Origin: Pedosphaera parvula Ellin514
GTDB lineage: Bacteria; Verrucomicrobiota; Verrucomicrobiia; Limisphaerales; JADJPG01
Direction of reading: 5' to 3'
NCBI GenBank assembly: GCA_943332515.1
Contig: CALQPR010000021.1
Span: 9,737 to 73,736, forward strand
Length of the DNA stretch: 64,000 bases
Part shown: in pieces, positions 1 through 64,000 of the stretch
Layout of the letters: every line of letters starts with the position of its first letter
How positions within the stretch are numbered: the first letter of the stretch is position 1
Notes under the pieces: generated by a model
Told to the model about the DNA's origin: nothing
The model's input: only the letters and a program-made list of their open reading frames with translations
The model's database searches: none
Made by a program: the position numbers and the translations under genes

Positions 1-103
1 TGTCGGCGATGCCGTCGACGGAGATTTGCGCGGAAGCATTGGAAGCCGCGACGCAGATCAGGCAGAGAGCGAACAGTGCACGGACGTACTTCTGATGGAA
101 CAT
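1..103 (-). CDS. 5' end of a secreted-protein gene that runs off the left edge (partial)
   Basis: The reverse complement of 101-103 is ATG. The translation MFHQKYVRALFALCLICVAASNASAQISVDGIAD has a basic n-region, a hydrophobic core and an ASA-Q cleavage-like site. There is no stop before the window edge. Confidence 0.4.
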   Translation of the reverse strand, partial: MFHQKYVRALFALCLICVAASNASAQISVDGIAD

Positions 104-167
104 AGTGGGTGATCAATACCATCGAACGGGCGGGCAAACCAGTGACATTTCGGCGGCATGCTCCTGC

Positions 168-995
168 TCATATCGGTTTGTATTCCACGAACTGCCGTGT
201 CACGCGCCCCTCCTTCGCTTCGCAGACGAAATAGCCCTTCTCCTTCGTCCCATCATGATTGGTGCGCTTGAGCGCGCAGCAGCGGTTGGTGGTGATGGTG
301 ACACCGGCCGCCTGGCGCTCGGTGAAGGAATGATAGTGGCCGTTAAACACGGCCTGGAGATTGAAATCGCGGAACCGATCCAGCAAGGCGTCGGCGTTCG
401 ACGGCCGATACATCACCCCGGCGCCCAGCGGGAAATGCGTGAACAACACCGTCGGCTTTCGCTTGTTCAGCCGCGGAAGGTAGTCACGCAACCACTCGAA
501 CGTCGCGGGCTGGATCTCCGTCTTCTCGTAGCGCAAGCCATCCGTCGTATCCAAGCCCACGAACTGCCAGCCTCGATGATGGATGTAGTAATTCACCCGC
601 AGCGGAAACGTCTGCGTATAGGCGCGGCGATCTCTCTGCGTCACGTAGTCATGATTCCCGAGCACCGGATACATCGTGCCCGGCAGCACCCTGAAAATGT
701 CTTTCACCGTCTCGTGATAATGACGCTCGCCGTTCTCGGTCAGATCGCCGCCGTGCAGGCAGAACTCCGCCTTCGCCAGTTTCATCTGCGCCACCACGCC
801 TTCGAGATACGGCCCGCACTCCTTGCTCATGCAATGCGTGTCATTGATGGAGAGGAAGCGGAACGAGCCGTCCGGCGTCTCGTTGCCTGCGCGCAAGGTG
901 CCCGGCCACAGTCCGAGCGATAGCAGGGTGCCCGCACTGAGCCGTTCCAAGGCGGCCCGTCGGTTGATCAACGCTGGCGTATTGTTCGTCTTCAT
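168..995 (-). CDS. Calcineurin-like metallophosphoesterase with a twin-arginine (Tat) signal
   Basis: ORF 168..1007. The ATG at 995 gives MKTNNTPALINRRAALERLSAGTLL (RR motif plus hydrophobic stretch). Phosphoesterase motifs GGDLTENG, LGNHD and NGHYH are present. The GTG at 1007 is an alternative start. Confidence 0.8.
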   Translation of the reverse strand: MKTNNTPALINRRAALERLSAGTLLSLGLWPGTLRAGNETPDGSFRFLSINDTHCMSKECGPYLEGVVAQMKLAKAEFCLHGGDLTENGERHYHETVKDIFRVLPGTMYPVLGNHDYVTQRDRRAYTQTFPLRVNYYIHHRGWQFVGLDTTDGLRYEKTEIQPATFEWLRDYLPRLNKRKPTVLFTHFPLGAGVMYRPSNADALLDRFRDFNLQAVFNGHYHSFTERQAAGVTITTNRCCALKRTNHDGTKEKGYFVCEAKEGRVTRQFVEYKPI

Positions 996-1060
996 GTGCA
1001 GGTTCACTTCTATGCCCTCTGCGGGCTTGCTTGTCGCGGAGTGATTCGCACTATGCCGCG

Positions 1061-1723
1061 ATGAGCAACAAAATCAATCCTCCGAAAAAGCGCGGCTGCC
1101 TCTTCTACGGCTGCCTCTCCCTCACTGTCATCGCGCTGCTCGCCATAGTGGCCGGCATCATCGGATACTTCGTGATCAAGAACGTCACCACGGGCTGGAT
1201 TCGCGACTACACCGAGACCGCTCCGGCGCAGATCGAGAAGGTCGAATACACCCGCGCCCAGACGGATGCCATGCAGAAGCGCCTCGCCACCTTCAAGCAG
1301 GCGCTCGATGGCGGCACCAATCTGATGGAGTTCATCCTCACCGCAGACGACTTGAACGCGCTCATCTCCACGCAGCGCGAGCTGAAGGACAAGCTCTTCG
1401 TCCGCATCGACGGCGACCAGTTGCGCGGCGAGATCAGCATGCCCTTGAGCGACCTCGGCCCGTTCAAGCTGAGCGGTCGTTACCTCAACGCCACCGCCAC
1501 CTTCAAGATCGCCCTCGCGAACGGCGCGCTCGACGTGCGTCTGCAAGATGCGCAGGTGAAAGGCAGGCCGCTGCCCTCGATGGTTCTCAGCGAGTTCAAG
1601 AAGAACAACCTCGCGCAGGAATATCAGAAAGACCCGAAGGCGGCTGCCGACATCGCGAAGTTTGACACAGTGCAAGTCACCAACAGCACCGTGCTCCTGC
1701 GCAATAGAGTGACGGCCCCGTGA
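1061..1723 (+). CDS. Hypothetical membrane-anchored protein
   Basis: ORF 1031..1723 (TTG). The ATG at 1061 gives MSNKINPPKKRG followed by one TM helix (LFYGCLSLTVIALLAIVAGIIGYFVI). I recognised no family. Confidence 0.55.
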   Translation: MSNKINPPKKRGCLFYGCLSLTVIALLAIVAGIIGYFVIKNVTTGWIRDYTETAPAQIEKVEYTRAQTDAMQKRLATFKQALDGGTNLMEFILTADDLNALISTQRELKDKLFVRIDGDQLRGEISMPLSDLGPFKLSGRYLNATATFKIALANGALDVRLQDAQVKGRPLPSMVLSEFKKNNLAQEYQKDPKAAADIAKFDTVQVTNSTVLLRNRVTAP

Positions 1724-1822
1724 GAGGTGCGAACATGAGTGGCGGGCAGGAGCAGTTGATTGCCCGGTGGATCGGGCGCCGGTCCGTTGCAGCGTGCCCA
1801 GTCTCAATCAGACTCAGGCTGC

Positions 1823-2488
1823 TCAGGGGAAGAGGAGTCGCTGGGGGACGGTGTTCGATGGGGGCAGAAGTGTGGTGGCCAGGTAGCGACTGGAGGTCCG
1901 CTGCACGCTGCCGTTAACAAGGGCTATGTTGCCTACGCCATTATGCCCCAGCTTTTTCGTCCATTGCATGGAGAGGTTGGGGATGAGTGTCACCGTTTGT
2001 CCGAGCGGTGCTGGCGTGAAGGAGACGTGTCGATCTCCATTGATGGCAGTTTCGCTTTCGGTTTCGGCAACTGACTTTGCCTCCAGATTGAGGAAATAAC
2101 TGAGATGGTTCGTGGTCAATAACTGAAAGTCAGATGTGGGACTTCGGCGATCAGATGGGCAAGCCAAGATTATGGGCGAGACGAGTTCGTTGGACAGGGC
2201 TTGATAGTAGGAAGCAATTCCACCGGCCACTAGCAGTTTAGTCATGTTCGGATCAGCGGCGGGGAGATTCGCGGCGACATGTTGAGGGTCGTGGTGATAC
2301 GCCCAACTTATTTCTGCAAGGGCGGTCTGTCTGAGGTTATTCATGCAGACGGTCGCCGAAGCGTTCATTTTTCCTCCACGACCAGTTGGTAACAGCAGAC
2401 AGATAAGAATGGCCAGAACGGCTATTACGCACAGCAACTCGATCATCGTCAGGCCGGTTTGTCGATTGTCGTGTGGAGTCAGTTTCAT
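1823..2488 (-). CDS. Protein with a prepilin-type N-terminal cleavage/methylation domain (orphan pseudopilin-like, DUF1559-type)
   Basis: The N-terminus MKLTPHDNRQTGLTMIELLCVIAVLAILICLLLP carries the G-LTMIE motif. The C-terminal HNGVGNIALVNG resembles the H-X9-DG motif of PVC pseudopilin-like paralogs. Confidence 0.8.
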   Translation of the reverse strand: MKLTPHDNRQTGLTMIELLCVIAVLAILICLLLPTGRGGKMNASATVCMNNLRQTALAEISWAYHHDPQHVAANLPAADPNMTKLLVAGGIASYYQALSNELVSPIILACPSDRRSPTSDFQLLTTNHLSYFLNLEAKSVAETESETAINGDRHVSFTPAPLGQTVTLIPNLSMQWTKKLGHNGVGNIALVNGSVQRTSSRYLATTLLPPSNTVPQRLLFP

Positions 2489-2602
2489 ATCGATGGTTCG
2501 AGGATGGTCTTCACAAAGTAAGACGAGCGAACCTGAAGCTCATTCCCGTTGAACCTGATTCCTGTCGCTGGCAGTCCCGTTGCAGACATCGTTCGAGGAA
2601 GA

Positions 2603-2657
2603 TTTACGTCTTACGTTTCACGTTTTACGCGTGAAGCGTAATTCGTAAAACGTAACG
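2603..2657. repeat. Nested palindromic TTACG-rich element (REP-like hairpin or possible terminator of the SMP-30 gene)
   Basis: TTACGTTTCACG (2611-2622) pairs with CGTGAAGCGTAA (about 2629-2640; one mismatch). CGTTTTACG pairs with CGTAAAACG. The element lies between two minus-strand genes. Confidence 0.4.
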
Positions 2658-2685
2658 CTCGCCGCCGCTCCACCTGCCCTTCGCC

Positions 2686-3609
2686 TCACGGAGGCGGGAG
2701 GAAGAAGAGCGCGCCTTTCGCCTGGGTTTTGCGGCGGAAGATTTTGTCGGAGGCGCAGGCGTAGATGTAGGCGTGGCCGGGCCCGGCGAAGGTGATGCTG
2801 ACGCAGCCTTTGGCGGTGGGCTTGGCGATGATGCCGCCGATGCGCCCGCTGGAGTCGAACATCTGAATGCCAATGTGGCTGGTCACATAGTAGCGGCCCG
2901 CCGCGTCGGTGGTGGAGCCGTCGCCGCCGGAGTCGGCTTTGTTCAGCGGCGTGCGCAGCGTCATCGTGCGCGCGCCGGCATCAAGGCTGCCATCGGCGCT
3001 CACGCGAAAGGTCCAGACGTTGGAGCCGCGATATTCAGAGACGGCGAGCGTGCCTTGATCGGGGGAGAGCGTGATGCCGTTGGGCGCATTGATGCCGCTG
3101 GCGCCGACGCGGATGTTGCCCTTCGCATCGACGATGATGACCTGACCTTTGCCGGTGTCGGTGTAATAGGCGTAGCCCTTGTGGGAGACGACGAGGTCGT
3201 TGGGCTGGGCGTTGTCCGCGAGGACGGTGATCTTGCCGGAGGGAACGTCCATGGCGATGAGCTGCTTCTTCGGCCCTTGCGTGCAGGCGTAGAGGCGGCC
3301 GTCTGGACCGAACTTGAGGCCGCTGCACTTGGGCGCGTCCTTGATGAAGTCGGAGAGCTTGCCGTCGGGAGAGATCTTTTGGATGGCGGTGCCTTTGCCG
3401 AGGTCGAAGAAGTAGAAGTTGCCCTCGGCATCGGAGCACGCGCCGTCGGTGAAGCCGAGTCCTTCGGCGAGGAGCTGCCAGTCCTCGCCGTTGATGAGGA
3501 CTTTGGAGAGGCCGTCGTCGCCGCCGAGATTTTGCGCGCGAAGCGGGAGAGCGAACTGCGTGAACAGGAGCGACAGGAGAGCGATGGCGATGTGGCGTGC
3601 GGGATTCAT
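2686..3609 (-). CDS. SMP-30/gluconolactonase/LRE-family beta-propeller protein, secreted
   Basis: ORF 2686..3657. The ATG at 3609 gives the signal peptide MNPARHIAIALLSLLFTQFALPLRAQ. Repeated propeller-like segments are present (NAPNGITLSPDQGTLAVSE, GPDGRLYACT, DAAGRYYVTS). Confidence 0.8.
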   Translation of the reverse strand: MNPARHIAIALLSLLFTQFALPLRAQNLGGDDGLSKVLINGEDWQLLAEGLGFTDGACSDAEGNFYFFDLGKGTAIQKISPDGKLSDFIKDAPKCSGLKFGPDGRLYACTQGPKKQLIAMDVPSGKITVLADNAQPNDLVVSHKGYAYYTDTGKGQVIIVDAKGNIRVGASGINAPNGITLSPDQGTLAVSEYRGSNVWTFRVSADGSLDAGARTMTLRTPLNKADSGGDGSTTDAAGRYYVTSHIGIQMFDSSGRIGGIIAKPTAKGCVSITFAGPGHAYIYACASDKIFRRKTQAKGALFFLPPP

Positions 3610-3750
3610 GGGCGCGATTGTGTGGATTCGGCGATGGCTGTCAAAGCCGGAAACCAAGCAGTGCGCGCGCGGTCAGTTAGGAGATGCCAGACAGACTCCG
3701 ACCTGATATAGAATGGCTCAACTCAGAAATCGCCGAACTCAACACAGCCT

Positions 3751-4743
3751 ATGACCTCGCGCCTTAGCAGTCTTTTCCAAGCCTCCCTCCGGCTTGTCAT
3801 GCTCGCGGCCTTGCCGACGTGTCTCACGGCGCAGACGCCGCCGCAGTTCATCGAGATCCGTCCTTTGACCAACAAGGAAGTCCGCCTCCAGCTCAACGCT
3901 CCCACCGGACGCGGCTATCGGATCGATGCCACGACGAATCCCGCTCAATGGTCGTCGCTCGTTACGTTGACCGGAGCCAACGTTTCGCTGCTGCACACGG
4001 ACTCGGCTGCGCCTTACCTCGCCACGCGCTACTATCGCGCCGAGCAATTGAGCATCACCAATCTGATCACGGGTGATCACATTCCCACGAGCGAAGGTGA
4101 CGTGGTCGTTCATCCGCTGTACCACGCGTCCACGTTCCTCGGCTGGAATGGCAAAGGCATCTACATCGACCCGGACGATGACGGCACCTACGAACCCACC
4201 TATCAGGGATTGCCGAAGGCGGACCTCATCCTCGTCACGCACTCGCACGGCGATCATTTCAGCAGCGGCAAGATCGAAGCGCTGCGCCGGACGAACACCA
4301 TCATCATCGTGCCGCAGTCGGTTTACACGGGCTTGAGCGCGGCGCAGAAGACCAACGCCATCGTGCTCACCTACGGTGGTTCCACGAATGTGATGGGGCT
4401 GAAGGTCGAAGCGGTTCACGCCTACAACAGCAATCACCCGCTCGGCTCCTCCGTTGGCTACGTCCTGACCATTGGTGGACAAAGGATCTATTTCAGCGGC
4501 GACACCGGCAACGTCCCGGAGATTCGCGCGCTGCCGAATATCGATGTCGCGTTCCTCTGCATGAACATGCCGTTCACGATGACGGCGAACGATGCCACCA
4601 ACGCCGTCCGCGCCTTTCGCCCACGCATCGTTTACCCCTATCACTATCGTGAAGGGTCCACGACCACCACGAACGCGGCTTACTTCAAGAAGGCGCTCGG
4701 CACGGACCTCGGCATCGAGGTGCGTTTGCGGAAGTGGTATTGA
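3751..4743 (+). CDS. MBL-fold metallo-hydrolase, secreted
   Basis: Signal peptide MTSRLSSLFQASLRLVMLAALPTCLTAQ, followed by the metal-binding motif LILVTHSHGDHF. Confidence 0.8.
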   Translation: MTSRLSSLFQASLRLVMLAALPTCLTAQTPPQFIEIRPLTNKEVRLQLNAPTGRGYRIDATTNPAQWSSLVTLTGANVSLLHTDSAAPYLATRYYRAEQLSITNLITGDHIPTSEGDVVVHPLYHASTFLGWNGKGIYIDPDDDGTYEPTYQGLPKADLILVTHSHGDHFSSGKIEALRRTNTIIIVPQSVYTGLSAAQKTNAIVLTYGGSTNVMGLKVEAVHAYNSNHPLGSSVGYVLTIGGQRIYFSGDTGNVPEIRALPNIDVAFLCMNMPFTMTANDATNAVRAFRPRIVYPYHYREGSTTTTNAAYFKKALGTDLGIEVRLRKWY

Positions 4744-4799
4744 GCGGAGGCGAGTTCAGGCGACCGAATCAGGCCGCGTGGTGGAAACTCCCGTCCCGG

Positions 4800-6254
4800 T
4801 CACGCCAGCATCTTGTGGATGAGCTCGCCGTGGACATCCGTCAGGCGGAAGTCGCGGCCTTGAAACTTGAACGTCAGCTTCTCGTGCTCGATCCCAAGCA
4901 GATGCAGAATGGTCGCGTGGATGTCGTGAACATGGCAGCGGTCTGACGCGGGATTAAACCCAAGCTCATCCGTCTCGCCGACGATCGCGCCGCGCTTCAC
5001 GCCGCCGCCGGCGAACCACATCGTGAACGCATCGATGTGATGATTGCGGCCGGTGGTGTCGCGGTTCTCGCCCATCGGCGTGCGACCGAATTCTCCGCCC
5101 CAGATGACGAGCGTGTCATCCAGCAGACCGCGCGCTTTCAAATCGTGGACGAGCGCCGCCTGGCCTTGATCCACCTCGCGGCAAACCTTCTCGAAGTCGC
5201 CTTCCAGATTCTCGCCGGGTCCGCCGTGGCTGTCCCAGTTCGTGTGATAAAGCTGCACGAAGCGCGAGCCGCGCTCGACGAGACGGCGGGCGAGCAGACA
5301 GTTCCGTGCGAAGGACGGCTTGTCCTTGTCCACACCATAGAGCTTGAGCGTCGCTGCGCTTTCGCCTGAAAGATCGATGAGCTCAGGCGCGCTGGATTGC
5401 ATCCGGTAAGCCATCTCGTAAGCGGAGATGCGCGTGGAGATTTCCTGGTCGCCGGTCTCGACGAGGCGCTTGAGATTCAAGTCGCGCACGGCATCGATGC
5501 AGTCGCGCTGACGCTGTGCAGTGACGCCCTTGGGGCTGGAGATGTTGAGAATCGGATCGCCGCTCCCGCGCAAGGGCACGCCTTGATACGACGTGGGGAG
5601 AAAGCCGCTGGCCCAGTTCACCGCGCCGCCGCGTGGCCCGCGCGGTCCGCTCTGGAGCACGACGAAGCCGGGAAGATTCTGCGACTCGCTGCCGAGGCCA
5701 TACGTCACCCATGAGCCCATGCTCGGGCGGCCGAACTGGCCGGAGCCGGTGTTCATGAAGAGCTTGGCCGGCGCGTGATTGAAGAGGTTCGCGGCGCATG
5801 ACTTCACGAAGGTCGCGTCGTCCACGATGGTCGCGGTGTGCGGGAAAAGGTTCGAGACCCACATGCCGGACTGGCCGTGCTGTTTGAACTCGCGCCGCGT
5901 GCCAAGCAGCTTTGTGCCGTGGCTGCTGCCCATGAACGCGAAGCGTTTCCCCTCGATGTACGACTGTGGAATGGGCTGACCGTTTAGCTCAACGAGCTTC
6001 GGCTTGTAATCGAACAGCTCCAACTGCGACGGCCCTCCCGCCATGAACAGGTAGATCACGTTCTTCGCCCGCGGCGTGAACATCGGCTGCTTGGGCGCCA
6101 TGGGATTCGCGAGATGCGCTGCGTCTGCGGCCATGGCGCGACGGCCATTCAGCAAGGAACCCAGCGCGATGGAGCCCAGCCCCAGCGCGCAGCGGCTGAA
6201 GAAATGGCGGCGAGTGGCGTGGTGCAGCGCGGCTGAATCGTGGTGTGAGTTCAT
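4800..6254 (-). CDS. DUF1501 (sulfatase-like) protein with a Tat signal
   Basis: ORF 4800..6308. The ATG at 6254 gives MNSHHDSAALHHATRRHFFSRCALGLGSIALG (Tat-like). The start overlaps the stop of the upstream PSD1 gene in an ATGA. This is the usual PVC partner of DUF1549/DUF1553 proteins. Confidence 0.85.
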   Translation of the reverse strand: MNSHHDSAALHHATRRHFFSRCALGLGSIALGSLLNGRRAMAADAAHLANPMAPKQPMFTPRAKNVIYLFMAGGPSQLELFDYKPKLVELNGQPIPQSYIEGKRFAFMGSSHGTKLLGTRREFKQHGQSGMWVSNLFPHTATIVDDATFVKSCAANLFNHAPAKLFMNTGSGQFGRPSMGSWVTYGLGSESQNLPGFVVLQSGPRGPRGGAVNWASGFLPTSYQGVPLRGSGDPILNISSPKGVTAQRQRDCIDAVRDLNLKRLVETGDQEISTRISAYEMAYRMQSSAPELIDLSGESAATLKLYGVDKDKPSFARNCLLARRLVERGSRFVQLYHTNWDSHGGPGENLEGDFEKVCREVDQGQAALVHDLKARGLLDDTLVIWGGEFGRTPMGENRDTTGRNHHIDAFTMWFAGGGVKRGAIVGETDELGFNPASDRCHVHDIHATILHLLGIEHEKLTFKFQGRDFRLTDVHGELIHKMLA

Positions 6255-8752
6255 TCGCGGGAGATGGTTTCGTCGAGGTTCAGGAGGACGCGGGACACAG
6301 CGGTCCATGCGGTCGATTCATCGCTGCCAGCGCGTTCGCGTTTGAGCAAGGTGATGAGTCGCGCTCGTTCGGCTGACGTTGGTGTTCGCGAGAGGCAGAG
6401 GCGGAACGCGTAGTCGATGCGCGCGGCATCCTTCGTCGGGCCTTCCTTGAGAATGCGGGCGGCGAGGGCTTGGGCGAATTCGTGGAAGGCTTCGTCGTTG
6501 AGCAGGGTGAGCGCCTGCAGTGGCGTGTTGGAGCGGAGGCGGCGGGTGCAGGAGCTGAAGCCGTCCGCGCTGTCGAAGACCATGAGCGCGGGGTTCGGCG
6601 TCGCGCGCCAGAAGAAGGTGTACATGCCGCGACGGTAACGGTCCGCTCCTGTGCTCGGTTTCCATTCGCGGCGAGACTGGCCGAGGTTCATCACGCCATC
6701 AGGCTGGGGTGGGAAGACGCTCGGGCCTCCGACATTTGCATTCATCAAGCCGCTGGCGGTGAGGCCGACATCGCGGACGATCTCGGCGTCGAGGCGCAGG
6801 CGGTTCTGGCGGGCGAGAAGCTTGTTGTTCGGATCGTTGATCGCGAGGTCAGGCCGGGCTTTTGAAGACTGGCGGTAGGTGGCGGAGGTGACGATGAGGC
6901 GGTGAAGGTGCTTGAGGGACCAAGGCTGATTGGCGCTTCGCGATGGTTTTTGTCCGCCCTCACCCCAGCCCTCTCCCCCAGGAGAGGGAGAAGAGCTTGC
7001 GCTGGTTGGTTGCATCAACTCACACGCGAGCCAGTCGAGAAGTTCGGGATGGGAGGGAGGCGAGCCTTGCGTGCCGAAGTCGTTCTCCGTCTCGACGAGT
7101 CCGCGCCCGAAGTATTGCTGCCAGACGCGATTGACGATGACGCGCGCGGTGAGCGGGTTGTTGGTGGCAACGAGCCAGCGGGCAAGGTCGAGGCGGTTCG
7201 CGTTGGTGACGGCGGAGAAGGAGTGAAGAATGGCCGGCACGCCGGGCGTGACCCTGGCGGCGGGGCGGGTGAAGTCGCCTTTGGTGAAGACGTGCGTGTC
7301 GCGCGGTTGCGATAGCTCGCGCATGACGAGCGTGGTGACGGGCTTGGGCTGGCCTTTTTCGAGCTTGGTAAGTTTGTCCGTGCGTTGTTTGAAATTGTCG
7401 TCGTCCTTGCTGAACGCCGCGTAGCCGAGGCGCTTTTGCTTGGTCGTTCTTTCGGCGAGCGGTTTCGCCATCGCCCGGCGGACTTCGGTCTTGAGCGCGG
7501 ACTTCTGTTCGTCCGTCAGCGACTGCTCCCACTTCGCGACGTCGCTGCCCTTGGTGTTCAAATAGCGTTCGAGGTCCGCCTCCGCTTCAGTCAGGGCTTT
7601 CTGAGATTCTGCCGTGCCCTCGGATTCGCCGGGGATTTCAAGCATCCCGTCCGGCGCGCTCTTGCCGTGGCCGTCGTCGATGGTGGAGTTGAAGAAGGCG
7701 TAGAACTGATAGTATTCGCGCTGCGTGAACGGGTCGAACTTGTGGTCGTGGCATTGGGCGCAGGCGAGCGTTGCGCCGAGCCACGCTGTCGCCGTGGTGT
7801 TCACGCGGTCCATCACGGACTCGATGCGAAACTGTTCCGGGTCGATGCCGCCTTCCTGATTGATTTGGGTGTTGCGATGAAAGCCCGTGGCGATCTTCTG
7901 CGGCATGGTGGCGTCGGGAAGAAGATCGCCGGCGAGTTGTTCAATCGTGAATTGATCGAAGGGCAGGTCGGCATTGAGCGCGTTGATCACCCAGTCGCGA
8001 TATTTCCAAATCGAGCGGGGCGCATCGACGCTGTAGCCGTTCGAGTCCGCGTAGCGCGCGGCGTCCAGCCACCAGCGGCCCCAGCGTTCTCCGTAGTGCG
8101 GTGAAGCGAGGAGGCGGTTCACCAGCGTCTCGTAAGCGTCGGCGTCGCGGTCCTTCACGAAGGCATCGACCTCCGCGAGGCTCGGCGGAAGTCCGGTGAG
8201 GTCGAGGCTGAGTCGGCGGATGAGCGTGATGCGGTCGGCTTCGGAAGAAGGTTTGATGTTCTCCTTCATGAGGCGAGTAAGGATGAAGGAGTCGATCTGA
8301 TTGACGTTTTTCGCTTTACGATTTACGAGCTGAGGCACGGCAGGGCGAGTGGGTGCGACGAACGCCCAATGGATATTCTTCTCCGGAGCTTCGTTCGCCG
8401 GGGCGATGGCACCGGCATCGATCCAGCGAGTGACGAGCGCGATCTGCGCGGCACTCAACGGCGGTTTCTTGTAAGGCATCCGCGAGAGTTTGTCGTGCGC
8501 TCCGGCGATGACTTGAACAAGCAAGCTCTCCGCGCTTTTGCCGGGTTTGAAGGCCGCGCCGTGCTCGCCGCCCTTGAGCGCGGCTGCCGGAGTGTCCAGC
8601 CGCATCCCTCCTTTCTGCTGGGAGGCACCGTGGCAGCGATAGCAGTGCTCAACGAGCAGGGGCTTGATGTCGCGGACGTAATCGGGCGCCGCGCCTTTCC
8701 CAAACGGGATGAAGGCGAGGAAACCAGCGAGAGTGAGCAGGGCCAACTTCAT
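6251..8752 (-). CDS. PSCyt/DUF1549/DUF1553 (PSD1) family protein with an N-terminal cytochrome-c-like CxxCH motif
   Basis: 833 aa with a signal peptide (MKLALLTLAGFLAFIPFG). It has CYRCHG near the N-terminus and a CAQCHDHKFDP motif. The size and the DUF1501 partner are typical of this family. Confidence 0.85.
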   Translation of the reverse strand: MKLALLTLAGFLAFIPFGKGAAPDYVRDIKPLLVEHCYRCHGASQQKGGMRLDTPAAALKGGEHGAAFKPGKSAESLLVQVIAGAHDKLSRMPYKKPPLSAAQIALVTRWIDAGAIAPANEAPEKNIHWAFVAPTRPAVPQLVNRKAKNVNQIDSFILTRLMKENIKPSSEADRITLIRRLSLDLTGLPPSLAEVDAFVKDRDADAYETLVNRLLASPHYGERWGRWWLDAARYADSNGYSVDAPRSIWKYRDWVINALNADLPFDQFTIEQLAGDLLPDATMPQKIATGFHRNTQINQEGGIDPEQFRIESVMDRVNTTATAWLGATLACAQCHDHKFDPFTQREYYQFYAFFNSTIDDGHGKSAPDGMLEIPGESEGTAESQKALTEAEADLERYLNTKGSDVAKWEQSLTDEQKSALKTEVRRAMAKPLAERTTKQKRLGYAAFSKDDDNFKQRTDKLTKLEKGQPKPVTTLVMRELSQPRDTHVFTKGDFTRPAARVTPGVPAILHSFSAVTNANRLDLARWLVATNNPLTARVIVNRVWQQYFGRGLVETENDFGTQGSPPSHPELLDWLACELMQPTSASSSPSPGGEGWGEGGQKPSRSANQPWSLKHLHRLIVTSATYRQSSKARPDLAINDPNNKLLARQNRLRLDAEIVRDVGLTASGLMNANVGGPSVFPPQPDGVMNLGQSRREWKPSTGADRYRRGMYTFFWRATPNPALMVFDSADGFSSCTRRLRSNTPLQALTLLNDEAFHEFAQALAARILKEGPTKDAARIDYAFRLCLSRTPTSAERARLITLLKRERAGSDESTAWTAVSRVLLNLDETISRE
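6954..6990. repeat. 37-bp palindromic repeat unit (CCGCCCTCACCCCAGCCCTCTCCCCCAGGAGAGGGAG) inside the PSD1 coding sequence
   Basis: It is identical to the reverse complement of 18717..18753. An internal hairpin forms (CCCTCTCC/GGAGAGGG). It is read in frame on the minus strand as ...SPSPGGEGWGEGG... Confidence 0.65.
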
Positions 8753-8905
8753 TTGCGGTGTTCAGGTTGGAGTCTGAAACACCGGGGCCGCTCCTGCCAG
8801 TATGGAATTCATGGCTCAACATTGTTGCTAACCCTCTTCCTGGAACATCCGACAGATCAAAGTGGCATGGCGTGGATGTCGTGTAGTCCAGCCAGCTTAA
8901 CGCGC

Positions 8906-10288
8906 ATGAAAAAAATATTGATCGTCGAGGATGACCAGTTGGTCGCCACCGCATACAGAAAGCGGTTTGGTGAGGCCGGATACATTGTCGAATGGGCACC
9001 GGACGGACTGGAGGGCATCAAGATGGTCAGCACGATCAAGCCGGACGTGGTGCTGCTCGACCTGCTGATGCCGCGACTGGATGGCATCGAGGTTTTGAAG
9101 TACATCCGCACGCATCCTGATCTGAAGAATCTTCCAGTGGTCGTGTTCTCCAATTCCTACATGACGAACCTGGTCGAGAGTGCATGGCGCAATGGTGCCG
9201 ACCAGTGCTTGATGAAAGCGAGCACGACGACTGCCCAGCTTTTCGATGCGGTGGGGAAGGCGATGCAAAAGGCGGAAGCACGGATGTCGGGTGCGACGAC
9301 GAATGCCGTATCTGTTGGAACGATCACGCCATTGGCCCGGCCTGCCACAGGAATGGCACCTGCGTTGCCGATGCCACAGCAAGCCCCGACGGCTCCGCGG
9401 CTGGCTGCCTCGTCGTTCAATGCCCCGATTTCTCCGCTTCCCCTCCGGCAATCCGTGGCACCGGGATTTGGGGCGACTGTGGCTTCAAGCCCGCCGGCAA
9501 CGGTTCCTGAGCGCGCTGTTCCTGCGCCCATGCCGCAAATGGACCCGGAGTTTCAGGCCCAGATTCGGCAGCTTTTTCTCAGCGGCGCGAGCGCAAAGCT
9601 GGCGTCGGTTGGCGACGCTGCTAACGCGTTCATTCAAGATCAGGGTTCGTCGATGCAGTTTCCGTTGCTTGTGGATCTGTTTCGCAAGGTTCACTCCCTG
9701 ACCGGAAACGCGGCAGTCGCCGGCTGTAGCGGCATTGCTCATTTCGCCAGCACGTTTGAGGCGTTCCTCCGGGAGTTGCAGCAGAAGCCGAAGTTCATCA
9801 ACGCTTCCTCGGCGCGCACCGTTCGAAGGTCTGTGGAGCTCATCGAGGCGTTGTTTGGGAATTCCGAGACGGAGGGTGGTGAGCGTGCGAAGCCGGCTCC
9901 GGTTCTCGTGGTGACGGGCGAGACGATGTCGAGCCAGACGATTTGCATGGCGCTGGAGAAGGCTGAGATCGAGTCGGTCATCGCCAATGATCCGGCGCAG
10001 GCGTTGAGCCTGGTGGCCTCCGGCAGCTACTCGTCCGTGGTGATGATGATCAATCTGCCGGGGATGAACGGCTTCGAGCTGTGTGCGCAGCTCCAGACAC
10101 AGGCGGCGTTCGGCCGGACGCCGGTGTTGTTCATCAGCGAGCTGAAAGATTTCGAAGCGCATTCGAACCCGGAGATCCTCGGCGAGAATGAGGTGATGGC
10201 GTCGCCGTATCTGCTGATTGAGCTGACCTTGAAGGCGCTGACCCAGGTGGAAGCGGTGCGGTTGCAGCGTTACTCGGCCGCGGCTTGA
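8906..10288 (+). CDS. Response regulator with REC, Pro/Ala-rich linker, HPt-like domain and a degenerate C-terminal receiver
   Basis: ORF 8369..10288. The ATG at 8906 gives MKKILIVEDDQLVA...DVVLLDLLMPRLDG, a canonical receiver. The HPt-like motif is FRKVHSLTGNAAVAG. The C-terminal receiver-like fold has VVMMINLPGMNG, with Asn where the phospho-Asp is expected. Confidence 0.8.
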   Translation: MKKILIVEDDQLVATAYRKRFGEAGYIVEWAPDGLEGIKMVSTIKPDVVLLDLLMPRLDGIEVLKYIRTHPDLKNLPVVVFSNSYMTNLVESAWRNGADQCLMKASTTTAQLFDAVGKAMQKAEARMSGATTNAVSVGTITPLARPATGMAPALPMPQQAPTAPRLAASSFNAPISPLPLRQSVAPGFGATVASSPPATVPERAVPAPMPQMDPEFQAQIRQLFLSGASAKLASVGDAANAFIQDQGSSMQFPLLVDLFRKVHSLTGNAAVAGCSGIAHFASTFEAFLRELQQKPKFINASSARTVRRSVELIEALFGNSETEGGERAKPAPVLVVTGETMSSQTICMALEKAEIESVIANDPAQALSLVASGSYSSVVMMINLPGMNGFELCAQLQTQAAFGRTPVLFISELKDFEAHSNPEILGENEVMASPYLLIELTLKALTQVEAVRLQRYSAAA

Positions 10289-11385
10289 TCCGTTGCGATG
10301 GCGAGCGCGGTTAATCGGGCGCGTCGCGCGGGCTTGTCCAGTTTCCTCAACGACTCGATGGCGAGGTAGAACGCTTCCAAGTTTCCCGCTTTCTCACGCA
10401 ACACAGCCCGAAACGCCGGGACTAGTTGGTGATAGGTATCCACCGTGTTGAGCTGGGCGTTGTTCAAGCTGCGCCGAAACCATTCGTCGTAGGCTGTGCT
10501 GCCTCCCCACTTCGTCTTCAGTTGCTCGTATCCTTCACGCAATTCGCGGAGAGCCTTCTGTTTCCCGGTTCGCAGCGTGACTGACTGAGCCATGACGTCA
10601 GCACTGGGAGCACTGGGAGCGTTGGTGTAGAGCAGGGCGAGTTGCTGGCGGGCGTTGGTGACGAGATTGACGAATTGTTCCGTCCGGCGCGCTTGAACAC
10701 GATACTTCTCCAAGGCCGCGACATCGTGGCGGGTTTCCATCCAGCGTCGGGTGCCTTCCTCGGCAACCGCCGTGGCGAAGGCTTCGTTGAAATCGGTGTC
10801 GCCGGGAAGGAACAGGCGTTGATGCGCGAGCTCATGAAAGAGAAGCTCGGCGAGGTCCGCATCGCTCTCGTGGATGAAGGTGTTAAGAACGGGATCGTGA
10901 AACCAGCCGAGTGTTGAGTAAGCGGTGACGCCGCCGACGTAAGCATCCAAACCTTTTCGCTCCAGAACAGCGGCGTAGTCTCTCGCCTTCCGTTCCGAAA
11001 AATAGCCGCGATAGTCCAGGCTCCCGACCACTGGATACCACCATGATTTCGGCGTGAGCGAAAATTCGGGCGCGGCATAGACGTTCCACACCACGAAGCG
11101 GCGCTCCAAGTCCGCGTAGCGAAGGTAGTGTCCGTTGGCGGGCAGATGCAGCTCCTTCTCCGCGAACTCCCGCAGGCTGAGGACGAGAGTGAGTCGTTCC
11201 TTGAGCGGTGCGGGAGTGGCTGGCGATTCAAGGAGAGCAGCGATCGATTTCTGGCGGGTCCAGAGTTCATGCTGGCCGCGAATCGCCTGGCCGTAGTACC
11301 CGACGGTATTGCAGCCACAGGCTAGTCCCATGAGGGCGATGACGGCAACGAGATGCAGCAGAGGCGGAGTGGCAACTGCGAACAT
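10270..11385 (-). CDS. Putative zinc aminopeptidase lipoprotein (predicted-aminopeptidase / DUF2265-like family)
   Basis: Lipobox-like LMGLACGCN. The motif FHELAHQ sits in the context STLGWFHDPVLNTF...FNEAFATAV, as in the predicted-aminopeptidase family. Confidence 0.7.
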   Translation of the reverse strand: MFAVATPPLLHLVAVIALMGLACGCNTVGYYGQAIRGQHELWTRQKSIAALLESPATPAPLKERLTLVLSLREFAEKELHLPANGHYLRYADLERRFVVWNVYAAPEFSLTPKSWWYPVVGSLDYRGYFSERKARDYAAVLERKGLDAYVGGVTAYSTLGWFHDPVLNTFIHESDADLAELLFHELAHQRLFLPGDTDFNEAFATAVAEEGTRRWMETRHDVAALEKYRVQARRTEQFVNLVTNARQQLALLYTNAPSAPSADVMAQSVTLRTGKQKALRELREGYEQLKTKWGGSTAYDEWFRRSLNNAQLNTVDTYHQLVPAFRAVLREKAGNLEAFYLAIESLRKLDKPARRARLTALAIATDQAAAE

Positions 11386-11399
11386 CGGGCGTCTCGCGC

Positions 11400-11888
11400 T
11401 TAGAGGCCGAGCTTGCTGAGTTCGACTTCGAGCCCTTGCTGGAAGGATTGCAGATCAGCGGGCGACGGCTTGTAGCCCTGCTGCTTGGGCGCCAGGCCGA
11501 GGCGTCCCATCTGGTCCATGTACCACGCGGCGGATTGTCCGTCGCTGAACTGAACATTCCCGCTGATGAGGGTGCCAGGTCGTGCGAGGGAATCGACGGT
11601 CAGCGATACGCTGCCGGAGCCAGCTAGGGGGGCGGGGACGTTCGGGTCGTCGGCTCCGGTGGGCTTCTCTTCAGCGGATGGCGCTTCCAGGGGCGGGACC
11701 GGCTTGTCCACTTTCGGCGGCACCGGATCCTTCGGCATCAATTTCAGATCATCGACGAGCATCCGGACTTCCATGTAAGTGAGGTTGACGCCGAGCTCCG
11801 TGCCCATGCGCTTCTGGATGTCGGCGAGTTTCAGGCCGTCTGTGATCCAGGCTGACACCGTCTTCTTCTGTGATTCGTCCAAGTTCAT
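11400..11888 (-). CDS. Hypothetical protein
   Basis: ORF 11400..12044. The ATG at 11888 (MNLDESQKKTVSAWITDG) avoids overlap with the upstream gene that ends at 11998. It has a Pro-rich middle section. I recognised no family. Confidence 0.5.
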   Translation of the reverse strand: MNLDESQKKTVSAWITDGLKLADIQKRMGTELGVNLTYMEVRMLVDDLKLMPKDPVPPKVDKPVPPLEAPSAEEKPTGADDPNVPAPLAGSGSVSLTVDSLARPGTLISGNVQFSDGQSAAWYMDQMGRLGLAPKQQGYKPSPADLQSFQQGLEVELSKLGL

Positions 11889-11997
11889 AATTCGTTGGGC
11901 ACCATTTGGAGGGGAGAACGGTCGCGATTCAATGGAATTTCTACGCGGCGGACCGATTTGCGCGGGGAGGCGGGAGGTGGTTGGGCTAAATCCTGTG

Positions 11998-12690
11998 CTA
12001 CATCCCGTTGGCGAGGCGATGGATGGCGCGGCAGAGATCGTCAACGGTGTTGGGCTTGTAAACGACGTGTCGAACGCCAGCGAGTTGCGCCTGTCTGGTC
12101 AGGGTGCCGGAGACTTCACCTGAGGCGAGAATGATGGGTATCTCGGGACGGATGGCCAGGAGTTGTGCGGCGATCTCCAGTCCTGAGGAATTGGGCAGAT
12201 TGAAATCGGTGACGACCAGGTCGTATTGCATCGGGTCCGCTTGAAACGCGGAGAGCGCCTTGTCAGCGTGCGTAAACCCGGTCACGCGATAGCCGAGGCG
12301 CTTGAGCAAATTGGTCGCAAGAAAGACGAGCGGTTCTTCGTCATCGAGGTAGAGGATGTGCTGGCCATTGCCACGATCGGGAGGAGGGCTGGCTGGAGCC
12401 GAAACGGATGGGCTGGCGGAGGAATCAAGCGGAGCACCAGCGATAGCCAAAAGTTCGGTCACCAGATTCTTTGCCCGCTCGGTGGCTTTCCGAATCTCAC
12501 CCACACTCTCGGTTGCCGGGTGGCTGGGATCGAGGTCCATGCGGACCAATTCGAGGTTCCCCATGATCGTCCCCAGCGTGTTGTTAAAGTCGTGCGCAAT
12601 TCGCCGGGCGGAATCGCGCAGGGAAGCCGCCGTCGCTCCGGATTCCAGTTCGGAACCGCTGCCTGAAGTCTCGTTCGATGGCTTGCTCAT
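11998..12690 (-). CDS. HisKA (DHp) phosphoacceptor domain fused directly to a receiver domain, with no ATPase domain
   Basis: ORF 11998..12849. The ATG at 12690 gives MSKPSNE. The H-box is RRIAHDFNNTLGTIMGNLEL. About 60 aa later a canonical REC follows (HILYLDDEEP...YDLVVTDFNLPNSSG...VVYKP). There is no room for an HATPase_c domain. Confidence 0.75.
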   Translation of the reverse strand: MSKPSNETSGSGSELESGATAASLRDSARRIAHDFNNTLGTIMGNLELVRMDLDPSHPATESVGEIRKATERAKNLVTELLAIAGAPLDSSASPSVSAPASPPPDRGNGQHILYLDDEEPLVFLATNLLKRLGYRVTGFTHADKALSAFQADPMQYDLVVTDFNLPNSSGLEIAAQLLAIRPEIPIILASGEVSGTLTRQAQLAGVRHVVYKPNTVDDLCRAIHRLANGM

Positions 12691-12970
12691 GCGGCTCGAG
12701 TGACGTTTGAAAGAGATCCGTTGGCGTGTCGGGCGAGGGAGTCGCGGCTGCGATCCGGTTGAGGGGTGGATGAAATGATCGGAAACAGTTGAGGGGCTCT
12801 CTCCTGCCGATTGAACGACGACCCAAGAGCGAAACTCACAACTCCCCACGAATGGATTTCACAACTCATGCACGACCTGCTGGAGGACTCTAGTGTGGCT
12901 CTGTTTGCATCTGCCAGTCTATTTTGAGTGGCTGAAGAAGGGGGAGCTGTTCGCGAACAGGTGACGGGCA

Positions 12971-13000
12971 AGAAAAAGGACGAGGGGATCGCCCTCGTCC
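12971..13000 (-). terminator. Rho-independent terminator downstream of the FKBP gene
   Basis: On the minus strand, GGACGAGGG-cgatc-CCCTCGTCC is followed by TTTTTCTT. It starts 28 nt after the stop codon. Confidence 0.65.
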
Positions 13001-13027
13001 TTGCGAAAAAGAAATGACTGGCTGGCT

Positions 13028-13765
13028 TTACTTAGCCTTGGGGGTCGGGATGGCCTGCGGCTGGATCTGGATCGGCTTGGAGACGGCTCCGGCTTCTGAA
13101 GGATCCTTGATGGAGACCAGCTCAATGTCGAACAGGAGCGCGGAGTTCGGAGGGATTCCGGGGCGCCCACGTTCGCCGTAAGCGAGGTCGGAGGGGATGG
13201 TCAGTTTCCACTTCGAGCCGACCGGCATCATGAGCAGCGCTTCGGTCCACCCCTTGATGACTCCGGTAACGCCAAACGAGGACGGCTCGCTGCGCTTGTA
13301 GGAGCTGTCGAACTCAGTGCCATCGATCAATGTGCCGCGGTAGTGACAGACGACCGTGTCGTTGGTGGTGGGAATCTTGCCGGCGCCCTTCGTTTCAATT
13401 TTGTATTGCAGGCCGCTGGCGGTGGCGACGACGCCTTCCTTGCCTTTGTTCGCCGCCAGGAACGATTCACCGTCCTTGCGGTTCTTGTCGAGGGTCTTGC
13501 TGCGTAACTCGGTCTGGAACGCCATCAAGGTCTCCCGAACCTGCTCATCCGTCATGAGAAGCTTGCCTCCACTGAGCGCGTCCTTGAGCGCTTTCATGTA
13601 GGTCTCTGTGTTGATCTCGGCCCCGTTTTGGCGGAGCTGCTTGCCGATGTTCAAGCCCAGCGCGTAGCTGGCTTTGTCGGTCGAGTTCTTGAAGGGGCTC
13701 TCTTCCGCCGCCGTGAGGCTGAAAGCGAGGCTGAGGCCCAATAGGGCGGCCAGTGCTGATTTCAT
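13028..13765 (-). CDS. FKBP-type peptidyl-prolyl cis-trans isomerase (FkpA/Mip-like), secreted
   Basis: ORF 13028..13807. The ATG at 13765 gives the signal peptide MKSALAALLGLSLAFSLTAAEE. The C-terminal FKBP domain has VVCHYRGTLIDGTEFDSS...GVIKGWTEAL..MPVGSKWKLTIPSDLAYGERG...LLFDIELV. Confidence 0.85.
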   Translation of the reverse strand: MKSALAALLGLSLAFSLTAAEESPFKNSTDKASYALGLNIGKQLRQNGAEINTETYMKALKDALSGGKLLMTDEQVRETLMAFQTELRSKTLDKNRKDGESFLAANKGKEGVVATASGLQYKIETKGAGKIPTTNDTVVCHYRGTLIDGTEFDSSYKRSEPSSFGVTGVIKGWTEALLMMPVGSKWKLTIPSDLAYGERGRPGIPPNSALLFDIELVSIKDPSEAGAVSKPIQIQPQAIPTPKAK

Positions 13766-13920
13766 TTCGTATTCTTTCTTCGGTTGCCGCAAGCGCTCAG
13801 GAAACATTCCAACGCGCCCAAACGGCGGTTAACATTGTGACCGCGAGACAGTAGCGGCCACCCTTTCATCGTCAAGGGCAACAACGGCTGAAGCACGGTC
13901 TTTGGTTCGGACGAATGTCG

Positions 13921-14556
13921 TCAGCGATTCGGCTGCGGGGTGAAGCGCAGGTAAGGCTTCACGGTGCGGGAACCCTTGGGGAAGAGGCCCGGAACGTCCG
14001 CGTCTTTTACGGCCGTCACGATGATGCAATCCTGCCCGTCCTCCCAGTTCGCCGGGGTGGCGACCTTGAACTTCGCGGTCAGCTGGAGCGAATCGATCAC
14101 CCGCAGCAGTTCGAGGAAGTTCCGGCCGGTGGAGGCAGGGTAGGTAAGCGTCAGCTTGATCTTCTTGTCGGGGCCGATGATGAACACGCTCCGCACCGTC
14201 GCCGTGTCGTCGGCGTTCGGGTGGATCATGTCGTAGAGATTTGCCACGTTGCGAGTCGGGTCTGCGATGATCGGGAAGTTCATCTTCGTCCCCTGCGTCT
14301 CGTTGATGTCGCAGATCCAGCCATGATGGTCGTCGATCGGGTCAATGCTGACGGCGATGACCTTGACTCCGCGCTGGTCGAACTCAGCCTTCATCTTCGA
14401 CGCGGTGCCCAGTTCCGTCGTGCAGACCGGCGTGTAGTCGCGAGGATGGGAGAACAGGATTCCCCAGCCGTTGCCAAGCCACTGGTGAAAGTCGATTTCG
14501 CCCTCGGTGGTTTGGGCGGTGAAATTTGGTGCGAGGTCGCCAAGACGGATTGCCAT
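13921..14556 (-). CDS. 1-Cys peroxiredoxin (Prx6-type)
   Basis: The sequence MAIRLGDLAPNFTAQTTEGEIDFHQWLGNGWGILFSHPRDYTPVCTTELG contains the PVCTTE peroxidatic-Cys motif. The 211-aa length fits. Confidence 0.9.
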   Translation of the reverse strand: MAIRLGDLAPNFTAQTTEGEIDFHQWLGNGWGILFSHPRDYTPVCTTELGTASKMKAEFDQRGVKVIAVSIDPIDDHHGWICDINETQGTKMNFPIIADPTRNVANLYDMIHPNADDTATVRSVFIIGPDKKIKLTLTYPASTGRNFLELLRVIDSLQLTAKFKVATPANWEDGQDCIIVTAVKDADVPGLFPKGSRTVKPYLRFTPQPNR

Positions 14557-14734
14557 AAAAAAGTTCTATGTTGTCGGTTTATCTGGTTCTCCGCTCCGGC
14601 CTGTGGGCCGGGCGAAAGAGGCGCAAAGATTACAGGATGCCGACGAAAGTCTGCAATAGTTTGATCGGGCCGCTCGCCCGCAGGTGAAACGCGTTTGAGT
14701 GATCTACGATTGTTGCCGAGTAAATAGGATAGAA

Positions 14735-15340
14735 ATGACCGAAGATGCTTTCAACCTGGCCGCGCCGAACTCTGGGCGCCCGAGCGAACCGGAGACGACG
14801 ATCCTGCATTTCGACAAGCTGGTTTCGACAGGGGCGGAAGGACCAAACTCCGACACGAGCGTGACGGCGTTCATTGCCAGGACGGCTGCCGAGACGGTGG
14901 CGCACAGTCCCAAGCCCGTCGTGGTTCCAAAGGACGGCGGATCCATTCCGGCCGGGTCAATGCTGGGCGTGGTGAGTTATTGCTATACGAAGGGCGTGTT
15001 TGCCGCGGATGACATTGGTCGGAAACTGGCCGGAGACCCGTCCATTCGTGTGGTCGCCGGCGATGACATTCCGCGGCCGGAGGACATCCGGCGTTTCCGG
15101 AAACTCAATCGAGAGGCGATTCAATCTACGGTCGAGAAGGCGCTCGCGTTCGCGCGGAAGAAGGTGGCGGAGACGTGGTCTCCGACGAATCCGTTTCGCG
15201 GGAGGGCGGGTGGCAATCCTCGGACGCCGGTCGATGCCGTGCCCGTGGATGGACGTCGGGAAGATACGCAGTGTTTTGTTCGCCGTGACGCTTCGGAGCG
15301 ATTGGACAAGGCATCCTTCATCGATGGTATGTCGATGTAG
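14735..15340 (+). CDS. Hypothetical protein with an IS5/IS1182-type transposase N-terminal (InsH_N/DUF772-like) segment and no DDE domain
   Basis: ORF 14699..15340 (GTG); ATG at 14735. The segment MLGVVSYCYTKGVFAADDIGRKLAGDPSIRVVAGDDIPRPEDIRRFRKLNREAI follows the LL..Y..g..S.r.i...l......g...P....i.RFR pattern. Confidence 0.5.
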   Translation: MTEDAFNLAAPNSGRPSEPETTILHFDKLVSTGAEGPNSDTSVTAFIARTAAETVAHSPKPVVVPKDGGSIPAGSMLGVVSYCYTKGVFAADDIGRKLAGDPSIRVVAGDDIPRPEDIRRFRKLNREAIQSTVEKALAFARKKVAETWSPTNPFRGRAGGNPRTPVDAVPVDGRREDTQCFVRRDASERLDKASFIDGMSM

Positions 15341-15427
15341 CGGGCTTCGGTGCCTGCCGTTTGGCTTGGGGGAAATTCCACTTTTCTTTCGGTGGTCGGC
15401 GACTAGGCTGACGCCCGCTTTTACCCT

Positions 15428-16831
15428 ATGGCGTTGAAATTTTTAAACACCCTGTCGCGCTCCGTCGAGGAGTTCGTGCCGCTCGATCCCACCAGCAACG
15501 TCGTGAAGATGTATTGCTGCGGGCCGACCGTTTATGACTTCGGCCACATCGGGAATTTTCGCACGTTCGTCTTCGCGGATCTCGTCCGGCGCTACCTCCA
15601 GTTTCGCGGCTACGAAGTCACGCACGTGATGAACATTACGGACGTGGAGGACAAGATCATCCGCCGCGTGCGCGAGACCGGCCTCGGCCTGCGCGAATAC
15701 GTCTCCCAGTTTGAGAACGCGTTCCTCGATGACTTGAAGACGCTCGGCTGCGTGCTCCCGCACCACCTGCCGCGCGCCACGGAATTCATCCCGGAGATGA
15801 TTCAACTGATCGACGCCTTGATGAAGCGCGGCATCGCGTATCAGGCGGCGGATGGCTCCATCTATTTCAGCATCGAGAAGTATCAGGGCTGCGGCTGCCG
15901 CTACGGGCAGTTGGTGAAGCTGAACTTCGACGAGATGCGCGCCGGCGAACGTGTGGCGAGCGACGAATACTCGAAGGATGCGCTGGCGGATTTTGCGTTG
16001 TGGAAGGCGCGTGTGCCGGACGATGGCGACGTGTTCTGGGCGAGTCCGTGGGGCGAGGGACGGCCGGGCTGGCACATCGAGTGTTCCGCCATGAGCATGA
16101 AGCTGCTCGGGCCGAGTTTCGATCTGCATCTCGGTGGCGAAGATCTGGCGTTCCCGCATCACGAGGACGAGATCGCGCAGAGCGAAGGCGCGACGGGAAA
16201 ACCGTTCGTGAAGTACTGGCTGCACGGCGCGCATCTGCTCGTCGAGGGCAAGAAGATGAGCAAGTCCCTCGGGAACTTCTTCAAGCTGCGCGACCTGACT
16301 GGCAAGGGCTACGGCGGACGCGAGATCCGTTACCTGCTCATCTCGGCGCACTATCGCGAGACGTTTAACTTCACGCTCGACGGCTTGGATGGAGCACGCG
16401 TTGCGCTGGGTCGCTTGGATGAATGCCTGGGCAAACTTCAGGAGCTGGCGGGGGCGACGAAGGCGGCTCCCGATTCGCGCTTGCTGAATGACTTCACCGC
16501 CGCGCTGGATGACGACCTGAATGTCGCCTCGGCGTGGGGAACGGTCTTCGAGTGGGTGCGAGAGACGAACCGGCTGCTGGCGTCGAATCAACTCTCCGCC
16601 ACTCAGGCTGCGTCTGCGCTCGCGGCGTGGGAACAGTTGGATGCCGTGCTGGGCCTTGGACGCAAGGGCGAAGTCGAGGCGCCGCCGGAGGTTCAGGCAT
16701 TGCTGGAGGAACGACAGGCGGCTCGCAAGGCGAAGGATTTCAAACGCTCGGACGCCGTTCGCGATGAACTGAAGCTGAAGGGCTGGCTCATCGAAGACAC
16801 CGCCAAAGGTCCGCGTCTCAAGCGGGCTTAG
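15428..16831 (+). CDS. cysS: Cysteine--tRNA ligase
   Basis: It has CGPTVYDFGHIGNFRTF (HIGH-type motif), KMSKSLGN (KMSKS motif) and the Zn-binding context WHIECSAM. Length is 467 aa. Confidence 0.95.
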   Translation: MALKFLNTLSRSVEEFVPLDPTSNVVKMYCCGPTVYDFGHIGNFRTFVFADLVRRYLQFRGYEVTHVMNITDVEDKIIRRVRETGLGLREYVSQFENAFLDDLKTLGCVLPHHLPRATEFIPEMIQLIDALMKRGIAYQAADGSIYFSIEKYQGCGCRYGQLVKLNFDEMRAGERVASDEYSKDALADFALWKARVPDDGDVFWASPWGEGRPGWHIECSAMSMKLLGPSFDLHLGGEDLAFPHHEDEIAQSEGATGKPFVKYWLHGAHLLVEGKKMSKSLGNFFKLRDLTGKGYGGREIRYLLISAHYRETFNFTLDGLDGARVALGRLDECLGKLQELAGATKAAPDSRLLNDFTAALDDDLNVASAWGTVFEWVRETNRLLASNQLSATQAASALAAWEQLDAVLGLGRKGEVEAPPEVQALLEERQAARKAKDFKRSDAVRDELKLKGWLIEDTAKGPRLKRA

Positions 16832-16963
16832 CTTTGGAAAACGTTCGTTCCTTTAACGCACCGGCTGTCCAACACCTTTCGTGCAAGACCGTGTTCCGAC
16901 TCCTTGTAGTTGAGTGGTTGGAAGCAGTGGGGAGGTGGTGTTGGACTGGCCGGGTGTTACTGC

Positions 16964-17557
16964 TTACTCATTGATGCCCCATCGTGGAACGGGGCTCTTG
17001 TGATACAGCAGCCCATGCATGAGCGGCGCGATGGACGCCACTCGCTCTGGCGATGGAGCTAAGGACGATCGCACGCCGCCCATGGGCAATTCAAACCCGT
17101 GAAGGAAGAAATCCATCCCGCCGATGCGCGCTGCATTTCGTAAATACGCGAGAGCCGGCGCGGCGTCGCGCTCAGGCTGGGTGGTGTCCGCAATCATCAC
17201 GACGAGCGCAGCTTTGCGATGCTGCCGGCGGGCGATCCAATCTTCCATCCAAGTCTTCTGCGCGGGGGGGAGCTCGCCATGCGCGCGAATCGAGAGGATG
17301 ACCATGTTCGCATCGACCGCCGAATCGGCGGCTTCCTGTTGGAGGGCGGGATTGGCGAGATGGTCGAACTTCCACCAGGAGCAATGGAAGTCGTAATCAT
17401 CCAGCAGTTGTTGCGCGAGAGAATCGTACAGGTGGAGCGCGTGGTTTCGCGTTCCGGTGTCTTCATACGCGACGACGAGATCGAATGGGAATTTTGGATC
17501 CCAGATCGAGCTGGAAACTTTTTCAGCTGCGATAGAGTTTTTCATACGACGATCCAT
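16964..17557 (-). CDS. Hypothetical protein
   Basis: ORF 16964..18106 merges with the antisense of the next gene. The ATG at 17557 (MDRRMKNSIAAEK...) gives a 197-aa protein that clears the AraC gene ending at 17739. I recognised no family. Confidence 0.5.
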   Translation of the reverse strand: MDRRMKNSIAAEKVSSSIWDPKFPFDLVVAYEDTGTRNHALHLYDSLAQQLLDDYDFHCSWWKFDHLANPALQQEAADSAVDANMVILSIRAHGELPPAQKTWMEDWIARRQHRKAALVVMIADTTQPERDAAPALAYLRNAARIGGMDFFLHGFELPMGGVRSSLAPSPERVASIAPLMHGLLYHKSPVPRWGINE

Positions 17558-17738
17558 GTTGTTCTTTCGCCCGGAACGTTCCGTCCGCCGATCTGCGTTC
17601 CCGTCGATGCCAATCGACGATTCCAATGCAGGGGGGCGATGGTTTGTTAACCGGGCCCGGGAAGAGTCTCGAAAGAATGGCGGGATGAAGCAACGAGCGA
17701 GAATACGGATTCCCGCTCCGGCTGAATACGGACTGCCT

Positions 17739-18521
17739 TCAAGTCTGGCGTTTGCGGAACTCCATCGGGGTCGCGCCGGTGGCGGAACGAAACGCGCGGC
17801 TGAAGGCGCTGTGATCGTAGAAGCCGCACGAATGCGCGATTTCCGCGACCGGCTGATCCGTCTCCAGCAACAGCCGCGAGGCGGCGGCCAGCCGGGTCTG
17901 CGTGATGAGCTGGCTGGGCGTGAGGCGGAAGATGCGCTTGATGAGTCGGGCGAAACGGATCGGGGAAAGTCCGGCGCTTCTTGCCAGCGATGCGGGGGAG
18001 ATGTTCTCGTCGAAATGCGCTTCAAGGAATTCCAGCGTGCTGGCCAGGCTTGAGGGAATGCTCTCGCGGTCGCCGGGAGCGCGGAGATCGCGCGAAATAC
18101 CGGCAAGGCCGATGATTGCGCCAGAGGGTGCGCGGAGCGGAAGCTTGGTAGTCAGGCACCAGCCTGATTGCCGTCGTGCGTACCAGTGGAGTTCCAGGCG
18201 GTCGACGATCGGGCGACCAGTGCGCAGCACGGTTTCATCCTGCGCCGCGTAACGCGCCGCTAGGTCGTTCGGGAAAACGTCGCGCACATGGCGTCCGACG
18301 AGTTGCGGCTTTTCTCGCAGGCCACAGCGTTCGACGAGTGACTGGTTTACTGCGAGATAGCGTCCTGCGGAGTCTTTGAGGAAGAAGACCGTGTCAGGAA
18401 TGTGATCGAACAACTGTTCCATCACCGCGAGGCTCGCGCGGAAGTCCGGCTGCGAAGCGTGGTGGGCGAGAGTGGTGGCTGGTGTGCGCGAATTCACGGC
18501 TTGGCTGTCATTCCAGTCCAA
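17739..18521 (-). CDS. PAS-domain AraC-family transcriptional regulator
   Basis: The N-terminal region is PAS-like (FDHIPDTVFFLKDSAGRYLAVNQSLVERCG). The C-terminal AraC HTH has SPASLARSAGLSPIRFARLIKRIF...IAHSCGFYDHSAFSRAFRSATGATPMEFR. Confidence 0.8.
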   Translation of the reverse strand: MDWNDSQAVNSRTPATTLAHHASQPDFRASLAVMEQLFDHIPDTVFFLKDSAGRYLAVNQSLVERCGLREKPQLVGRHVRDVFPNDLAARYAAQDETVLRTGRPIVDRLELHWYARRQSGWCLTTKLPLRAPSGAIIGLAGISRDLRAPGDRESIPSSLASTLEFLEAHFDENISPASLARSAGLSPIRFARLIKRIFRLTPSQLITQTRLAAASRLLLETDQPVAEIAHSCGFYDHSAFSRAFRSATGATPMEFRKRQT

Positions 18522-18593
18522 GACATTCTCCGGCGCAATGCCAGAATCGCGGACACAAGTTGCACGCCTATGAATTCACCTATTGATTTATGC

Positions 18594-18753
18594 CAGCCCT
18601 CTACCCCAGGAGAGGGAGCGCGACGAATCGCATCATGCACACGGGAGTTTCTCTCCGCGTCTGTTCGCGCATGGATCGCGGCGAGACAGTTCGAGTTTAC
18701 GAGCGCATTCTCCGCGCTCCCTCTCCTGGGGGAGAGGGCTGGGGTGAGGGCGG
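18594..18753. repeat. MITE/REP-like element of about 160 bp with 29-bp terminal inverted repeats built from the same unit as 6954..6990
   Basis: The left arm is CAGCCCTCTACCCCAGGAGAGGGAGCGCG (18594-18622). The reverse complement of the right arm (18713-18753) reads CCGCCCTCACCCCAGCCCTCTCCCCCAGGAGAGGGAGCGCG. The arms differ at one base over 29 bp. Confidence 0.65.
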
Positions 18754-21257
18754 TCCTTCTTCTTCTCACTGTTTCAGCATCCTCAACTCTCCTCCACGCC
18801 CAGGGCACGCGTGTTGACTACGAGCGTGCGGCCAACCTCCGCAAACTCACCGAGAACAAAGTCTATCGCGATCGCGTTCAGCCAACCTGGCTGCCTGGCG
18901 GAACGCAGTTCTGGTATCAGGTCAAGACCGGCGGGGAATCGCACGAGTTCATCCTCGTCGATGCGGAGAAGGGCGAGCGCAAGGCCGCGTTCGATCATGC
19001 GAAGCTCGCGGAGGCGTTGACCGGCGTCGGCGTGGCAGACGTTCGTGCCGACCGTCTTGAACTCAAGAGGCTGGAGTGGCGTTCAGCGACGGAGATCGAG
19101 TTCAGCGCAGGAGGCAAGGACTGGCGTGCGAATCTTTCTGCCTACAAGGTGAGCGAGAACAAGGATGCGAAGACGGCGCCGGCCTCGACCTTCCGCGGCG
19201 ACGAAGCTCCTCATGCCAGTCGCAGCGCTGGAGCGGAGACGACGCTGACGTTCATCAACCGAACCCAGATTGGAGTGGAGCTCCAGTGGCTCGACGAGGA
19301 CGGCGAATCCCATGGCTACGGTCTGCTGGCGGCGGGCGCACGACGCGAGCAGCACACGTTTGCCGGTCATGTTTGGCTGGCGGCGGTGGAGGGCCGGATC
19401 GTGGCGGCGTTTGAAGGCGGTGAGAAACCGGGCCTGGCCGAGATCACCAATACACTGGCGGTCGCATCTCCGTCCCGTCCTCGTGGTCGCCGCAATTCGG
19501 GTGCTGCGGATAGCAATCGCTTCACGTCGCCCGACGGCAAATGGCGGGCGTTCATCAAGGATCACAATCTCATGGTCCACAGCCTGGAGGATGGCGAGGA
19601 GGTCGCGTTGAGCAGCGATGGCAAGGCGGACGATGCTTATGGCGAGCGCGTCTATTGGTCGCCGGACTCGAAGCGCATTGTGGGCGTCCGCACGAGGGCA
19701 GGGGAGGAACATAAGATTCACTTGGTCGAGTCGTCACCCAAGGATCAAGTTCAGCCGAAGCTGCACACGCTCGAATATCGCAAGCCCGGCGACCGTGTCC
19801 CGGTGGCCAAGCCGCAGTTGTTTGATGTCATCGCGCAGCGGCAGATTCCCGTGAGCGACGAGCTGTTTGCAAATCCTTGGAGTGTGAGTGACGTGCGTTG
19901 GGACGCGGATTCGTCGCGGTTCACCTTCCTCTTCAACCAGCGCGGGCATCAGGCGCTGCGCATCCTCGGCGTGAACGCGAACAGCGGCGCGGTAAAGCCC
20001 ATTGTCGATGAATCCAGTGCGACGTTCATCGACTATAGCGGCAAGTCGTTCACGGAATATCTCGATGAGACGGGCGAGATCATCTGGATGAGCGAACGCG
20101 ACGGCTGGAATCATCTCTATCTCTACGACGCGCGCAAATCGGCGGTGAAGAACCAGATCACAAAGGGCGAATGGGTGGTGCGCGGCGTGGATCGCGTGGA
20201 CAAGGAGAAGCGTCAGATTTGGTTTCGCGCCGGTGGCATCCGTCCGGGGCAGGATCCGTATTACCTTCACCACGCGCGCGTGAACTTCGATGGCACGGGG
20301 CTGGTGATCCTGACGGAAGGCGACGGCACGCACACGATTGAATTCTCCCCGGACCGCCGCTTCTTCGTGGACACCTGGTCGCGCGTGGACCTGGCGCCAG
20401 TGAATGAACTGCGCCGAAGTGAGGACGGTAAGCTGGTGTGTGAACTGGAACGCGGTGATGCGAGCGCGTTGGTGAAGACGGGCTGGCAGGCACCGGAACG
20501 TTTCGTGGCCAAAGCGCGCGATGGTGTGACGGACGTCTACGGCGTGATTAATCGCCCGACGAACTTCGATCCGACGAAGAAGTACGCCGTCATCGAAAAC
20601 ATCTACGCCGGGCCGCAGGGTGCGTTCGTGCCGAAAAGTTTTAGCACGCTGAACTCCATGCAGAGCCTCGGGGAACTGGGCTTCATCGTCGTGCAGATGG
20701 ATGGCCTGGGCACGAGCTATCGCTCGAAGAAGTTTCACGACGTGTGCTGGAAGAATCTCGGCGATGCGGGGTTTCCCGATCGCATTCTGTGGATGAAAGC
20801 GGCGGCGGCGAAGTATCCCTACATGGATCTTAGTCGCGTTGGAATCTACGGCGGATCGGCGGGGGGGCAGAACGCGCTGGGTGCGCTGCTGACGCACGGT
20901 GAGTTCTACAAGGCGGCGGTGGCGGACTGCGGGTGCCACGACAATCGCATGGACAAGATTTGGTGGAACGAGCAGTGGATGGGGCGGCCCATCGGGAAGC
21001 ATTACGAGGAGCAGTCCAACGTCACGCTGGCCCACAAGCTCACGGGGAAGCTGCTGCTTACAGTCGGAGAACTCGACAGGAACGTGGACCCCGCCAGCAC
21101 GATGCAAGTCGTCAACGCGCTCATCAAGGCGGACAAGGATTTCGACCTTGTTGTCTTCCCCGGCGCGGGGCACGGCGCAGGCGGAAGTCCCTACGGGCGC
21201 CGCCGTATGCAGGACTTCTTCGTGAGGCATCTGCTGGGCGTGGAGCCGAGGCGCTGA
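18744..21257 (+). CDS. S9-family serine peptidase (DPP-IV/prolyl oligopeptidase-like), secreted
   Basis: ORF 18402..21257. The GTG at 18744 gives the signal peptide (M)RAVLLLLTVSASSTLLHAQG. The ATG at 18570 is an alternative. The nucleophile motif is GGSAGG, with later ELDRNVDP and GAGHG. A DPP-IV-like N-terminal propeller region is present. Confidence 0.8.
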   Translation: MRAVLLLLTVSASSTLLHAQGTRVDYERAANLRKLTENKVYRDRVQPTWLPGGTQFWYQVKTGGESHEFILVDAEKGERKAAFDHAKLAEALTGVGVADVRADRLELKRLEWRSATEIEFSAGGKDWRANLSAYKVSENKDAKTAPASTFRGDEAPHASRSAGAETTLTFINRTQIGVELQWLDEDGESHGYGLLAAGARREQHTFAGHVWLAAVEGRIVAAFEGGEKPGLAEITNTLAVASPSRPRGRRNSGAADSNRFTSPDGKWRAFIKDHNLMVHSLEDGEEVALSSDGKADDAYGERVYWSPDSKRIVGVRTRAGEEHKIHLVESSPKDQVQPKLHTLEYRKPGDRVPVAKPQLFDVIAQRQIPVSDELFANPWSVSDVRWDADSSRFTFLFNQRGHQALRILGVNANSGAVKPIVDESSATFIDYSGKSFTEYLDETGEIIWMSERDGWNHLYLYDARKSAVKNQITKGEWVVRGVDRVDKEKRQIWFRAGGIRPGQDPYYLHHARVNFDGTGLVILTEGDGTHTIEFSPDRRFFVDTWSRVDLAPVNELRRSEDGKLVCELERGDASALVKTGWQAPERFVAKARDGVTDVYGVINRPTNFDPTKKYAVIENIYAGPQGAFVPKSFSTLNSMQSLGELGFIVVQMDGLGTSYRSKKFHDVCWKNLGDAGFPDRILWMKAAAAKYPYMDLSRVGIYGGSAGGQNALGALLTHGEFYKAAVADCGCHDNRMDKIWWNEQWMGRPIGKHYEEQSNVTLAHKLTGKLLLTVGELDRNVDPASTMQVVNALIKADKDFDLVVFPGAGHGAGGSPYGRRRMQDFFVRHLLGVEPRR

Positions 21258-21315
21258 GGAGTAATAGCGAGCGTTCTCGACACGTCAGGCGTAAACGACA
21301 TCCTTCCGGCACACG

Positions 21316-23433
21316 ATGAAATCGATTTCCATTGTCGCCTCCCGACTGCTGGCGCTTGCCGTCCTCGGTGCGTCATCTCTGCCTTCGCAAGCTCAGGACC
21401 GTCTCAAGTCCATGCCCGGTTACGCTCATCACGAGCGTGTGACCCGGCAGATGACGAATCTGTATCAGTCCGGCGCGCTTTCAGTGACGTGGAGGGATGA
21501 GGGCGGAGCTTTGGAGTACAGCCGCGACGGCGCGCGCCACCGCTATGACCTCGGCAGTGGCAAAACTTCCTTGCTGCCGAAGACGCCAACCAACTCCAGC
21601 GCTCCGCCGGTTGACGCGTCCCGTCGTTCCCGCGGCGGCACTGGGAGCACCGGCGAACGAATCGAGCGGGGACGCCAGTATTCTTTCAGCATCTCGCCTG
21701 ATGGCCAGTGGCGGGCTTTTTATCGCGACCGGAATCTTTGGCTGGGTTCCACCAATGGCCATGGCACCAACGCCATCACCACCGAGGGAGATGAAAAGAC
21801 ACGGGTGAAGTTCGGCACGGCTACGTGGGTGTATGGTGAGGAATTGTACCAGAACACGGCCATGTGGTGGTCGAGCAACAGCCAGAAGATTGCGTTCTAC
21901 AAGTTCGATGAAAGTCGGGTGCGCGACTTTCCGCTCGCGCTCAACCAGTCGCGCATTCACAGCACGCTCGACCTCGAGCCATACGTCAAAGCCGGCGACA
22001 CGAACCCGGTGGTGGACCTGTTCATCTACGACCTGAAGTCGAAGAAGACCGTGCGCGTGGATGTGCGGGATGGAAAACCTTTCGAAGACTCGGTGGTCGG
22101 CCATTACGTCTATGATGTCTTTTGGGCGCAGGATAACAGCGTTCTGCTCTTCCACCGGGCCAACCGTCGCCAGAACATCGCCGAACTGGTCGCCGCCGAT
22201 CCGGAGTCGGGAAAGTGTCGCGTGGTCGTGCGGGAGGAATGGCCGGCGAGCTGGGTGGAGAACTCGCCTCAACGCCGGTTTCTCAAGGATGGTCAACGTT
22301 TCATCTGGGCCTCCGAACGCACCGGTTGGAAGAACTTCTACCTCTACCATCTGGACGGCCGGATGCTGGCCACGCTCACCCAGCATCCCTTCGAGGTGGC
22401 GAACATCGTGCAGGTGGATGAGGAGCGCGGACTGCTCTACTACATGGCGCGCAGCGGCGACAACCACATGAAGCTGCAGTTGCACCGTGTCGGCCTGGAT
22501 GGCCGCAACGACGTGCGCCTGACGGATCCCGCCTTTCACCATACGGTCAATCTCGCTCCGGACGGGAAACACTTCATCGACGTGGTCCAGACACACGACA
22601 CCCCACCCGCCACGCGCCTGGTGAACGCCGAAGGCAAAGTCGTGACCGAGCTGGCGAAGAGCGATCTAACGCGCTTCAATAAACTCGGGCTGAAGCGCGT
22701 TGAGTTGCTGAAGTTCAAAGCGGCGGATGGCGAGACGGATCTTTACGGGATGCTGCACTTCCCCTCCGACTTCAAACCGAACCTCAAGCATCCGCTGCTG
22801 GTCAGCGTCTATGCCGGCCCAGCCACGGACGGCGCTCGCGAAACCTTCACCGTGCCGGACAAGCTCACGGAATACGGATTCCTCGTTGCCACCCTCGACT
22901 CCCGCAGCGCCAGCGGACGCGGCAAGAAGTTTCTCGACTCCATCTACATGAAGCTCGGCACCGTCGAGATTGATGACCAGGCCGCCGGAGTGCGCGCCCT
23001 CGGCCAGCGACGCTACGTGGATCGCAAACGCGTGGGCATCTTCGGCACATCGTATGGTGGCACGGCTTCAGCGCTCTGCTTGTTGCGATATCCCGATGTG
23101 TTCAAAGCCGCCGCCAGCTCCTCGTCCGTCGGCGACTTCCGTCACTACGACAGCATCTACACCGAGCGCTACATGTGGCTGCCTCAGGAAAACAAGGTGG
23201 GCTACGACGCGGTGGCGCTGGCCAAACACGCGGCCAATTTGCGCGGCCGGCTCATGCTGTTTTTCGGCACGGCGGACAACAACGTGCATCCCAACAACAG
23301 CCTCGAGTTCATCAAAGCCCTCCAACGCGCCGGTAAGAGCTTCGAGCTACAGGTTGGCCCGGACGAGGGTCACGCCTCCCTGAACCGCGAGCGGATGATG
23401 GAATTCTTCATCGAGAATCTCGTCCTCAAGTGA
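21316..23433 (+). CDS. S9B dipeptidyl-peptidase-IV-like serine peptidase, secreted
   Basis: Signal peptide MKSISIVASRLLALAVLGASSLPSQAQ. The DPP-IV N-terminal pattern is GTATWVYGEELYQ. The nucleophile motif is GTSYGG, with GTADNNVHP and DEGHAS. Confidence 0.85.
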   Translation: MKSISIVASRLLALAVLGASSLPSQAQDRLKSMPGYAHHERVTRQMTNLYQSGALSVTWRDEGGALEYSRDGARHRYDLGSGKTSLLPKTPTNSSAPPVDASRRSRGGTGSTGERIERGRQYSFSISPDGQWRAFYRDRNLWLGSTNGHGTNAITTEGDEKTRVKFGTATWVYGEELYQNTAMWWSSNSQKIAFYKFDESRVRDFPLALNQSRIHSTLDLEPYVKAGDTNPVVDLFIYDLKSKKTVRVDVRDGKPFEDSVVGHYVYDVFWAQDNSVLLFHRANRRQNIAELVAADPESGKCRVVVREEWPASWVENSPQRRFLKDGQRFIWASERTGWKNFYLYHLDGRMLATLTQHPFEVANIVQVDEERGLLYYMARSGDNHMKLQLHRVGLDGRNDVRLTDPAFHHTVNLAPDGKHFIDVVQTHDTPPATRLVNAEGKVVTELAKSDLTRFNKLGLKRVELLKFKAADGETDLYGMLHFPSDFKPNLKHPLLVSVYAGPATDGARETFTVPDKLTEYGFLVATLDSRSASGRGKKFLDSIYMKLGTVEIDDQAAGVRALGQRRYVDRKRVGIFGTSYGGTASALCLLRYPDVFKAAASSSSVGDFRHYDSIYTERYMWLPQENKVGYDAVALAKHAANLRGRLMLFFGTADNNVHPNNSLEFIKALQRAGKSFELQVGPDEGHASLNRERMMEFFIENLVLK

Positions 23434-23585
23434 AGCCAGAGACGATCCTGCTGCTATAAAGCTCACCAGACTTGGTGAACAGGATTCGCGGCGCGGCGTG
23501 CCCCGTGCCCAACTGCTTTCGATCTCGGTTAATCTGTTGCTACCGACGGAGAGCCTCGGCCAGAATCGAGGATATATTTTTCATC

Positions 23586-24581
23586 ATGAGTAATCTTCGC
23601 TGGCAATGTTTCATGGTCCTCACCTCCTTGCTCCTGCTCGCCGGTTGCGCGACGGACGGTTCCCGCTCCAGGGCGGAGGAGGCTTCGGGCCCCGCTACGG
23701 GCTTTGAGTTCGCGCTCATCGGCGATGTGCCATACGACGAGTCACAGGCGACCAACGGATTTCCGAACATGATTCAGGAAATCAATGCTGCTGACCTCGC
23801 GTTCGTGGTGCATGACGGGGACATCAAGGCCGGAGCGACGCCTTGCACGGATGATTGCTTCGAGCGGGTCCACGCGCAGTTCCAGACCATTCGCCATCCG
23901 CTCGTTTACATCTTCGGGGACAACGAATGGAGCGATTGCGGTAAGGTAAAGACGAACGCCTTCGATCCCCTCGAACGGCTGCAAAAGCTGCGGGACATGT
24001 TCACTCGAGGCGATCGATCTCTCGGCGGACGCACCATGCGGCTGCAACGTCAGAGCGCTGATCCGCAGTTCGCCGCCTTCCGGGAAAACGTGCGTTGGAC
24101 CAAAGGCGGCGTGGTCTTTGCCGGGCTGAATGTTCCGGGTGACGACAATCATTTCGGCGCGCCCGAATTTGCCATACGCAACGCGGCGAACATCGCCTGG
24201 ATGAAGGAGGCGTTTGCGCTGGCGACACGGGACAATGCGCGCGCCGTGATGATCATCATGCAGGCTAACCCGAACTACGATGTCGCGGCGACGAACCGGA
24301 CGAGGAAGGGCTTTAATCAGATGCTCAAGGTGCTGGAGGAAGAAACCATCGCGTTCCGGAAGCCGGTCGTGCTTGTCCACGGCGACAGCCATTATTTCCG
24401 CATCGATCAGCCAATGGTAAGTTCCAAGAGCAAGCGACGCGTCGAGAACTTCCTGCGCGTCGAGACGTTCGGCAACCCGGACGTCCATTGGCTGCGCGCC
24501 ATCGTGGACGGCCGTGACCCGAACGTCTTCCGATTCGAACGCCAGCTTGTGAGGGGGAACCTCTTGAAGCACGACCGTTGA
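23586..24581 (+). CDS. Metallophosphoesterase lipoprotein
   Basis: ORF 23472..24581. The ATG at 23586 gives MSNLRWQCFMVLTSLLLLAGCATDG (lipobox LAGC). Motifs are FALIGDVPY, VVHDGDIKAG, IFGDNEWSDC and VHGDSHY. Confidence 0.75.
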   Translation: MSNLRWQCFMVLTSLLLLAGCATDGSRSRAEEASGPATGFEFALIGDVPYDESQATNGFPNMIQEINAADLAFVVHDGDIKAGATPCTDDCFERVHAQFQTIRHPLVYIFGDNEWSDCGKVKTNAFDPLERLQKLRDMFTRGDRSLGGRTMRLQRQSADPQFAAFRENVRWTKGGVVFAGLNVPGDDNHFGAPEFAIRNAANIAWMKEAFALATRDNARAVMIIMQANPNYDVAATNRTRKGFNQMLKVLEEETIAFRKPVVLVHGDSHYFRIDQPMVSSKSKRRVENFLRVETFGNPDVHWLRAIVDGRDPNVFRFERQLVRGNLLKHDR

Positions 24582-24906
24582 CCGTTGGTCTGGAACCGCG
24601 GGCGTCATTGTCCCGCAAAAGCGGGAGCGTGTTGGGCTGCGGCGGTAGGGGAATCGCGTGAACGTCGGTCTGCGGCCCCGTCCGATCCTGAGGCTCGTCG
24701 TGCTGGTTTTGCTGCTGGCCATGCTTTGCTCTGCGGTCGTCGTGCGGCCAGTTTTGTCCGGTCTCGATGAGGCAAACGTTCCACGGCGAGTGAGGAATTG
24801 ATCGGTCAAGCGTGGGTTGTTCGCCGGGTTTGAGTGCGTGTTTTACGTTGCCAGACCCGGCGTTTCGCGCTCTAACGATTGGAAACAAAGTTTCTGCAAA
24901 ATCCTT

Positions 24907-25392
24907 ATGCCGTCATTCGATATCGTCTCGCAGGTGAACTCGATGGAAATCGAGAATGCCGTCAACATTGCCAACAAGGAGCTGGTCAACCGCTTCGATT
25001 TCAAGGGCAGCAAGGCCGAGATCGTCCTGGATAAAAACGAGATCAAACTTTCCGCCGACAACGCCTTTAAGGTGAAGACCCTCGCTGAGATCATGATGGG
25101 CAAGCTCGCCAAGCGGAACATCAGTCTGAAATCCGTGGAGCAGAAAGAGCCGGACATCTCCCCCCTCGGCCACGCCCGCCAGATCATCAAGATCAAGCAG
25201 GGTATCGAGACCGCAGTCGCCAAGCAGGTGACGCAGTTCATTCGCGATCAAAAGCTCAAGGTCACCACCCAGATTCAGGGCGAGGAAGTTCGCGTGACCG
25301 GCAAGAACCGCGATGATTTGCAGGAAGTGATCGCCGCTGTCCGCACCCATGATTTCCCGGTGGCGTTGCAGTTCCAGAACTTCCGCGACTGA
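24907..25392 (+). CDS. yajQ: YajQ-family nucleotide/cyclic-di-GMP-binding protein (UPF0234)
   Basis: The ATG at 24907 gives MPSFDIVSQVNSMEIENAVNIANKELVNRFDFKGS, the typical YajQ N-terminus. Length is 161 aa. Confidence 0.9.
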   Translation: MPSFDIVSQVNSMEIENAVNIANKELVNRFDFKGSKAEIVLDKNEIKLSADNAFKVKTLAEIMMGKLAKRNISLKSVEQKEPDISPLGHARQIIKIKQGIETAVAKQVTQFIRDQKLKVTTQIQGEEVRVTGKNRDDLQEVIAAVRTHDFPVALQFQNFRD

Positions 25393-25633
25393 GGCGCCGT
25401 TGGCCGGGGTGAAGAGGCGTCCGAAGCTGCGCCGAGAATTGGACCTTTCGGGCCGGGCTTGAAAATACTTCTCGCAATCTTGCCTGAATCAGTCAATTTG
25501 CCCTCGTCTGTAAGATAGCTTGTCTCTTTCAAGGCATGGTAATCCTCAGGTGAACTTAGTTCAGTGATGATTTTAGACCCGACGTTCGGGAACAGTCTGT
25601 GGAAAGCGCCGGTGTCGGACAGCAAAACATCAC

Positions 25634-25996
25634 ATGAGCAATAAACTGTATGTAGGAAACCTTTCCTTCAATACCACCCAAAACGAACTGACCGACGCGT
25701 TCTCCGCGTTCGGCACAGTTTCAGAAACCAACCTGATGATGGACCGGGAAACCGGCCGTCCTCGTGGTTTCGCCTTCGTCACCATGGGCTCTTCCGAAGA
25801 AGCCCAGCAGGCCATTGCCGCATTGAACGGCAAAGAAATGGGCGGTCGCGCCCTCACCGTCAATGAAGCCAAGCCCCGCGAAGAGCGTTCGGGCGGCGGC
25901 GGCGGCGGCGGCGGCGGTCGTCGTGAATACGGCGGCAGCGGCGGTGGTTATGGCGGCGGCGGTGGTGGTGGCGGCGGCGGTCGTGGTCGCTACTAA
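25634..25996 (+). CDS. RRM-type RNA-binding protein with a Gly/Arg-rich tail
   Basis: The sequence [51 protein letters not shown] carries RNP2 (LYVGNL) and RNP1 (RGFAFVTM). The C-terminal tail is [33 protein letters not shown]. Confidence 0.9.
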
Positions 25997-26028
25997 GCGG
26001 ACAAAGCTGAAACGCTTTTGAAATCATG

Positions 26029-26059
26029 GAGACCCGGTGTAAGCCGGGTCTCTTTTTTT
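26029..26059 (+). terminator. Rho-independent terminator of the RRM protein gene
   Basis: GAGACCCGG (26029-26037), loop tgtaag, CCGGGTCTC (26044-26052), then TTTTTTT (26053-26059). Confidence 0.85.
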
Positions 26060-26286
26060 GTCCCCACGCAGTGGGGTGCCGCACCTCGCGACAAAGCCGT
26101 CATTCCCCCCCTGACAACCTCTCGCTTTATGATTTCCTGCGGCTGCGCCCGGCCCTTTCCGCCGTGTCGCGATCCAGCGCAACGGTGTCACCCATGATCG
26201 GCGATCTTTCGAACGCCCGAGGAAGTCTGGGGCTTGTAAAACTCGCCCTTCCGTCATCGGTTGACTCTCCGCCAGCGGTCTCGCGT

Positions 26287-26964
26287 TCAACCAGATTCCG
26301 GGCCGGTCGGGCCGTTGCGCTTCTTTTCAAACTCCCGGCGTCCCTCCTCGACTTCTGCGCGTGGGAGATTCCCGCGCGTCAATTCGTCATCCGGCAACGC
26401 GCTTAGCCGGGCGAAGAAGGCGAGTCCCGCCGGTTCTGAAGCAAGGTCTCCGGTTGCGCGCCATGCGAAGAGGGCGTCCTCGGCCTGGGCGTAGCGGCCG
26501 CGTGCTTCGTAGTATCCGATCAGGCGTTTCCACACGCCGCCATCCGTGAGGGAATTCCATGTGAGTTCCGTCAGGCGATCGATGCGGTCGAGCAGTTCGG
26601 CGGAGACGAAGGTTTCCCCGCTCAGCAAGGTGTCGAGGGTCAGCCCAAGAGCAAGAGTGTTTGCCCGATGCGCCGCCTTCTCGCGTCCCTGGCGTGCCAG
26701 CATCTCCCCTTGTTCGGCGAGCAGTTGAGCGATCGCTGTCATCAAGCCGCTGGCGGCTGGGCCGTGCTGATGGCAGAGCGCGATCCAGTCATCGAGCGAC
26801 GGTTCGCCGGTCGTGCCCGATGGCGCATCTTGCAACTGTCGCAGCGCAGCGCCAATTTCGCGCATGGCTTGATCGTATTCCTGCCGGTTCTTCCGCGCGA
26901 TGACCCGGGCGAGGACCTGCGCCATCTCCTGCACGATGCGCATGATGTAATCGCGGCGAATCAT
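26287..26964 (-). CDS. Hypothetical helical protein (TPR-like C-terminal segment)
   Basis: 225-aa ORF beginning MIRRDYIMRIVQEMAQVLARVI. It contains GYYEARGRYAQAEDALFAW. It sits 25 nt downstream of the EcsC-like gene on the same strand. I recognised no family. Confidence 0.5.
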   Translation of the reverse strand: MIRRDYIMRIVQEMAQVLARVIARKNRQEYDQAMREIGAALRQLQDAPSGTTGEPSLDDWIALCHQHGPAASGLMTAIAQLLAEQGEMLARQGREKAAHRANTLALGLTLDTLLSGETFVSAELLDRIDRLTELTWNSLTDGGVWKRLIGYYEARGRYAQAEDALFAWRATGDLASEPAGLAFFARLSALPDDELTRGNLPRAEVEEGRREFEKKRNGPTGPESG

Positions 26965-26989
26965 CGAGGGTGACTGTCGGGTGGGAAGT

Positions 26990-27802
26990 TCACACCGGGA
27001 TGGCGATGCTCTCGTACACTTCGCGAATCAGTTGAGTGCCATACTTCGCTTCGAGGCGTCTCACGATGAAGTGTCCGCGCGCCATGTCTTGGAAATGGGC
27101 CATGAACAATACATTGATCGTCGCACCGCCCGCCGCGCCGATGATGGGCACGGCCTTGGCCGCTGCCTGCTCGGACACCACGACGCCGAACCGTCCGGCG
27201 ATGGCGGTGACGAGGCGGAGCAGGGCAGGGGCGGATTCCTCGATGACGGTCTTCTCGGCGAGATAGGTGGCGGCTTCGGAGACCGCTTTCGCCAGCGCGG
27301 CGCGGACAGCCCAGTAGCTTCCTTCGGCTGCGTCATCCACGCTCGATTTGCTGCCGAGCGCGAACACTTCGAGGCACGACATCCGGGTGAGTGGCGAACG
27401 GATATCGTGGCCTTCGCTGCGAGCGATGTCGGCGATGGAGCGCAGCATGATGGTGGTCGAGACGGGCAATTCGACGGGCAACGAGGCGAGGCCGAACAAT
27501 CCGCCGAGTCCACCGGAAGCGCCGACGAGCATCTTATGAAACCGCTCGGACGCGCGTCTGGGTTGTTTGCTGCCCATCGTGGTGACGGCGGCGCTGAGCG
27601 CGGTGGTGAGGGATGCCTTTGCCGCCTTGTTCACGATTCCCTGCCAGCCGCTGGGCAGTAGTTTGAATCCTCGCTCGATCGGCTTGCCTAATTTGCCGGC
27701 CAGTCGCGCGGTGAAGCCCGGGTTCTCAAGCAAAGTCTTCGCCCTTACGAGGTCGCCCCGCTCTGGCGTAGTCAGGTTCGGCAATATTGGCGGCAATTCC
27801 AT
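26990..27802 (-). CDS. EcsC-family protein
   Basis: 270 aa and Ala/Gly-rich. The segments MLRSIADIARSEGHDIRSPLTRMSCLEVFALGS and NVLFMAHFQDMARGHFIVRRLEAKYG match my recollection of EcsC-family proteins. Confidence 0.6.
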   Translation of the reverse strand: MELPPILPNLTTPERGDLVRAKTLLENPGFTARLAGKLGKPIERGFKLLPSGWQGIVNKAAKASLTTALSAAVTTMGSKQPRRASERFHKMLVGASGGLGGLFGLASLPVELPVSTTIMLRSIADIARSEGHDIRSPLTRMSCLEVFALGSKSSVDDAAEGSYWAVRAALAKAVSEAATYLAEKTVIEESAPALLRLVTAIAGRFGVVVSEQAAAKAVPIIGAAGGATINVLFMAHFQDMARGHFIVRRLEAKYGTQLIREVYESIAIPV

Positions 27803-28085
27803 GCGGGTCCCGCAGTCTAGGCGCTGGAGCGAGCTTTCGCCAAGTGTAGTTCGCGGGAGTGTGGCCGAAAGAGGCCGGATTCGCGTTCCGTCTCGAAGAC
27901 GAGAGTGTCGAGAGGTGGCGGTTTTCGCGCTGTGAATACTTGCGCGGCGCAGAGCAACGCAACGCTCCAGCCCTCGTAGCGTGAGAGCTTCCCGGGGTTG
28001 TGGGCTGTGTCCGGATCCATTTTCAATTGCGGGCCGCCGTGAAATTACTTGCTGCGCCGCTTTCGGCTCAGATACTCAATGCGAT

Positions 28086-28604
28086 ATGGAATCGTCGCCA
28101 AAGCAATCCTCCCCGAATCCCGGTGTAACTTCTTTCTACGATCTGAAACCGCTGACCCTGTTGGGTGATACGGCCGACCTTACGGCTTTTCGGGGAAAGG
28201 TGACGCTGGTGGTCAACGTCGCGAGCCGTTGCGGCTACACGCCTCAATACAAGGGGCTCGAACGACTGCATCGTGAGTTGAAAGACAAGGGATTCGCCGT
28301 GCTCGGGTTTCCGAGTAACGACTTCGGCGGGCAGGAACCCGGGACGCACCACGATATCGCTGAGTTTTGTCGGCTCACCTATGCTGTGACGTTCCCGATG
28401 TTTTCCAAAGTGTCCACCCAGCCGGGCCCTGGGCAATCGCCGGTGTATCAGTATCTCGGCGCGACCGGGAATCTGCCGGAATGGAACTTCAGCAAATATC
28501 TCGTCGGCAAGGACGGCAAGGTGTGCGCGTTTTTCCAGGGCGATGTCGAGCCGGATGCGCCCGCGTTGCGCGAAGCAATCGCAGAGGCCTTGTCTGCGAA
28601 ATGA
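28086..28604 (+). CDS. Glutathione peroxidase (Cys-type)
   Basis: The ATG at 28086 gives a protein with KVTLVVNVASRCGYTPQY, LGFPSNDFGGQEPG and WNFSKYLV, the three canonical GPx motifs. Confidence 0.9.
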   Translation: MESSPKQSSPNPGVTSFYDLKPLTLLGDTADLTAFRGKVTLVVNVASRCGYTPQYKGLERLHRELKDKGFAVLGFPSNDFGGQEPGTHHDIAEFCRLTYAVTFPMFSKVSTQPGPGQSPVYQYLGATGNLPEWNFSKYLVGKDGKVCAFFQGDVEPDAPALREAIAEALSAK

Positions 28605-29614
28605 ACCCGCCCTCGCTCTCCGCCGACGTGTATTGGCCGATGATGAAGAGCGCTGCGATCATCGCGGCGGGAGAGCTTGGCGTCTTCGCCGCGTTAAGCC
28701 ACGGCCCGCTCTCGACGGAGGAACTTGCGGCGCGTTTGCGAGCTTCCATCGAGGGGACTGAACGTCTCTGCGCGGTGTTGGTGCAGTCGGGCTATCTCGT
28801 GCGGAGCGCGGATGATCGTCTCGGCAACAGCGTTCATGCACAAGAGTGGCTGGCCCAAGCGGGCGAAACTGATTTGAGCAGCGGCCTGCGGTGGTTCGCC
28901 CATGCGTGGCGGCTGATGTCGGGCTTGAGTTCCGCCGTCGTCAGCGGAGCGCCCATGACGGTGCTCTGGGATCTGATGAAGGAAAATCCCGGCATGGGCC
29001 CGGCCTTCGCGGCCTACATGAAGGATCACGCTGCCGGGGTTGTTGACGATGTTCAGCGCGCGGTTGAATTGCCCGCTGGTGCCAGGACGCTGCTGGATGT
29101 CGGTGGCTCGCACGGCTTGCACGCGACGGCCTTTTGTCGCCGCTCGCCTGCGTTGCGCGCCGTGATCTATGACCTGCCTGTTTCGCTCGCGAACACGCGC
29201 GACTTGCTGGCCACATGGGGCGTCGGAGATCGTATCTGCTGCGTGGAAGGCAATATCGTGGAGGACGAGATCGAAGGCACGTTCGACGTCATCACGTACT
29301 TCCTTGTCGCTCACAACCAGAGCGACGCCGACAACGCCCGCATTGTCCAAAAGATGGCGAGGGCGTTGAATCCGGGCGGGGCGCTCGTGATCTACGAATA
29401 TGTCCGCGACCCGGCTGCGCGCTTCTCCGTGTCAGCCGCAGAAGCTTCGGCTTCGGCCTTCGACCTGACCTTGCTGGTGGAGACGGGCACGCGCACGCAT
29501 ACGGCTGAACGCATCACGGCGTGGCTGCACGACGCAGGCTTGAAGGACGTGGTTCGCACCGATCTGCAACCGGTCGAGAAGGGCTCGATCTTCTGCGCGC
29601 ACCGGCTGCGGTAG
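28601..29614 (+). CDS. SAM-dependent O-methyltransferase (family 2, with an N-terminal wHTH/dimerisation domain)
   Basis: The ATG at 28601 overlaps the gpx stop (ATGA). The N-terminal region is AAIIAAGELGVFAALSHGPLSTEELAARL. The SAM motif is LLDVGGSHG. The ORF-track start at 28367 lies inside gpx. Confidence 0.8.
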   Translation: MNPPSLSADVYWPMMKSAAIIAAGELGVFAALSHGPLSTEELAARLRASIEGTERLCAVLVQSGYLVRSADDRLGNSVHAQEWLAQAGETDLSSGLRWFAHAWRLMSGLSSAVVSGAPMTVLWDLMKENPGMGPAFAAYMKDHAAGVVDDVQRAVELPAGARTLLDVGGSHGLHATAFCRRSPALRAVIYDLPVSLANTRDLLATWGVGDRICCVEGNIVEDEIEGTFDVITYFLVAHNQSDADNARIVQKMARALNPGGALVIYEYVRDPAARFSVSAAEASASAFDLTLLVETGTRTHTAERITAWLHDAGLKDVVRTDLQPVEKGSIFCAHRLR

Positions 29615-29627
29615 TTCGGCTTGGGAC

Positions 29628-30419
29628 CTACGAGCTCGCGCTGGTGTAGCGTCGAAGCGAATAGCGCCAGACGCCTTCGGACACCAGGAACAATCCGGCG
29701 CTCATCGCGACCAGTAGCAGCATGTCCAGCGGCGAGGAGAGTTTGTTCACCAGGATTTTGGCCGGGACATTGGAGACGAGCAGCATGGGAAGGACGTAGG
29801 TGAACACGACTTTGAATCCGCCGCGAAAGGCGCTGTCCGGCAGGCGCGCGATGTTGAAGAGGTTGTAGTAGCCCCAGACGATGCCCTGCGCTTTCACGGT
29901 CCAGAAGCTCGAGCTGGCGAGGAGGAACATCAGCGAATAGTGGATCATCAGGCCGGCGAGGCTCATCAGGAGGAAGCACCCGACCTGGAGAATGGTGGGC
30001 GAGAGGTTGAGCTGAATTCCGGCGTAGCAAATCACCACGATGGCCGAGGCGGCGTTGACGAACGCGCCGAGATCAACCTGACGCAGCGAGACCAGGAAAC
30101 GGGTGTTGATGGGGAGCAGGAGGAGGAAGTCCATGCGGCCAGTGCGGATATGTTCCGAGATCTGCACGCAGTTGTTCAGGAAGAAGGCGGTGAAGAGTTG
30201 CTGCACGAAATGGCTCGCTCCCACGAGCAGGATGACCTGCCACTTGGACCAGTCCCCGATGTGATCGGTGTGCTGGTAGATGGCGGCGATGAAGCCGATC
30301 TGGAGGGCGAACCAGAGGAACTCCACGACGATCCAGAGGAGGAAGTTCGTCTTGAATCCCATCTCGCGCACGACGCTGTTCTGCCAGAGGGCGGCGTAGA
30401 TTTTGAGGTAGCGGGTCAT
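29628..30419 (-). CDS. ABC-2-type transporter permease (DUF990-like)
   Basis: The N-terminus MTRYLKIYAALWQNSVVREMGFKTNFLLWIVVEFLWFALQ is followed by about 6 hydrophobic segments. It is paired with a paralog upstream. Confidence 0.75.
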   Translation of the reverse strand: MTRYLKIYAALWQNSVVREMGFKTNFLLWIVVEFLWFALQIGFIAAIYQHTDHIGDWSKWQVILLVGASHFVQQLFTAFFLNNCVQISEHIRTGRMDFLLLLPINTRFLVSLRQVDLGAFVNAASAIVVICYAGIQLNLSPTILQVGCFLLMSLAGLMIHYSLMFLLASSSFWTVKAQGIVWGYYNLFNIARLPDSAFRGGFKVVFTYVLPMLLVSNVPAKILVNKLSSPLDMLLLVAMSAGLFLVSEGVWRYSLRRYTSASS

Positions 30420-30437
30420 CGGGGATTAAAGGAGATC

Positions 30438-30579
30438 AACCACGGATGAAAACCGATTCACACGGATGGCGGTGAGGAATGTAGTGACGAAAGTGATGGA
30501 GCTTCCTTGGGCGGCAGAAGTCTGCGGTTGTTGTCCAAAGGCCGTTCCCATCCGTGTCCATCGGTGTTCATCCGTGGTT
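30438..30579. repeat. MITE/REP-like element with 32-bp imperfect terminal inverted repeats, lying between the two permease genes
   Basis: The left arm is AACCACGGATGAAAACCGATTCACACGGATGG (30438-30469). The right arm is CCATCCGTGTCCATCGGTGTTCATCCGTGGTT (30548-30579). 29 of 32 positions are complementary. Each arm contains two CACGGATG copies. Confidence 0.65.
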
Positions 30580-30613
30580 AAAATGAGGTGTTCGGGAGCC
30601 ATGAAAAATAGCC

Positions 30614-31414
30614 TCACCCTCCGACGGCGGAATACTTTTTGATCCCCCGGCTCCACACGAAGCGGGCGAGCAGGTAGGTGGCGACGACCCAGCCCGCCTG
30701 GATGAACAGGCCCGCATAGAGTTCCGGGCCGCTCACGCGTCCGAGGTAGATGTTCACCGGGAAGAACAACTGATACGGAAACGGCGTGAAGTTCAGAATC
30801 TTCAGGACTCCCGCCGGCAGAATATCGAGCGGGAACAGATGGCCGGAGGCGATGTATTCGAACGCATACAGGATGAAGATGAAGGTGGAGACTTCGAGCA
30901 CCCAGAAGGCAAGCAGCGCCATGGTGAATGACATGAAGAACTGAAGCAGCGCGGTGAACACGAGCGACAGCGCGAACCAGCCGACCGTGGCGAGGTCGTT
31001 CGGCAGGACGAAATTCGCGCGCTGAACGAAGAGGAAGATTGCGACCGGAAGAATCGCGCACGCCGTGAAGACCAGGCGGCCCGCGCCGTAAAGGCAAAGG
31101 CGGTAAGAGAGATAATCGATCGGCTTCAACAGGAACTGGCTGATGTTTCCGTCCTTGATGTCCGCCGCGATCTGCCAGTCATCCTCCGTCACGGCGGTCA
31201 GCGCATCGACGATGGTGACGACGAGGTAGTAGGACGTCATCTGCGCGAGCGTGTAGCCGGCGACGTCGCCTTCCTTGCCGGAATAAATGGTGCGCCAGAG
31301 CGAGATGGTCGCGAAGAGCGGGATGAGTCCGAACACGCTCCGGAAGATGAAGTTCGCCCGGTAGGTGAGCGTGTTCTGAATCCCGATGTTGATGATGTGC
31401 CAGTATTTGTTCAC
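30614..31414 (-). CDS. ABC-2-type transporter permease (DUF990-like)
   Basis: The N-terminus is MNKYWHIINIGIQNTLTYRANFIFRSVFGLIPLF. The protein has multiple TM segments and is a paralog of 29628..30419. Confidence 0.75.
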   Translation of the reverse strand: MNKYWHIINIGIQNTLTYRANFIFRSVFGLIPLFATISLWRTIYSGKEGDVAGYTLAQMTSYYLVVTIVDALTAVTEDDWQIAADIKDGNISQFLLKPIDYLSYRLCLYGAGRLVFTACAILPVAIFLFVQRANFVLPNDLATVGWFALSLVFTALLQFFMSFTMALLAFWVLEVSTFIFILYAFEYIASGHLFPLDILPAGVLKILNFTPFPYQLFFPVNIYLGRVSGPELYAGLFIQAGWVVATYLLARFVWSRGIKKYSAVGG

Positions 31415-31438
31415 TCGTGGAGATGGCCGTGGTTGAAC

Positions 31439-32617
31439 CTAAACCCCGCGATTCGCACGCCAGAGCAGAACGATGCCGACGGCTTGGAAGAGGAAATTTG
31501 GAACCCAAAGGATGAGATGCGGCGCAAGCTCTGGCCGGGTCTCCAGCGACTGACCAAGGATGAAGAAGCTGTAGTAAATCACGACCAGCATCAGGGCGAC
31601 TGCGATGCCGAAGGTCGTCTCGCGGCGATGGGCGCGAATGCCGAGCGGGATTCCGATGAGCGTAAAGCCGATGCAGGCGAAGGAGAAGGCGACCTGTCGG
31701 TGCAGTTGCACGCGGACGGGCAGGGTCAGGTCGAGTTTCTTCTGCGCTTTCATCTGGTTCATCTTCTCCCGCAACAAATCGTTCGAGAGCTTTTCGACGG
31801 GCGCAGTGGATTCCAATCGTTTCTCCAGGTCGTGCAGTTCCTCGAGCAGTTGGGTGAAGCTCATGTCGCTCAAGTCCACTTTGCGCCTCTCCGTCTTTGT
31901 CGGGGCATTGGTGAACGAAAATTCGATGACGCCCAGAGGGACAGGCTGCGGGAGCTTCTGTCCTTCCCGGAACGTGACGCTGTAGGCGTTGCTCAGCACC
32001 ACGGTCAGCACGTTGTTGGCGGGATTGAACTGGAGGACGCCCTGGTCCGCGCGGTTGTAGCTCTCGACCTTGTTGTCGTGCAGTTCGTAGATGAGCACGT
32101 CATCGAGATTCGTGCCCGTCACTTTGCTCACGTAAACGATGCAGTTCGTATTGAGGTCCTTGATGTACGTTTTCTCCGGGATGAAGCTCGCTGTGCGCGC
32201 GAAGCCGATTTGGGAGAGCAACCCCTTGTAGGCCACGCGACATTGCGGGGCCAGTTCTAGGTTGATGTAAGCCGCCACGCCGCTGAGCCCGACGCTCAGG
32301 AGAAGGACAGGCGTGACCAGCGCCACGAGGCTGATGCCGCTGGCGCGCACCGCCGTGAGCTCGTTGTCCGCGCTGAAGCGGCCGAAGACGAGCAACGCGG
32401 CGGTGAGCATTCCCATCGGGAGTGCGAAGACGAGGACGAACGGAATGAGCAGCGCCACGGCTTTGAGGACGAGCGGGAGATCAGCCTGGCGATTGACGAG
32501 CAGGCCGAGAATTTCCTTCAGCACACTGCCGAGCATCAGGACGAACGTGAAGACGATGACGGTCATCAGCAACGTCACCAACACCTGGCGGGTGAGGTAA
32601 AGGTGCAGCGTCTTCAT
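31439..32617 (-). CDS. LptF/LptG-family (YjgP/YjgQ) permease
   Basis: ORF 31439..32719. The ATG at 32617 gives MKTLHLYLTRQVLVTLLMTVIVFTFVLMLGSVLKEI, the typical LptF/G N-terminus. It has a large periplasmic loop and C-terminal TM helices. Confidence 0.8.
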   Translation of the reverse strand: MKTLHLYLTRQVLVTLLMTVIVFTFVLMLGSVLKEILGLLVNRQADLPLVLKAVALLIPFVLVFALPMGMLTAALLVFGRFSADNELTAVRASGISLVALVTPVLLLSVGLSGVAAYINLELAPQCRVAYKGLLSQIGFARTASFIPEKTYIKDLNTNCIVYVSKVTGTNLDDVLIYELHDNKVESYNRADQGVLQFNPANNVLTVVLSNAYSVTFREGQKLPQPVPLGVIEFSFTNAPTKTERRKVDLSDMSFTQLLEELHDLEKRLESTAPVEKLSNDLLREKMNQMKAQKKLDLTLPVRVQLHRQVAFSFACIGFTLIGIPLGIRAHRRETTFGIAVALMLVVIYYSFFILGQSLETRPELAPHLILWVPNFLFQAVGIVLLWRANRGV

Positions 32618-32782
32618 GCGTTCGGGTGTGACATCACGGGCCGTGAGTTTCTGGACGGCAGAAGGGGAACTCAAGGAAATACCCGGATGAGGAAACGGGT
32701 GCCACGTTCCTGTTCTCAAAGTTCACGGCGGAGTGGAAATTGGTTTTCGCAATGGCGGTTCCGATGCAGGATTCGGACTGCG

Positions 32783-33697
32783 TTGAACGATTCGAAACAA
32801 TCGCGTGTTGGATACCGGGGGCGGCTGGCACCGTCGCCGACGGGCTACATGCACCTCGGTCACGCGCGAACTTTCTGGGCCGCGCAGGAGCGGGCCGAAG
32901 CGCAAGGTGGCGTCCTGGTTCTGCGGAATGAGGACTTGGATCGCGACCGTTGCCGTCCGGAATTTGTCACGGCGATGTTGGAGGATTTGCGCTGGTTCGG
33001 CCTGCGCTGGCAGGAGGGGCCCGATGTCGGCGGAGCCTTCGGACCTTACTCGCAAAGCGAACGCCGCGCTGTTTACATCCGGACGTTTGAGCAGTTGCGA
33101 AGCGGAGGGTTCCTCTACCCGTGCAAATGCTCCCGGCGCGATGTGGAACGCGCGATCGGAGCGCCGCACGCCGGAGAGGCGGAGCCGTTGTATCCGGGAA
33201 CGTGCCGGCACGACGTGGAGCTTCAGGTACCGCAGCAGGCGTGGAATCCAGGGGACAATTTGAGTCTTGCGCCTTCGCACCAGGGTCCGCGAATCAGTTG
33301 GCGGTTTCGCGTGCCCGATGGCGAGAAGCTTTCTTTCGTGGACGGAGCGATGGGGCCGCAGTCATTCGTGGCGGGGGAGGACTTCGGGGATTTTCTCGTC
33401 TGGCGTCACGATGGCGTGCCTTCCTATCAACTGTCGGTCGTGGCGGATGATGCGGCGATGGAGATTTCCGAGGTGGTGCGGGGCAGTGATTTGTTGCTCT
33501 CAACCGCGCGCCAGATTTTGATCTATAGTGCCCTTGGAGTGCGGGTGCCGGAGTTTTTTCATTGTCCGCTTATGACGGACGAACACGGGGTGCGTCTCGC
33601 CAAGCGCCACGATGCGCTGAGCTTGCGGGCGTTGAGAGGGCAGGGGAAGACACCTGGGGAACTGCGGTCGCAGTCCGGCAGTTCAGGGCCCGCTTGA
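32783..33697 (+). CDS. gluQ: tRNA glutamyl-Q(34) synthetase (GluQRS)-like
   Basis: Motifs RGRLAPSPTGYMHLGHARTF, VLRNEDLDRDRCRPEF and the Zn-site pattern YPCKCSRRD...YPGTCR. The start is uncertain. The TTG at 32783 gives 304 aa, the usual size. The ORF-track start at 32603 overlaps the divergent lptF/G start. Confidence 0.75.
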   Translation: MNDSKQSRVGYRGRLAPSPTGYMHLGHARTFWAAQERAEAQGGVLVLRNEDLDRDRCRPEFVTAMLEDLRWFGLRWQEGPDVGGAFGPYSQSERRAVYIRTFEQLRSGGFLYPCKCSRRDVERAIGAPHAGEAEPLYPGTCRHDVELQVPQQAWNPGDNLSLAPSHQGPRISWRFRVPDGEKLSFVDGAMGPQSFVAGEDFGDFLVWRHDGVPSYQLSVVADDAAMEISEVVRGSDLLLSTARQILIYSALGVRVPEFFHCPLMTDEHGVRLAKRHDALSLRALRGQGKTPGELRSQSGSSGPA

Positions 33698-33987
33698 ACA
33701 AGGGTTCTCTTCAAATCCTTCTGCGTCCGAGGGACGGATTCCTTGAGCCAAATCCGGCTTGGGTGGAGCTTGTCGCGTCCAGCGGCGCTTCAATGTAAGT
33801 TGGTCGTCAAGCTTGAATTCAAACGCGCTTTTGCGCGTCGCTGCACCTTCTTTGCGCGTCGTTGCAAAGTATTGCCGGTCGTACCGTTGACACTGGGCTC
33901 CCATTCCAAAACTTCATGCTACAAACAACGAGTCCAGACGCGGTGTTTGCAGATGTGCCGGCAGCCCGTCGTCTTGGACGATCCAGT

Positions 33988-34391
33988 TCATTTGTATGAT
34001 GCATGAGCAGCACGCCATCGAACGTCTCCATCCATCCCTGGAGCGCCAGACTCCTGCCAGGCACGGATCGGGCCCATGCCAAATTGCGCCGGCTCGGAGA
34101 TCTGCGCTTCCACCCACGTGCGGTCGCCTTGCCCGCAAGCCACTCCGGCCCGAGGCGCCCCGCGGCACTCTCGGAGGTGGCGTCTCCTGCGGTGGCCGCA
34201 GCGCGGCGAAGGAGGATGGCCTGCGGTGCAAGCTGTGGTGGGTGGCGACGTCAGCTCCTGCAAGCCTCGGACGGAGCGACAGTGCCGGACATTGCCACGT
34301 CAGAGATGATCTCCTGGTTTCTTTCGCCAAAAACTTGACCGTCGAACAGTTCAAAAATCGGACAGAAAGCGGTAAAGAAACGGTAAAGTTT
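33988..34391 (-). pseudogene. Possible decayed gene remnant (function unknown)
   Basis: Hand translation of the minus strand gives protein-like, GC3-rich stretches in different frames, interrupted by stops. Examples are IFELFDGQVFGERNQEIISDVAMSGTVAPSEA then stop at 34253-34251, and GDRTWVEAQISEPAQFGMGPIRAWQESGAPGMDG at about 34130-34020. Confidence 0.3.
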
Positions 34392-34561
34392 TCATGGCTC
34401 ACCCGCACTGTTCCAGCGGTTTGTCGGAGTTCGTTTTTTGCACAGTTTCTGCCTCGTTTTTGCGCCATGAAAACGTTGAACAAATGGTGGGCGAAAATCC
34501 GTCTAGCCCTCTTGTCGTGCGGAGTGAATTGAAAACTGCACCGGACACAAAACTGTAGGCG

Positions 34562-34589
34562 GTGCAGAAATGGTGCAGAAAAAGTGCAG
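34562..34589 (+). repeat. Three 11-bp-phased GTGCAG(A)AA direct repeats (iteron/operator-like)
   Basis: GTGCAG occurs at 34562-34567, 34573-34578 and 34584-34589. An inverted copy, CTGCAC, lies at 34536-34541, and a further GTGCAG at 34652-34657. Confidence 0.4.
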
Positions 34590-34740
34590 TTCTGGAGTCG
34601 TCCGAACGAAACCGGGCTCTCCATGCCTGTCCATCTCTTGGCGCCCGTTATGTGCAGAATCCTTTCAAACTGGACGAATCGCTTCCAGTTAGGGCTCAAG
34701 CAACATTATCGCTTCTGGCAAGAGCATTCGAAATTCCCAT

Positions 34741-34769
34741 TTGACGCCGCCATGGACGCCGTGTAAATA
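34741..34769 (+). promoter_or_regulatory. Candidate sigma70-type promoter of the brnT-brnA-pseudopilin cluster
   Basis: TTGACG (34741-34746), a 17-nt spacer, then TAAATA (34764-34769), 48 nt upstream of the brnT ATG. Confidence 0.45.
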
Positions 34770-34816
34770 CAATGTAATGACAATGAATGCGCGCTGGATA
34801 TACTTTGCATCACGCT

Positions 34817-35107
34817 ATGGAGTTTGATTGGAACAATCCGCCGTTTAACTTGAGCAGCTCAATTTCCATCAAGGATATTGAGGAATCGTTTGAGGACCCG
34901 TTTGCCGTCCGTCTGCTTCCCGATTCCCCGCGTTTCTCCGCTCAAGCCAGGTTTTTCAATCTCGGAGTTTCCGCCAGCGGGACGGGGCTTCTGACCGTCT
35001 ATCGGACGAACGGCAAATCAGCCCGGGTCATTCATGCGCGCTCGTTCGAGTCGGAGGAGAAGTTCTTTTATCAACGGAAGATGAACCAGACGCTCGGAAC
35101 CACCTGA
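34817..35107 (+). CDS. BrnT-like (DUF497) toxin
   Basis: The ATG at 34817 gives MEFDWNNPPFNL...IEESFEDPFAVRLLPDSPRFSAQARFFNLGVSASGTGLLTVYRTNGKSARVIHARSFESEEKFFY. This follows the BrnT pattern FEWD...F.DP......D.......R....G....G.ll.vvyT.R....RiIsAR.a...E...Y. Confidence 0.75.
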   Translation: MEFDWNNPPFNLSSSISIKDIEESFEDPFAVRLLPDSPRFSAQARFFNLGVSASGTGLLTVYRTNGKSARVIHARSFESEEKFFYQRKMNQTLGTT

Positions 35108-35127
35108 GCGCTGCGGAATCAAATCGT

Positions 35128-35430
35128 ATGAACGTGATTAACAGTTGGGACGATGTGCCGCTCTTCGATAGCGAGGAAGGCGAGGCGGCGTATTGGGCGG
35201 AGAATCGACTCGACCTGCGCCTGATGGAATCCGCCGTGGCCGGCACCTCTGAGCTCTCGGAATCTGTTACCATCACCCTGCGCATGGACCCCCGCATGTT
35301 GGCGCGCATTAAAAGGCTGGCGCGCTCCCGCTATCTCAATTACCAAAGCATGATGAAACAATGGCTGAGCGAACGCATGGAGAACGAACTCCGCGAACGC
35401 GACAGCGGTTCCGTGCGACAAAGATTATGA
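35128..35430 (+). CDS. BrnA/CopG-like antitoxin
   Basis: 100 aa, starting 20 nt after brnT. The C-terminal segment VTITLRMDPRMLARIKRLARSRYLNYQSMMKQWLSERM matches the BrnA pattern (i.iRld.d.l...K..A...g..YQtli...L.e.l). Confidence 0.7.
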   Translation: MNVINSWDDVPLFDSEEGEAAYWAENRLDLRLMESAVAGTSELSESVTITLRMDPRMLARIKRLARSRYLNYQSMMKQWLSERMENELRERDSGSVRQRL

Positions 35431-36035
35431 TGAGCAAGATTCCCAAGTTCTCGAACCTGTGCGCTGAACGTATCCATCGGCCCTGCGTTCGCAGCGCCTT
35501 CAGCTTGATCGAGATGCTGGTGGTCATCGCCATCATCGGCTTGCTCGCGGCCTTGGTCGTGGGCGGCGCTTCTCATTTCCGCGAAACCTCCGTGCGCGCC
35601 CGTGTGCAGACGGAGCTGAACCAGGTGGTGTCCGCGATTGAGTCCTACCACAAGAAGTATGGGTTCTATCCGCAAGGCAATGGTGCTAGCTCTCCCGACC
35701 CGGTTAAGGCTCCCTTGTATTACGAACTCACGGGAACCGAGGCCGCGGCACCGGTTATCGCTTACTTTGGGGTCAAAGGGATCGTCAACGAACTCGGGAA
35801 GGAAGGTCAAAACTTCTTCTCTAACATTGGTATCGAAGGCAAGAACTACAAAGTCGTCCCCAATGTGCCGGCGAATCCGTTGGTCTTGACCGCAGGTTAC
35901 AAAGGCCCGGATGGCGACGTGAACCCCTGGCGTTACGTCTCCAAGAACCCGACGAACAACACCGAGACCTACGACCTCTGGGCGGAAGTCCTCGTCGGAA
36001 ACAAGAAGATCGTGATCGGTAACTGGAAAGACTGA
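35427..36035 (+). CDS. GspG-like pseudopilin (prepilin-type N-terminus), copy 1
   Basis: The ATG at 35427 overlaps the brnA TGA (ATGA). The leader is MMSKIPKFSNLCAERIHRPCVRSA, followed by FSLIEMLVVIAIIGLLAALVVGG with Glu at +5. GspG-like ESYHKKYGFYP and C-terminal YDLWAEV are present. Confidence 0.8.
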   Translation: MMSKIPKFSNLCAERIHRPCVRSAFSLIEMLVVIAIIGLLAALVVGGASHFRETSVRARVQTELNQVVSAIESYHKKYGFYPQGNGASSPDPVKAPLYYELTGTEAAAPVIAYFGVKGIVNELGKEGQNFFSNIGIEGKNYKVVPNVPANPLVLTAGYKGPDGDVNPWRYVSKNPTNNTETYDLWAEVLVGNKKIVIGNWKD

Positions 36036-36242
36036 TTCATGCACACCGCTGTTAACCCCTCGAAGAGCACCCGCCGCCGCTTGGATGTGGCGTGGACTGA
36101 TGTCTCGTGGGATCTGTCGTCTCTCCGTCTGCGAAAGCCGCCCTCGTTATTTTGGAGCACTGCCGGGTCATCAGCCGGAACTCGGGCTGGCGTTTCGCCA
36201 TCGGTCTCCTGTCGTCTGCCAAGTCCCTTTGCTTTTTCTCCT

Positions 36243-36956
36243 ATGATGAAACAATCCCTGAACTACTCCCGCCGCGCTCGCGGCTTCACGCTCATCGAAC
36301 TGCTGGTGGTCATCTCCATCATCGCCATTCTCGCCGGGCTCCTGCTCCCCGCCATTGCGCGGGTGAAGTTGCAGGCGAAGGTCAAGCTCGCCAAGGCGGA
36401 GATGAACATGATCGCCTCCGCCATCAAAGACTACGAGGCCGCGTATGATCGCTATCCGGCTTCCAAGGAGGCGGAGACGTATGCGAGTGACAATGGAAAC
36501 CAGGCCAAGCCTGACTTCACTTTTGGTGGACCGAGTCCGGTCACTCTAGGAACCCCGCCACAGCTGCGAGACAATCGGGATGTCATGAAGATCCTTTTAG
36601 ACATTGATGACGCAGACGGTCCGAATAAAGATCACAAACGTAACCCGAAGAAGACCGTTTTCATGAATGCGAAGCCTGCCATCAATAATGGTCCGGGACA
36701 GGGCGCGGATGGAGTGTTTCGCGATGCGTGGGGTAATCCGTATGTGATCACGATCGACATGAATGATGACAACAAGTGTCACGACGCTTACTACAGCAAG
36801 ATGCCGCAGGGCAGCGCCGTGGGATTGAATGCCGCCGGCGAAGTCACGGTTCCCGTCATGGTCTGGTCACCGGGCCCGGACGGTAAGGCGGATCCCGCTG
36901 TTGCGGCCAACCAGGGCGTGAACAAGGACAACATCCTCAGTTGGTCCGCCCGTTAA
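36243..36956 (+). CDS. GspG-like major pseudopilin, copy 2
   Basis: The ATG at 36243 gives MMKQSLNYSRRARG followed by FTLIELLVVISIIAILAGLLLPA. GspG-like IKDYEAAYDRYP, RDAWGNPYVI and VWSPGPDGKAD are present. The ORF-track start at 36039 is unlikely because it adds a non-protein-like extension. Confidence 0.85.
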   Translation: MMKQSLNYSRRARGFTLIELLVVISIIAILAGLLLPAIARVKLQAKVKLAKAEMNMIASAIKDYEAAYDRYPASKEAETYASDNGNQAKPDFTFGGPSPVTLGTPPQLRDNRDVMKILLDIDDADGPNKDHKRNPKKTVFMNAKPAINNGPGQGADGVFRDAWGNPYVITIDMNDDNKCHDAYYSKMPQGSAVGLNAAGEVTVPVMVWSPGPDGKADPAVAANQGVNKDNILSWSAR

Positions 36957-36958
36957 TC

Positions 36959-37747
36959 ATGCGCCTCCTCCCGGACAACCAACGCCGCCGCCGCCGCCAG
37001 TCCAGGGCGCGTGGTTTCACGCTCATCGAGCTCATCGTTGTCCTCGTCATCATCGGGTTGCTCGCCGCCGTTTCGCTGCCTGCGCTGAAGAACGTTCGCC
37101 AGAACAACGCGATGGTTTCTGCTGGGCGTCAGCTTGTGCAGGATCTCGCGAACGCCCGCGCCCGAGCCATCGGCGAACAGACCACCGTGTATGTCGTGTT
37201 CATGCCGGACATCTCGGGTCAGACCTTCAATAACTTGACGGCGCGAGAAACCAAACTTGTGGAGCGGCTCAAGTCGGGGCTCTATCGCAGTTATGCCACC
37301 TTCGCTCAACGCACTGTAGGAGATCAGCCTGGGACTTTGAACCCTCGTTATCTTGGCGACTGGAAATCACTGCCAGACGGCATCATCATCGAGACGAACA
37401 AATTCATGGGCCTCTTTCCTGCCGCTCCAGAGCTGCAAGCCCTGAGATACCGCTCGCAGGAATTCCCTTTCCCCACCGGTACCAGTGCCTACAGCAATTC
37501 ATTTCCGTGCGTGGCGTTCGATAATCGCGGTCGGGTGGTGGACCCGAACAATCACAGCGTTGTGCTGACGACAGGCGAAGTCATTCCCTTGGCCCGTGGC
37601 AGCATTCTCTACTCGCGTGCGGCTGACGGTTCTTTGATCGATGTGCCCGATGTTCGCGAAAGCGTGCCAGATGACCTCGCTAAACACTGGGTCGTCATCA
37701 ACGGGCTCACCGGTCGCATCCGCGTCGAAACCACCGAGCTTAAATGA
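36959..37747 (+). CDS. GspH/FimT-like minor pseudopilin
   Basis: The ATG at 36959 gives MRLLPDNQRRRRRQSRARG followed by FTLIELIVVLVIIGLLAAVSLPAL. The segment then reads AMVSAGRQLVQDLANARARAIGEQ, as in GspH. Confidence 0.75.
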   Translation: MRLLPDNQRRRRRQSRARGFTLIELIVVLVIIGLLAAVSLPALKNVRQNNAMVSAGRQLVQDLANARARAIGEQTTVYVVFMPDISGQTFNNLTARETKLVERLKSGLYRSYATFAQRTVGDQPGTLNPRYLGDWKSLPDGIIIETNKFMGLFPAAPELQALRYRSQEFPFPTGTSAYSNSFPCVAFDNRGRVVDPNNHSVVLTTGEVIPLARGSILYSRAADGSLIDVPDVRESVPDDLAKHWVVINGLTGRIRVETTELK

Positions 37748-38496
37748 ACTGCCGCATCACCAACCCAGCCCATGCAACGGAGCGACGGGCTTTGACCGGG
37801 CGCATTGATCAGGTGGCCGGCTTCTCCCGCGCGACTCAAGGTTTCACCATGATCGAAATCGCCATCGCGCTCGGCGTGATCGGTTTCGCTCTTGTTGCCA
37901 TTCTGGGCATCCTGCCCTTCGGCCTCGAAGTTCAGCGCGACAACAGGGCAGAAACCATCATCAATCAGGACGCCACGTTCTGGATCGAGGCCATCCGCAA
38001 CGGTGCCACTGGCATGGATGACCTCACCAACTGGGTGGAAGAGATTTCCACGCCGGATTCTGCGGCGGCCAACAGCTCCTACACATTTCGCGCCGGTGGC
38101 TTGAGTGATTATCAATACAGTTACGGCAGCAACATCATCAGCCTCCTGAGCACCGCACGGCGTTTTGATAACGGTAGAGTCGAGGCGATCGTCACCTCCA
38201 TCAGCGGCTCTGCTGCTGAGAAGGAATTGAATGCAGACGCGCGCGTCATCGCCTTCCGCTACCGCCTTGCCGTCGAAATTATTTCGTATTCCACCAACGC
38301 CCCTTCCTTCGATTTTCTCAACGCTCCAGCCAGTTTCCCGTACCTGGATACTCTCCACGAACTGCGCCTGACCTTCTCCTATCCCTACACCGGCAAGGGC
38401 ACCGAGCCTCGCCGCAAGACCTTCCGTTCAACCATCAGCCGGAACGTGGTGACCAACGTGGTGGGGCCTCGTGAGTACTACCTCTTTGCTCAATGA
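37744..38496 (+). CDS. GspI-like minor pseudopilin
   Basis: The ATG overlaps the upstream TGA (ATGA). The motif is QG then FTMIEIAIALGVIGFALVAILGILP. Its size and position between the H-like and J-like genes fit GspI. Confidence 0.65.
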   Translation: MNCRITNPAHATERRALTGRIDQVAGFSRATQGFTMIEIAIALGVIGFALVAILGILPFGLEVQRDNRAETIINQDATFWIEAIRNGATGMDDLTNWVEEISTPDSAAANSSYTFRAGGLSDYQYSYGSNIISLLSTARRFDNGRVEAIVTSISGSAAEKELNADARVIAFRYRLAVEIISYSTNAPSFDFLNAPASFPYLDTLHELRLTFSYPYTGKGTEPRRKTFRSTISRNVVTNVVGPREYYLFAQ

Positions 38497-39470
38497 ACAT
38501 CCCTTACAACCCGCAGCGACCGGTGCCACTGGTGGGAACGAGTTTCACCTCGTCCCGTTTTGTTTCCCGCGCATTCTCTCTCATTGAGGTCATGGTGGCG
38601 GTGTCGTTGCTCTCCTTCATCATCGTCGGGTTGCTCGCCATGTTCTTCCAGGTCCAGCGTGCCTTTCGCGCTGGAACGGCGCAGGCGGACATCATGGAGG
38701 GCGGGCGTGCCACCATGAATCTCATCGTGCGCGACCTTCAGGAGATGACCGCTTCCGGCGTGGATTTGGTGACGAACTGTCTCGTCACCGCATCGTTCGG
38801 CGCGGCAGTGACCACTCAAGACCTCGTCAGCGGCAATCGGCCGCGCCAGAACTTTCAGCAGGATCTGTGTTTCCTCACCCGCAACAACGACGAATGGGTC
38901 GGGGTGGCCTACCGGCTGAGCAACTCCGTCAGTGGCGTGGGCACGCTCTACCGACTCGTCACTAACCAATTTATCGAAACTCTTCCGCTCAACCAGATGG
39001 TTGCCATCTCGAACATGAGCGGGCTGCTTCGTGCCTCCACTCCATATAACGACACCAACTTCGCCCGTGTGCTTGATGGCGTTGTCAGCCTTATCATCAC
39101 TCCCTACGACACCAACGGCGCGATTCACCCCAACAATGACCCTGACCTCGCCCGCGTGTTCCCGCCGGTGAATCCACAGGCAACCGATGCCTTTGACCGC
39201 ACCAACGCCTTCATCCACGTCATCAACCCGGACTTCTTCGCGTTCTTCAGCAACGCCCTCCCGGCCTATCTGGACATCGAGCTCGCCGTAATCGAACCCG
39301 CCACCCTCGCCCGGTTCAAAGCCCAATGGGATATCGATGTGACACAAAACGGACCGAACGGCCCGCCGACTCGCGCCACCAACTACCTCGCGAGGCGCAT
39401 TGGCCAGACCCACATATTTCGCCAGCGCATAGCCATTCGCCCGTCTGCGACAGAGATCAGCTCTCGTTGA
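38493..39470 (+). CDS. GspJ/PulJ-like minor pseudopilin
   Basis: The ATG overlaps the upstream TGA (ATGA). The motif is SRA then FSLIEVMVAVSLLSFIIVGLLAMFF. The segment then reads AQADIMEGGRATMNLIVRDLQEM, as in GspJ/PilW-type proteins. Confidence 0.65.
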   Translation: MNIPYNPQRPVPLVGTSFTSSRFVSRAFSLIEVMVAVSLLSFIIVGLLAMFFQVQRAFRAGTAQADIMEGGRATMNLIVRDLQEMTASGVDLVTNCLVTASFGAAVTTQDLVSGNRPRQNFQQDLCFLTRNNDEWVGVAYRLSNSVSGVGTLYRLVTNQFIETLPLNQMVAISNMSGLLRASTPYNDTNFARVLDGVVSLIITPYDTNGAIHPNNDPDLARVFPPVNPQATDAFDRTNAFIHVINPDFFAFFSNALPAYLDIELAVIEPATLARFKAQWDIDVTQNGPNGPPTRATNYLARRIGQTHIFRQRIAIRPSATEISSR

Positions 39471-39491
39471 TGAATTCTCATTTCCCTTAAG

Positions 39492-42400
39492 ATGAAGCTT
39501 AGAATCCAGCGCCGTTGTTCAGCCACTTTTCCTCTAGTAAGGACGGTCTCGTCCGCGATGGTTACTCGGCTTTTTGGCGTCGTTAGCAGTCGAACCTCAT
39601 CCATGCGCAATCGCGGCGTCGCCCTCGTCATCACCCTCATCTTGCTGGCCGTCATCACCACACTGGCCATCGCGTTCCTCGGCCTGACCCGTGGCGAGAC
39701 CAAGTCCGTGGATGCCATGAACCGCACGACCGACGCCGAGATGGCCGCTGACAGCGCCCTCGAACGTGCCCGCGCCGAAATTCTTGCGCCCTTCATCGCG
39801 CGCAATACTGCGTTCCCCGGCAGCGAACGCATGGGGCCGGACTTCATGGTCTCCGTGGGCTCCGACACCAACCGCATCCGATCACAAGATGCTTCCCGGA
39901 ACCCAACACCGCCTGTGTTCGTGGAGACCAATCGCCCGAGCGGTCCCAAGGGTCCCTATGAAGATCGATTCTACCTGGATCTGAATCGCAACCGGACGTT
40001 CGAGAACACTGGATACGTCCCGGTGACGGACGACAGCTTCAATCAAGTTGGAGTCCAGACCGAATGGGCGGTGGGAGACCCGCAATGGATTGGCATTCTT
40101 CAAAACCCCCGCGTTGGCCATGCCAGCAGCAATCGCTACATCGCCCGCTACACCTTCATGGTTCAGCCTATCGGTCGCTCCCTCGACGCGAACTGGATTC
40201 ACAATGAAGGTGTGCCTCGCACGACAGGCACGCCGGGCTATTACCGCGAGCAGGGTGTCGGCTCCTGGGAACTCAATCTCGCAGGGTTTCTCTCTGACCT
40301 GAACACCAACTATTGGAACAGTGTTGCATCTCCCTATACCTACGCTTCCGATCCGTTGCCCAACAGGTTCGGAGGAACTGGCGCGGCATTTGTCGATGCG
40401 AACGAATTCCTCACCAACCGCTTTGGCAGTGGTCTCGATTGGGCGAGCCGGGTGTTCCCCGGCAGCGGCAACAGTTTCACGACGGATCAAATCGATTTGT
40501 TCGCCAATGGCTTCGTTAACACAGGCAATCCTGATGACAATGACCAGCCGGACAACCCCTGGCCCGGAGCATCGAGCAAAGTGAATTACTTCGCTCCGCA
40601 CGAATACTTCTCCAAGTTTACCAAGCCCAATGGATTCAAAACCCGCTTGCAGAACGCTTCCGCGCGCGGCAACTCGTATGATCGTTACACCTTCTACCGG
40701 ATGCTTGCGCAGATGGGCACCGACTCCGCCGAGGAAGAGGACGGCAAGGTCAACATCAACTACGTGAACGTCCGCTCGTGGGCCACAGGAGAACGGATTC
40801 TAGCGTCCGACATGATTCCTTGGTCCACCAATGCGGCTGACATTTATGTTCCCCGACTTGGACGCACTGTGAACATGGGGCGGCCTGTCCCTGAGATTTT
40901 TTTCCTGACCGTCGTTACCAACCTGCTGGCTCGCGAACCGTCTCTGGCCTTCATGGTGACGAACCGCATCAACGGAACCTTGTTCAGCGCCCCGATTTTT
41001 ACCAATCGCTCGACCTACACGACGAACACTCCGTTCAACGAACCTCTCTACACTGCCCGACTTCATCAGCTCATGCAGATCACGGCGAATATCTTCGACG
41101 CCACGATCACTAATAAGGTGGGCGAAGCGTTTCCATATTTTCCGACTGTCTTTCGCCCTTTCTTCACCGAGTCAAATGGCAACGTCTATATCACTGACTA
41201 TGGAGTAATGAACGAGACAGCAGACGCGTTCCGGACCAACCCTCAGTACAGGTGGGTGGATTTGGAAACTGGCGAAACTCTTTCAACCGCTCAAGGCTCA
41301 CTCAATCTCGTTTACGGCATTCCTCTCGTCATTGGTGCGCGTTCAGGTTTGCCCAGCTTCAACGAACTGGGCGTGGTGTCGCTTGCTCAAGCGACTCGCA
41401 AGCTAACGATGTCTCGCTCCACCCCTGGCACCCCGGCCAAAAAATGGGATCGACTCGAACAGCGGTTCCACCTCCAGGCACGGACCATGTTGCAGGTGGA
41501 AGCGCGAAATTCGCACACGAACCGGTATCCGCGTCCACTGCAAATGATCACCGAAAGCCGTCCGTATCTGGAATTGAAGGAACGCACCAATGGATTGGCC
41601 ATCGTGCGAACGGATTGGAAGACGGGTTCTACAAATAATTTTCCGCTTTCGTTTTGGGGCCGCGAAATCGTCGGCTCGGAGAACACCGGCAGCTCAAACT
41701 TGGTTCTCTCCCCGCTTTTCGTGACCAATCTGTTGGACTTGTTGATTGTAACTAACGCCGAATCTTACCTTCCTACTAACCAGTGGACGATGACGCTGAC
41801 CAACCGCCTGCTGTTCTATTTGATCGATCGAGATCCCAGGGTGCCCGGAGGCAGAATCATCGATGCCGTCACTCTGAATCGGCCCCACAACGTCTTCCAG
41901 ATCGGCACGCTCCTGGATTCTCCATGGAACGAGGCGGGTTCGCTTCGCGACATCTGGAATCCAAGGCGTCAAGGGACGGTTACAGCGGGAATCATGGAGC
42001 AAATTCGCATATCAAAAGATGCGAGCCTTACGCCTGAAGGGATCTGGGGTAATTGGGAGGACTCCGCGAACAAGGTGAAGTCGGCGCAGCATTTTGGAGA
42101 TTTTTATGACGACACGTCGAAGCTGGAGACGAATCAAGTCCCGTTCACGCCGTCCCGGCTTCTGGTTCAGGCCGATTATTATCAGGTTGATGATCCGTTG
42201 GTTCACTACACCTTCGAGGACTTGCGCGATGATCCTGATACAGGCAAAAAGAAGCTTGGCAGCGTAAACCTCTCGAGTGACTACACTAATCTCACCAAGA
42301 AGATATTTGGAAGGAACAAGCATTCCTTGGCTTGGAACAAGGGTGCGCTTGGGGCGGAGCTAAGCGGTGAACCCGCTGGCCAAGGGACATTAGACACCAC

Positions 42401-43328
42401 AATTCGTGATCCGGGCATAATTCACCCCTTTTACTGGAACTTCCCGAAAAATTCCTTTCCAAGCATCGGCTGGCTTGGACGGGTCCATCGTGGAACGCCA
42501 TGGCAGACCATCTATTTGAAAAGTCGCGGGTTAAGCCCGGCGGCGAACTGGATAGATCACACCGGTAATCAAAGGGTTGGTCATCCTGCGAGCGCGAACC
42601 AGATGCAGCCGGTTCGAGATTGGGAATTGCTTGATGTGTTCACGACCGCACCACATCCAAACGCCACGCGCGGTCGCCTGTCGATCAACCAGACGAATCC
42701 GGCGGCGTGGTCAGCCCTGCTTTCGGGTGTGCTTGCGAGCGGGGTTGAGCCCGACCCAAATGACGATGGTTTTGTCCGACCAACGAGCCCTTTGATGGGG
42801 CCTGCAGCCCTGAATTCGACCGTTCAACTGATCGCGCAATCCATCAACACCAACCGGGCGCGGTTCAACTCCAACAGTCTAAACCAGGGCGGGCAATATC
42901 ATGGAATCGGCCAATTGCTTGCGTCGCCCGAACTCACGGATTCATCTCCGATTCTCAAGGGCGATCCGACGCTGTTCGATCCCTTCATGCCTCACGGCAA
43001 CGCCCGCATCTACGACGAGGACTATGAGCGCATCCCGCAGCAGATTCTCTCGTTACTGAAGGTCGGCGAGCCGCGCTTCGTGGTCTATGCGTGGGGCCAA
43101 TCCCTCAAGCCGGCCCGGCGGGATCCAGACGATTCCGGGCCGTCGATCTTGCCCGCGGATGATCCAAAGTTTGGTCTCCGTGGTTTGTGCAGCAATTACC
43201 AGATCACCGGTGAAACGGCGACGCGCGCTGTCATCCGGGTGGAGTTTGATCGATTCCCAAACGGCCAGATCAACTACGCCCGGCCGCACGCCGTGGTGGA
43301 GAGTTTTAACATCATCCCGGTGGAGTAG
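39492..43328 (+). CDS. Giant GspK/PilX-like minor pseudopilin (about 1,240-1,280 aa)
   Basis: The hydrophobic N-terminus MRNRGVALVITLILLAVITTLAIAFLGL has no Glu+5, as in GspK. GspK-like signatures are NATRGRLSINQTNPAAWSALLSGV and DGKVNINYVN. The start is 39492 (21 nt after the J-like gene) or the internal ATGs at 39558 or 39603. Confidence 0.65.
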   Translation: MKLRIQRRCSATFPLVRTVSSAMVTRLFGVVSSRTSSMRNRGVALVITLILLAVITTLAIAFLGLTRGETKSVDAMNRTTDAEMAADSALERARAEILAPFIARNTAFPGSERMGPDFMVSVGSDTNRIRSQDASRNPTPPVFVETNRPSGPKGPYEDRFYLDLNRNRTFENTGYVPVTDDSFNQVGVQTEWAVGDPQWIGILQNPRVGHASSNRYIARYTFMVQPIGRSLDANWIHNEGVPRTTGTPGYYREQGVGSWELNLAGFLSDLNTNYWNSVASPYTYASDPLPNRFGGTGAAFVDANEFLTNRFGSGLDWASRVFPGSGNSFTTDQIDLFANGFVNTGNPDDNDQPDNPWPGASSKVNYFAPHEYFSKFTKPNGFKTRLQNASARGNSYDRYTFYRMLAQMGTDSAEEEDGKVNINYVNVRSWATGERILASDMIPWSTNAADIYVPRLGRTVNMGRPVPEIFFLTVVTNLLAREPSLAFMVTNRINGTLFSAPIFTNRSTYTTNTPFNEPLYTARLHQLMQITANIFDATITNKVGEAFPYFPTVFRPFFTESNGNVYITDYGVMNETADAFRTNPQYRWVDLETGETLSTAQGSLNLVYGIPLVIGARSGLPSFNELGVVSLAQATRKLTMSRSTPGTPAKKWDRLEQRFHLQARTMLQVEARNSHTNRYPRPLQMITESRPYLELKERTNGLAIVRTDWKTGSTNNFPLSFWGREIVGSENTGSSNLVLSPLFVTNLLDLLIVTNAESYLPTNQWTMTLTNRLLFYLIDRDPRVPGGRIIDAVTLNRPHNVFQIGTLLDSPWNEAGSLRDIWNPRRQGTVTAGIMEQIRISKDASLTPEGIWGNWEDSANKVKSAQHFGDFYDDTSKLETNQVPFTPSRLLVQADYYQVDDPLVHYTFEDLRDDPDTGKKKLGSVNLSSDYTNLTKKIFGRNKHSLAWNKGALGAELSGEPAGQGTLDTTIRDPGIIHPFYWNFPKNSFPSIGWLGRVHRGTPWQTIYLKSRGLSPAANWIDHTGNQRVGHPASANQMQPVRDWELLDVFTTAPHPNATRGRLSINQTNPAAWSALLSGVLASGVEPDPNDDGFVRPTSPLMGPAALNSTVQLIAQSINTNRARFNSNSLNQGGQYHGIGQLLASPELTDSSPILKGDPTLFDPFMPHGNARIYDEDYERIPQQILSLLKVGEPRFVVYAWGQSLKPARRDPDDSGPSILPADDPKFGLRGLCSNYQITGETATRAVIRVEFDRFPNGQINYARPHAVVESFNIIPVE

Positions 43329-43465
43329 GGCCGGGAGGATGAGGGGCGGGCGCGCGCATGGAGCGATTTCAACGGATGAAATGGGTTGGGATTTGTGACC
43401 GGGCGACCTCTGGTTGGGCCGCAAAAACCCTGTCGTAATCGAAGTATTTTGTGATTTAATACGTT

Positions 43466-46400
43466 ATGCAATTCAGAACGCGAACCTGGTTCATCATCAG
43501 CCTGTTGTTCTTCGTGGCTGCTGCCGTCTTCTGGCAACTGGGCGAGCGCAAGCTGGCGCGGGACAAGGCCGCGAAGAGCGCCGTGTCGGGTCCGGCTGCG
43601 GCTGGAGCCACTGCTGGTTCTTCCCTGACCAACGCACCCGTCGTCCCCGCTGCGGCCACCAATGCTTCCGTGCTCGCGACCAATGCCAATGATCCGCTGC
43701 GCTTTCGCTTGAGCAACACCACGCTGACGGAGCGCCAACTTCTGGATCGCGACCCGGCGTTGCTGCTGATGAACGCGCTGGTGGATACGGCATCCCCGGT
43801 GAATCTCCCCATCCCGGCGCATTTGCGGGCGCAGGGTGATCCAGGGAGTTACGTGGTCCAGTCTCGCGGGCCGTTGACGGACGCCTTCCGTGCCGCGCTC
43901 AAGCTGGCGGGAGTGGAGATCGTTTCTTACGTGCCGAACAACGCGTATCTGGTCCGCGCTTCAGCTGCTGCTGCGACGCAACTGGCCGCTCTTCCGCAAA
44001 CGCAGACGGTGCTGCCGTGGGAACCGTATTTCAAACTGGAGGATGAACTCTTGGCTCTGGCGGTGGAGCAAAAGCCCCTGCCAGTCACGCGCCAGTTGAA
44101 CGTGCTCGTGTATTCGGCGGACCGGCAGGCGGTCGAGACGACGCTGGCGGCGATGAACGTCGTGGTGATTGAAGCGGAGCGTTCGCCGTTTGGTGTGCTG
44201 TTGGTGGTGCGTCCGCCGCGGGATGCCGTGGTGGCGCTGGCGCAATTGCCGGGGGTGCAACGCATCGAGATCAATCGTCTGAAAGTAACGGCGAATGATC
44301 AGGCGCGCACGCGCCTGCGGGTTTCCACCAACGGCCTGCTCGCCGCGCCGTCGTTCCGGAATCTCACGGGGCAGGGCGTGCTGGTGAACGTGAATGACAC
44401 GGGCGTCGAGGGAATTCATCCGGCGCTCACCGGTCGCGTGCTCGGCCTCCAGACGGATCTCGAAGGTCACGGCACGCATGTCGCCGGAACCATTGCCGGC
44501 GACGGTGCGAACAGTCCCGCCGGGGCGATTCCGGGTTCAGTTACGAACGCGAGTTTTCGCGGCGTCGCTCCGGCGTCGAAGATTTTCGCCAACACCTTTG
44601 GCAACAGTGATGCGAACATGCAGGAGAGTGCGGCGGCGACGAACGCCTTCATTTCGAACAACAGCTGGGGCTACATCGACGGTGGCGGCTACACGCTCTC
44701 CGCGGCGAGTTGGGATGCGGCGGTGCGCGATGCCTTGCCCGGCGTGGAAGGATCGCAGCCGTTGCTCGCGGTGTTCGCGGCTGGTAACTCCGGCGCTTTT
44801 GGAATCGATGCGCCGGCGTCAGCCAAGAACGTCATTACGGTCGGCGCGTTGGAGAATCTTCGTGGCATCACCAACTTCGTGACGGTGATCGAGTATGCCG
44901 AAAGCAATCGCTTCCAGCCGTGGCTCGACATGACGGACAGCAGTAATCAGGTGGCGTCCTTTTCCAGCGTCGGGAATATCGGTCGTCGTCGCGAGGGTGA
45001 GTCCGGTCGGTTCAAGCCCGATGTGGTGGCTCCGGGAACGTTCGTGATCTCCGCTCGAGCGAGCACTTGGGTGCAGCCGACGAATTTATACAGCTATGAG
45101 ACGAGACGGATTCCTCTGGTCCGCCTAGACGCGGATGAATTCGAAGTGTACTCGGTTTTCGTCCCGCTCCACGGTGTGCAGATTGATGTCACCTGCCAGC
45201 CAAACCAGTTCACCGGACCGAATCCATTACCGCAGTTGCCAATCTACGTGCAGGAAGGGAGCGCACCGGCGGTGCCGGGCACTTCCGTGGGTGATAACCG
45301 AGCCACCGTGGGACCGCCGCTGGTGCCGGTCCCGCCGGGAACGTGGTATATCGCCGTCGAGAACAAGGGCAGCAACATCGCGCGCTTTGATGTCTCGATC
45401 ACGGTGACCATCACCAATAATTTGGGCGACGAGCCAGAGCAGTTCTTCAAGCTGAACGAGATACTGGCTCCAAACTACCGTTACGAAAGTGGCACCAGCA
45501 TGGCGGCCCCTGCGGTGTCCGGTGCGCTGGCGTTGATGCAGGAATATTTCGCAACGCTTGGTGCGACCAACAGCCCAGCGCTCATGAAGGCGCTGCTGAT
45601 CAACGGAGCGCGCTCCGCGAACGACGAGTATGACTTCGACGTCAGCGCGGATCGCAATCGGCAGGGCTGGGGCCTGGTGAATATCACGAACAGTGTTCCC
45701 GGCACCGCGACTGTCGGGCCCGGTTACGATTCCGCCCAACGCACGCTGACCAGTCCGACCATGGTCTGCTACGATCAGGTCAGCACCCGCGCGCTGGCCA
45801 CCGGACAGAGCTTCACAAAGAGCGTGAACATTGCTGCCAACGCCCGCACGTCGCCGCTGCGCTTTTCGCTGGTCTGGACCGATCCGCCGGGAAATCCCTC
45901 CGTGGGTGTGAAGCTGGTCAATGATCTGGACCTCGTGGTCTCGAACAACGTTACGCACGAGATCTTCGCCGGTAACTCATTCGGCCCCGGCAACACGTTC
46001 ACGTTTGGGAGCGATACCAATACCACGAACGGGTTGGTGCTCGATCGCGTGAACAATGTTGAGAATGTGTATGTCAGCGCCTCGTTCAACCAGCGCCTGT
46101 CGGATTCCTACACCGTCACCGTCTCCGCCCGCCGGGTGAATGTGAACGCCGTGACGGCGCATCCTGATGGCGTGGTGCAGGACTTCGCGCTGGTCATCTC
46201 CCATGGCAACCCGCGCACGGCCATCGGTTTCCCCATCACGTTGGGCAACGAGCCGATCATCGACGCGCCGCTGCCCGAGGTGACCGTCGTCACCAATGGC
46301 GTGCCGCTGTTGAACCAGCGGGCGGGTGCCAATTCGCCGCTGGTGGTGCCGGCTGGATTGGAGTTCACCAACGGTGTCCCGGCCCAATGGCATTTCTTCG

Positions 46401-49400
46401 TCGTCACGAATCAATTGCCGCAGTCAGACCCGCAATTCACCAACGCCCCGATTGCCGCCGCGACGAACATCGCCTTCGCCACGTTCCTTCCGCCCAATCT
46501 TTCACGCGCCCGCACCAACCGGTCGGACATCGATTTGTATGTGTCGCGCGATTCCAGTATCACAAATCTGAATCCGGCTGCCATCGCCGCCTCACGCCGT
46601 TCCCTCAAGCGGGGCGGCACGGAGTCGGTGGTGCTCGGGCTTGCCGATTCTTTGAGGGGTGGAGAGATCTTTTACGCTGGCGTAAAGTGCGAGGATCAGC
46701 AGGCGGCGAGCTTCGGCTTCTTTGCCGTCTCCAGCAGTTCGCCCTTCAGCAGCACGGATACGAACGGCAATGTGTACATGGAAGGCTATCCCTTCGGTGT
46801 GGAAATCCCGGATGGCACTCCCGCCGAGCCGCAGGCGGCGTTCATGTTCGCTTTCTCTACGGAACAGATCGTCATCCAGAATGTCGTTGTCACCAATTAC
46901 ATCACGCACACCAACGGCGGCGATTTGTTCGGCGCGCTGGATCTCGATGGCAGCAAGGTCTCGGTGCTCAATGCCAACCGTTCCTTCCACAGTCTTTTCC
47001 CTTACGAGTTCATTTACGACGACAGCGATTCGGGCGAAATTCAGGGGAGCACTCGTACGGATACGCCGGGAACACTTCGCAACTTTGTCGGTGAGGAAGG
47101 GCTGGGTGCGTGGCGATTGACGATGGTGGATAGCGCGCCCGGTGACACTGGCCAGGTGAACCGGCTCCTGATCAAGCTTGAGCCACGCAAGGAAGACCTG
47201 ACCAATGGCGTCGGCATCGTGGAGACGATTCTGCCGGGACGCTTTTTCTACACCGTGGTGGATGTCTCCGCGACGGTGACGAATCTCCAGGTGTGCGTCT
47301 CGCCGGACGCCGGCGTGGTCGAGGTGTATATCCGGCGCGCAGACTTTCCGGACCAGGACAATTACGACATCCTTGGCGTGGTCGGGCCGCCGGGGGATTG
47401 CATCAACCTGGGCCTGCGCGATTCGCCGCCGCTGTCTCGCGGCCGCTACTACATCGGCATCTACAACCCGAACGCGCTGGCGGTGACGGTGGGCATCAAG
47501 GTGAATCTCCAGCATGATTTGAGGAAGGGATCGACCCTCCGCTTCCGTGGTGGCGATGGGGAGCTGATCGTCGATGACGCGGTGACGACGTCCACGCAGT
47601 TCGTCGGCTACAACGGGATCATCTCAGATGTGGAAGTGGGAATCCGCATCGCGCATGAGCGGGTGTCGGATCTCGTGCTTCACCTGGTCAGTCCGGAAGG
47701 GACGCGTCTGTTGCTCACGGAGAATCGCGGAAGAGACACGGCGGATTATGGGTTCGGGACGTTGCAGACGAACTTTTTTGCTCTGCCGGTTGACCAAACT
47801 AATAATCCCACTTCTGTAACGAATGTGTTCGGTCCGATCCTGCCGGAAGGCACCATCAGTATCACGTATGATTTCGGGAACCAGTTCACCGACCGAATGA
47901 CCGTCTATTACGATGGGATTCGGATCTATGACACAGGAGTTGTGCTGGGACCGGGTTCGTTCTCGGTTGATTATGGTCCGGGTCTGGCGACGAACTTTGT
48001 CGTCATCATGAATGAGGATGGGAATCCATTTGGAGGCACCGGATATACTTACACGCCGACCGTGTACACCAGTTACCACTATTCCACCTTCACCGAGAGC
48101 ACCGAGCGCGCGCGTCTGCCCATCAAGTTCGAGCCGCCGCCGTTCACAAACTTCAACTACTACGCCACGAACTACGTCACTAACGTCACGCTGGTGGCCG
48201 ATGGCTTCGAGGATCGTTTCCGGGGACCACGATTGCTCGGCACGGGAGCGAACCTCACCGGCTGGCAGGTCACGACCGGCAGCGTTAACGTCGTGACGAA
48301 CCTCTCCAATCTCGCGACCAACACATTCCTCGCGGCCTATGAGGGGTTGAGGTTCATCGATCTCAATGGTGTCACCAATGGTGTGATCGCGACGAACCTG
48401 ACCACGGTTCCTGGCACGTCCTATCGCGTCAGCTACGTCTATGCAAAGAACCCTGCCAATCCCAGCGACACCACGGCGGACATCCGGCTGCTGGATACCA
48501 ACAGCATTCGCTTCCAGAAGGAACTCGTCATCGCCTCGGCAGCGACGTGGCGAACCGGCGCGTTCTTCTTCAATGCGCTGGATGACCGCACCACGCTGGA
48601 AGTCATGTCCACCACGGCCAGCGATTCCGGCGTGCTCTTCGACATCTTCAGGGTCGAGCAGATCTCTACGAACATCGTCGCGGGCATCTATTATCTGCCC
48701 GAGGAACCGCTCACGCCGCTCTTTGGCCAGAACGCGTTTGGCAACTGGACGCTGGAGATTCTCGACAACCGCGTCGGTGGTGGCGTCACCAATTCGCTGC
48801 TCGGCTGGAAGCTGAACCTCACCTTCGTAAACACGAATCCTCCGGCCATCCAGCTCTTCAACGACACCAACTACTGCCTGACCATGCAGGCAGATGAGAC
48901 GGTGTACTTCTACGTGGACGTGCCGATCACCGCTTCCGCAGCGACGAACTTCTTCAGTGGCAGCGATCAACTGGATGTCTTCTACAACCAGAGCGGCCTG
49001 CCGGCATTGCATGAACCGCCGGACACTGCCTTCTTCTACAACGTGCTGGATGGGCAGACGGTTCTGGGCATCGATGGCTGGAACAGCATTGATGACGCCG
49101 GGGGCTTCGCGGGAGGTTCCGTCACCCCGACGCTCGCACCGGGCAAGCGCTACTACCTCGCGCTGCACAATCGCGGCACCGGCACCAACGGCGTGTGTGT
49201 TCGCGTGGCGTTCGATGAGCTTTCGCCGAACCTCGTGGGCATCATCCCGCTCACCAACCAGTGTTTTAGCTATTCCGGCGTCGTCACGAATGCCGGGGCG
49301 ATTGATTATTACTCGTTCGATGTTGTTTCTAGCAACGCGCTGGGTGTTCGCTTCTCGGTGACGAATATTATCGGAGGGTCGTCGAACGACGTGAACCTCG

Positions 49401-52400
49401 TGGTGCGTCGTGGCGTGCCGCTGCCGAACCTCACGCGTTACACCGGGATCAGCACTAATGCCTCGCCGTTGGATGGGGAGTTCATCGAAGTGGCGGACTT
49501 CTTCCAGACGACGCTCGCTGGTCGTTGGTATATTGGCGTCATTCACACCACGGTGAACCCGGTCGCCTACGACGTGTGCGCCGAGGAAGTGGGGGGCGAC
49601 ATCACCGAGGTTTTCAATAACGTATTGCAACCCGCGCAGAACGCTGCGGTGACCAATGCCGGCGACATCAGCTACTTCAAGATTCTGATCTCGCCACGCA
49701 CCTTCCTTGCTGACTTCCAGCTCACAAATATCGTCGGCGGCAGCAACATGGACCTCTACCTCAGCTCGGGCACCATGCAGCCGTTGTTTGGCACGCCGAC
49801 GAACTGGCTGTACGCCTCGACGAACTTCAGTCCTGCGCCGGCTCCCAATAACTTCGAGTCCAACCGTGTCTCGGCGTTCTCCTCGAGCCAGCCGCTGACT
49901 CCGGGATGGTGGTTCGTCGCAGCCGTCAACAAGTCGGCAGGGCCGGTGGATTTCGGAGTCCATGTCACGGAGTACCAGACAAACCTTCCCTACCTCCAGC
50001 TCACGAACGGTCTCGCGTTCTGCAAAACCCTGATCGATTCCAATGACATCGGCTTCTACTGGTTCGATGTCTCCCCGGATGCATTGCAGGTGGACTACGA
50101 GGTCTTCAACCTAAAGGATGATGCGGACCTGTTCGCGCATCCGCTGTTTGAGCTCCCGCCGCCCGGCTTCCTGCGCTTCCTCGATCTCGCGAGCACAAAC
50201 CTGCTGACGGCGGACGAGTTTATTGGGACGACCTTCACGACCGGCCAGCGGCCGTTTCCCTTCAGTCTCTTGAGCTCTCGTGGTCCGTGGTATCTGACGG
50301 TCAAACCCAAGGTGCCGATTCCGGTGCCGGCCCAGGTCTATCCCATCGATTACTGCATCCGCGCCACCGAGATCACCGCGCGTGATGTTCAGCCGCTGAC
50401 CAACGGACTGGCGGTTTGCAAAACCATCCCTGGCCGCGACACCAACACGCTCTATACGGGAGTGCAGTTCCATTCCATCGATGTCGTCGGCGTTCCCTTG
50501 CAGGCGACGTTCGAGACCTTCGGGGCCAATGGCAACGTGGACCTCTATGTGCAGCGCAACCTGCCGTTCACCAATTACAGCACCTACACCAATGGCGGTT
50601 CCAGTTTGTATCCGTACTCCGGCGAGCAGTTGGGGACGTTGGGAGAATACATCTGCATCGGCACGAACACGACGCCCGTGGCGCTGGCTCCCGGCCGCTG
50701 GTACGTGGTGGCCGTAAACCGTGAGGTGGTTTCGGTGGATTACTGCCTGCGTGCGTCCTTCGTCTCCTCGCAGAACCTGGTTCAGATCGGCAACGGCGAG
50801 ACCTTCTGCCGCACTCTTGGCATCGCCAATGGCGGGCCGATCTCCGGTCAGGATTACTACGTGTTCCGCGTCGCCACCAACGTCGTGCAGGCGACCTTCG
50901 AAACTCTTTCGTCGAGCGGCAACGTGGATCTTTTCCTCACCAGAAACCTGTGCCTGACCAACTTCAGCACCTACAACGCCGCGCTCGCGCCGTATCCCTA
51001 CTACAGCACGAACCTCGGCACGCAGCAGGATCTCATCTGCCTCGGCACGAACACCACACCTGTGAACCTGGGTCCGGGCGATTGGTATCTCACCGTGGTC
51101 AACCGGGAACCCCTGACGCCCGTGGACTATTGCGTCCGCTCCACGCAGTTGGTCTCGACCAACTTCATCCGCGTCACGAACAGCGGTGCCATCTGCAACG
51201 TGGCGGGTGTGGGAACAAATGACGGCACCGCCGCCACCGGCATCGATTACTACATCATCGACGTCAGCAGCAGTCCGGTGCTGATGAACTTCCAGACCTA
51301 CAACGCCAGCGGTAACGTGGACCTCTACGTCACGCGCGATCCATGCCTGCCGAACTTCGCGGCGTTCGATGCCGCCACCACGGACTATCCGTACTCCAGC
51401 ACGCTGCCGGGCACTGCCGCGGAATGCCTGAGCGTCACCAGCACCTCCGTGCCGCAGGTGCTGACGAACGGTGAATGGTATGTGGCCGTGGTGAACCGCT
51501 CTGCCACGCCGGTGAGCTACTGCTTCCTCGCCACGCCGTTTGCAACCGACCCTGCCACGCCCTTGACCAACCGCGCTCCGCTTTGTGCCCAGACTGTCAC
51601 CAACGGCAGCGACACGAACCTCGTCGGCGCGAATTACTACGCCTTCGACGTGCCCACCAACGCGCTGCAAGTGACGTTCGAGGTCTATGGCGCGAGCGGC
51701 AATGTGGACCTCTACGTGAGCGACGGCTTCTGCTTCGAGAACCGCGACACTTTCTCTCTCGCCACCACGAACGCCGCCTACTTCAGCACGAATCTCGGCG
51801 TGACCAGCGAGAGCATTCTCGTTGCAGGTTCATCCTCGCCCGCGCCGCTTGTGACCGGCCCTTGGTATCTCGCCGTGGTGAATCGTGAGCCTTCACCGGT
51901 CGCCGTAGATTATTGCGTCAAGGTGACCGCGCTTCTGACCACGGATGTCGTCGGGCTCACCAATGGCATTGGTTACACGCCGTCCAGCGCGCTGGCTCCG
52001 CGCAACGTCGCGTTCTACCACTACAAGATTTCGCCAAACGCGGTGCAGGCGACCTTCCAGATTATCAATGCCGACGGCGACGTGGACCTCTACGTCGAGC
52101 GCGGCTTCAGTCCGGCGGACATTTATTCGTCCAGCTACGCCAGCACCAACGCTGGCATGATCGAGGAACGGGTCACCGTTTCGACCAGCTCCCCTGTGCC
52201 GCTCACGCCGGTCGAGTGGTTCCTCGCGGTGACGAACTCTGATGCCTCCGCCGTGAACTACACCGTGCGTGTCACCGAGGTGCTCGATACCGGAGTCATT
52301 CGCCTCCTCAACGCTCTTCCTTACACGAACACCGTCGCCGCCCTCGGTTCCCTCACCGGGTTGCCGGCGAACTATTACGTCTTCACCGTCTCGAACGACG

Positions 52401-53137
52401 CCGTGCGCGCGCAGTTCGAAGTGCTGGCTCCGAGCGGCGACGTGACCCTGGTCGCGCGTCAGGGACTACCCTTGCCGGACCTTTCCACCGCCACCGTGTT
52501 CAGCACGAACAGCGGGACGACATCGGAGCTCATCGTGCTGTTCACGAACTCGGTGCCGATTGCATTGACGCCGGGTGACTGGTATCTCGGGGTGTTGAAC
52601 AACACGAGCAACGACGTGACCTACGCCGCAATTGCCACGCAATACTTCAGCGAGGGGACCAACATTACTCCCGGCCCGATCACGATCAGTAGCAATCTAT
52701 TTTGCACGAGCTACGCGGGTGTTCTGCCGGGTGTGAACTACTACATCGAAGGAGCTGCAAACTTCAATCCGCCCATCCTCTGGGTGCCGGTTACTCCGAC
52801 CATCAAGGCCACCGGCACCACGCTCAACTGGTGCATCGCGCTGCCGAACACCTACAGCTTCTTCCGCCTGCGCGAAGGTCTGTCGCCGCTGTCCTCGGGC
52901 AGTCCGACGACCTTCACTGCGTCGGGTTTCGCCGCCGGTGCCTTGGGATTGCAATGGAACGCGCCGCCGGGATTGCGGTTTGTCGCGGAATATACCGAGT
53001 CCCTGTTCCCGCCCGTCTGGCAGCCGTATCCCGATTACATCACGTCCACCAACACGGTTTACAGCTTCAATGACGACGGTTCCAGGACGGCTCCGCTCGG
53101 GCCTGCCCGCTATTACCGGTTCTTCCAAGTCCCTTGA
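43466..53137 (+). CDS. Giant membrane-anchored subtilisin-family (S8) serine protease with P-domains, a DUF642-like module and about 10 PPC-like modules (3,223 aa)
   Basis: The N-terminal TM anchor is WFIISLLFFVAAAVFW. The catalytic triad motifs are NVNDTG (Asp codon 44396-44398), HGTHVAG (His codon 44468-44470) and SGTSMAAP (Ser codon 45497-45499). P-domain-like segments are ITHTNGGDL...GAWRLTMVDSAPGDTG and IAHERVSDLVLHLVSPEGTRLLL...GNWTLEILDNRVGG. PPC-like GNVDLYV signatures recur. Confidence 0.9.
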   Translation: MQFRTRTWFIISLLFFVAAAVFWQLGERKLARDKAAKSAVSGPAAAGATAGSSLTNAPVVPAAATNASVLATNANDPLRFRLSNTTLTERQLLDRDPALLLMNALVDTASPVNLPIPAHLRAQGDPGSYVVQSRGPLTDAFRAALKLAGVEIVSYVPNNAYLVRASAAAATQLAALPQTQTVLPWEPYFKLEDELLALAVEQKPLPVTRQLNVLVYSADRQAVETTLAAMNVVVIEAERSPFGVLLVVRPPRDAVVALAQLPGVQRIEINRLKVTANDQARTRLRVSTNGLLAAPSFRNLTGQGVLVNVNDTGVEGIHPALTGRVLGLQTDLEGHGTHVAGTIAGDGANSPAGAIPGSVTNASFRGVAPASKIFANTFGNSDANMQESAAATNAFISNNSWGYIDGGGYTLSAASWDAAVRDALPGVEGSQPLLAVFAAGNSGAFGIDAPASAKNVITVGALENLRGITNFVTVIEYAESNRFQPWLDMTDSSNQVASFSSVGNIGRRREGESGRFKPDVVAPGTFVISARASTWVQPTNLYSYETRRIPLVRLDADEFEVYSVFVPLHGVQIDVTCQPNQFTGPNPLPQLPIYVQEGSAPAVPGTSVGDNRATVGPPLVPVPPGTWYIAVENKGSNIARFDVSITVTITNNLGDEPEQFFKLNEILAPNYRYESGTSMAAPAVSGALALMQEYFATLGATNSPALMKALLINGARSANDEYDFDVSADRNRQGWGLVNITNSVPGTATVGPGYDSAQRTLTSPTMVCYDQVSTRALATGQSFTKSVNIAANARTSPLRFSLVWTDPPGNPSVGVKLVNDLDLVVSNNVTHEIFAGNSFGPGNTFTFGSDTNTTNGLVLDRVNNVENVYVSASFNQRLSDSYTVTVSARRVNVNAVTAHPDGVVQDFALVISHGNPRTAIGFPITLGNEPIIDAPLPEVTVVTNGVPLLNQRAGANSPLVVPAGLEFTNGVPAQWHFFVVTNQLPQSDPQFTNAPIAAATNIAFATFLPPNLSRARTNRSDIDLYVSRDSSITNLNPAAIAASRRSLKRGGTESVVLGLADSLRGGEIFYAGVKCEDQQAASFGFFAVSSSSPFSSTDTNGNVYMEGYPFGVEIPDGTPAEPQAAFMFAFSTEQIVIQNVVVTNYITHTNGGDLFGALDLDGSKVSVLNANRSFHSLFPYEFIYDDSDSGEIQGSTRTDTPGTLRNFVGEEGLGAWRLTMVDSAPGDTGQVNRLLIKLEPRKEDLTNGVGIVETILPGRFFYTVVDVSATVTNLQVCVSPDAGVVEVYIRRADFPDQDNYDILGVVGPPGDCINLGLRDSPPLSRGRYYIGIYNPNALAVTVGIKVNLQHDLRKGSTLRFRGGDGELIVDDAVTTSTQFVGYNGIISDVEVGIRIAHERVSDLVLHLVSPEGTRLLLTENRGRDTADYGFGTLQTNFFALPVDQTNNPTSVTNVFGPILPEGTISITYDFGNQFTDRMTVYYDGIRIYDTGVVLGPGSFSVDYGPGLATNFVVIMNEDGNPFGGTGYTYTPTVYTSYHYSTFTESTERARLPIKFEPPPFTNFNYYATNYVTNVTLVADGFEDRFRGPRLLGTGANLTGWQVTTGSVNVVTNLSNLATNTFLAAYEGLRFIDLNGVTNGVIATNLTTVPGTSYRVSYVYAKNPANPSDTTADIRLLDTNSIRFQKELVIASAATWRTGAFFFNALDDRTTLEVMSTTASDSGVLFDIFRVEQISTNIVAGIYYLPEEPLTPLFGQNAFGNWTLEILDNRVGGGVTNSLLGWKLNLTFVNTNPPAIQLFNDTNYCLTMQADETVYFYVDVPITASAATNFFSGSDQLDVFYNQSGLPALHEPPDTAFFYNVLDGQTVLGIDGWNSIDDAGGFAGGSVTPTLAPGKRYYLALHNRGTGTNGVCVRVAFDELSPNLVGIIPLTNQCFSYSGVVTNAGAIDYYSFDVVSSNALGVRFSVTNIIGGSSNDVNLVVRRGVPLPNLTRYTGISTNASPLDGEFIEVADFFQTTLAGRWYIGVIHTTVNPVAYDVCAEEVGGDITEVFNNVLQPAQNAAVTNAGDISYFKILISPRTFLADFQLTNIVGGSNMDLYLSSGTMQPLFGTPTNWLYASTNFSPAPAPNNFESNRVSAFSSSQPLTPGWWFVAAVNKSAGPVDFGVHVTEYQTNLPYLQLTNGLAFCKTLIDSNDIGFYWFDVSPDALQVDYEVFNLKDDADLFAHPLFELPPPGFLRFLDLASTNLLTADEFIGTTFTTGQRPFPFSLLSSRGPWYLTVKPKVPIPVPAQVYPIDYCIRATEITARDVQPLTNGLAVCKTIPGRDTNTLYTGVQFHSIDVVGVPLQATFETFGANGNVDLYVQRNLPFTNYSTYTNGGSSLYPYSGEQLGTLGEYICIGTNTTPVALAPGRWYVVAVNREVVSVDYCLRASFVSSQNLVQIGNGETFCRTLGIANGGPISGQDYYVFRVATNVVQATFETLSSSGNVDLFLTRNLCLTNFSTYNAALAPYPYYSTNLGTQQDLICLGTNTTPVNLGPGDWYLTVVNREPLTPVDYCVRSTQLVSTNFIRVTNSGAICNVAGVGTNDGTAATGIDYYIIDVSSSPVLMNFQTYNASGNVDLYVTRDPCLPNFAAFDAATTDYPYSSTLPGTAAECLSVTSTSVPQVLTNGEWYVAVVNRSATPVSYCFLATPFATDPATPLTNRAPLCAQTVTNGSDTNLVGANYYAFDVPTNALQVTFEVYGASGNVDLYVSDGFCFENRDTFSLATTNAAYFSTNLGVTSESILVAGSSSPAPLVTGPWYLAVVNREPSPVAVDYCVKVTALLTTDVVGLTNGIGYTPSSALAPRNVAFYHYKISPNAVQATFQIINADGDVDLYVERGFSPADIYSSSYASTNAGMIEERVTVSTSSPVPLTPVEWFLAVTNSDASAVNYTVRVTEVLDTGVIRLLNALPYTNTVAALGSLTGLPANYYVFTVSNDAVRAQFEVLAPSGDVTLVARQGLPLPDLSTATVFSTNSGTTSELIVLFTNSVPIALTPGDWYLGVLNNTSNDVTYAAIATQYFSEGTNITPGPITISSNLFCTSYAGVLPGVNYYIEGAANFNPPILWVPVTPTIKATGTTLNWCIALPNTYSFFRLREGLSPLSSGSPTTFTASGFAAGALGLQWNAPPGLRFVAEYTESLFPPVWQPYPDYITSTNTVYSFNDDGSRTAPLGPARYYRFFQVP
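49230..52650 (+). repeat. Nine tandem PPC-like coding modules (about 120-138 aa each) inside the giant protease gene
   Basis: The (N/D)(V/M/A)(D/N/T)L(Y/F/V) signature codons recur at about 49390, 49748, 50122, 50536, 50924, 51316, 51704, 52082 and 52442. The spacing is 358-414 nt. Each module also carries LTNG..., DYY.F.V...LQ.TFE and W(Y/F).AV.N. Confidence 0.7.
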
Positions 53138-53400
53138 TGCATCCGCTCGTCCTCGAGCTGGATCGATCCGTCGAAGCCGAGCGTCGTGTGCCGGGTGTTC
53201 GACGGAGAAAAATATCGCAGCCGTGGCGATGCAGATCCAGCGCGGGGCAGCACCGGCTGCGTGGCTGGAGTGGGGTGTGGCTTCTGGAACAGCGGCAACC
53301 CGATGTGTGGCCGGACATCTGCCCGCGCTCGATTCAATCGAGCGCTTGAAGAAATCAACTGACCACGCGCTGAGCCAACGCATGGGTCGCAGACGCGGGT

Positions 53401-54069
53401 CTATTCGCCTTGTTTGACCTTCGGATCGTGACGGATGTCTTCGCCTTCGTGCAGGAAGACGACTTCCTCCGCGATGTTCGTGGCGTGATCACCGATGCGT
53501 TCGAGGCTCTTGGAGATGGTCATCAAGTTCAGGCAGCGCGTAATCGTGGAGGGACGCTCGACCATGTAGCTGGCCAGCTCGCGATGCAGTTGCTTGTTGA
53601 GGGAATCGATCTGTTTGTCGCGCGGGATGATGGCGCGCGCCTTCGCTGTATCACGGCCGACGAATGCTTCCAGCGCCTCCTTCAGCATCGTGAGACCGAG
53701 CGAGGCCATGTTGGGGATGTCCACCTCGGTGTGGAGGGCTGGCTCCTGGTTCAGCTCGATCACCCGGCGGGAAATGGTGGTCGCTTCGTCGCCGACGCGT
53801 TCGAGGTCGTGGCAGACCTTCATGGCCACGGTGATGAGGCGGAGCTCGGAGGCCAGCGGCGCCTTGGCCAGCAGGTTGATCGACATCTCGTCGATCTCCT
53901 TCTCGAAGGCATCGAGGATCGAATCGTCTTCCTTGACGCGGCGGGCGAGGTCGTCATCGCGATCGGTGAAGGCCCGGATGGAGCGGACGACGGCGCTTTC
54001 GGCGTTGCTGGCCATCACGAGGAGCTTTTTCTTCAGCTCGCTGAGATCTTGTTCAAAATGGACTGACAT
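53401..54069 (-). CDS. phoU: Phosphate signalling complex protein PhoU
   Basis: 222 aa with two PhoU repeats (DLERVGDEATTISRR and SLERIGDHATNIAEE). It is the last gene of the pst operon. Confidence 0.9.
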   Translation of the reverse strand: MSVHFEQDLSELKKKLLVMASNAESAVVRSIRAFTDRDDDLARRVKEDDSILDAFEKEIDEMSINLLAKAPLASELRLITVAMKVCHDLERVGDEATTISRRVIELNQEPALHTEVDIPNMASLGLTMLKEALEAFVGRDTAKARAIIPRDKQIDSLNKQLHRELASYMVERPSTITRCLNLMTISKSLERIGDHATNIAEEVVFLHEGEDIRHDPKVKQGE

Positions 54070-54111
54070 GAAATGTGTTGAGAGTCAGAGGTTGAGAATT
54101 GAGCCCGATCA

Positions 54112-54942
54112 TCATCCGAAGCGGCCGGTGACGTAGTCTTCCGTCTGCTTGTTTGCAGGGTTGGTGAAGATCTTGTTCGTCGTGTCGTATTCGATCAGTT
54201 CGCCAATGTAAAAGAAAGCCGTGTAATCGGAGATGCGCGCGGCTTGTTGCATGTTGTGGGTGACGATGACGATCGTGAAATCCTTCTTCAAGTCGAGAAT
54301 CAGGTCTTCCACACGGCCGGTCGCCAGGGGATCTAGCGCCGAGGCCGGCTCATCCATCAGGATGATTTCGGGTTGAATGGCGATGGCGCGCGCAATGCAG
54401 AGCCGCTGTTGCTGGCCGCCGGAGAGACCGAGGGCGCTGGAGTGCAGTCGGTCCTTCACCTCGTCCCACAGCGCGGCATTGCGCAGGCTTTGCTCCACGG
54501 CTTCATCCAGGTCGGTCTTCTCCTTCATCCCGTGCAGACGGAGGGCGTAGGCGATGTTTTCGTAGATCGATTTCGGGAACGGGTTCGACTTCTGAAAGAC
54601 CATGCCCACACGTTTGCGCAATTCGATGACATCGACGTCGTGGCCGTGAATGTTCTGCCCCCCGATCTTGACGCCGCCTTCGATGCGGACGTGGTCGATG
54701 AGATCGTTCATCCGGTTGAAGCAGCGCAGCAGCGTGGATTTGCCGCACCCGCTGGGACCGATGAAGGCCGTGACCATGCGCTCGCGGATCGACATGGAGA
54801 TGTTCTTCAACGCCTGAGATGCGCCGTAGAAGAGGCGCAGGTTCTCAGTGACGATGAGCGAGGTGTTCTTGGTGGGATCCTCGACCGGAGGCTCCGGAAC
54901 GATGGTCTTGAACTTCAGATTTGCAAAGCCGGTGTCAGACAT
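54112..54942 (-). CDS. pstB: Phosphate ABC transporter ATP-binding protein PstB
   Basis: It has Walker A (GPSGCGKST), the signature [14 protein letters not shown] and Walker B ([11 protein letters not shown]). The C-terminal [10 protein letters not shown] is typical of PstB. Confidence 0.95.
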
Positions 54943-54948
54943 AAGCTT

Positions 54949-55980
54949 TTAGTGGAGTGTCCGCATTCTCTTGCGCATGCGCGCCCGGATCAGGATGGCG
55001 ACGATGTTCAGCGCGAAGGTGAGCATCAGGAGCGCGAGCACGGTGGCGTAGAGGATGGGGCGAGTCTTTTCGATGTTTGGCGATTGGGTCGAGAGGATGA
55101 AAACGTGGTAACTGAGGTCCATGAACTGATCGTAGAGATGCGTGGGCAGCGTCGCCATGTAGTAGGCGGCACCAGTGAAGAGGATCGGGGCGACTTCGCC
55201 GGCGGCACGGCTGACGGAGAGGATTCCGCCGGTGAGTATGCCGGGCAGCGCCTGGGGCAGGACGATGCGGAGGATGGTTTCCAGCTTCGTGGCTCCGAGG
55301 GCGAGGCTGGCTTCACGCAGGCCGGGCGGGATTGCGCGGAGCGATTCTTCGGTCGCGACGATGACGACAGGGAGCGTCATGACCGCGAGCGTGAGGGATG
55401 CCCAGAGAATCGCCGGTTTGCCCCAGACCGGTTCGGCGTTCACCGGATTGAAGAGTGCGTCCATGCTGCCGCCGACGTAGTTGATGAAGAATCCCAGGCC
55501 GAACAGCCCGAAGACAATGGAGGGTACGCCCGCCAGATTGTTCACGGCACCGCGAATGATGCGGGTGTACAGGCTGGTGGAGTGCGCGTATTCGGTGAGG
55601 TAGATGGCGGTGATGACGCCAATCGGGATGACGAAGATGGTCATCAAGATCACGCGGGCCGCTGTCCCCAGGATCATGGGAAGGATGCCGGCCTTGTTCA
55701 CATCGAACATGTCCTTCTCGGTGCCGCTGGTAATGAAGCGCCACGTGAGACCGGGAAGACCGTTGAAGATGATGTTGCCGAGGATGACGGCGAGCAGCGC
55801 CAGAATGAGGAACGTGGCGAATCCGGTAAGTCCGGTGAAGAACTTCGAATCCAGACCGAGTGTCGTGGATTGAAAGGTCCACGGCACGGCGTCCTGTTTG
55901 GCGATGAGCAGCTTCCAGCGGCGGCGGCGTTGGAGCGCCGATTCAAAGGGGGCCTCGGGTGGTGGAGATTTCGGTGGCAT
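54949..55980 (-). CDS. pstA: Phosphate ABC transporter permease PstA
   Basis: It carries the EAA-loop context REASLALGATKLETILRIVLPQALPGILTG. It sits between pstC and pstB. Its start shares one nucleotide with the pstC stop (TGATG). Confidence 0.9.
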   Translation of the reverse strand: MPPKSPPPEAPFESALQRRRRWKLLIAKQDAVPWTFQSTTLGLDSKFFTGLTGFATFLILALLAVILGNIIFNGLPGLTWRFITSGTEKDMFDVNKAGILPMILGTAARVILMTIFVIPIGVITAIYLTEYAHSTSLYTRIIRGAVNNLAGVPSIVFGLFGLGFFINYVGGSMDALFNPVNAEPVWGKPAILWASLTLAVMTLPVVIVATEESLRAIPPGLREASLALGATKLETILRIVLPQALPGILTGGILSVSRAAGEVAPILFTGAAYYMATLPTHLYDQFMDLSYHVFILSTQSPNIEKTRPILYATVLALLMLTFALNIVAILIRARMRKRMRTLH

Positions 55981-57149
55981 CAGGCTTTGCCTTCCAGCTT
56001 GGCTTTGAGCCGGTGGATGACGATGTCGGCGACCATGTTTGAGAGGAACGTGACGATGAAGAGGAGCGCGCCGATGAGGAACAAAATCCGATAGTGATGC
56101 CCGCCGAACACGGTTTCCGCGAGTTCAGCCGCAATCGTGGCCGTCATGCTGCGTGTTGAATCGAAGAGGCTTCCGGAGACGATGCTGGCATTGCCGCTGG
56201 CCATCAGGACCACCATCGTCTCACCGATGGCGCGTCCAAATCCGAGCACGACGGCGGCAAAGACTCCGGGAATGGCGGCGGGCAGGACGATTTTCCAAGC
56301 AGCCTGCCACTTGGAGGATCCAAGCGCGAGAGCGGCCTGGGTAAAGGAGCGGGGGACGCTGGTCAGAGCGTCCTCGGCGATGGAGAAGACCACCGGGATG
56401 ACCGCCAGCGCCAGCGCGATGCCGGCGACGAAGGCGTTGAGGCGGGATTGGTAGCCGAACACTGCCTGCATCACGCTAGCCATGACGAGGAGCGCGAAGA
56501 ATCCGAGAACGACGGAGGGAATGCCGGCCAGCAGTTCAATCGCCGGCTTGAGCCATTCCTTCGTCTTGGGGTCGGCGAGTTGTGAAACGTAAATTGCCGC
56601 CGCGAGGGCAAGCGGTACCGCGAACAGCAGCGCGATGAGCGTGGTTTTGAGGCTGCCGATGATGAGGGGCACGAGATTGTATTTGTGAATCTGTGAGATG
56701 GGCTGCCAGATGTATTCGGGTTGATCGTAGCCGGTCCATTGATGGGGCTTGAACAGCATGCTCCAAGTGGTGGTGTTAAGCGGCGCGTCCTTGTCGTTCG
56801 GAGCTTCGGCGGCGGCTTCGACCTTCACCAGCATGAGATCCTTCAAGGTCTCCTTGTCCATCTGGGCGAACTGTTTCGGGGTCAGTTCGAGATACTCCAT
56901 CAGCTCCGTCCGGCTCAGCTTCTCCATCTGGTCGGGGGCGATCGTCTTTTTGACGAGAGAGCTGTTCGTCTGGCCGAGGGCGACGGGCAGGGCTTCGCGC
57001 GCCACGAACAGGAAGATCAGGAAGACCATCACGATCGCGGAGAGCGAAACCATGAAGATGAACTTCTCGACGATCCATTCGATCGGGCGGGCGCGGTGGC
57101 CGCGCTTCAAGCCCATCCAACCAACACTGCGTTTGTCTTGCTTGACCAT
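55980..57149 (-). CDS. pstC: Phosphate ABC transporter permease PstC (with an extended periplasmic N-terminal loop)
   Basis: It has the motif TQAALALGSSKWQAAWKIVLPAAIPGVFAA and multiple TM segments. Its operon position fits pstC. Confidence 0.9.
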   Translation of the reverse strand: MVKQDKRSVGWMGLKRGHRARPIEWIVEKFIFMVSLSAIVMVFLIFLFVAREALPVALGQTNSSLVKKTIAPDQMEKLSRTELMEYLELTPKQFAQMDKETLKDLMLVKVEAAAEAPNDKDAPLNTTTWSMLFKPHQWTGYDQPEYIWQPISQIHKYNLVPLIIGSLKTTLIALLFAVPLALAAAIYVSQLADPKTKEWLKPAIELLAGIPSVVLGFFALLVMASVMQAVFGYQSRLNAFVAGIALALAVIPVVFSIAEDALTSVPRSFTQAALALGSSKWQAAWKIVLPAAIPGVFAAVVLGFGRAIGETMVVLMASGNASIVSGSLFDSTRSMTATIAAELAETVFGGHHYRILFLIGALLFIVTFLSNMVADIVIHRLKAKLEGKA

Positions 57150-57243
57150 TTGTAGTGAATGCTGAGTATCGGTTTAATTGCGGGACACTCGGCAGCGGTA
57201 ATGTTCGGTGATCTCAGTGGCGGTCGGGATTCATCTCGAGGAA

Positions 57244-57274
57244 GGCGGGAACCAAGGTTCGCGTGGTTCCCGCC
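57244..57274 (-). terminator. Strong intercistronic hairpin between pstS and pstC (attenuator or mRNA-stability element)
   Basis: GGCGGGAACCA (57244-57254) and TGGTTCCCGCC (57264-57274) form a perfect 11-bp stem with a 9-nt loop. No U-tract follows on the minus strand. Confidence 0.45.
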
Positions 57275-57321
57275 TCGCCGTGCTTTTCATGCCCGACTGA
57301 AGGGGCATGGTCCTGACGCAA

Positions 57322-58182
57322 TTATTCGCGGAGATGTTTCGGCAGCGGGAAGTAGCCGACTTCTTTGACGACTTTTTGGCCTTCGTCGCCGCGGATCCAA
57401 GTGAGGTAGGAGGCGATCTCACCTTTGTCCAAAGCAGGATTCACATATACAAAGAGATAGCGCCAAATGGGGTAGATGCCTTTGACGACATTTTCTTCGG
57501 TGGGATCAATGGCGGGCGAATTATCAGTCTTCTTGATTGCGAGATGCTTCGCGCCAGCACCGTAGGCGGCACCGCCGTAACCGATCCCGTTTTTGTCTTT
57601 GGCTACGGCCTGGAGGACCGCTGCGGTGCCCGGCATGGTCTGGGCGCTGGCCGCAAAGTCTTTTCCTTGCAGGACGTTTTCTTTGAAGAACTCGTAAGTG
57701 CCCGAACTGTTCTCGCGGCTGTACACCGTGATGGGCGCATCATTCCCACCGAGCTCTTTCCAGTTCTTGATCTTGCCGGTGAAGATCAAAAGCAACTGCT
57801 CCATTGAAAGTTCCTTCAACGGGTTCTCGGCGGCGACATACACGGAAAGTCCATCGAGGCAGACCTTGTATTCCGTCGGGCGCTTGCCGAATGCCTTGAT
57901 GCATTCGGCGATCTCGGCGGCCCGAATTTTGCGTGATGCATTGCAGAGGTCGGTGGTCTGGTTCTGGAGCGCCGCAAAGCCAGTTCCGGTGCCGCCTCCG
58001 GTGACCTGGATCTTTACCTCGCCTTTCTGGTTCATGTAAATCTCCGCCCACTTCTGCGCCTGGACGACGAGCGTGTCCGAGCCCTTGACGGTAATCTTGG
58101 TAGGGCTTCCGGCGAAAGCGGTGGTGGCAATGAGAACGCTGGTAGCGGCGCTGAGAATGATTTTGTTCAGTGCAGTTTTCAT
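57322..58182 (-). CDS. pstS: Phosphate-binding protein PstS (PBP-like domain)
   Basis: The signal peptide is MKTALNKIILSAATSVLIATTAFAG. Motifs are ITVKGSDTL and GGGTGTGFAAL, then SRENSSGT. It lies directly upstream of pstCAB. Confidence 0.85.
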   Translation of the reverse strand: MKTALNKIILSAATSVLIATTAFAGSPTKITVKGSDTLVVQAQKWAEIYMNQKGEVKIQVTGGGTGTGFAALQNQTTDLCNASRKIRAAEIAECIKAFGKRPTEYKVCLDGLSVYVAAENPLKELSMEQLLLIFTGKIKNWKELGGNDAPITVYSRENSSGTYEFFKENVLQGKDFAASAQTMPGTAAVLQAVAKDKNGIGYGGAAYGAGAKHLAIKKTDNSPAIDPTEENVVKGIYPIWRYLFVYVNPALDKGEIASYLTWIRGDEGQKVVKEVGYFPLPKHLRE

Positions 58183-58232
58183 GGTGTCTGTGGTTGATTC
58201 GTTTGCTTCGGCTTCAAAATTAAGGCCGCGAT

Positions 58233-58272
58233 GTTACAGCCGTTCGTCGTAAACGTGACGATCGTGCGACGA
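58233..58272 (-). promoter_or_regulatory. Pho-box-like 11-bp-phased heptamers upstream of pstS
   Basis: The minus strand reads TCGTCGC-acga-TCGTCAC-gttt-ACGACGA-acgg-CTGTAAC. It lies 51-90 nt upstream of the pstS ATG at 58182. Confidence 0.35.
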
Positions 58273-58488
58273 TTCGAGTGTGGCTATGCGTCGCTGCCAT
58301 GATCTCAAACGTCTTCGGAATGCTCCATTGCCAATGGCGAATGGGCGGTGTGCAACCAGTGGGTTGCCTCCATGGAAGCGGTGGTGCCGTGCCGGCGAGA
58401 CGATCTGATGACAAAACAAAACCCGGTCTCGCACATGGCGAGACCGGGCTCGGGAGACGCGGGAGAATGAATCCGTGCGCCGGAACTT

Positions 58489-59868
58489 TTAGAACTTCCA
58501 AACCGCATCCACCTGGAGGCGTGTCATGTCGCTTTCGCTGGCGGCAGGAATCTCGTTGATGAGGCGGGTTCTTAAGTAGGTGATGCCAAGGGTGAGTGCA
58601 TCGAATGGCGTGTAGCTTGCCTTGGCGATATGGCCGCGAACGTTGGTGCCAGACCCGTATCCCGCCCCGGATCCGCCGTTGGGAAGCGTGCCTTGGTAGA
58701 AGGCTCCGAAGTCGGAATCGACCATCTCCTCGTACCAGGCATCGCCGCCGAGGTACTTGTAGCGGTAGGATACTTCCCAGAGACCCTTTTTGCCTGATTT
58801 GCCGAATGTGATTCCGGCGGACCATGCCTGCTCGCGTTCGCGGGCGGCGACGTTGTTCATGTAATCGGCCGCGAACTTGATGGGAAAGGGCGAGGCATAA
58901 ATCATCGGGATTCCATCCTCGAACGAGTAGGTCACGGAGGCATCAGCGATGACGGGGTTGTAGTTGTTCGCAAGCGCGCCTGTTCCGGCGTTGCGTGTAT
59001 TGCCGCGGTTGATTGCGGGCACGGCACCGTTGGTCAGCGATTGTTCGTTCACCAGATTGAGCCCGGCGAGGCCCATGGAGCTGGCGATCTTTTTGCTCCA
59101 AGCAGCGTCCCAGCGAAGCTGTGCGCCATACATCCAGGGATCCTTGCTGTCGCCACCGAGTTCATCGAGGACGAATGCGCCGGCATTCAGCTTCAAGGTA
59201 TGCACATCGTTTGCGCGGAAGGTGAGGTTATATCCGGCACCCTCTGGCGTGTAGTCACCGTCGAAGACCATGTCCGAGAAGACGAATGGATTCTCCATCT
59301 TGCCGATGGTGATCGATTCGGTCAGCGCCTTGGTGTTGATGAAACTCCACTTGCCGTAGGCCATGTCGAGGTAGATGAACTTCTTGGAGGCGTTGTCCTG
59401 AAAGGATGTGTTGCCGGAGATGGGATCGCCGCCCACGGTGCCAGTGGGCTCGCTCGAAGTGAGTCGCAATCCGACCTCGAAATTGTCTTTGATGGTTGCT
59501 ACCACGCCCAGGCGGAGGCGATAACGAAAGCGACTGCGGTCCACAAAGAAGTTGTTGTTCGCGAGGCCGTCATTGCCCAGATCGCTGTTATTGCCGCTGC
59601 TGAAGTGTTCGTAGCGGCCGCGGAAGTCCCCGTTAATCTTCAGGGAGCTGACCCAGTCGGGCATGCCGCTTTTGACCTGATAGGCTTTTCGGAATCCGGC
59701 GTCTGCCTCGTCGCGCAGTTCGTTGGCTTCCTTGACGGAGAGGACGCCCTTGTCAACGAGCTTGTCGAGCAAGGCGTCGGCGGATTGCGCGTGGGCGGTG
59801 TTGCCGTAGAGAGCGACAGCGACCGTGCTGGCCGCCATGGCTGCGAACCTTAGGTGAGTTAGTTTCAT
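58489..59868 (-). CDS. Outer-membrane porin (putative phosphate-selective), first gene of the pst cluster
   Basis: The ATG at 59868 gives the signal peptide MKLTHLRFAAMAASTVAVALYGNTAHAQ. An N-terminal coiled segment (LLDKLVDKGVLSVKEANELRDE) is followed by alternating beta-strand-like sequence ending in ...DAVWKF, with a terminal Phe. Confidence 0.7.
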   Translation of the reverse strand: MKLTHLRFAAMAASTVAVALYGNTAHAQSADALLDKLVDKGVLSVKEANELRDEADAGFRKAYQVKSGMPDWVSSLKINGDFRGRYEHFSSGNNSDLGNDGLANNNFFVDRSRFRYRLRLGVVATIKDNFEVGLRLTSSEPTGTVGGDPISGNTSFQDNASKKFIYLDMAYGKWSFINTKALTESITIGKMENPFVFSDMVFDGDYTPEGAGYNLTFRANDVHTLKLNAGAFVLDELGGDSKDPWMYGAQLRWDAAWSKKIASSMGLAGLNLVNEQSLTNGAVPAINRGNTRNAGTGALANNYNPVIADASVTYSFEDGIPMIYASPFPIKFAADYMNNVAAREREQAWSAGITFGKSGKKGLWEVSYRYKYLGGDAWYEEMVDSDFGAFYQGTLPNGGSGAGYGSGTNVRGHIAKASYTPFDALTLGITYLRTRLINEIPAASESDMTRLQVDAVWKF

Positions 59869-59917
59869 AGATATCTGTGCGGTATCAGGTGTTCGCATGG
59901 CACGCTAGGGAGGTAGA

Positions 59918-59957
59918 GTGACGGGTAAATGGCGAAATTGTTACGAAATGGAAACGA
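59918..59957 (-). promoter_or_regulatory. Four Pho-box-like 11-bp-phased heptamers upstream of the porin-pst operon
   Basis: The minus strand reads TCGTTTC-catt-TCGTAAC-aatt-TCGCCAT-ttac-CCGTCAC. It ends 49 nt upstream of the porin ATG. Confidence 0.4.
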
Positions 59958-60435
59958 AATTGCGTTGGAGGGCTGACGAAGTTTGGTGGCGATGAAGCGT
60001 ATCGGGCAAATCTTTCGCCTGATCGAGCTTCGGGTCTGGCTCCACCGGCACCACACAGGCGTGGGAGGGTCCAGGTTGCGAAGAGGTCATGTCAGGCAGT
60101 CGGAATTGGGTCACTTTGCTGTCATCGAGTCAGAACGGTCTCGCCCGGTGTGATTTCCAGCAACTTCCTTCGTTCTCGTTTTCGGTTCAGTGCGATTGTT
60201 CTTAATTTCATCGGCCTGTTATCGGTGCGTTCCGCTTCGGCATTAGTGAAAAAAAGGGAGAATGGTTTTCCAATCCAACGCGGGTCTCACCAAAGACCAA
60301 AGCGTCCATGAGTAAACGTGGGATGAGACCTTTGATCGTTGCGGGTCGGCGGGCATTCCCGATGGCAGTTGATTGTATTGGATGGTCTCCGCGCCCAACG
60401 AGCAATGAGGTGTGGCGGTGAGTGATTTCTGACGG

Positions 60436-60464
60436 TCGTCACGGAATCGTCACTGTAATGTCGC
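60436..60464 (+). promoter_or_regulatory. Three Pho-box-like 11-bp-phased heptamers upstream of the AraC-exbBD-receptor cluster
   Basis: TCGTCAC (60436-60442)-ggaa-TCGTCAC (60447-60453)-tgta-ATGTCGC (60458-60464). It ends 47 nt upstream of the ATG at 60512. Confidence 0.4.
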
Positions 60465-60511
60465 GACACTGACGAGTTCGTGTAACAAGCCGATGCCAGC
60501 GTGTCGGCCTA

Positions 60512-61426
60512 ATGAAGTATCAGAGCCATCTGGCGCTTGATGAACAGAATATTCAGCCCTCCGGCGAGTGGGAGGCTCCTGCCAACTGCTGGTGCTTCGT
60601 CCGCGTGGCCGAGGGGCAGGGCTACTGGCTGGGGCACGGCGAGGTGCGTGAATTGAACCCTGGAGATGTCCTGTCATTGCTGCCTGCGCGGCTTGGATTG
60701 TTTCGTGCCAGTCAATTGAGCGCGGTGCGCCTGTTTTACTTTCGCTTTTGCCCAGACTTGATGAGCGGGCTGCTGACGATGGCGGAGAGGCAGTGCTTCG
60801 ACCGCCTCGCCTTGCAGCCAGCGCTGGCTGTCGGATTCCTGCCATCCACTCACCCGATCGCCATTCAATTTGCGGCGCTATGCGAGAATGCCGAGACGCA
60901 GAACGGATTGCTGTTGCGCTGCCAGATGCTGGAGCTGGTGGGCCGGATTTTTGCGCGTGAGCTGGCACCGCCGGCCAAGTCGGAGGCTCTCACCCTCTCG
61001 GCGACGAAACGAATCAAGGTTCTGCTCGAGCATCTGACCGAGGAGGAGTTTCTGAACGCGTCCCTGCACGAACTGGCCGCCTACTGTGGGTGCAGCGCGC
61101 GTCACTTCAGCCGCCTTTTCCTTCAACACTTCAACGTTTCGCTGCGATCGCGGCAGACGGAGATGCGCCTGCTCAAGGCCCGGCGTCTCCTTTCGGAAAC
61201 GGATTCGCGCGTGATGACGGTTGCTGCGTCCTGCGGCTACCGGCACTTGGGGGTGTTCAATGCGCTTTTCAAAAAGCGCTTCTCGATGACGCCCACCGAA
61301 TGGCGGCGCACGGCGGAGACGACATCGCACAGCAATGGCTGTGTTTCCAGCGAGCTTCCGGCCTCCGTCAGGTCTTCTGGCCGAAAACAATCATCCGGTA
61401 ACGGCTCCGTCGTGACGGAAAAGTAA
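60512..61426 (+). CDS. AraC-family transcriptional regulator (cupin-like N-terminal domain)
   Basis: The C-terminal AraC HTH has LHELAAYCGCSARHFSRLFLQHFNVS...VAASCGYRHLGVFNALFKKRFSMTPTEWR. Confidence 0.8.
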   Translation: MKYQSHLALDEQNIQPSGEWEAPANCWCFVRVAEGQGYWLGHGEVRELNPGDVLSLLPARLGLFRASQLSAVRLFYFRFCPDLMSGLLTMAERQCFDRLALQPALAVGFLPSTHPIAIQFAALCENAETQNGLLLRCQMLELVGRIFARELAPPAKSEALTLSATKRIKVLLEHLTEEEFLNASLHELAAYCGCSARHFSRLFLQHFNVSLRSRQTEMRLLKARRLLSETDSRVMTVAASCGYRHLGVFNALFKKRFSMTPTEWRRTAETTSHSNGCVSSELPASVRSSGRKQSSGNGSVVTEK

Positions 61427-61518
61427 CCGGCCCGTCATGTTTCCGACATCTGGTCTGCATAGCGTTGGAGGCATCTAGCAATGCAACGATAACGACACAC
61501 AGCCATTAACTGACATCT

Positions 61519-62385
61519 ATGGAACACCTCATCTTCTCCCCTCTGCTGGCGAACGCTTTCAAGTTCGCCATCGATAAGGCCACGCTGGAAGGCAAGCTCA
61601 CCATCGGCTTGCTGGTCCTGGTCTCGCTTGTCAGCTGGACGGTCATCATCAGCAAGGCCCGCCAGCTCTATCTTGCGACCAAGATGTCGAAGAAGTTCTA
61701 CACCGCGTATCGCTCGACGCGTGATCCGATGGAGATCTTTAACAAGAGCGGTGAATATTCCGGGTCCCCTGCCTACGAGGTGTATTTCGGCGGCGCGGAG
61801 GAACTGGTTTATCATCTCAAGAACAATCCCGTCACCGTGGTGAAGGTGAAATCCGTCAGCGCTGATGCCAACCTCCCCGAGGCGGTGCGCAATGCGCAGA
61901 CAGATTTTCTGGCCCGCACGACAGTCACCAAGATTACCAATGCCTCATTTGAATCCGTCAAGGTGGCGCTCGAACGCGGCGTCAGTACCCAGGCCATCTC
62001 GCTTGAAAAGGGGATGATCATTCTGACCACGGCGGTGGCGGGTGGTCCCTTCATCGGTCTGCTGGGAACGGTCTGGGGCGTCATGGAAACCTTCTCCGGC
62101 ATCGCCATCAAACAGGCGGCGAGTCTCACGGCGATGGCACCCGGTGTCGCCGGCGCGCTCATCGCCACGGTCGTAGGGCTGTTCGTCGCCATCCCGGCGA
62201 TGTTCGCCTACAACTACATGGTCACCATGATCCGCTCGCTTACCCAGGAGCTGGATAACTTCGTCACGGAATTCGCCACCTCCATCGAGCACGCCTACGT
62301 GGACAACCGCCCGATGTCGGAGGAAATCGCGGACGCCCTCAAGCGGATGCGCGCGGAAGAGAAAGACCAGGCGGCAGTCGTTTGA
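61519..62385 (+). CDS. exbB: MotA/TolQ/ExbB-family proton channel protein
   Basis: The C-terminal core is GGPFIGLLGTVWGVMETFSGIA...MAPGVAGALIATVVGLFVAIPAMFAYNY. An exbD-like gene follows. Confidence 0.85.
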   Translation: MEHLIFSPLLANAFKFAIDKATLEGKLTIGLLVLVSLVSWTVIISKARQLYLATKMSKKFYTAYRSTRDPMEIFNKSGEYSGSPAYEVYFGGAEELVYHLKNNPVTVVKVKSVSADANLPEAVRNAQTDFLARTTVTKITNASFESVKVALERGVSTQAISLEKGMIILTTAVAGGPFIGLLGTVWGVMETFSGIAIKQAASLTAMAPGVAGALIATVVGLFVAIPAMFAYNYMVTMIRSLTQELDNFVTEFATSIEHAYVDNRPMSEEIADALKRMRAEEKDQAAVV

Positions 62386-62422
62386 GCCGGACTGTTTCCA
62401 CTTCATACCGCCGCATTGACGC

Positions 62423-62836
62423 ATGAAAAAGTATTCAGCCAACAAGCAGCACGAGCTGACCGAGTTGAACATCACTCCGTTGCTCGATCTCGCGTTCGTG
62501 CTGCTGGTCATCTTCATCCTCACCACGGCGCCGCCGGTGAACGACATGGACATCACGCTTCCCACCGCCGGGGCGCGTCCAAAGGATTCCGCGGCCAAGG
62601 CCAACTACGTGACGGTGGACAACTCGGGAAAGATTTTCCTGAACGCCGTGGAGATGACCGAGGATCAGCTCCTCACCACGCTGGTGCAGTTCCGCAAGGA
62701 CGATCCGGACTTGAACGTGGTGGTGCGCGGCGACAGCCGCATCGCTTACCAGAAAATCGTCGGCGTGCTCGACGTGCTGATCTCCGCCAACATTTCCAAG
62801 GTCGGCCTTGCGACTGAGGGAAGCGGATCCAAGTAA
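62423..62836 (+). CDS. exbD: ExbD/TolR-family biopolymer transport protein
   Basis: The N-terminus is ELNITPLLDLAFVLLVIFILTT. A later segment reads VVVRGDSRIAYQKIVGVLDVL. Length is 137 aa. Confidence 0.85.
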   Translation: MKKYSANKQHELTELNITPLLDLAFVLLVIFILTTAPPVNDMDITLPTAGARPKDSAAKANYVTVDNSGKIFLNAVEMTEDQLLTTLVQFRKDDPDLNVVVRGDSRIAYQKIVGVLDVLISANISKVGLATEGSGSK

Positions 62837-62927
62837 GAATCTCCACTCACCTCCTTTCTGAAATCGGGAAACCCGTAAGGCTCCTGACCGAATCGATCTA
62901 ACTCGCCGCTGTCGGCGAAACGCCACG

Positions 62928-64000
62928 ATGGAACGAAAACGCAGAGAATATAAAGACCGGACAGGGATCATCATCTCCGTCGTGGTGCATGGCGTGGTCA
63001 TTGGTGGCCTGCTGTTCTGGCTGTCCACTACCGAGATGGGCCAGGAGCTGATCCGCAAAGGACTTCAGGCTGTCCGTTCTGAGAAGGACAAAGCCAAGGA
63101 ACCGCCCAAGCCACCGCCGGAGACGCGTCAGCCCCCGCCGTCGAAACTGCCTCCGATCAACCAGGGTGTGGCCCCGAAGAGTGGTGGAGGCTCCCGCCGT
63201 GCCGTAGCCTCGGACGCACCGGCTGCCGCGGGTGAAAGCTTCTTTGTCGATTCGCGCACTCAGACGAAAGGCGCATCTACCGAGGGCAAGGGTTCGGGCG
63301 AATCAGGTCCGGCCAAGGTCGTCGCGCCACCGCCACCGCCGAAGCCGGTCATCCCGCGTCCGCTGTTCCAATCCGCCGCGCCGAAGAGCGACATCAAACA
63401 GCTGTTCGTGCAGCGATCGAAAGATGCTGCCGCCACCGAGTCATTCGGATCGGAACAGATTTCCAAGACCGGTGTGTCGGACGCCGGCGCGATCATCAAC
63501 AAGGTTTCTGGTGCGACGGTGGTGGACGGCAAGTTCGCCGTCATTCGTGGGCTCAGTGACCGCTATGTGACCACGACGATGAACGGCGCGGAGATTCCGT
63601 CGCCTGACCCGTATCGTCGCTCGGCTCCGCTGGACCTGTTCCCCTCACAGATCATCGACAAAGTTGTCGTGGCGAAAACCTTCACGCCTGACCAACCGGG
63701 CAGCTACACTGGCGGCGGCATCAACATCGTCACGAAGTCGTTTCCCGAAAAAGCGTTCTCCAACTTTTCCTTTGGCGGCTCCTACAATCCGCAGGCGAAC
63801 TTGAACGACTCGTTCCGCACCTACGATGGTGGGGATCGGGATTGGACGGGGATGGATGACGGAACACGAGCGTTGCCGGGCGAGCTTGCCGTTCCGGGTC
63901 TTGTGCTCCCGAACAGGCCGTTCAGCGCTCCACGTCCGAACACCCCGGCAAATATTGTGATTCGGAATCAGCGTTTTGCTGATGCTGATAAGTTGGAGGC
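62928..64000 (+). CDS. TonB-dependent receptor (plug domain visible) with a TonB-like TM anchor and Pro-rich N-terminal extension; partial, runs off the right edge
   Basis: This ORF is not in the ORF track because it has no stop. My hand translation from the ATG at 62928 gives MERKRREYKDRTGIIISVVVHGVVIGGLLFWL. A Pro-rich stretch follows (KEPPKPPPETRQPPPSKLPP...APPPPPKPVIP). Then comes a plug-like region: VSGATVVDGKFAVIRGLSDRYVTTTMNGAEIPSPDPYRRSAPLDLFPSQIIDKVVVAKTFTPDQPG. Confidence 0.7.
   Translation, partial: MERKRREYKDRTGIIISVVVHGVVIGGLLFWLSTTEMGQELIRKGLQAVRSEKDKAKEPPKPPPETRQPPPSKLPPINQGVAPKSGGGSRRAVASDAPAAAGESFFVDSRTQTKGASTEGKGSGESGPAKVVAPPPPPKPVIPRPLFQSAAPKSDIKQLFVQRSKDAAATESFGSEQISKTGVSDAGAIINKVSGATVVDGKFAVIRGLSDRYVTTTMNGAEIPSPDPYRRSAPLDLFPSQIIDKVVVAKTFTPDQPGSYTGGGINIVTKSFPEKAFSNFSFGGSYNPQANLNDSFRTYDGGDRDWTGMDDGTRALPGELAVPGLVLPNRPFSAPRPNTPANIVIRNQRFADADKLE

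What the first reader, a model, noticed from the sequence alone, without database searches (positions are those of the whole stretch)
34741..53137. Stand-alone G-G-H-I-J-K pseudopilin operon joined to a toxin-antitoxin pair and a 3,223-aa anchored S8 protease: candidate cargo-dedicated pseudopilus system
Seen in sequence: nine co-directional genes follow a near-consensus promoter (TTGACG-N17-TAAATA). They are brnT-like, brnA-like, two GspG-like pseudopilins, then H-, I- and J-like pseudopilins, all with (G/A)-F-(T/S)-(L/M)-I-E prepilin motifs. Three junctions are ATGA overlaps (35427, 37744, 38493). A K-like protein of about 1,240-1,280 aa follows, and after a 137-bp gap comes a 3,223-aa membrane-anchored subtilase. 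Nothing else in the 64 kb encodes a secretin, GspE/PilB ATPase, GspF platform, GspC/L/M or prepilin peptidase.
Established knowledge: a type II secretion pseudopilus is a GspG fibre capped by a GspH-I-J-K tip. The tip is thought to contact substrates. These genes normally sit inside a gspC-O operon, and GspK is roughly 300-350 aa.
Inference: this may be a self-contained pseudopilin cassette that relies on a machine encoded elsewhere. Its tip subunit is enlarged about four-fold and its neighbour is a giant protease, so it could be a cargo-specific or protease-displaying pseudopilus or surface fibre. I know of no described system with this composition. I cannot exclude that the protease adjacency is coincidental.
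Basis: partly seen in the sequence, partly recalled or inferred. Interest (0 to 1): 0.85.

Follow-up and report, generated by a model that had tools for sequence, protein, structure and literature searches.

The report
Pilus tip operon with giant protease
This is a nine-gene cassette, kept intact across hundreds of Verrucomicrobial species, that links the pilin and tip genes of a type IV pilus-like fibre to a 3,223-residue subtilisin-type protease and a toxin-antitoxin-like regulator pair, so the fibre and the protease almost certainly work together, although how has not been tested.

Summary
Nine co-directional genes sit at 34,817-53,137: a BrnT-like ORF, a BrnA/CopG ORF, five prepilin-type proteins, a 1,241-aa protein with a GspK-type N-terminus, and a 3,223-aa S8 protease with an intact catalytic triad. 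The window has no machine genes.

The adjacency is not coincidental. Relatives of the giant K-like protein occur at 583 or more places in species-representative genomes, almost all Verrucomicrobiota. In 83 independent loci (31-57% identity) every one with enough flank keeps the full order: small ORFs 61/61, S8 catalytic region 69/69. In 36 of 54 loci a PilT-family ATPase, a PilB/GspE ATPase and PilC/GspF lie directly upstream, so the system is type IVa pilus-like, not a classical T2SS.

The "toxin-antitoxin" pair is the best conserved part (about 71% and 78% identity against 33-42% for the pilins). It follows a conserved promoter with 11-bp-periodic repeats (55/61 loci), so it looks like a fixed regulator.

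The J-like model matches GspJ/XcpW. The giant K has no solved relative. Both giants end in conserved C-terminal strands.

Best reading: pilin and tip operon plus a dedicated protease that is tip-presented or exported. Function is untested. It is a new variant of a known kind.

The parts
34741..34789 (+). Conserved promoter and candidate operator: TTGACG (-35), 17 nt, TAAATA, overlapped by 11-bp-periodic TACAWTG repeats
   Evidence: Found in 55 of 61 loci against 0.065 in shuffles. -35 is TTGACA in 40 loci; spacer is 17-18 nt in 48. Consensus GTGTAAATACAATGTAAAGACATTGCATGG. Not listed by the consensus scanner.
34817..35107 (+). orf1: 96-aa BrnT/DUF497-like protein
   Evidence: PF04365 at 23 bits, below the 34.5 cutoff. 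27 of 28 orthologs hit sub-threshold. Median 71% identity across 62 loci. Only 124 representative clusters at E<=1e-3.
35128..35430 (+). orf2: 100-aa ribbon-helix-helix BrnA/CopG-type protein, candidate repressor of the operon
   Evidence: PF12441 at 39.2 bits, above the cutoff of 28. Median 78% identity across 63 loci. Its stop overlaps the pilin 1 start as ATGA.
35427..36035 (+). Pilin 1 (202 aa), prepilin motif A|FSLIE
   Evidence: N_methyl 24 bits. GspG TIGR01710 at 35.9 bits, below cutoff, N-terminus only. Present in 62/62 loci.
36243..36956 (+). Pilin 2 (237 aa), prepilin motif G|FTLIE
   Evidence: N_methyl 35 bits; T2SSG 18.4 bits, below cutoff. GspG TIGR01710 at 49.7 bits, below 88.85. 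Present in 62/62 loci.
36959..37747 (+). Minor pilin, H-like by position (262 aa), G|FTLIE
   Evidence: Verru_Chthon D 41.8 bits and GspH 39.4 bits, both below cutoff. The ortholog profile matches solved pilins only through the alpha-1 helix. Present in 73/74 loci.
37744..38496 (+). Minor pilin, I-like by position (250 aa), G|FTMIE
   Evidence: Verru_Chthon B 23.6 bits, below cutoff. The profile matches solved pilins only weakly, through the N-terminal helix (E 0.008 or worse); its one significant hit is a designed coiled-coil. Present in 74/74 loci.
38493..39470 (+). Minor pilin with a GspJ/XcpW-like fold (325 aa), A|FSLIE
   Evidence: AF2 model pLDDT 85, pTM 0.77. The top six Foldseek PDB hits are all XcpW: probability 0.80-1.00, E 2.4e-3 to 6e-2. 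Present in 74/74 loci.
39603..43328 (+). Giant K-like capping subunit (1,241 aa): GspK-type N-terminus G|VALVI without Glu5, a large body of unknown fold, and a conserved C-terminal strand RP(R/H)AVVESFNILP
   Evidence: NF037980 GspK about 20 bits and TIGR02600 about 33 bits, N-terminus only. More than 1,275 homologs. AF2 pLDDT 76, pTM 0.75. No Foldseek PDB hit at E<=1e-3 and no PDB sequence hit. C-terminus conserved.
43466..53137 (+). Giant modular S8 subtilase (3,223 aa): N-terminal signal or anchor, pro-region, S8 domain with insert, P-domain, DUF642, about 11 PPC-like repeats, and a conserved C-terminal pair of domains ending RYYRFFQVP
   Evidence: PF00082 130 bits, PF01483 62.5 bits. Triad D311/H335/S678. 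Nearest solved relatives are 1wmd and 5fax. Downstream of K in 69/69 loci. C-terminal half is variable across the family; the extreme C-terminus is conserved.

Best explanation
The region is the pilin and tip-complex operon of a retraction-capable, type IVa pilus-like filament system conserved in Verrucomicrobiota (record titles name Limisphaerales, Pedosphaera and subdivision 3).

Shown: nine genes form one fixed, co-directional module. Five are prepilin-type proteins with Glu5. The sixth, the giant K, has the GspK/PilX-type N-terminus without Glu5, which marks the most apical subunit. Relatives carry PilT, PilB/GspE and PilC/GspF immediately upstream. The giant S8 gene always follows K.

Inferred: pilins 1 and 2 build the fibre. 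The H-, I- and J-like proteins plus K form the initiation and tip complex. K is a hugely expanded cap whose conserved C-terminal strand completes its own pilin-like sheet, as in GspK and CpaL/TadG. The subtilase occupies the slot that PilY1 and MshQ occupy after pilIJK homologs. It is exported by Sec, and autoprocessing of its pro-region releases it from the N-terminal anchor. It is then carried through the outer membrane on or by the tip complex, through its conserved C-terminal domains. The result would be a retractile fibre with a proteolytic head whose variable lectin, PPC and Laminin_G modules bind substrates.

Also inferred: the BrnT/BrnA-like pair is a domesticated regulator. The ribbon-helix-helix protein binds the conserved 11-bp-periodic repeats that overlap the -10 region and represses the operon, and the BrnT-like partner acts as co-repressor or as an RNase acting on the transcript.
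For: Module conservation across 83 independent loci with differing flanks: orf1 61/61, orf2 61/61, pilins 62/62, H 73/74, I 74/74, J 74/74, S8 N-terminal region 71/71, S8 catalytic region 69/69.

Motor genes directly upstream in 36/54 loci, with PilT family TIGR01420 at 455.7 bits against a cutoff of 319.1.

Glu5 present in the five pilins and absent in K. GspK and Verru_Chthon_A N-terminal hits in 17 and 29 of 33 family members. J-like fold matches XcpW/GspJ.

No promoter-like or terminator-like site and no RNA structure in the K-S8 gap.

Conserved extreme C-termini of both giants. The S8 family has a conserved N-terminal half and conserved C-terminal end, with a variable adhesin-like middle.

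Published principles: PilC/PilY1 dock by a C-terminal beta-strand onto PilK; their adhesin parts can exceed 3,000 aa; MshQ follows mshDOP; GspK and CpaL self-complement (PMC12918778). D. nodosus subtilases need type IV fimbriae for optimal secretion (PMC3480457).

Regulator: orf1 and orf2 are the most conserved genes (71% and 78%). The conserved promoter and repeat block occurs in 55/61 loci.
Against: No experiment and no complex model exists; every step after gene content is inference.

The K body and the S8 have no PilY1 beta-propeller. If K supplies its own C-terminal strand, the PilY1-type docking groove would already be filled.

A stand-alone S8 paralog with the same C-terminus exists without any pilin genes (L089). 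RFYR-type tails also occur on two other large secreted proteins. The tail may therefore be a general tag rather than a tip-docking strand.

No secretin, PilMNOP or prepilin peptidase has been seen near any locus. The assembly ATPase and the platform score equally well as GspE/GspF.

Sampling covers only the 80 best of 583 or more matches.

The H and I labels have no support beyond the N-terminal helix.
Confidence: 0.42

Rival explanations
1. Secreted cargo. The filament works as a T2SS-like piston, or as a secretion-competent type IV pilus. The giant subtilase is a dedicated substrate pushed through the secretin and then released or retained on the surface, without being a stable tip subunit.
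For: G-H-I-J-K gene order with a GspJ-like fold. The assembly ATPase and platform score as GspE/GspF as well as PilB/PilC. D. nodosus subtilases depend on type IV fimbriae for secretion (PMC3480457). Stand-alone S8 paralogs and other large proteins share the RFYR-type C-terminus, which fits several substrates with a common tag. In Omnitrophota, T2SS-like loci precede giant genes, some with S8 domains (10.1101/2023.11.21.568195).
Against: A PilT-family retraction ATPase is adjacent in relatives. Position-fixed linkage with no exception among sampled loci, down to about 31% identity, is tighter than expected for a mere substrate (the comparison with known substrate genes rests on my own knowledge). 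A distal position in a minor-pilin operon suggests low, tip-like stoichiometry rather than bulk enzyme. A folded protein of about 340 kDa is a very large secretin substrate.
Confidence: 0.25
2. Co-regulation only. The pilus genes provide adhesion or motility and the protease provides digestion within one foraging programme. They share a promoter and regulator but have no physical or export dependency, and the protease uses another route.
For: S8 family members also occur without the module (L089). No docking domain of a known type was detected. The window holds several other peptidases, which suggests a proteolytic lifestyle.
Against: 69/69 adjacency in fixed order and orientation despite different flanks and 31-57% divergence. 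No terminator-like or promoter-like site between K and S8 in the window. Functionally related but independent genes rarely keep such strict synteny.
Confidence: 0.2
3. Maturation protease. The subtilase processes the giant K protein or the pilins, for example by trimming or activating them, and is an assembly factor rather than a payload.
For: An S8 domain with a kexin-type P-domain recalls processing proteases. The N-terminal anchor would place the zymogen at the inner membrane next to unassembled pilins. The authors of the Omnitrophota study suggested that S8 domains might cleave giant proteins (10.1101/2023.11.21.568195).
Against: A processing enzyme has no obvious need for 2,400 further residues of variable lectin, PPC and Laminin_G modules. 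No type IV filament system is known to me that needs an S8 protease; prepilins are cut by an A24 peptidase (own knowledge).
Confidence: 0.06
4. Chance neighbours: a mobile BrnTA toxin-antitoxin pair and an unrelated protease gene that happen to flank a pilin cassette.
For: BrnTA-type pairs are usually mobile (own knowledge).
Against: orf1 and orf2 are present in 61/61 loci and the S8 in 69/69, in different genomic contexts. orf1 and orf2 are the most conserved genes of the locus. orf1 belongs to a small discrete clade of 124 clusters. The promoter and operator block is conserved.
Confidence: 0.02

Closest known systems
Type IVa pilus minor-pilin/PilY1 operons (P. aeruginosa fimU-pilVWXY1E; N. 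gonorrhoeae pilHIJK plus PilC; V. cholerae mshDOPQ)
   Same: A stand-alone operon apart from the motor genes. Four tip or initiation pilins in H-I-J-K order. The apical K-type subunit lacks Glu5. A very large Sec-exported non-pilin protein is encoded immediately downstream, with a conserved extreme C-terminus and a variable adhesin part. A PilT-family ATPase is present in relatives (PMC12918778).
   Different: No PilY1/PilC beta-propeller domain. The downstream protein is an active-looking S8 protease. The K subunit is 1,241 aa rather than roughly 200-350 aa, and has its own conserved C-terminal strand. A BrnTA-like pair heads the operon. The pilin globular domains, apart from J, show no detectable similarity.
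T2SS pseudopilus GspG-H-I-J-K (Xcp, Gsp, Eps)
   Same: Gene order G,G,H,I,J,K. Class III signals. K without Glu5. The J-like model matches XcpW. A K subunit that may supply its own terminal strand.
   Different: All Gsp family scores are below cutoff and cover the N-terminus only. The K body has no GspK-like match. No gspC/D/L/M/N/O genes nearby. A PilT retraction ATPase sits beside the module in relatives.
Verru_Chthon cassette (NCBIfam/TIGRFAMs TIGR02596 D, TIGR02598 B, TIGR02599 C, TIGR02600 A)
   Same: The same design in the same phylum: prepilin-type proteins followed by a very large protein (the protein A model is 1,296 positions long) with a pilin-like N-terminus. The window's H, I, J and K hit D, B, C and A respectively.
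   Different: All four scores are far below the family cutoffs and limited to the N-termini (41.8 vs 70; 23.6 vs 51.4; 17.4 vs 256.5; 32.7 vs 332.3). This is a separate, parallel family. As far as I recall, an S8 partner or a BrnTA pair is not part of that definition. No paper on the cassette was found.
Tad pilus tip protein CpaL/TadG
   Same: An N-terminal minor-pilin-like part, a large inserted body and a conserved extreme C-terminal strand (PMC12918778). This is the architecture proposed here for the giant K.
   Different: CpaL is about 600 aa and belongs to the Tad (type IVc) system. No sequence or fold match was tested or found.
Type IV fimbria-dependent subtilase secretion in Dichelobacter nodosus (AprV2, AprV5, BprV)
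   Same: Subtilisin-type proteases, one with a P-domain extension, whose optimal secretion needs the type IV pilus system (PMC3480457).
   Different: Those proteases are far smaller (AprV5's reported C-terminal cleavage site is near residue 477) and are not described there as part of the pilin operon. The mechanism is unknown.
Giant genes of Omnitrophota preceded by T2SS-like loci (West-Roberts et al., bioRxiv 10.1101/2023.11.21.568195)
   Same: A PVC-group phylum. A conserved type II/IV-like secretion locus with class III signal peptide genes lies directly upstream of a giant surface protein gene. Some of those giants carry N-terminal S8 domains.
   Different: Those loci include gspD/E/F and rcpC-type genes and much larger proteins. 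No giant K-like subunit or BrnTA pair is reported. Homology to this module was not tested.
BrnTA type II toxin-antitoxin system
   Same: Toxin-first order, a small gap, a DUF497/BrnT-like first gene and a PF12441 ribbon-helix-helix second gene, behind a promoter with repeats suited to autoregulation.
   Different: BrnT scores below threshold. The pair is fixed at one position in every sampled locus and is the most conserved part of it. That behaviour suits a dedicated regulator rather than a mobile addiction module.

Membership tests
T2SS pseudopilus (GspG/H/I/J/K) | Class III signal with G/A|F-x-x-x-E (Glu5) in the G, H, I and J subunits | tested here: met
   AFSLIE, GFTLIE, GFTLIE, GFTMIE and AFSLIE in the five pilins. 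N_methyl or TIGR02532 above cutoff in four of the five; the I-like protein is just below on both (18.1 vs 21.2 and 15.8 vs 16.3).
T2SS pseudopilus (GspG/H/I/J/K) | K subunit lacks Glu5 | tested here: met
   RG|VALVI in the 1,241-aa protein.
T2SS pseudopilus (GspG/H/I/J/K) | Proteins score above the curated cutoffs of TIGR01710, TIGR01708, TIGR01707, TIGR01711 and NF037980 | tested here: not met
   Best scores are 49.7 (cutoff 88.85), 39.4 (80), 18.3 (44.35), 16.5 (64.85) and 19.9 (130). All alignments cover only the N-terminal 60 residues or so.
T2SS pseudopilus (GspG/H/I/J/K) | GspJ fold | tested here: inconclusive
   The top six Foldseek hits are all XcpW, with probability 0.80-1.00 and target TM 0.40-0.61. 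E-values are 2.4e-3 to 6e-2, and none is at or below 1e-3.
T2SS pseudopilus (GspG/H/I/J/K) | GspK fold (pilin domain with alpha-helical insertion) | tested here: not met
   No PDB hit at E<=1e-3 for the AF2 model, and no GspK among the 50 best listed hits. No PDB sequence hit for the family profile.
T2SS pseudopilus (GspG/H/I/J/K) | Embedded in a gspC-O operon, with no retraction ATPase | tested here: not met
   No gsp machine genes in the window. Relatives carry a PilT-family ATPase (455.7 bits against a cutoff of 319.1) next to the PilB/GspE and PilC/GspF genes.
Type IVa pilus minor-pilin/PilY1 module | Four minor pilins followed by a large Sec-exported non-pilin protein | tested here: met
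   Gene order and N-terminal features. Conserved in all sampled loci.
Type IVa pilus minor-pilin/PilY1 module | PilY1/PilC C-terminal beta-propeller domain | tested here: not met
   No PilY1-type Pfam or NCBIfam hit in K or the S8. No such fold match for K. The S8 C-terminal domains were not modelled.
Type IVa pilus minor-pilin/PilY1 module | PilB, PilC and PilT motor set | tested here: met
   Directly upstream in 36 of 54 relatives. Absent from this 64-kb window.
Type IVa pilus minor-pilin/PilY1 module | Secretin PilQ, PilMNOP and prepilin peptidase PilD in the genome | not testable with these tools
   Only 10 kb either side of each locus could be read. None was seen there.
Type IVa pilus minor-pilin/PilY1 module | C-terminal beta-strand of the large protein complements the K-subunit sheet | not testable with these tools
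   No complex prediction was available. Both K and the S8 have conserved extreme C-termini.
Verru_Chthon cassette (TIGR02596/98/99/02600) | Scores above the four family cutoffs | tested here: not met
   41.8 (70), 23.6 (51.4), 17.4 (256.5) and 32.7 (332.3), N-termini only.
Verru_Chthon cassette (TIGR02596/98/99/02600) | Architecture: prepilin-type proteins plus a very large protein (model length 1,296) in Verrucomicrobia | tested here: met
BrnTA toxin-antitoxin | BrnT_toxin PF04365 above the gathering score | tested here: not met
   23.1-23.4 bits against 34.5. 27 of 28 orthologs hit at E<=0.01. No solved BrnT matched.
BrnTA toxin-antitoxin | BrnA/CopG_antitoxin PF12441 above the gathering score | tested here: met
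   39.2 bits against 28. NCBIfam BrnA reaches 18.8 against 60.
BrnTA toxin-antitoxin | Patchy, mobile distribution typical of type II TA pairs | tested here: not met
   Fixed at the head of the module in 61/61 loci, and the most conserved genes there.
BrnTA toxin-antitoxin | Toxicity of the first protein neutralised by the second | not testable with these tools
   Needs expression experiments.
Subtilase S8 with P-domain | Peptidase_S8 domain with an Asp-His-Ser triad | tested here: met
   PF00082 at 130.1 bits. D311, H335 and S678 sit in the canonical motifs. Nearest solved relatives are 1wmd and 5fax.
Subtilase S8 with P-domain | P_proprotein domain | tested here: met
   PF01483 at 62.5 bits against a cutoff of 21.

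The most novel reading that the evidence does not exclude
A retractile type IV pilus-like fibre in Verrucomicrobiota carries a roughly 340-kDa modular subtilase on a 1,241-residue cap subunit, held by C-terminal beta-strand complementation. Other RFYR-tailed enzymes (stand-alone S8 paralogs, a sedolisin, Laminin_G proteins) could be interchangeable heads. Expression of the whole device would be gated by a domesticated BrnTA toxin-antitoxin pair acting at a conserved operator. In short, an enzymatic grappling hook for protein or cell-surface foraging.
Probability: 0.18. Interest if true: 0.88.

Novelty: new variant of a known kind. Interest (0 to 1): 0.64.

Why it matters
Type IV filaments are known to adhere, pull, take up DNA and secrete. 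A filament module that is invariably wired to a giant protease would add enzymatic presentation or dedicated giant-cargo export to that list. It would do so in abundant, poorly cultured soil and freshwater Verrucomicrobiota that are thought to live on polymers.

The locus also provides a natural test of the recent beta-strand-complementation model for tip assembly. It has a K subunit four times the normal size and a candidate non-PilY1 tip partner.

Separately, a BrnTA-like pair that is fixed, highly conserved and placed behind a conserved operator at the head of a structural operon is a clear candidate for a toxin-antitoxin module turned into a dedicated regulator. That is directly testable by EMSA, reporter fusions and toxicity assays.

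Tried and rejected
(1) An exact look-up of the 1,278-aa ORF found nothing, because the public gene call starts at Met38. It was solved via P0001.

The first 41 residues were trimmed for the structure job.

It was redone with hits from the last homolog search.

(4) Foldseek and hmmsearch of K against the PDB gave only weak beta-sandwich noise, so no fold assignment is made for K.

(5) Profiles of the H, I and J orthologs against PDB sequences matched only the alpha-1 helix. FimU scored E=1.1 for H and was rejected as insignificant.

(6) orf1 and orf2 profiles against the PDB gave no BrnT or BrnA hit.

Conservation analysis replaced it.

(8) RNA folding of the pilin1-pilin2, J-K and K-S8 gaps and the 5' leader gave z-scores above 0, so there is no structured element.

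(9) A literature search for "Verru_Chthon" returned nothing. Searches combining Verrucomicrobia with pilins, subtilisin, PilY1 or pseudopilin found no paper on this locus.

(10) Considered and rejected: a mobile TA pair, chance adjacency, and a classical T2SS (see the rival explanations and membership tests).

Full report
WHAT IS THERE

The window carries nine co-directional genes on the + strand between 34,817 and 53,137. Conserved starts in orthologs and the public gene calls for the identical contig (GCA_943333325.2) set the boundaries:
- orf1: 34817-35107 (96 aa)
- orf2: 35128-35430 (100 aa)
- pilin 1: 35427-36035 (202 aa)
- pilin 2: 36243-36956 (237 aa)
- H-like: 36959-37747 (262 aa)
- I-like: 37744-38496 (250 aa)
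- J-like: 38493-39470 (325 aa)
- giant K-like: 39603-43328 (1,241 aa)
- S8 protease: 43466-53137 (3,223 aa)

The three ATGA overlaps are real. So are the five (G/A)|F(T/S)(L/M)IE motifs with Glu5, and so is the K-type RG|VALVI N-terminus without Glu5. The protease has the canonical Asp311, His335 and Ser678 motifs. It also has Peptidase_S8 (130 bits), P_proprotein (62.5 bits), DUF642 and weak PPC hits. Its nearest solved relatives are the KP-43 and SubHal subtilases.

The flanks are housekeeping genes: LptF/G, a GluQ-RS-like gene and pstSCAB-phoU. The window contains no secretin, ATPase, platform or prepilin peptidase gene.

FAMILY LABELS

Every Gsp and Verru_Chthon model scores below its curated cutoff and aligns only to the N-terminal helix. 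Ortholog profiles of the H-like and J-like proteins reach solved pilins only through that helix. The I-like profile does so only weakly, and its one significant hit is a designed coiled-coil.

A confident AlphaFold2 model of the J-like protein (pLDDT 85) has XcpW/GspJ as its six best PDB matches. Foldseek probability is 0.80-1.00 and E-values run from 2.4e-3 to 6e-2. The "J" label therefore has modest fold support.

The giant K model (pLDDT 76, pTM 0.75) has no PDB match at E<=1e-3. The family profile hits no solved sequence. Its K-likeness rests on three things: the N-terminal segment (GspK about 20 bits, Verru_Chthon_A about 33 bits, in 17 and 29 of 33 members), the missing Glu5, and its position in the operon.

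IS THE ARRANGEMENT MORE THAN CHANCE?

The giant K protein has more than 1,275 full-length relatives of 1,200-1,350 aa.

I searched 88 fetched loci with the nine window proteins. After removing five duplicates, 83 loci remained, with K identity of 31-57%. Every locus with enough flank keeps the same genes in the same order and orientation:
- orf1 61/61; orf2 61/61
- pilins 62/62 each
- H 73/74; I 74/74; J 74/74
- S8 N-terminal region 71/71; S8 catalytic region 69/69

The flanking genes differ between loci, so the module is the conserved unit.

The reciprocal test adds a nuance. Two of three S8 homologs chosen outside the K hit list have the complete module upstream. The third is a stand-alone paralog with no pilin genes (L089). 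Every sampled K gene has an S8 gene beside it, but not every S8 gene has a K.

WHICH MACHINE?

In 36 of 54 loci with 10 kb of upstream sequence, four genes lie directly upstream of orf1: a short GspE/PilB-like ATPase, a second ATPase, a MshEN+T2SSE ATPase of about 567 aa, and a T2SSF platform protein.

NCBIfam places the second ATPase firmly in the PilT/PilU family (455.7 bits against a cutoff of 319.1). The assembly ATPase and the platform score equally as GspE/PilB and as GspF/PilC. A retraction ATPase is a hallmark of type IVa pili, not of T2SS.

In type IVa and MSHA systems, a minor-pilin operon separate from the motor genes, followed by a large non-pilin protein, is the norm (PMC12918778).

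THE SMALL ORFS

orf1 is BrnT/DUF497-like but below threshold: 23 bits against 34.5, with 27 of 28 orthologs hitting at E<=0.01. orf2 passes the CopG_antitoxin cutoff.

They are by far the most conserved genes of the locus. Median identity to the window is about 71% and 78%, against 33-42% for the five pilins and about 33% for K. orf1 belongs to a small, discrete clade of only 124 representative clusters among 1.84 billion proteins.

Upstream of orf1, 55 of 61 loci share TTGAC(A) followed by 17-18 nt and then GTGTAAATACAATGTAAAGACATTGCATGG. The block contains TACAWTG repeats at 11-bp spacing that overlap the -10-like hexamer; shuffled controls give 0.065 hits. The -10 itself is a poor match to the consensus.

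This is the expected layout of a promoter with an overlapping ribbon-helix-helix operator. I read the pair as a domesticated regulator. That reading is an inference.

THE TWO GIANT PROTEINS

The S8 family has a conserved N-terminal half: signal or anchor, pro-region, S8 domain, P-domain. The second half is variable and modular, with PPC repeats, Laminin_G_3, C-type and L-type lectin, DUF642 and Calx-beta domains. Total lengths run from 2,167 to 4,048 aa.

The extreme C-terminus is conserved...F.F.DDGSQTGG....RFYR...LP in roughly 105 of 120 sequences, including the stand-alone paralog. The K family ends in RP(R/H)AVVESFN(I/V)(L/I)P. RFYR-type tails also occur on two other large secreted proteins in L090: a sedolisin-Ig protein and a Laminin_G_3 protein.

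Ellison et al. (PMC12918778) report four relevant points:
- PilC/PilY1 adhesins dock by an extreme C-terminal beta-strand that completes the PilK sheet.
- Their adhesin parts can exceed 3,000 residues.
- MshQ (about 1,200 aa) follows the pilIJK homologs in MSHA loci.
- GspK and CpaL/TadG supply that strand themselves.

The present locus has candidates for both solutions.

MECHANISM

Best-supported reading (confidence about 0.42). This is the pilin and tip operon of a retraction-capable type IVa pilus-like filament. The giant K is a CpaL/GspK-style, self-completing cap. The subtilase sits in the PilY1/MshQ slot. It is Sec-exported, freed from its anchor by pro-region autoprocessing, and carried out on or by the tip complex. 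The BrnTA-like pair autoregulates the operon.

Shown: gene content, motifs, conservation, linkage, the PilT-family neighbour, the J fold, and the operator-like block.
Inferred: every assembly, export and regulation step.

Rivals:
- Released T2SS-like cargo (0.25). Precedent: D. nodosus subtilases need type IV fimbriae for optimal secretion (PMC3480457).
- Co-regulation without physical coupling (0.20).
- A maturation protease (0.06).
- Chance adjacency or a mobile TA pair (0.02), refuted.

COMPARISON WITH WHAT IS KNOWN, AND NOVELTY

The design is that of known type IV filament tip modules: fimU-pilVWXY1, mshDOPQ, GspGHIJK and CpaL. It is also close to the curated but, as far as my searches show, unpublished Verru_Chthon cassette. 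The window proteins resemble that cassette in architecture but fail its membership cutoffs. Omnitrophota giant genes, some with N-terminal S8 domains, preceded by T2SS-like loci are a published parallel in a related phylum (10.1101/2023.11.21.568195).

I found no paper describing this particular module. Three features appear to be new:
- the invariable coupling of a 1,241-aa K-type cap to a giant S8 protease of about 2,170 to over 4,000 aa;
- the fixed, highly conserved BrnTA-like pair with its conserved operator;
- the shared RFYR-type tail.

I rate it a new variant of a known kind, with interest 0.64. The link is real and widespread and opens clear experiments. The class of machine is familiar, and the function is still inferred.

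LIMITS

- Only the 80 best of 583 or more genome matches were examined.
- Only 10 kb either side of each locus could be read, so secretin, PilMNOP and PilD status is unknown.
- No complex modelling was available, so tip docking and cargo export cannot be told apart.
- The H and I labels are positional only.

Noticed in passing
window 1823-2488 (-): An orphan prepilin-type ORF (221 aa; N_methyl 24 bits), far from the cassette and on the other strand.
   Followed up: no
window 4800-6308 (-) and 6251-8752 (-): A DUF1501 gene next to a PSCyt1/PSCyt2/PSD1 (planctomycete cytochrome C-type) gene. As I recall, this pairing is typical of PVC bacteria. Function unknown.
   Followed up: no
window 18402-21257 (+) and 21316-23433 (+): Two tandem DPP-IV/prolyl-oligopeptidase (S9) genes, with a putative aminopeptidase at 10270-11385 (-). 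Together with the giant S8 they suggest a peptide-foraging lifestyle.
   Followed up: no
window 53401-59898 (-): A complete phoU-pstB-pstA-pstC-pstS phosphate uptake operon followed by a Porin_5 gene, immediately downstream of and convergent with the protease gene.
   Followed up: no
L006 3974-5133: An IS element (HTH_Tnp_1 plus rve transposase genes) is inserted between the CopG-type gene and pilin 1 in one relative. It separates the regulator pair and promoter from the pilin genes.
   Followed up: partly
L014 5784-6704: The CopG-type ORF and pilin 1 are in one frame with no stop codon between them. This apparent regulator-pilin fusion or readthrough occurs in 1 of 63 loci examined.
   Followed up: partly
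L002 13672-23690: In a second public assembly that carries the identical K protein, the protease region is called as several short genes on both strands plus an 1,884-aa 3' part. This suggests a frameshift, an assembly error or a disrupted variant.
   Followed up: no
L090 16581-19352 (-) and 23166-26525 (-): Two other large secreted proteins near a module end in an RFYR-type tail like that of the protease: an 899-aa Laminin_G_3/DUF2341 protein and a 1,150-aa sedolisin-Ig protein. This may be a general C-terminal tag of large exported Verrucomicrobial proteins.
   Followed up: partly
L089 10001-17545: A stand-alone 2,514-aa paralog of the protease, with an L-type lectin domain and the same C-terminal tail, sits among unrelated genes with no pilin cassette. 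A small L-type lectin gene lies next to it.
   Followed up: partly
L010, L027, L033, L034, L036, L039, L048, L051, L077, L079, L086, L087: Several species-representative MAGs titled Bifidobacterium, Bifidobacteriaceae, Methylomirabilota, Acidoferrum, Saccharimonadales or Aquilonibacter carry this otherwise Verrucomicrobial locus. The bins are probably mislabelled or contaminated.
   Followed up: no
L007 13946-14479; L090 9805-9975: Some relatives have an extra small ORF (177 aa and 56 aa) between the giant K gene and the protease gene. The window has none.
   Followed up: no
window 33914-34624 (-): A 236-aa divergently oriented gene just upstream of the promoter block has no Pfam hit. The two relatives checked at the gene-call level (L004, L006) have different genes at this position.
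   Followed up: no

Follow-up and report, generated by a model that had tools for sequence, protein, structure and literature searches.

The open reading frame at 39492-43328 (+) of the 64,000-nucleotide stretch of DNA analysed here (the window) is a genuine gene that ends a series of pilin genes and belongs to an unannotated family of giant proteins. The encoded protein, referred to here as K-type, is on balance best regarded as a minor pilin at the apex of a type IV filament, bearing a novel head that works with a protease. K-position minor pilins decide what caps type II secretion pseudopili and type IV pili. To our knowledge, those described are either small themselves or bring in a large adhesin as a second protein, for example PilY1. 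In the family described here the putative tip subunit is itself a 135-kDa protein whose fold has no known match, and its gene is tightly linked to those of a giant subtilase and of a motor with a PilT component. If the tip location is correct, the family provides a tractable case of a very large cargo mounted on a filament tip in cis, and hints at what one of the best-conserved uncharacterised operons does in a verrucomicrobial order that is abundant in soil and freshwater.

The gene and its family

The frame is open for 1,278 codons plus stop, and translation from the probable true start, the ATG at 39603, yields 1,241 aa, in agreement with the 1,240-1,280 aa estimated when only the sequence had been read. 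Met38, encoded at 39603, is the likelier start because family members have a median of 8 aa ahead of the conserved Gly; the database entry for the protein (P0003, 1,241 aa) also begins there. The predicted mature protein, which begins at Val42, is identical with either start.

A single-sequence search of a representative library (E<=1e-30) recovered at least 764 clusters at 50% identity, with uniform lengths of 1,120-1,450 aa among the matches listed. A single full-length frame is present in 139 of the 142 high-quality genomes of the order. Given this number of clusters, the uniform length and the presence throughout the order, the protein is neither a fusion artefact nor an orphan. A family-profile search of the phylum gave no matches in 300 genomes outside the order, and no paralogues of the K-type gene were found in the same genome.

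The operon and its machinery

The K-type gene is embedded in the following genes.

34787-35430 (+): pair of BrnT-like (~95 aa) and CopG/BrnA-like (~91-100 aa) genes, heading the operon here and in five of five distant relatives examined
35361-36035 (+): pilin 1, GspG-like by HMM matches, SAFSLIE with Glu5; likely start near 35427
36039-36956 (+): pilin 2, GspG-like, RGFTLIE; likely start at the internal MM ~12 residues before the motif
36941-37747 (+): pilin 3, GspH-like/Verru_Chthon-D-like by HMM matches, RGFTLIE
37744-38496 (+): pilin 4, I-position minor pilin, QGFTMIE; weak match to Verru_Chthon B
38493-39470 (+): pilin 5, J-position minor pilin, RAFSLIE; weak matches to GspJ and Verru_Chthon C
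39492-43328 (+): K-type gene
43466-53137 (+): S8 protease of 3,223 aa with an N-terminal hydrophobic anchor; conserved downstream partner gene

All five pilins upstream of the K-type gene carry the motif (G/A)F(T/S)(L/M)IE with Glu5, and their Pfam and NCBIfam matches run in the order GspG, GspG, GspH/D, B and J/C-type. The K-type gene is thus the last of a G-G-H-I-J-like series. A J-position pilin gene lies directly upstream in 11 of 11 related loci examined, and the order I-like, J-like, K-like, S8 is retained on the upstream side in 11 of 11 and on the downstream side in 9 of 9.

No secretin, prepilin peptidase or motor genes occur within the window. A PilB-PilT-PilB-PilC motor block immediately precedes the operon in four of the five distant relatives. 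It is composed of an MshEN+T2SSE gene, usually a PilT-like T2SSE gene and a second MshEN+T2SSE gene, then a T2SSF gene followed by the operon. At locus L041 the visible flank shows no more of this block than a cut MshEN+T2SSE gene and T2SSF, with a radical-SAM gene between them and the operon. The orthologous block of the present genome is located on another contig (C53:23646-29718) and has 74-85% identity. GspC/L/M and secretin genes were not found near the K-type operon. The PilT-like ATPase in the linked machinery of relatives favours a filament of the type IV pilus kind over the classical type II secretion (T2SS) pseudopilus that had been assumed, and this filament probably belongs to the retractile, T4aP-like pili.

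In at least 112 of 149 genomes the next gene downstream, in the same orientation, is the S8 gene, the exceptions being nearly all contig breaks or incomplete listings. The adjoining proteases are 2,000-4,700 aa long. A test of covariation with this protease had been suggested. The K-type and S8 identities do rise and fall together across loci, but this receives no weight as evidence of contact because shared descent predicts the same.

The N-terminus of the K-type protein

The following features were recognised within the K-type gene. Secondary structure is from AlphaFold2 (AF2) models.

39603-39686 (+): class III (prepilin-type) signal, with leader MRNRG, hydrophobic helix VALVITLILLAVITTLAIAFLGL and Ile at position +5
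39726-40175 (+): remainder of the N-terminal helix, a loop and four beta-strands (AF2), in the order of a pilin-type head domain, which is the putative fold
39972-40013 (+): invariant DLNRN(G/R)xFE loop, EF-hand-like by eye, from invariant columns
40266-41105 (+): mostly helical region (AF2) with DGKVNINYVN (40740-40769), weakly similar to the GspK SAM-like repeat
41148-41900 (+): beta-rich region with strands of 13-20 residues (AF2)
41901-43055 (+): mixed alpha region with the most conserved motifs and no fold match (AF2, invariant columns)
42189-42212 (+): conserved DPLVHYT motif, in the mixed alpha region
42468-42521 (+): conserved GWLGRVHRGTPWQTIYLK motif, in the mixed alpha region
42633-42731 (+): conserved DVFTT..GRLSINQTN..AAWSALLSGV motif, in the mixed alpha region
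43074-43325 (+): three long C-terminal beta-strands (AF2), with a candidate fold-back strand at the end

The strings on which the sequence-only reading relied, RGVALVITLILLAVITTLAIAFLGL (39612-39686), DGKVNINYVN and DVFTT...LLSGV, are all found where it placed them. The predicted prepilin-peptidase cut falls after Gly (39615-39617), between RNRG and VALVITL. Gly occupies position -1 in 105 of 109 family members, and position +5 is I, V, T, L or M, with Glu in none of the 114 members that have a residue there. The N-terminus matches positions 1-53 of the TIGR02600 model (E 2e-8) and positions 2-58 of the GspK model NF037980 (E 4.4e-4). PilX_N (PF14341), one of the profiles put forward for checking, matches 21 of 38 family members weakly (best E 7.9e-5); the window protein has no match to it at E<=1. 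Matches to the TIGR02600, GspK and PilX_N models are confined to the first ~55-60 positions. In profile-profile alignment with hhalign, the N-terminus reached a probability of 95.9% against TIGR02600 (Verru_Chthon A) proteins and 72% against ten GspK proteins from the same order. On these comparisons the K-type character of the N-terminus is better than chance, and the early description of a GspK/PilX-type hydrophobic helix lacking Glu+5 is upheld. Among pilins, only the apical ones lack Glu+5 (PMC12918778).

Relationship to GspK

GspK is the largest minor pseudopilin and caps the tip, and is usually about a quarter of the size of the K-type protein. Like GspK, XcpX, PilX and PilK, the K-type protein has a prepilin N-terminus with Gly at -1 and a hydrophobic helix lacking Glu+5, its gene is last after H-, I- and J-position pilins and encodes the largest of the set, and conservation of its C-terminal beta-strand extends to the very end of the chain. 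It differs from GspK in being ~4 times larger, as had been noted, in lacking an HMM-detectable T2SSK/SAM-like domain or a Foldseek match, and in having an operon linked to a motor that includes a PilT-like ATPase. The whole-protein score against NF037980 is 19.9 bits, far below the curated cut-off of 130, and derives only from the N-terminal stretch. T2SSK profiles (PF03934 and PF21687; SAM-like/helix-hairpin-helix) match none of 38 family members at E<=1 in the T2SSK search that had been proposed. Strict membership in the GspK family is rejected on these grounds. The GspK-like identity first assigned to the protein therefore stands for its K-class N-terminus, but not for the protein as a whole. 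The same genome carries ordinary T2SSK-bearing GspK genes, with open frames of 415-535 aa, beside T2SS genes.

Residues 360-450 and 1015-1125, which contain the NIN motifs, are set on the GspK SAM-like repeat by hhalign with scores of 24.3 and 23.4, against 11.8+-1.7 and 12.5+-2.4 for column-shuffled controls, but the program's own probability is 4-8%. The internal motifs once taken as GspK-like are present and their likeness to GspK is weak, and a body inserted between two GspK motifs, as first envisaged, cannot be demonstrated. Neither the C-terminal region nor residues 60-200 scored above column-shuffled or reversed controls against GspK.

A large body with no fold match

The several hundred residues in which no feature had been recognised by eye do lack detectable relatives. 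No Pfam family was found in the ~1,150-aa body in a search of the whole protein, and a PDB sequence-profile search with a 117-sequence profile gave no match at E<=10. By profile comparison, the body appears unrelated to both the T2SSK domain and the TIGR02600 bodies. The suggested Foldseek search was performed with confident AlphaFold2 models and returned no known fold at E<=1e-3, either for the 1,200-residue model against PDB and BFVD or for the C-terminal 471-residue model against PDB. The sole structural matches are non-significant Ig-like beta-sandwiches (~140-390 alignment columns), which probably stem from the beta-rich region at 41148-41900. No GspK or pilin chain is among the PDB matches of either model, although a pilin domain split by ~1,000 residues is hard for a local aligner.

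Conservation is even over the whole length, with no hypervariable head or variable binding region. Such evenness is easier to reconcile with a conserved partner, the adjacent S8 protease for instance, than with an adhesin that diversifies. In the DxNxN loop, D126, N128 and R129 are invariant. Conservation of the last strand, (A/V)VVESFNI(I/L)Px(E/D)-stop (43287-43325), reaches the final residue in about all 117 members of the alignment. By analogy, this extreme C-terminus is a candidate fold-back strand like that of the K-family pilins GspK (structure 3CI0, as cited in PMC12918778) and CpaL, for which the C-terminal strand principle has been described (PMC12918778).

Proposed role at the filament tip

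Taken together, these features suggest the following model. Prepilin peptidase would cut the short leader after Gly (RNRG), leaving Val as the first residue. The helix without Glu+5, the hallmark of a subunit that has none above it, would nucleate a tip complex with the I-, J- and H-position pilins. The two GspG-like pilins would polymerise under this tip, driven by a PilB-PilT-PilB-PilC-type motor such as that encoded on contig C53. The remaining ~1,150 residues would form one conserved multidomain head at the filament tip, made of a pilin-like N-domain, helical, beta-sandwich-like and conserved alpha-rich regions, and a three-stranded C-terminal sheet, with the invariant final strand probably returning to the pilin sheet and completing it in cis. 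The giant S8 protease is the most likely partner of the head, which would dock, present or export it, and a role as a diversifying adhesin seems less likely.

There are precedents for such an architecture. CpaL and MshQ are examples of domains grafted into K-like tip pilins (PMC12918778). ComZ of Thermus thermophilus is a pilin of GspK-like fold whose sheet accommodates a large foreign domain, and it was argued to fit only at the tip (PMC6561018), and the K-type protein would resemble it in both respects. However, the graft in ComZ is one ~380-residue beta-solenoid, whereas the K-type protein has ~1,150 residues of mixed alpha/beta structure, and ComZ is absent among the PDB matches of the K-type models in Foldseek. 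CpaL (Caulobacter Tad pilus, ~600 aa), MshQ (~1,200 aa) and PilC/PilY1 are likewise large tip-associated proteins of type IV filaments, but have no sequence or fold similarity to the K-type protein. The layout of CpaL, with a pilin-like N-domain, a large middle and a sheet-completing C-terminal strand, is the one proposed here for the K-type protein from secondary structure and conservation.

A bolder and rather unlikely extension is that the operon encodes a protease-armed retractile filament, in which the K-type protein, as a tip platform of new fold, carries, docks or hands over the S8 protease. Such a proteolytic harpoon, extended by the cell, might attack insoluble protein, prey or biofilm matrix, and the digestion products would be drawn back. 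We know of no type IV filament for which filament-coupled extracellular digestion of this kind has been described; if it exists, it would be a core trait of one verrucomicrobial order.

Alternative explanations

The tip location could also be correct with a different role for the head. The protein may combine the equivalents of PilX and PilY1 in one chain, like CpaL and MshQ, with the head serving as a surface or substrate sensor-adhesin (for example, for polymers or prey) and the S8 protease merely co-regulated. This is a variant of the apical-pilin reading, differing in what the head does, and it is possible although improbable. The protein is as large as PilY1 or MshQ (~1,200 aa), its K-type N-terminus and conserved C-terminal strand are suitable, relatives have a PilT-like motor linked to the operon, and the invariant DxNxN loop is EF-hand-like; EF-hand-like loops occur in PilY1. 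However, the window protein and 38 family members have no Pfam match to PilC/PilY1, Foldseek gave no beta-propeller or PilY1 match, and both the lack of a variable binding region and the near-obligate linkage to the S8 gene are at odds with a sensor-adhesin.

It is less probable still that the N-terminus is a mere membrane anchor or export signal, and that the protein never enters a filament but serves as a periplasmic or envelope scaffold, or as an enzyme that matures or holds the protease. This explanation would account for a body without pilin or GspK similarity in Pfam, PDB profile and Foldseek searches, and for a cassette that lies apart from any motor in this genome. Invariant His, Asp, Glu and Arg residues in DPLVHY, GRVHRGTPWQ and YERIPQQ could form an active or metal-binding site. 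Yet the K-type gene always follows four to five true pilins in the order H-I-J-K, the lack of Glu+5 is universal in the family and specific to apical pilins, and the operon is joined to a PilB/T/C block in relatives.

The apical minor pilin also has to be distinguished from Verru_Chthon cassette protein A (TIGR02600), of which the K-type protein is very unlikely to be a divergent true member. TIGR02600 is the best NCBIfam match, and the two families share the phylum, the ~1,300-aa length class (1,241 aa for a model of 1,296 positions), the N-terminal 60 residues and a cassette logic in which a giant comes after three or four small pilins, here in a D-B-C-A-like order. The score, however, is 32.7 bits against a cut-off of 332.3 and comes from positions 1-53 only, with which a whole-genome search agrees, and hhalign of 38 against 38 sequences aligns only residues 1-63, in line with a comparison that used the single sequence. 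Membership is effectively refuted at the sequence level by this score and by the end of the profile-profile alignment at residue 63, beyond which the bodies appear unrelated. The two families also occur in different lineages. TIGR02600 genes are multi-copy paralogues (three in genome G123), whereas genomes usually have one copy of the K-type gene, which is near-universal in one order and accompanied by a giant S8 protease and a motor block. The K-type family shows that giant K proteins in Verrucomicrobiota consist of several unrelated bodies joined to a common N-terminal module. The names of Verru_Chthon cassette proteins A, B, C and D come from TIGRFAMs/NCBIfam and are without assigned function; a literature search for the cassette and TIGR02600 found no papers.

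Finally, the fusion artefact that the sequence-only reading had allowed for, in which annotation or assembly joined unrelated genes, found no supporting point and is ruled out with near certainty by full-length, collinear homologues of 1,150-1,450 aa without internal stops. Of 201 genomes of the order, 188 have such a homologue as an uninterrupted single frame of similar length, and more occur in hundreds of metagenome contigs.

Results

The giant K-type gene is one uninterrupted open frame of 1,278 codons in the window (39492-43328, forward strand). The copy of the protein in public collections (P0003) has 1,241 aa and starts at Met38 (39603), the likelier start because 117 aligned relatives have a median of 8 leader residues before the conserved Gly. 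The predicted mature protein, expected to begin at Val42, is identical from either start. The frame stays open back to the ATG at 39492 and a longer leader is possible; 132 nt (39471-39602) separate the J-like stop from the probable Met38 start, and the J and giant genes abut or overlap in relatives.

A word-indexed search with the giant protein returned more than 1,283 matches. The 120 matches listed span 94-100% of the query in nearly every case, and all have 1,060-1,362 aa and are named "hypothetical"; most come from Verrucomicrobia/Pedosphaera-type metagenome bins. In an exhaustive phmmer search covering 1.84 billion representatives, 1,599 proteins passed E<=1e-3, of which 764 also passed E<=1e-30, and the best 150 matches all have 1,123-1,446 aa. 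The family profile matches in 188 of the 201 genomes from the order Limisphaerales (139/142 high-quality genomes, 115/119 genera), usually as one copy without internal stops; in a sample of 300 other genomes drawn from across the phylum it had no match at E<=1e-10. The genome of the window carries no paralogue.

Database matches of the whole protein are confined to its N-terminus (MRNRG, then VALVITLILLAVITTLAIAFLGL). The model for TIGR02600, "Verru_Chthon cassette protein A", matched over positions 1-53 (E 2e-8; 32.7 bits versus a cut-off of 332) and GspK NF037980 over positions 2-58 (E 4.4e-4; 19.9 bits versus a cut-off of 130). A sequence-only reading had called the product an enlarged GspK-like tip pseudopilin and proposed a check with the T2SSK and PilX_N profiles; Pfam gave no match on the window's protein, and PilX_N was present in 21 of 38 relatives. 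In profile-profile comparisons the first 63 residues of the family align to true TIGR02600 proteins with a probability of 95.9% and also to GspK with a probability of 72%, the GspK set being ten T2SSK-bearing proteins from genomes of the same order. Gly occupies position -1 in 105 of 109 family members and Glu never occupies position +5; all five upstream genes encode Glu5 within (G/A)F(T/S)(L/M)IE. Lacking Glu5 is accepted as the mark of the apical subunit at the K position (PMC12918778).

The gene order around the giant gene is as follows.

Genes of the pilin operon in the window, and the leading gene pair in distant relatives
34787-35430: BrnT-like gene and CopG/BrnA-like gene, first in the order
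next in order: two GspG-like pilin genes
36941-39470: GspH-like/cassette-D-like, I-position and J-position pilin genes (268, 250 and 325 aa as ORFs)
39492-43328, forward strand: giant K-type gene
43466-53137: S8 protease gene (3,223 aa), directly after the giant K-type gene
BrnT-like/CopG(BrnA)-like pair in relatives: L040, 5175-5759; L039, 5028-5639; L041, 4029-4618; L002, 4451-5078

The same eleven-gene layout recurs in all five distant relatives on long contigs (32-52% identity). Eleven genome loci from other genera all have the J-like gene upstream of the giant, and all nine with enough flank have the S8 gene downstream. When the coordinates of two order-wide searches were compared, the S8 gene immediately followed the giant on the same strand in 112 of the 149 genomes (median gap, 158 nt); in a further 16 both genes lie at contig ends, and in 21 an S8 match was not among the matches listed.

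The H-, I- and J-position products are clearly larger than canonical GspH, GspI and GspJ and match their own families through the N-terminal helix only; enlargement covers the whole tip set, not the K subunit alone. The BrnT-like/CopG(BrnA)-like pair heads the operon in five of five distant relatives examined. With 68% and 80% identity between the window and L040 copies, versus about 33% for the K protein, the pair is much better conserved than the operon's pilins; this suggests a fixed regulatory or accessory role in the pilin system and not a mobile toxin-antitoxin module.

A motor block stands upstream of the operon in four of the five distant loci; it begins with MshEN+T2SSE, usually continues with a PilT-like T2SSE (~373-395 aa) and another MshEN+T2SSE, and closes with T2SSF. 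The operon follows the block directly in three; in the fourth (L041), the flank takes in just the end of the block, and a radical-SAM gene separates the two. The genome of the window encodes an orthologous PilB-like, PilT-like, PilB-like, PilC-like block on another contig (C53:23646-29718; 74-85% identity to L040), followed by an unrelated DUF7133/HEAT/cytochrome c gene, so that the cassette has become detached from its probable motor in this lineage. The genome's T2SSE-type ATPase genes, 13 in number, and its 7 secretin genes all lie on contigs other than the window's. Ordinary T2SSK-bearing GspK genes (open frames of 415-535 aa) stand beside T2SS genes in the same genome; the giant is therefore additional to classical GspK, not a substitute. 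One of the seven secretin-domain genes (C39:41910-42407, reverse strand) lies in a 2,492-aa open frame, very large for a secretin, which could matter for getting a 135-kDa tip across the outer membrane.

Residues 79-1278 were modelled with AlphaFold2 on an alignment of 59 sequences, and the model is confident (mean pLDDT 81.8, pTM 0.79).

Elements of the AlphaFold2 model, from the N-terminal side
1: remainder of the N-terminal helix
2: loop and four beta-strands, ordered as in a pilin head
3: helical region, ~280 residues
4: beta-rich region, ~250 residues, with very long strands
5: alpha-rich region, ~380 residues, bearing the most conserved motifs
6: three long C-terminal strands

The motifs of the alpha-rich region are DPLVHYT, GWLGRVHRGTPWQTIYLK, NDWxLLDVFT, GRLSINQTNxAAWSAxLSG and YERIPQQILSLLK. 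Conservation extends over the entire chain with no hypervariable segment; His868, His962 and Glu1142 are invariant, and the final eleven residues (V-V-E-S-F-N-I-L-P-x-(E/D)-stop) are retained right to the end in essentially every member. Foldseek with this model found no PDB match at E<=1e-3, the best (E 0.013-0.1) being Ig-like sandwiches (GH2 accessory domains, ApaG and RhoGDI among them), and nothing in BFVD; the C-terminal 471 residues, modelled separately (pLDDT 76), reached E 0.48 at best. A PDB sequence search with the 117-sequence profile gave no matches. At 39972-40013, YLDLNRN(G/R)xFExTG forms a DxNxN(G)xxE loop with D126, N128 and R129 invariant, which by its sequence resembles EF-hand-like calcium loops; the best local hhalign match, not a significant one, is a similar EDxNQNGxLD loop in GspK proteins of the same order.

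The "GspK-like motifs" of the sequence-only reading, all of whose quoted strings were found where it placed them, fared less clearly as homology. By hhalign, residues 360-450 (with DGKVNINY) and 1015-1125 (with GRLSINQTN...IVxGINxxR...F...L..PEL) fall on the GspK repeat N(I/V)NTA...LPG...A.AIV.YR, scoring 24.3 and 23.4 versus 11.8+-1.7 and 12.5+-2.4 for column-shuffled controls. The probability that hhalign itself gives these placements is 4-8%, and the likeness is therefore suggestive only. The C-terminal sheet and N-domain gave nothing above controls against GspK, and a likeness of the last strands to GspK strands seen by eye failed the same test.

Discussion

The giant is probably the apical minor pilin of a type IV filament, because it combines a K-type signal, universal lack of Glu5, a fixed place after the H, I and J pilins and linkage, in relatives, to a PilB/PilT/PilC block. 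The PilT-like ATPase points to a retractile filament of pilus type more than to a classical T2SS pseudopilus. According to a recent description, K-family pilins require one more strand at the C-terminus, which PilY1 provides in trans and GspK and CpaL provide in cis, and CpaL consists of a pilin-like domain, a large middle part and a C-terminal strand (PMC12918778). A K-like pilin fold can accommodate large grafted domains, as ComZ shows (PMC6561018). The fixed C-terminal strand of the giant fits the extra-strand principle (PMC12918778), and would fold back in cis as in GspK and CpaL. Since the chain is evenly conserved and almost always paired with the giant protease, the head would more likely have a conserved partner role, such as docking, presenting or exporting the protease, than that of a diversifying adhesin.

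A sensor-adhesin like PilX and PilY1 combined is an unlikely reading, though the foremost of the others. Somewhat less likely still is an envelope scaffold or enzyme outside any filament, in which the prepilin signal would serve as an anchor only.

That the giant is a divergent TIGR02600 member is very improbable despite the shared N-terminus, since profile-profile comparison with 38 true TIGR02600 proteins found no similarity beyond residue 63 and 32.7 bits fall far below the cut-off of 332. Unlike TIGR02600, the family is a single-copy, near-universal core gene of one order with an unrelated body, and is tied to the giant S8 protease and the motor block. Giant K-type pilins of Verrucomicrobiota are already catalogued as TIGR02600, from which this family is distinct; a literature search found no paper on TIGR02600. 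In 37 of 151 genomes of the phylum, open frames of 442-2,129 aa (mostly ~1,000-1,400) begin with the TIGR02600-type N-terminal module, and giant K-type proteins are therefore a phylum-wide habit with several unrelated bodies. Uninterrupted single frames in 188 of 201 genomes of the order leave an assembly or annotation artefact scarcely credible and dispose of the gene fusion that the sequence-only reading had named as its possible undoing.

Returning to the apical pilin, it is conceivable, but doubtful, that the operon encodes a protease-armed retractile filament. The S8 protease ends in ...ARYYRFFQVP-stop (53108-53137) and the TIGR02600 consensus in ...YRFRxIxRKxFAP-stop; perhaps by coincidence, both termini resemble short terminal strands of the type with which PilY1 docks on K pilins. 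Farther upstream, at 18402-23433 on the same strand, are two adjoining DPP-IV/prolyl-oligopeptidase (S9) genes (951 and 705 aa), which together with the giant S8 gene make this a protease-rich neighbourhood.

Follow-up and report, generated by a model that had tools for sequence, protein, structure and literature searches.

A giant KP-43-like subtilase encoded at the end of a conserved pseudopilin cassette in Verrucomicrobiota

Introduction

A gene for a subtilase of 3,223 residues follows a row of pilin-like genes in the 64-kb window, the whole stretch of DNA analyzed here. What kind of protease is this, what are its many additional modules, and what connects it to the pilins? Soil and freshwater harbour large numbers of Limisphaerales/Pedosphaera Verrucomicrobiota, whose action on polymers and on other cells is poorly understood. 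Members of the protease family are annotated merely as 'S8 family peptidase' or 'hypothetical'. A literature search found no paper on the family, including under Verrucomicrobia pseudopilins, type IV pili, subtilases and 'Verru_Chthon'.

Results

The gene and its family

The 3,223-aa reading frame proposed in an earlier note on this DNA is present in both the ORF list and the translation (Table 1). An independent ENA contig encodes a 100% identical protein, P0001. The same core architecture recurs in more than 1,570 relatives of 2,100-4,050 aa, and at least 566 subtilase loci are found in GTDB species genomes, almost all of them from Verrucomicrobiota. The architecture had been regarded as highly atypical. 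It is instead standard for a Verrucomicrobiota family with more than 1,500 members.

The C-terminal part of the protein is repetitive at the protein level, as might be seen if the length of the gene were an assembly artefact of expanded or collapsed repeats. However, no DNA-level tandem repeats were found in the gene, and the protein identity of the modules to a reference module is 22-43%, reaching up to 49% in a local self-BLAST. Orthologues from independent assemblies are 3,168-3,254 aa long. Ten tandem modules are kept in 14 of the 15 closest relatives (P0002-P0016, 49-89% identical where full-length), which come from independent samples. Together with the identical protein on the second assembly, the divergent modules refute an artefact for practical purposes. 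Its probability is negligible, and the gene stands as built.

Table 1. Features of the pseudopilin cassette and of the giant subtilase, with positions in the window.
Feature	Position	Strand	Protein residues	Remarks
BrnT-like and CopG/BrnA-like pair	34787..35430	+		Cassette head; BrnT-like 34787-35107, CopG/BrnA-like 35128-35430
Five consecutive prepilin-type genes	35361..39470	+		35361-36035, 36039-36956, 36941-37747, 37744-38496, 38493-39470; Pfam N_methyl in all five
Giant GspK-like pseudopilin	39492..43328	+		1,278-aa ORF
Giant subtilase gene	43466..53137	+	1-3223	3,223 aa plus stop; ATG start
N-terminal hydrophobic segment	43487..43543	+	8-26	Signal-anchor or signal peptide
Conserved N-terminal region	43703..44353	+	80-296	Putative propeptide, ~215 aa
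S8 catalytic domain, part 1	44354..45067	+	297-534	D311, H335, N441; PF00082 aa 302-529, profile 1-212
PPC-like β-sandwich within S8 domain	45068..45472	+	535-669	Between KP-43 residues 234 and 247
S8 part 2 and KP-43-type jelly-roll domain	45473..46147	+	670-894	S678; KP-43 247-424, SubHal 246-423
Isolated PPC-like module	46391..46765	+	976-1100	Repeat HMM aa 976-1058, iE 7e-7
P-domain 1, complete	46877..47164	+	1138-1233	PF01483, 26.1 bits (cutoff 21), profile 2-81 in one stretch
Isolated PPC-like module	47183..47509	+	1240-1348	Family HMM
P-domain 2, N-terminal half	47624..47758	+	1387-1431	PF01483 profile 2-46, E 1.1e-8
Unnamed all-β module nested in P-domain 2	47786..48220	+	1441-1585	AF2 strands, pLDDT about 80
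DUF642 / choice-of-anchor-C-like module nested in P-domain 2	48230..48649	+	1589-1728	
P-domain 2, C-terminal half	48713..48820	+	1750-1785	PF01483 profile 53-86
Ten tandem PPC/CBD-like modules	48836..52645	+	1791-3060	
C-terminal module 1	52646..52885	+	3061-3140	1-4 copies in relatives
C-terminal module 2, terminal cap	52886..53134	+	3141-3223	Ends ..RYYRFFQVP

Catalytic domain

The protease domain belongs to Peptidase_S8 (PF00082, E 1.4e-37, 130-138 bits against a cutoff of 21.8). The catalytic residues D311 (NDTG), H335 (GHGTH) and S678 (GTSMA) lie in their motifs at the codons previously assigned to the triad, and N441 is the oxyanion residue. The columns of the triad and the oxyanion Asn are ≥90% conserved in the 39-45 homologues aligned. 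The best solved relatives are KP-43 (1wmd, E 7.8e-31) and SubHal (5fax, E 1.9e-30). The phmmer matches to both span aa 294-534 and 670-894, which places the protein in the KP-43 type of S8A; the first part of the domain aligns with KP-43 residues 13-234. The KP-43 jelly-roll domain (aa ~772-894) is located immediately C-terminal to the catalytic domain. Judged from its sequence, the giant subtilase is apparently an active protease of the KP-43 type.

The earlier note had mentioned kexin/furin-type subtilases in connection with the P-domains. The protease itself is not of that type, the best solved relative being KP-43, and kexin/furin chains are absent from the PDB matches at E≤1e-3. A kexin-type (S8B) catalytic domain was ruled out by the closest PDB relatives, KP-43 and SubHal, and by the lack of a P-domain adjacent to the catalytic domain. 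The two PF01483 modules are situated 350-600 aa further downstream and do not abut the protease; the first begins ~240 aa past the jelly-roll domain. Their role is probably accessory or in display rather than in stabilizing the catalytic domain.

The catalytic domain is split by a PPC-like module. Residues 593-651 within this insert match the tandem modules of the C-terminal array in a self-BLAST (E 1.7e-4). The insert is also matched by the family HMM in P0002, P0026, P0032 and P0084.

N-terminal region

The protein had been described as carrying a single N-terminal hydrophobic segment, which hydropathy analysis confirmed. Residues 7-27 form the sole strongly hydrophobic region, and no other 19-residue Kyte-Doolittle window in the protein exceeds 1.6. 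The motif of this segment, RTRTWF.ISLLCF..A..FWQLG, is conserved among the N-termini of homologues. The segment may be a retained membrane anchor, as the earlier note proposed, or a cleaved signal peptide.

The conserved region that follows it, aa 80-296, is found in nearly all of 120 homologues and is 62% column-identical. Neither Inhibitor_I9 nor any other prodomain model matches aa 1-300 at E≤1 in a Pfam search with the single sequence. The N-terminal regions of 14 homologues likewise gave no prodomain match in Pfam, and a profile made from them found nothing relevant in the PDB. The proposed prodomain-like character of the region was thus not borne out, and the label of putative propeptide reflects its position. 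Because no prodomain model matches, release of the enzyme from its N-terminal segment is a conjecture. The hydrophobic segment lies upstream of the putative propeptide, and therefore maturation could detach the enzyme. If it does, the C-terminal modules are more likely to be the end by which the enzyme is attached.

P-domains and nested lectin-type modules

P-domain 1, which had been placed at 46830-47190, is recovered there as a PF01483 match. P-domain 2 had been suspected to be split, and its two segments indeed match complementary halves of the PF01483 profile with ~310 aa between them. When aa 1380-1435 were joined to aa 1744-1795 in silico, the full match was restored as one P_proprotein match over profile positions 2-86 (59 bits, E 4.9e-16). 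By profile matching, aa 1387-1431 and 1750-1785 are one P-domain with a nested insert. P-domain 1 and the spliced P-domain 2 both belong to PF01483.

The insert contains two modules. The first is an unnamed all-β module that is present in most homologues; a Pfam search of aa 1441-1585 found no match. The second corresponds to the DUF642-like segment that had been noticed in the gap. PF04862 (DUF642) matches aa 1593-1720 with 34.7-39.1 bits, above its cutoff of 27, and TIGR04362 (choice-of-anchor C) reaches 62.4 bits, under its cutoff of 120. A Foldseek search with a model of aa 1375-1925 matched only generic multi-jelly-roll and CBM proteins at low TM-score, and such matches say nothing on packing between the two P-domain halves.

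In relatives, the loop of P-domain 2 carries different lectin-type modules, namely DUF642, LamG, C-type lectin or L-type lectin. LamG is found in P0029 and P0045, Lectin_C in P0030 and P0064, an L-type lectin in P0078, and two DUF642 modules in P0053. The loop of P0011 holds the unnamed module alone, and that of P0113 measures about 47 aa. These differences raise the testable idea that the P-domain is a scaffold showing interchangeable lectin modules.

PPC-like modules and C-terminal end

About ten PPC modules had been counted previously. The tandem array does contain ten, and the total is 13, with one inside the S8 domain and two isolated modules that flank the complete P-domain 1. The tandem units are in phase, 117-133 aa each, and start at aa 1791, 1919, 2046, 2171, 2304, 2434, 2562, 2693, 2823 and 2940. 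The family HMM matches the isolated module at aa 1240-1348 in the query as well as in each of the 48 homologues listed. The equivalent of the other, at aa 976-1100, is matched in P0043, P0044 and P0113.

The assignment of these modules to PPC is weak in Pfam and stands on profile and structure comparisons. The highest PF04151 (PPC) score is 25.3 bits, under the cutoff of 25.9, and three of the ten tandem modules match the model at E≤1. The profile of the tandem modules has a sole match in the PDB, the PPC domain 2luw from a Vibrio metalloprotease (E 0.003). The AF2 model of the C-terminal array matches the tandem collagen-binding domains s3a-s3b of ColG (5iku) in Foldseek, with an E of 5e-8.

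Whether the number of modules varies across orthologs had been posed as a check, and it does: relatives contain about 2 to 13 tandem PPC-like units, and the family HMM matches 3-15 times per protein in total. AF2 modeling of three PPC-like modules and both C-terminal modules gave a pLDDT of 91.6 and a pTM of 0.79. These values over five consecutive modules suggest rigid packing between them. The long stalk proposed in the earlier note is plausible on the basis of this model, and the PPC-like array may be regarded as a stalk of variable length, an idea that is open to test.

The two modules at the C-terminus are related to each other, in agreement with the duplication suggested before; hhalign aligned aa 3061-3140 with aa 3141-3223 at a probability of 96.7% (E 4e-10). 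A local HMM search of ten distinct loci found the second of them, the cap, as the final ~80 aa of every S8 protein. Three further large exoproteins from related loci carry weaker matches to it at their very C-terminal ends.

Pseudopilin cassette

A conserved cassette of genes ends with the giant subtilase. The gene upstream of it encodes a giant GspK-like protein, with a likely true start at M38 (39603) and the leader MRNRG/VALVITL; P0127, which is 100% identical, starts at M38. In NCBIfam, the N-terminus only is matched, by Verru_Chthon cassette protein A (2e-8) and by T2SS_GspK (4.4e-4). A profile of the GspK-like protein found no PDB match even at E≤10, and a Pfam search found nothing. The best NCBIfam matches of the five prepilin-type genes are, in order, GspG-like, GspG-like, GspH or cassette-D-like, cassette-B-like, and GspJ or cassette-C-like.

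Gsp equivalogs are the best or near-best matches for the cassette pilins, all below cutoff. The Verru_Chthon models also fall far short of their curated cutoffs (A, 32.7 against 332 bits; B, 23.6 against 51; C, 17.4 against 256; D, 41.8 against 70), with the alignment confined to the N-terminal ~35-63 positions. At the head of the cassette, the BrnT-like protein scores 23.1 bits with Pfam BrnT_toxin, below cutoff, and its partner 39.2 bits with CopG_antitoxin, above cutoff. The only promoter-like site on the + strand within 34000-53600 is at 34777-34804.

In 50 of 54 genome loci (93%), the GspK-like gene immediately precedes the S8 gene in the same orientation, and is itself preceded by five pilin-like genes where gene calls existed. 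Of the four exceptions, three are additional copies in MAGs where another copy is cassette-linked. The same gene order is found between unrelated flanks in seven further metagenome loci (L001, L003, L005, L006, L009, L010 and the P0053 locus); the BrnT/CopG-like pair is kept in L003, L005, L006, L009 and the P0053 locus. The best-120 lists of the S8 and GspK-like families have 19 length-matched contigs in common. No cassette lies next to the genes of the ~2,500-aa paralogues P0078 and P0081, nor next to the S8 gene at four genome loci, and therefore the protease family can exist without an adjacent one. Among the large ORFs of the window that were scanned with Pfam, none is a secretin, GspE/PilB ATPase, GspF/PilC or prepilin peptidase.

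Discussion

The upstream pseudopilin operon is the strongest clue to the function of the giant subtilase. From the observed architecture and synteny we infer a possible mechanism, in which a lectin-targeted protease on a rigid stalk is exported or displayed together with a pseudopilus. We prefer this reading tentatively and would place it a little short of an even chance. The zymogen would enter via the Sec system, using its N-terminal segment, and removal of the N-terminal region would free the mature enzyme from the hydrophobic segment. The invariant C-terminal cap module would attach the enzyme to the fibre or to the cell surface. The ten PPC-like modules would be a rigid spacer, tens of nanometres long. 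At the distal head, the protease would be directed to glycan-bearing substrates by the lineage-variable lectin module on the P-domain loop. Outer-membrane export, or display, would need the pseudopilus or pilus formed by the co-encoded pilins. Several findings weigh against this reading: the large ORFs scanned in the window include no gene for a secretin, ATPase, platform protein or prepilin peptidase, the cassette proteins score far under the Gsp and Verru_Chthon cutoffs with matches limited to their N-terminal helices, no prodomain model fits the N-terminal region, and some copies of the protease have no adjacent cassette.

The same features could belong to an ordinary, freely secreted multi-module degradative protease, with PPC and lectin modules that bind insoluble substrate and a proximity to the pilins that reflects co-regulation or a shared promoter. 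PPC, CBD, LamG and lectin modules are the usual substrate-binding appendages of secreted hydrolases, and the Foldseek matches are CBM-rich proteins. The copies that lack the cassette (P0078, P0081 and four genome loci) are consistent with free secretion, and the window also encodes two DPP-IV-type peptidases at other places, which suggest a proteolytic lifestyle. However, the synteny in 50 of 54 loci is kept across species despite N-terminal regions that are only 45-59% identical and flanks that are unrelated, which is much tighter than co-regulation normally needs. The invariance of the terminal cap module also argues against this explanation, as does the sequence conservation of the N-terminal hydrophobic motif, a feature that generic signal peptides do not usually show. 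On balance, free secretion appears possible but rather unlikely.

A different role for the subtilase is suggested by its strict adjacency to the GspK-like gene: it may mature or remodel the fibre itself, acting on the GspK-like cap protein or the pilins and not on external substrates. Subtilases that affect pili have been described, for example SprP of P. aeruginosa, which is reported to affect type IV pilus functions (PMC3937732). Yet 13 PPC-like modules, two P-domains and a lineage-variable lectin are more than a processing enzyme requires, and the exchange of lectin modules suggests that external targets are diversifying; we consider fibre maturation improbable. Less probable still is that the protein serves as an adhesin or fibre without catalytic activity, its S8 domain surviving as a structural relic. 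Such a role would suit a very long protein made mostly of β-sandwich modules, but none of the residues D, H, S and oxyanion Asn is lost, and their columns are strongly conserved among the aligned homologues.

Beyond this, Verrucomicrobia subdivision 3 (Limisphaerales/Pedosphaerales) may possess a dedicated pseudopilus or pilus-like fibre. It would consist of two major-type and three minor-type pilins with a ~1,250-aa GspK-like cap, and would serve specifically to export a giant protease, or carry it at the tip, with a lectin in the P-domain loop that is swapped between lineages. Such a fibre-coupled, retargetable protease system would have no described precedent. This broader proposal is possible but rather unlikely. 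The very tight link to the pseudopilins could provide this cassette and the related Verru_Chthon cassettes with their first candidate for a function. A physical coupling would mean a new cargo and display mode for the type IV filament superfamily.

The giant subtilase combines features of several known systems. KP-43 and SubHal are its best solved sequence relatives, and their catalytic and jelly-roll domains align with it. KP-43 has 434 aa, whereas the giant subtilase has a 135-aa PPC-like insert in the catalytic domain and ~2,300 more accessory residues. With kexin/furin (S8B) it shares PF01483 jelly-roll modules, two in number; unlike in those enzymes, they are not beside the catalytic domain, and one is interrupted. 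Its PPC-like modules resemble PPC and collagen-binding domains (PF04151; 2luw; ColG 5iku) in fold, by a weak profile match and in their C-terminal accessory position. Secreted proteases usually contain one or two PPC domains, in contrast to 13 copies here, ten in tandem and one inside the catalytic domain. The PA-domain subtilases, such as C5a peptidase and plant SBT3, also have a domain nested in the catalytic domain, but the inserted fold and its position differ.

The cassette pilins have prepilin N-termini, as do the T2SS pseudopilins, and their order resembles GspG-H-I-J-K. The cassette shares with Verru_Chthon cassette protein A (TIGR02600, a profile of 1,296 positions) a GspK-like protein of ~1,300 aa without Glu5. 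Unlike the Verru_Chthon cassette (TIGR02600, 02598, 02599 and 02596), it adds two GspG-like genes, the BrnT/CopG-like pair and the giant subtilase. The Verru_Chthon cassette (a TIGRFAMs entry) is itself not known to have an assigned function. TcpF and CofJ are secreted effectors encoded in pilus operons and are exported with the help of minor pilins. The giant subtilase may be like them in principle only, as a secreted protein encoded together with the pilins.

Organization of the subtilase

The open reading frame at 43466..53137 (+) starts with ATG and encodes 3,223 residues. Whole-protein Pfam searches matched Peptidase_S8 (E 1.4e-37), P_proprotein (E 4.2e-17, three stretches) and DUF642 (E 1.9e-8). 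The finding of the earlier note is real and its domain map largely correct. The catalytic residues D311, H335 and S678 lie at the codons it assigned, and N441 is the oxyanion Asn. The enzyme is probably active, as each of these four columns is conserved to 90% or more when 38-44 full-length homologues are aligned.

The best solved relatives by sequence are KP-43 (1wmd, E 7.8e-31) and SubHal (5fax), and no kexin or furin chain is among the solved-structure matches. The kexin analogy drawn previously is therefore wrong for the catalytic domain. The KP-43/SubHal alignment falls into two blocks, aa 294-534 with KP-43 residues 13-234 and aa 670-894 with residues 247-424. This indicates that about 135 residues (aa 535-669) are inserted in the catalytic domain, and that aa ~772-894 form the C-terminal jelly-roll domain of the KP-43 type.

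As described before, the protein has a single N-terminal hydrophobic segment; aa 7-27 is its sole strongly hydrophobic 19-residue window. The segment is kept across the family as RTRTWF.ISLLCF..A..FWQLG, which is unusual for a generic signal peptide. The region at aa 80-296 is also strongly conserved among homologues. It matches no propeptide model or solved structure, and its description as a prodomain is not supported. Two long antisense reading frames within the gene, 47624-49963 (-) of 779 aa and 50111-51670 (-) of 519 aa, most likely do not code for protein and arise from the ~60% GC content.

An exchangeable loop in the second P-domain

The first P-domain is one complete match (aa 1138-1233, 26.1 bits, profile positions 2-81). 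The second is split, with profile positions 2-46 at aa 1387-1431 and 53-86 at aa 1750-1785. Joining aa 1380-1435 to aa 1744-1795 in silico restored a single full-length P-domain (profile 2-86, 59 bits, E 4.9e-16), so the split reported earlier is a nested insertion. The inserted loop holds an unnamed all-beta module and a DUF642 module, whose top NCBIfam match, ‘choice-of-anchor C’, scores under the model cutoff. AF2 confidently predicts aa 1375-1925 to be all-beta (pLDDT 84.2), and Foldseek aligns the model to generic CBM and multi-jelly-roll proteins.

Landmark segments were placed on 120 homologues and the loop regions searched with Pfam. The loop is about 47 aa in P0113, and carries the unnamed module only in P0011 and the ~2,170-2,340-aa forms. 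The subtilase and its orthologues have the unnamed module plus DUF642. Other homologues contain two DUF642 modules (P0053), Laminin_G_3 (P0029), Laminin_G_3 and DUF642 (P0045), a C-type lectin with a weak sub-threshold DUF642 match (P0030), a C-type lectin and Laminin_G_3 (P0064), or an L-type lectin (P0078). By sequence comparison the loop is a hot spot of module exchange. The inserted modules all have lectin-like folds, which suggests a retargetable recognition head. In the P0064 loop (aa ~1481-2161), Lectin_C (insert positions 344-420) is closely followed by a Laminin_G_3 match covering profile positions 60-151 only, which may indicate that domains are nested at a third level.

The repeat array and the C-terminal cap

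Iterative HMM searches identified ten tandem modules, all in phase, between aa 1791 and 3060, plus one isolated copy each at aa 976-1100 and at aa 1240-1348. The insert in the catalytic domain is similar to the downstream modules (self-BLAST E 1.7e-4), and the family HMM also matches it in several homologues. The earlier count of about ten PPC-like modules holds for the tandem array, and the total is 13. Support for a PPC-like identity is consistent and modest. The whole-protein PPC score is 21.5 bits (cutoff 25.9), three of the ten tandem modules match Pfam PPC (best E 5e-4), and the repeat profile has a single PDB match, a PPC domain from a Vibrio metalloprotease (2luw, E 0.003). The AF2 model of aa 2693-3223 (pLDDT 91.6, pTM 0.79) matches the tandem collagen-binding domains of ColG and other tandem beta-sandwich ectodomains. 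The high pTM across its five modules suggests that they are rigidly arranged. The array varies within the family: proteins have 3 to 15 family-HMM matches, or about 2 to 13 tandem modules. Among the nearest 15 relatives (P0002-P0016, with 49-89% identity for the full-length ones), 14 have ten tandem modules and P0011 has nine.

The protein ends with a pair of homologous ~80-aa modules (hhalign probability 96.7%, E 4e-10), in agreement with the duplication noted before. Neither has a Pfam or NCBIfam name. The second is an invariant cap, forming the final ~80 aa of every family member fetched. Three further large exoproteins from related loci (an LTD/CotH/Ig, a pro-kumamolisin/Ig and a LamG protein) match the cap weakly (E 8e-5 to 0.013) at their very C-terminal ends. 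The similarity hints that these ends have a common function in attachment or sorting, and the cap may represent a so far unnamed C-terminal domain with that function in Verrucomicrobiota.

Genomic context and conservation

Immediately upstream, on the same strand, are five genes with prepilin cleavage/methylation motifs, followed by a giant GspK-like (K-like) pseudopilin gene. The N-terminus of the 1,278-aa K-like frame matches Verru_Chthon cassette protein A and GspK. An identical database protein begins at M38, the likely true start, which leaves MRNRG, a leader of five residues, ahead of VALVITL. More than 1,275 proteins make up the K-like family; all are annotated ‘hypothetical’, and neither a Pfam domain nor a PDB relative is found for them. 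In the protein encoded here, about 1,200 residues lack any annotation. No secretin, ATPase or platform protein gene was found among the window ORFs scanned.

The BrnT/CopG-like pair is kept at the cassette head in at least five other loci (L003, L005, L006, L009 and the P0053 locus). Since a fixed position is unusual for a mobile toxin-antitoxin pair, it may be an operon regulator. The sole + strand promoter-like site in the 19.6-kb stretch scanned, itself weak evidence, is at the start of the pair (34777-34804).

The synteny is tight. The same gene order, with unrelated flanks, is found in L001, L003, L005, L006, L009, L010 and the P0053 locus, whose S8 proteins are 39-54% identical to the subtilase and 2,174-3,580 aa long. 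Upstream sequence of 6 kb or more was available for 54 loci, and 50 of these have the K-like gene directly upstream on the same strand. Three exceptions are second copies (L030, L041, L082); the fourth is L055. The MAGs of L030 and L041 also hold a cassette-linked copy (pairs L030+L031 and L037+L041), and L082 shares contig CAIWJG010000562.1 with L027, whose upstream sequence is too short for the K-like check. Some MAGs have two family members, at times about 10 kb apart on one contig; in none of them was the K-like gene seen ahead of both copies. The cassette is absent beside two ~2,500-aa paralogues. Nineteen contig sizes are common to the K-like family and the top-120 list of the S8 family.

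Species genomes in GTDB contain at least 566 family loci, and for nearly all of them the label is Verrucomicrobiota, Limisphaerales, Pedosphaera or ‘subdivision 3’. Calling the architecture atypical was overstated, since a large family of Verrucomicrobiota proteins is built this way as standard. We found no literature on this family. Several MAGs with the locus (e.g. L013, L044, L086) are titled ‘uncultured Bifidobacterium’, ‘Klebsiella’, ‘Akkermansia muciniphila’ or ‘Chitinophaga pinensis’, which look like mislabels.

Downstream, phoU and pstBAC are convergent with the subtilase gene; phosphate-uptake genes are not kept beside the cassette in other loci. Pairing of DUF1501 with PSCyt1/PSCyt2/PSD1 is typical of Planctomycetes and Verrucomicrobia, and the pair here fits the taxonomic assignment.

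Positions of genes and modules in the window, the subtilase (aa) and related loci
Feature	Position	Strand	Remark
DUF1501 gene	4800-6308	-	
PSCyt1/PSCyt2/PSD1 gene	6251-8752	-	
DPP-IV/prolyl-oligopeptidase (S9) gene	18402-21257	+	N-terminal extension about 370 aa, weak VHL-beta match
Adjacent S9 gene	21316-23433	+	
BrnT-like gene	34787-35107	+	cassette head; sub-threshold match
CopG/BrnA-like gene	35128-35430	+	cassette head; above-threshold match
Pilin-like gene 1		+	best NCBIfam match GspG
Pilin-like gene 2		+	best NCBIfam match GspG
Pilin-like gene 3		+	Verru_Chthon cassette D, GspH next (NCBIfam)
Pilin-like gene 4		+	best NCBIfam match Verru_Chthon cassette B
Pilin-like gene 5		+	ComGE, then Verru_Chthon cassette C and GspJ, all weak (NCBIfam)
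K-like gene	39492-43328	+	
Unnamed all-beta module	aa 1441-1585		second P-domain insertion
DUF642 module	aa 1593-1720		second P-domain insertion; Pfam
phoU, pstB, two permease genes, PBP-like gene, then putative porin gene	53401-59898	-	phosphate uptake
Exoprotein with cap-like end	L005 27212-30742	-	
Exoprotein with cap-like end	L009 23169-26525	-	
Exoprotein with cap-like end	L009 16584-19352	-	

Discussion

Two features are of interest: the P-domain loop, with its swapping of modules, and the coupling to the pseudopilin cassette, which is conserved. We propose that the protease would be lectin-targeted, at the end of a rigid PPC stalk and held by the C-terminal cap. It would be exported or displayed through a fibre of the co-encoded pilins, and the sole role of the N-terminal segment would be to insert the zymogen through Sec. 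The coupling to the cassette could also be read in other ways: the enzyme may be secreted freely and share no more than its regulation with the cassette, or it may be a protease that matures the fibre.

Two further readings are essentially excluded. The conserved catalytic residues argue against a non-catalytic adhesin. An assembly artefact is rejected because the gene contains no DNA tandem repeats and its length is consistent between independent assemblies.

The catalytic domain of the enzyme is of the KP-43 type, jelly-roll domain included. The K-like N-terminus is without Glu5, as is GspK. Gsp and Verru_Chthon scores of the cassette proteins are far under the family cutoffs and the alignments are limited to N-terminal helices; judged from these matches, the cassette is an analogue of the Gsp/Verru_Chthon systems, not a member.
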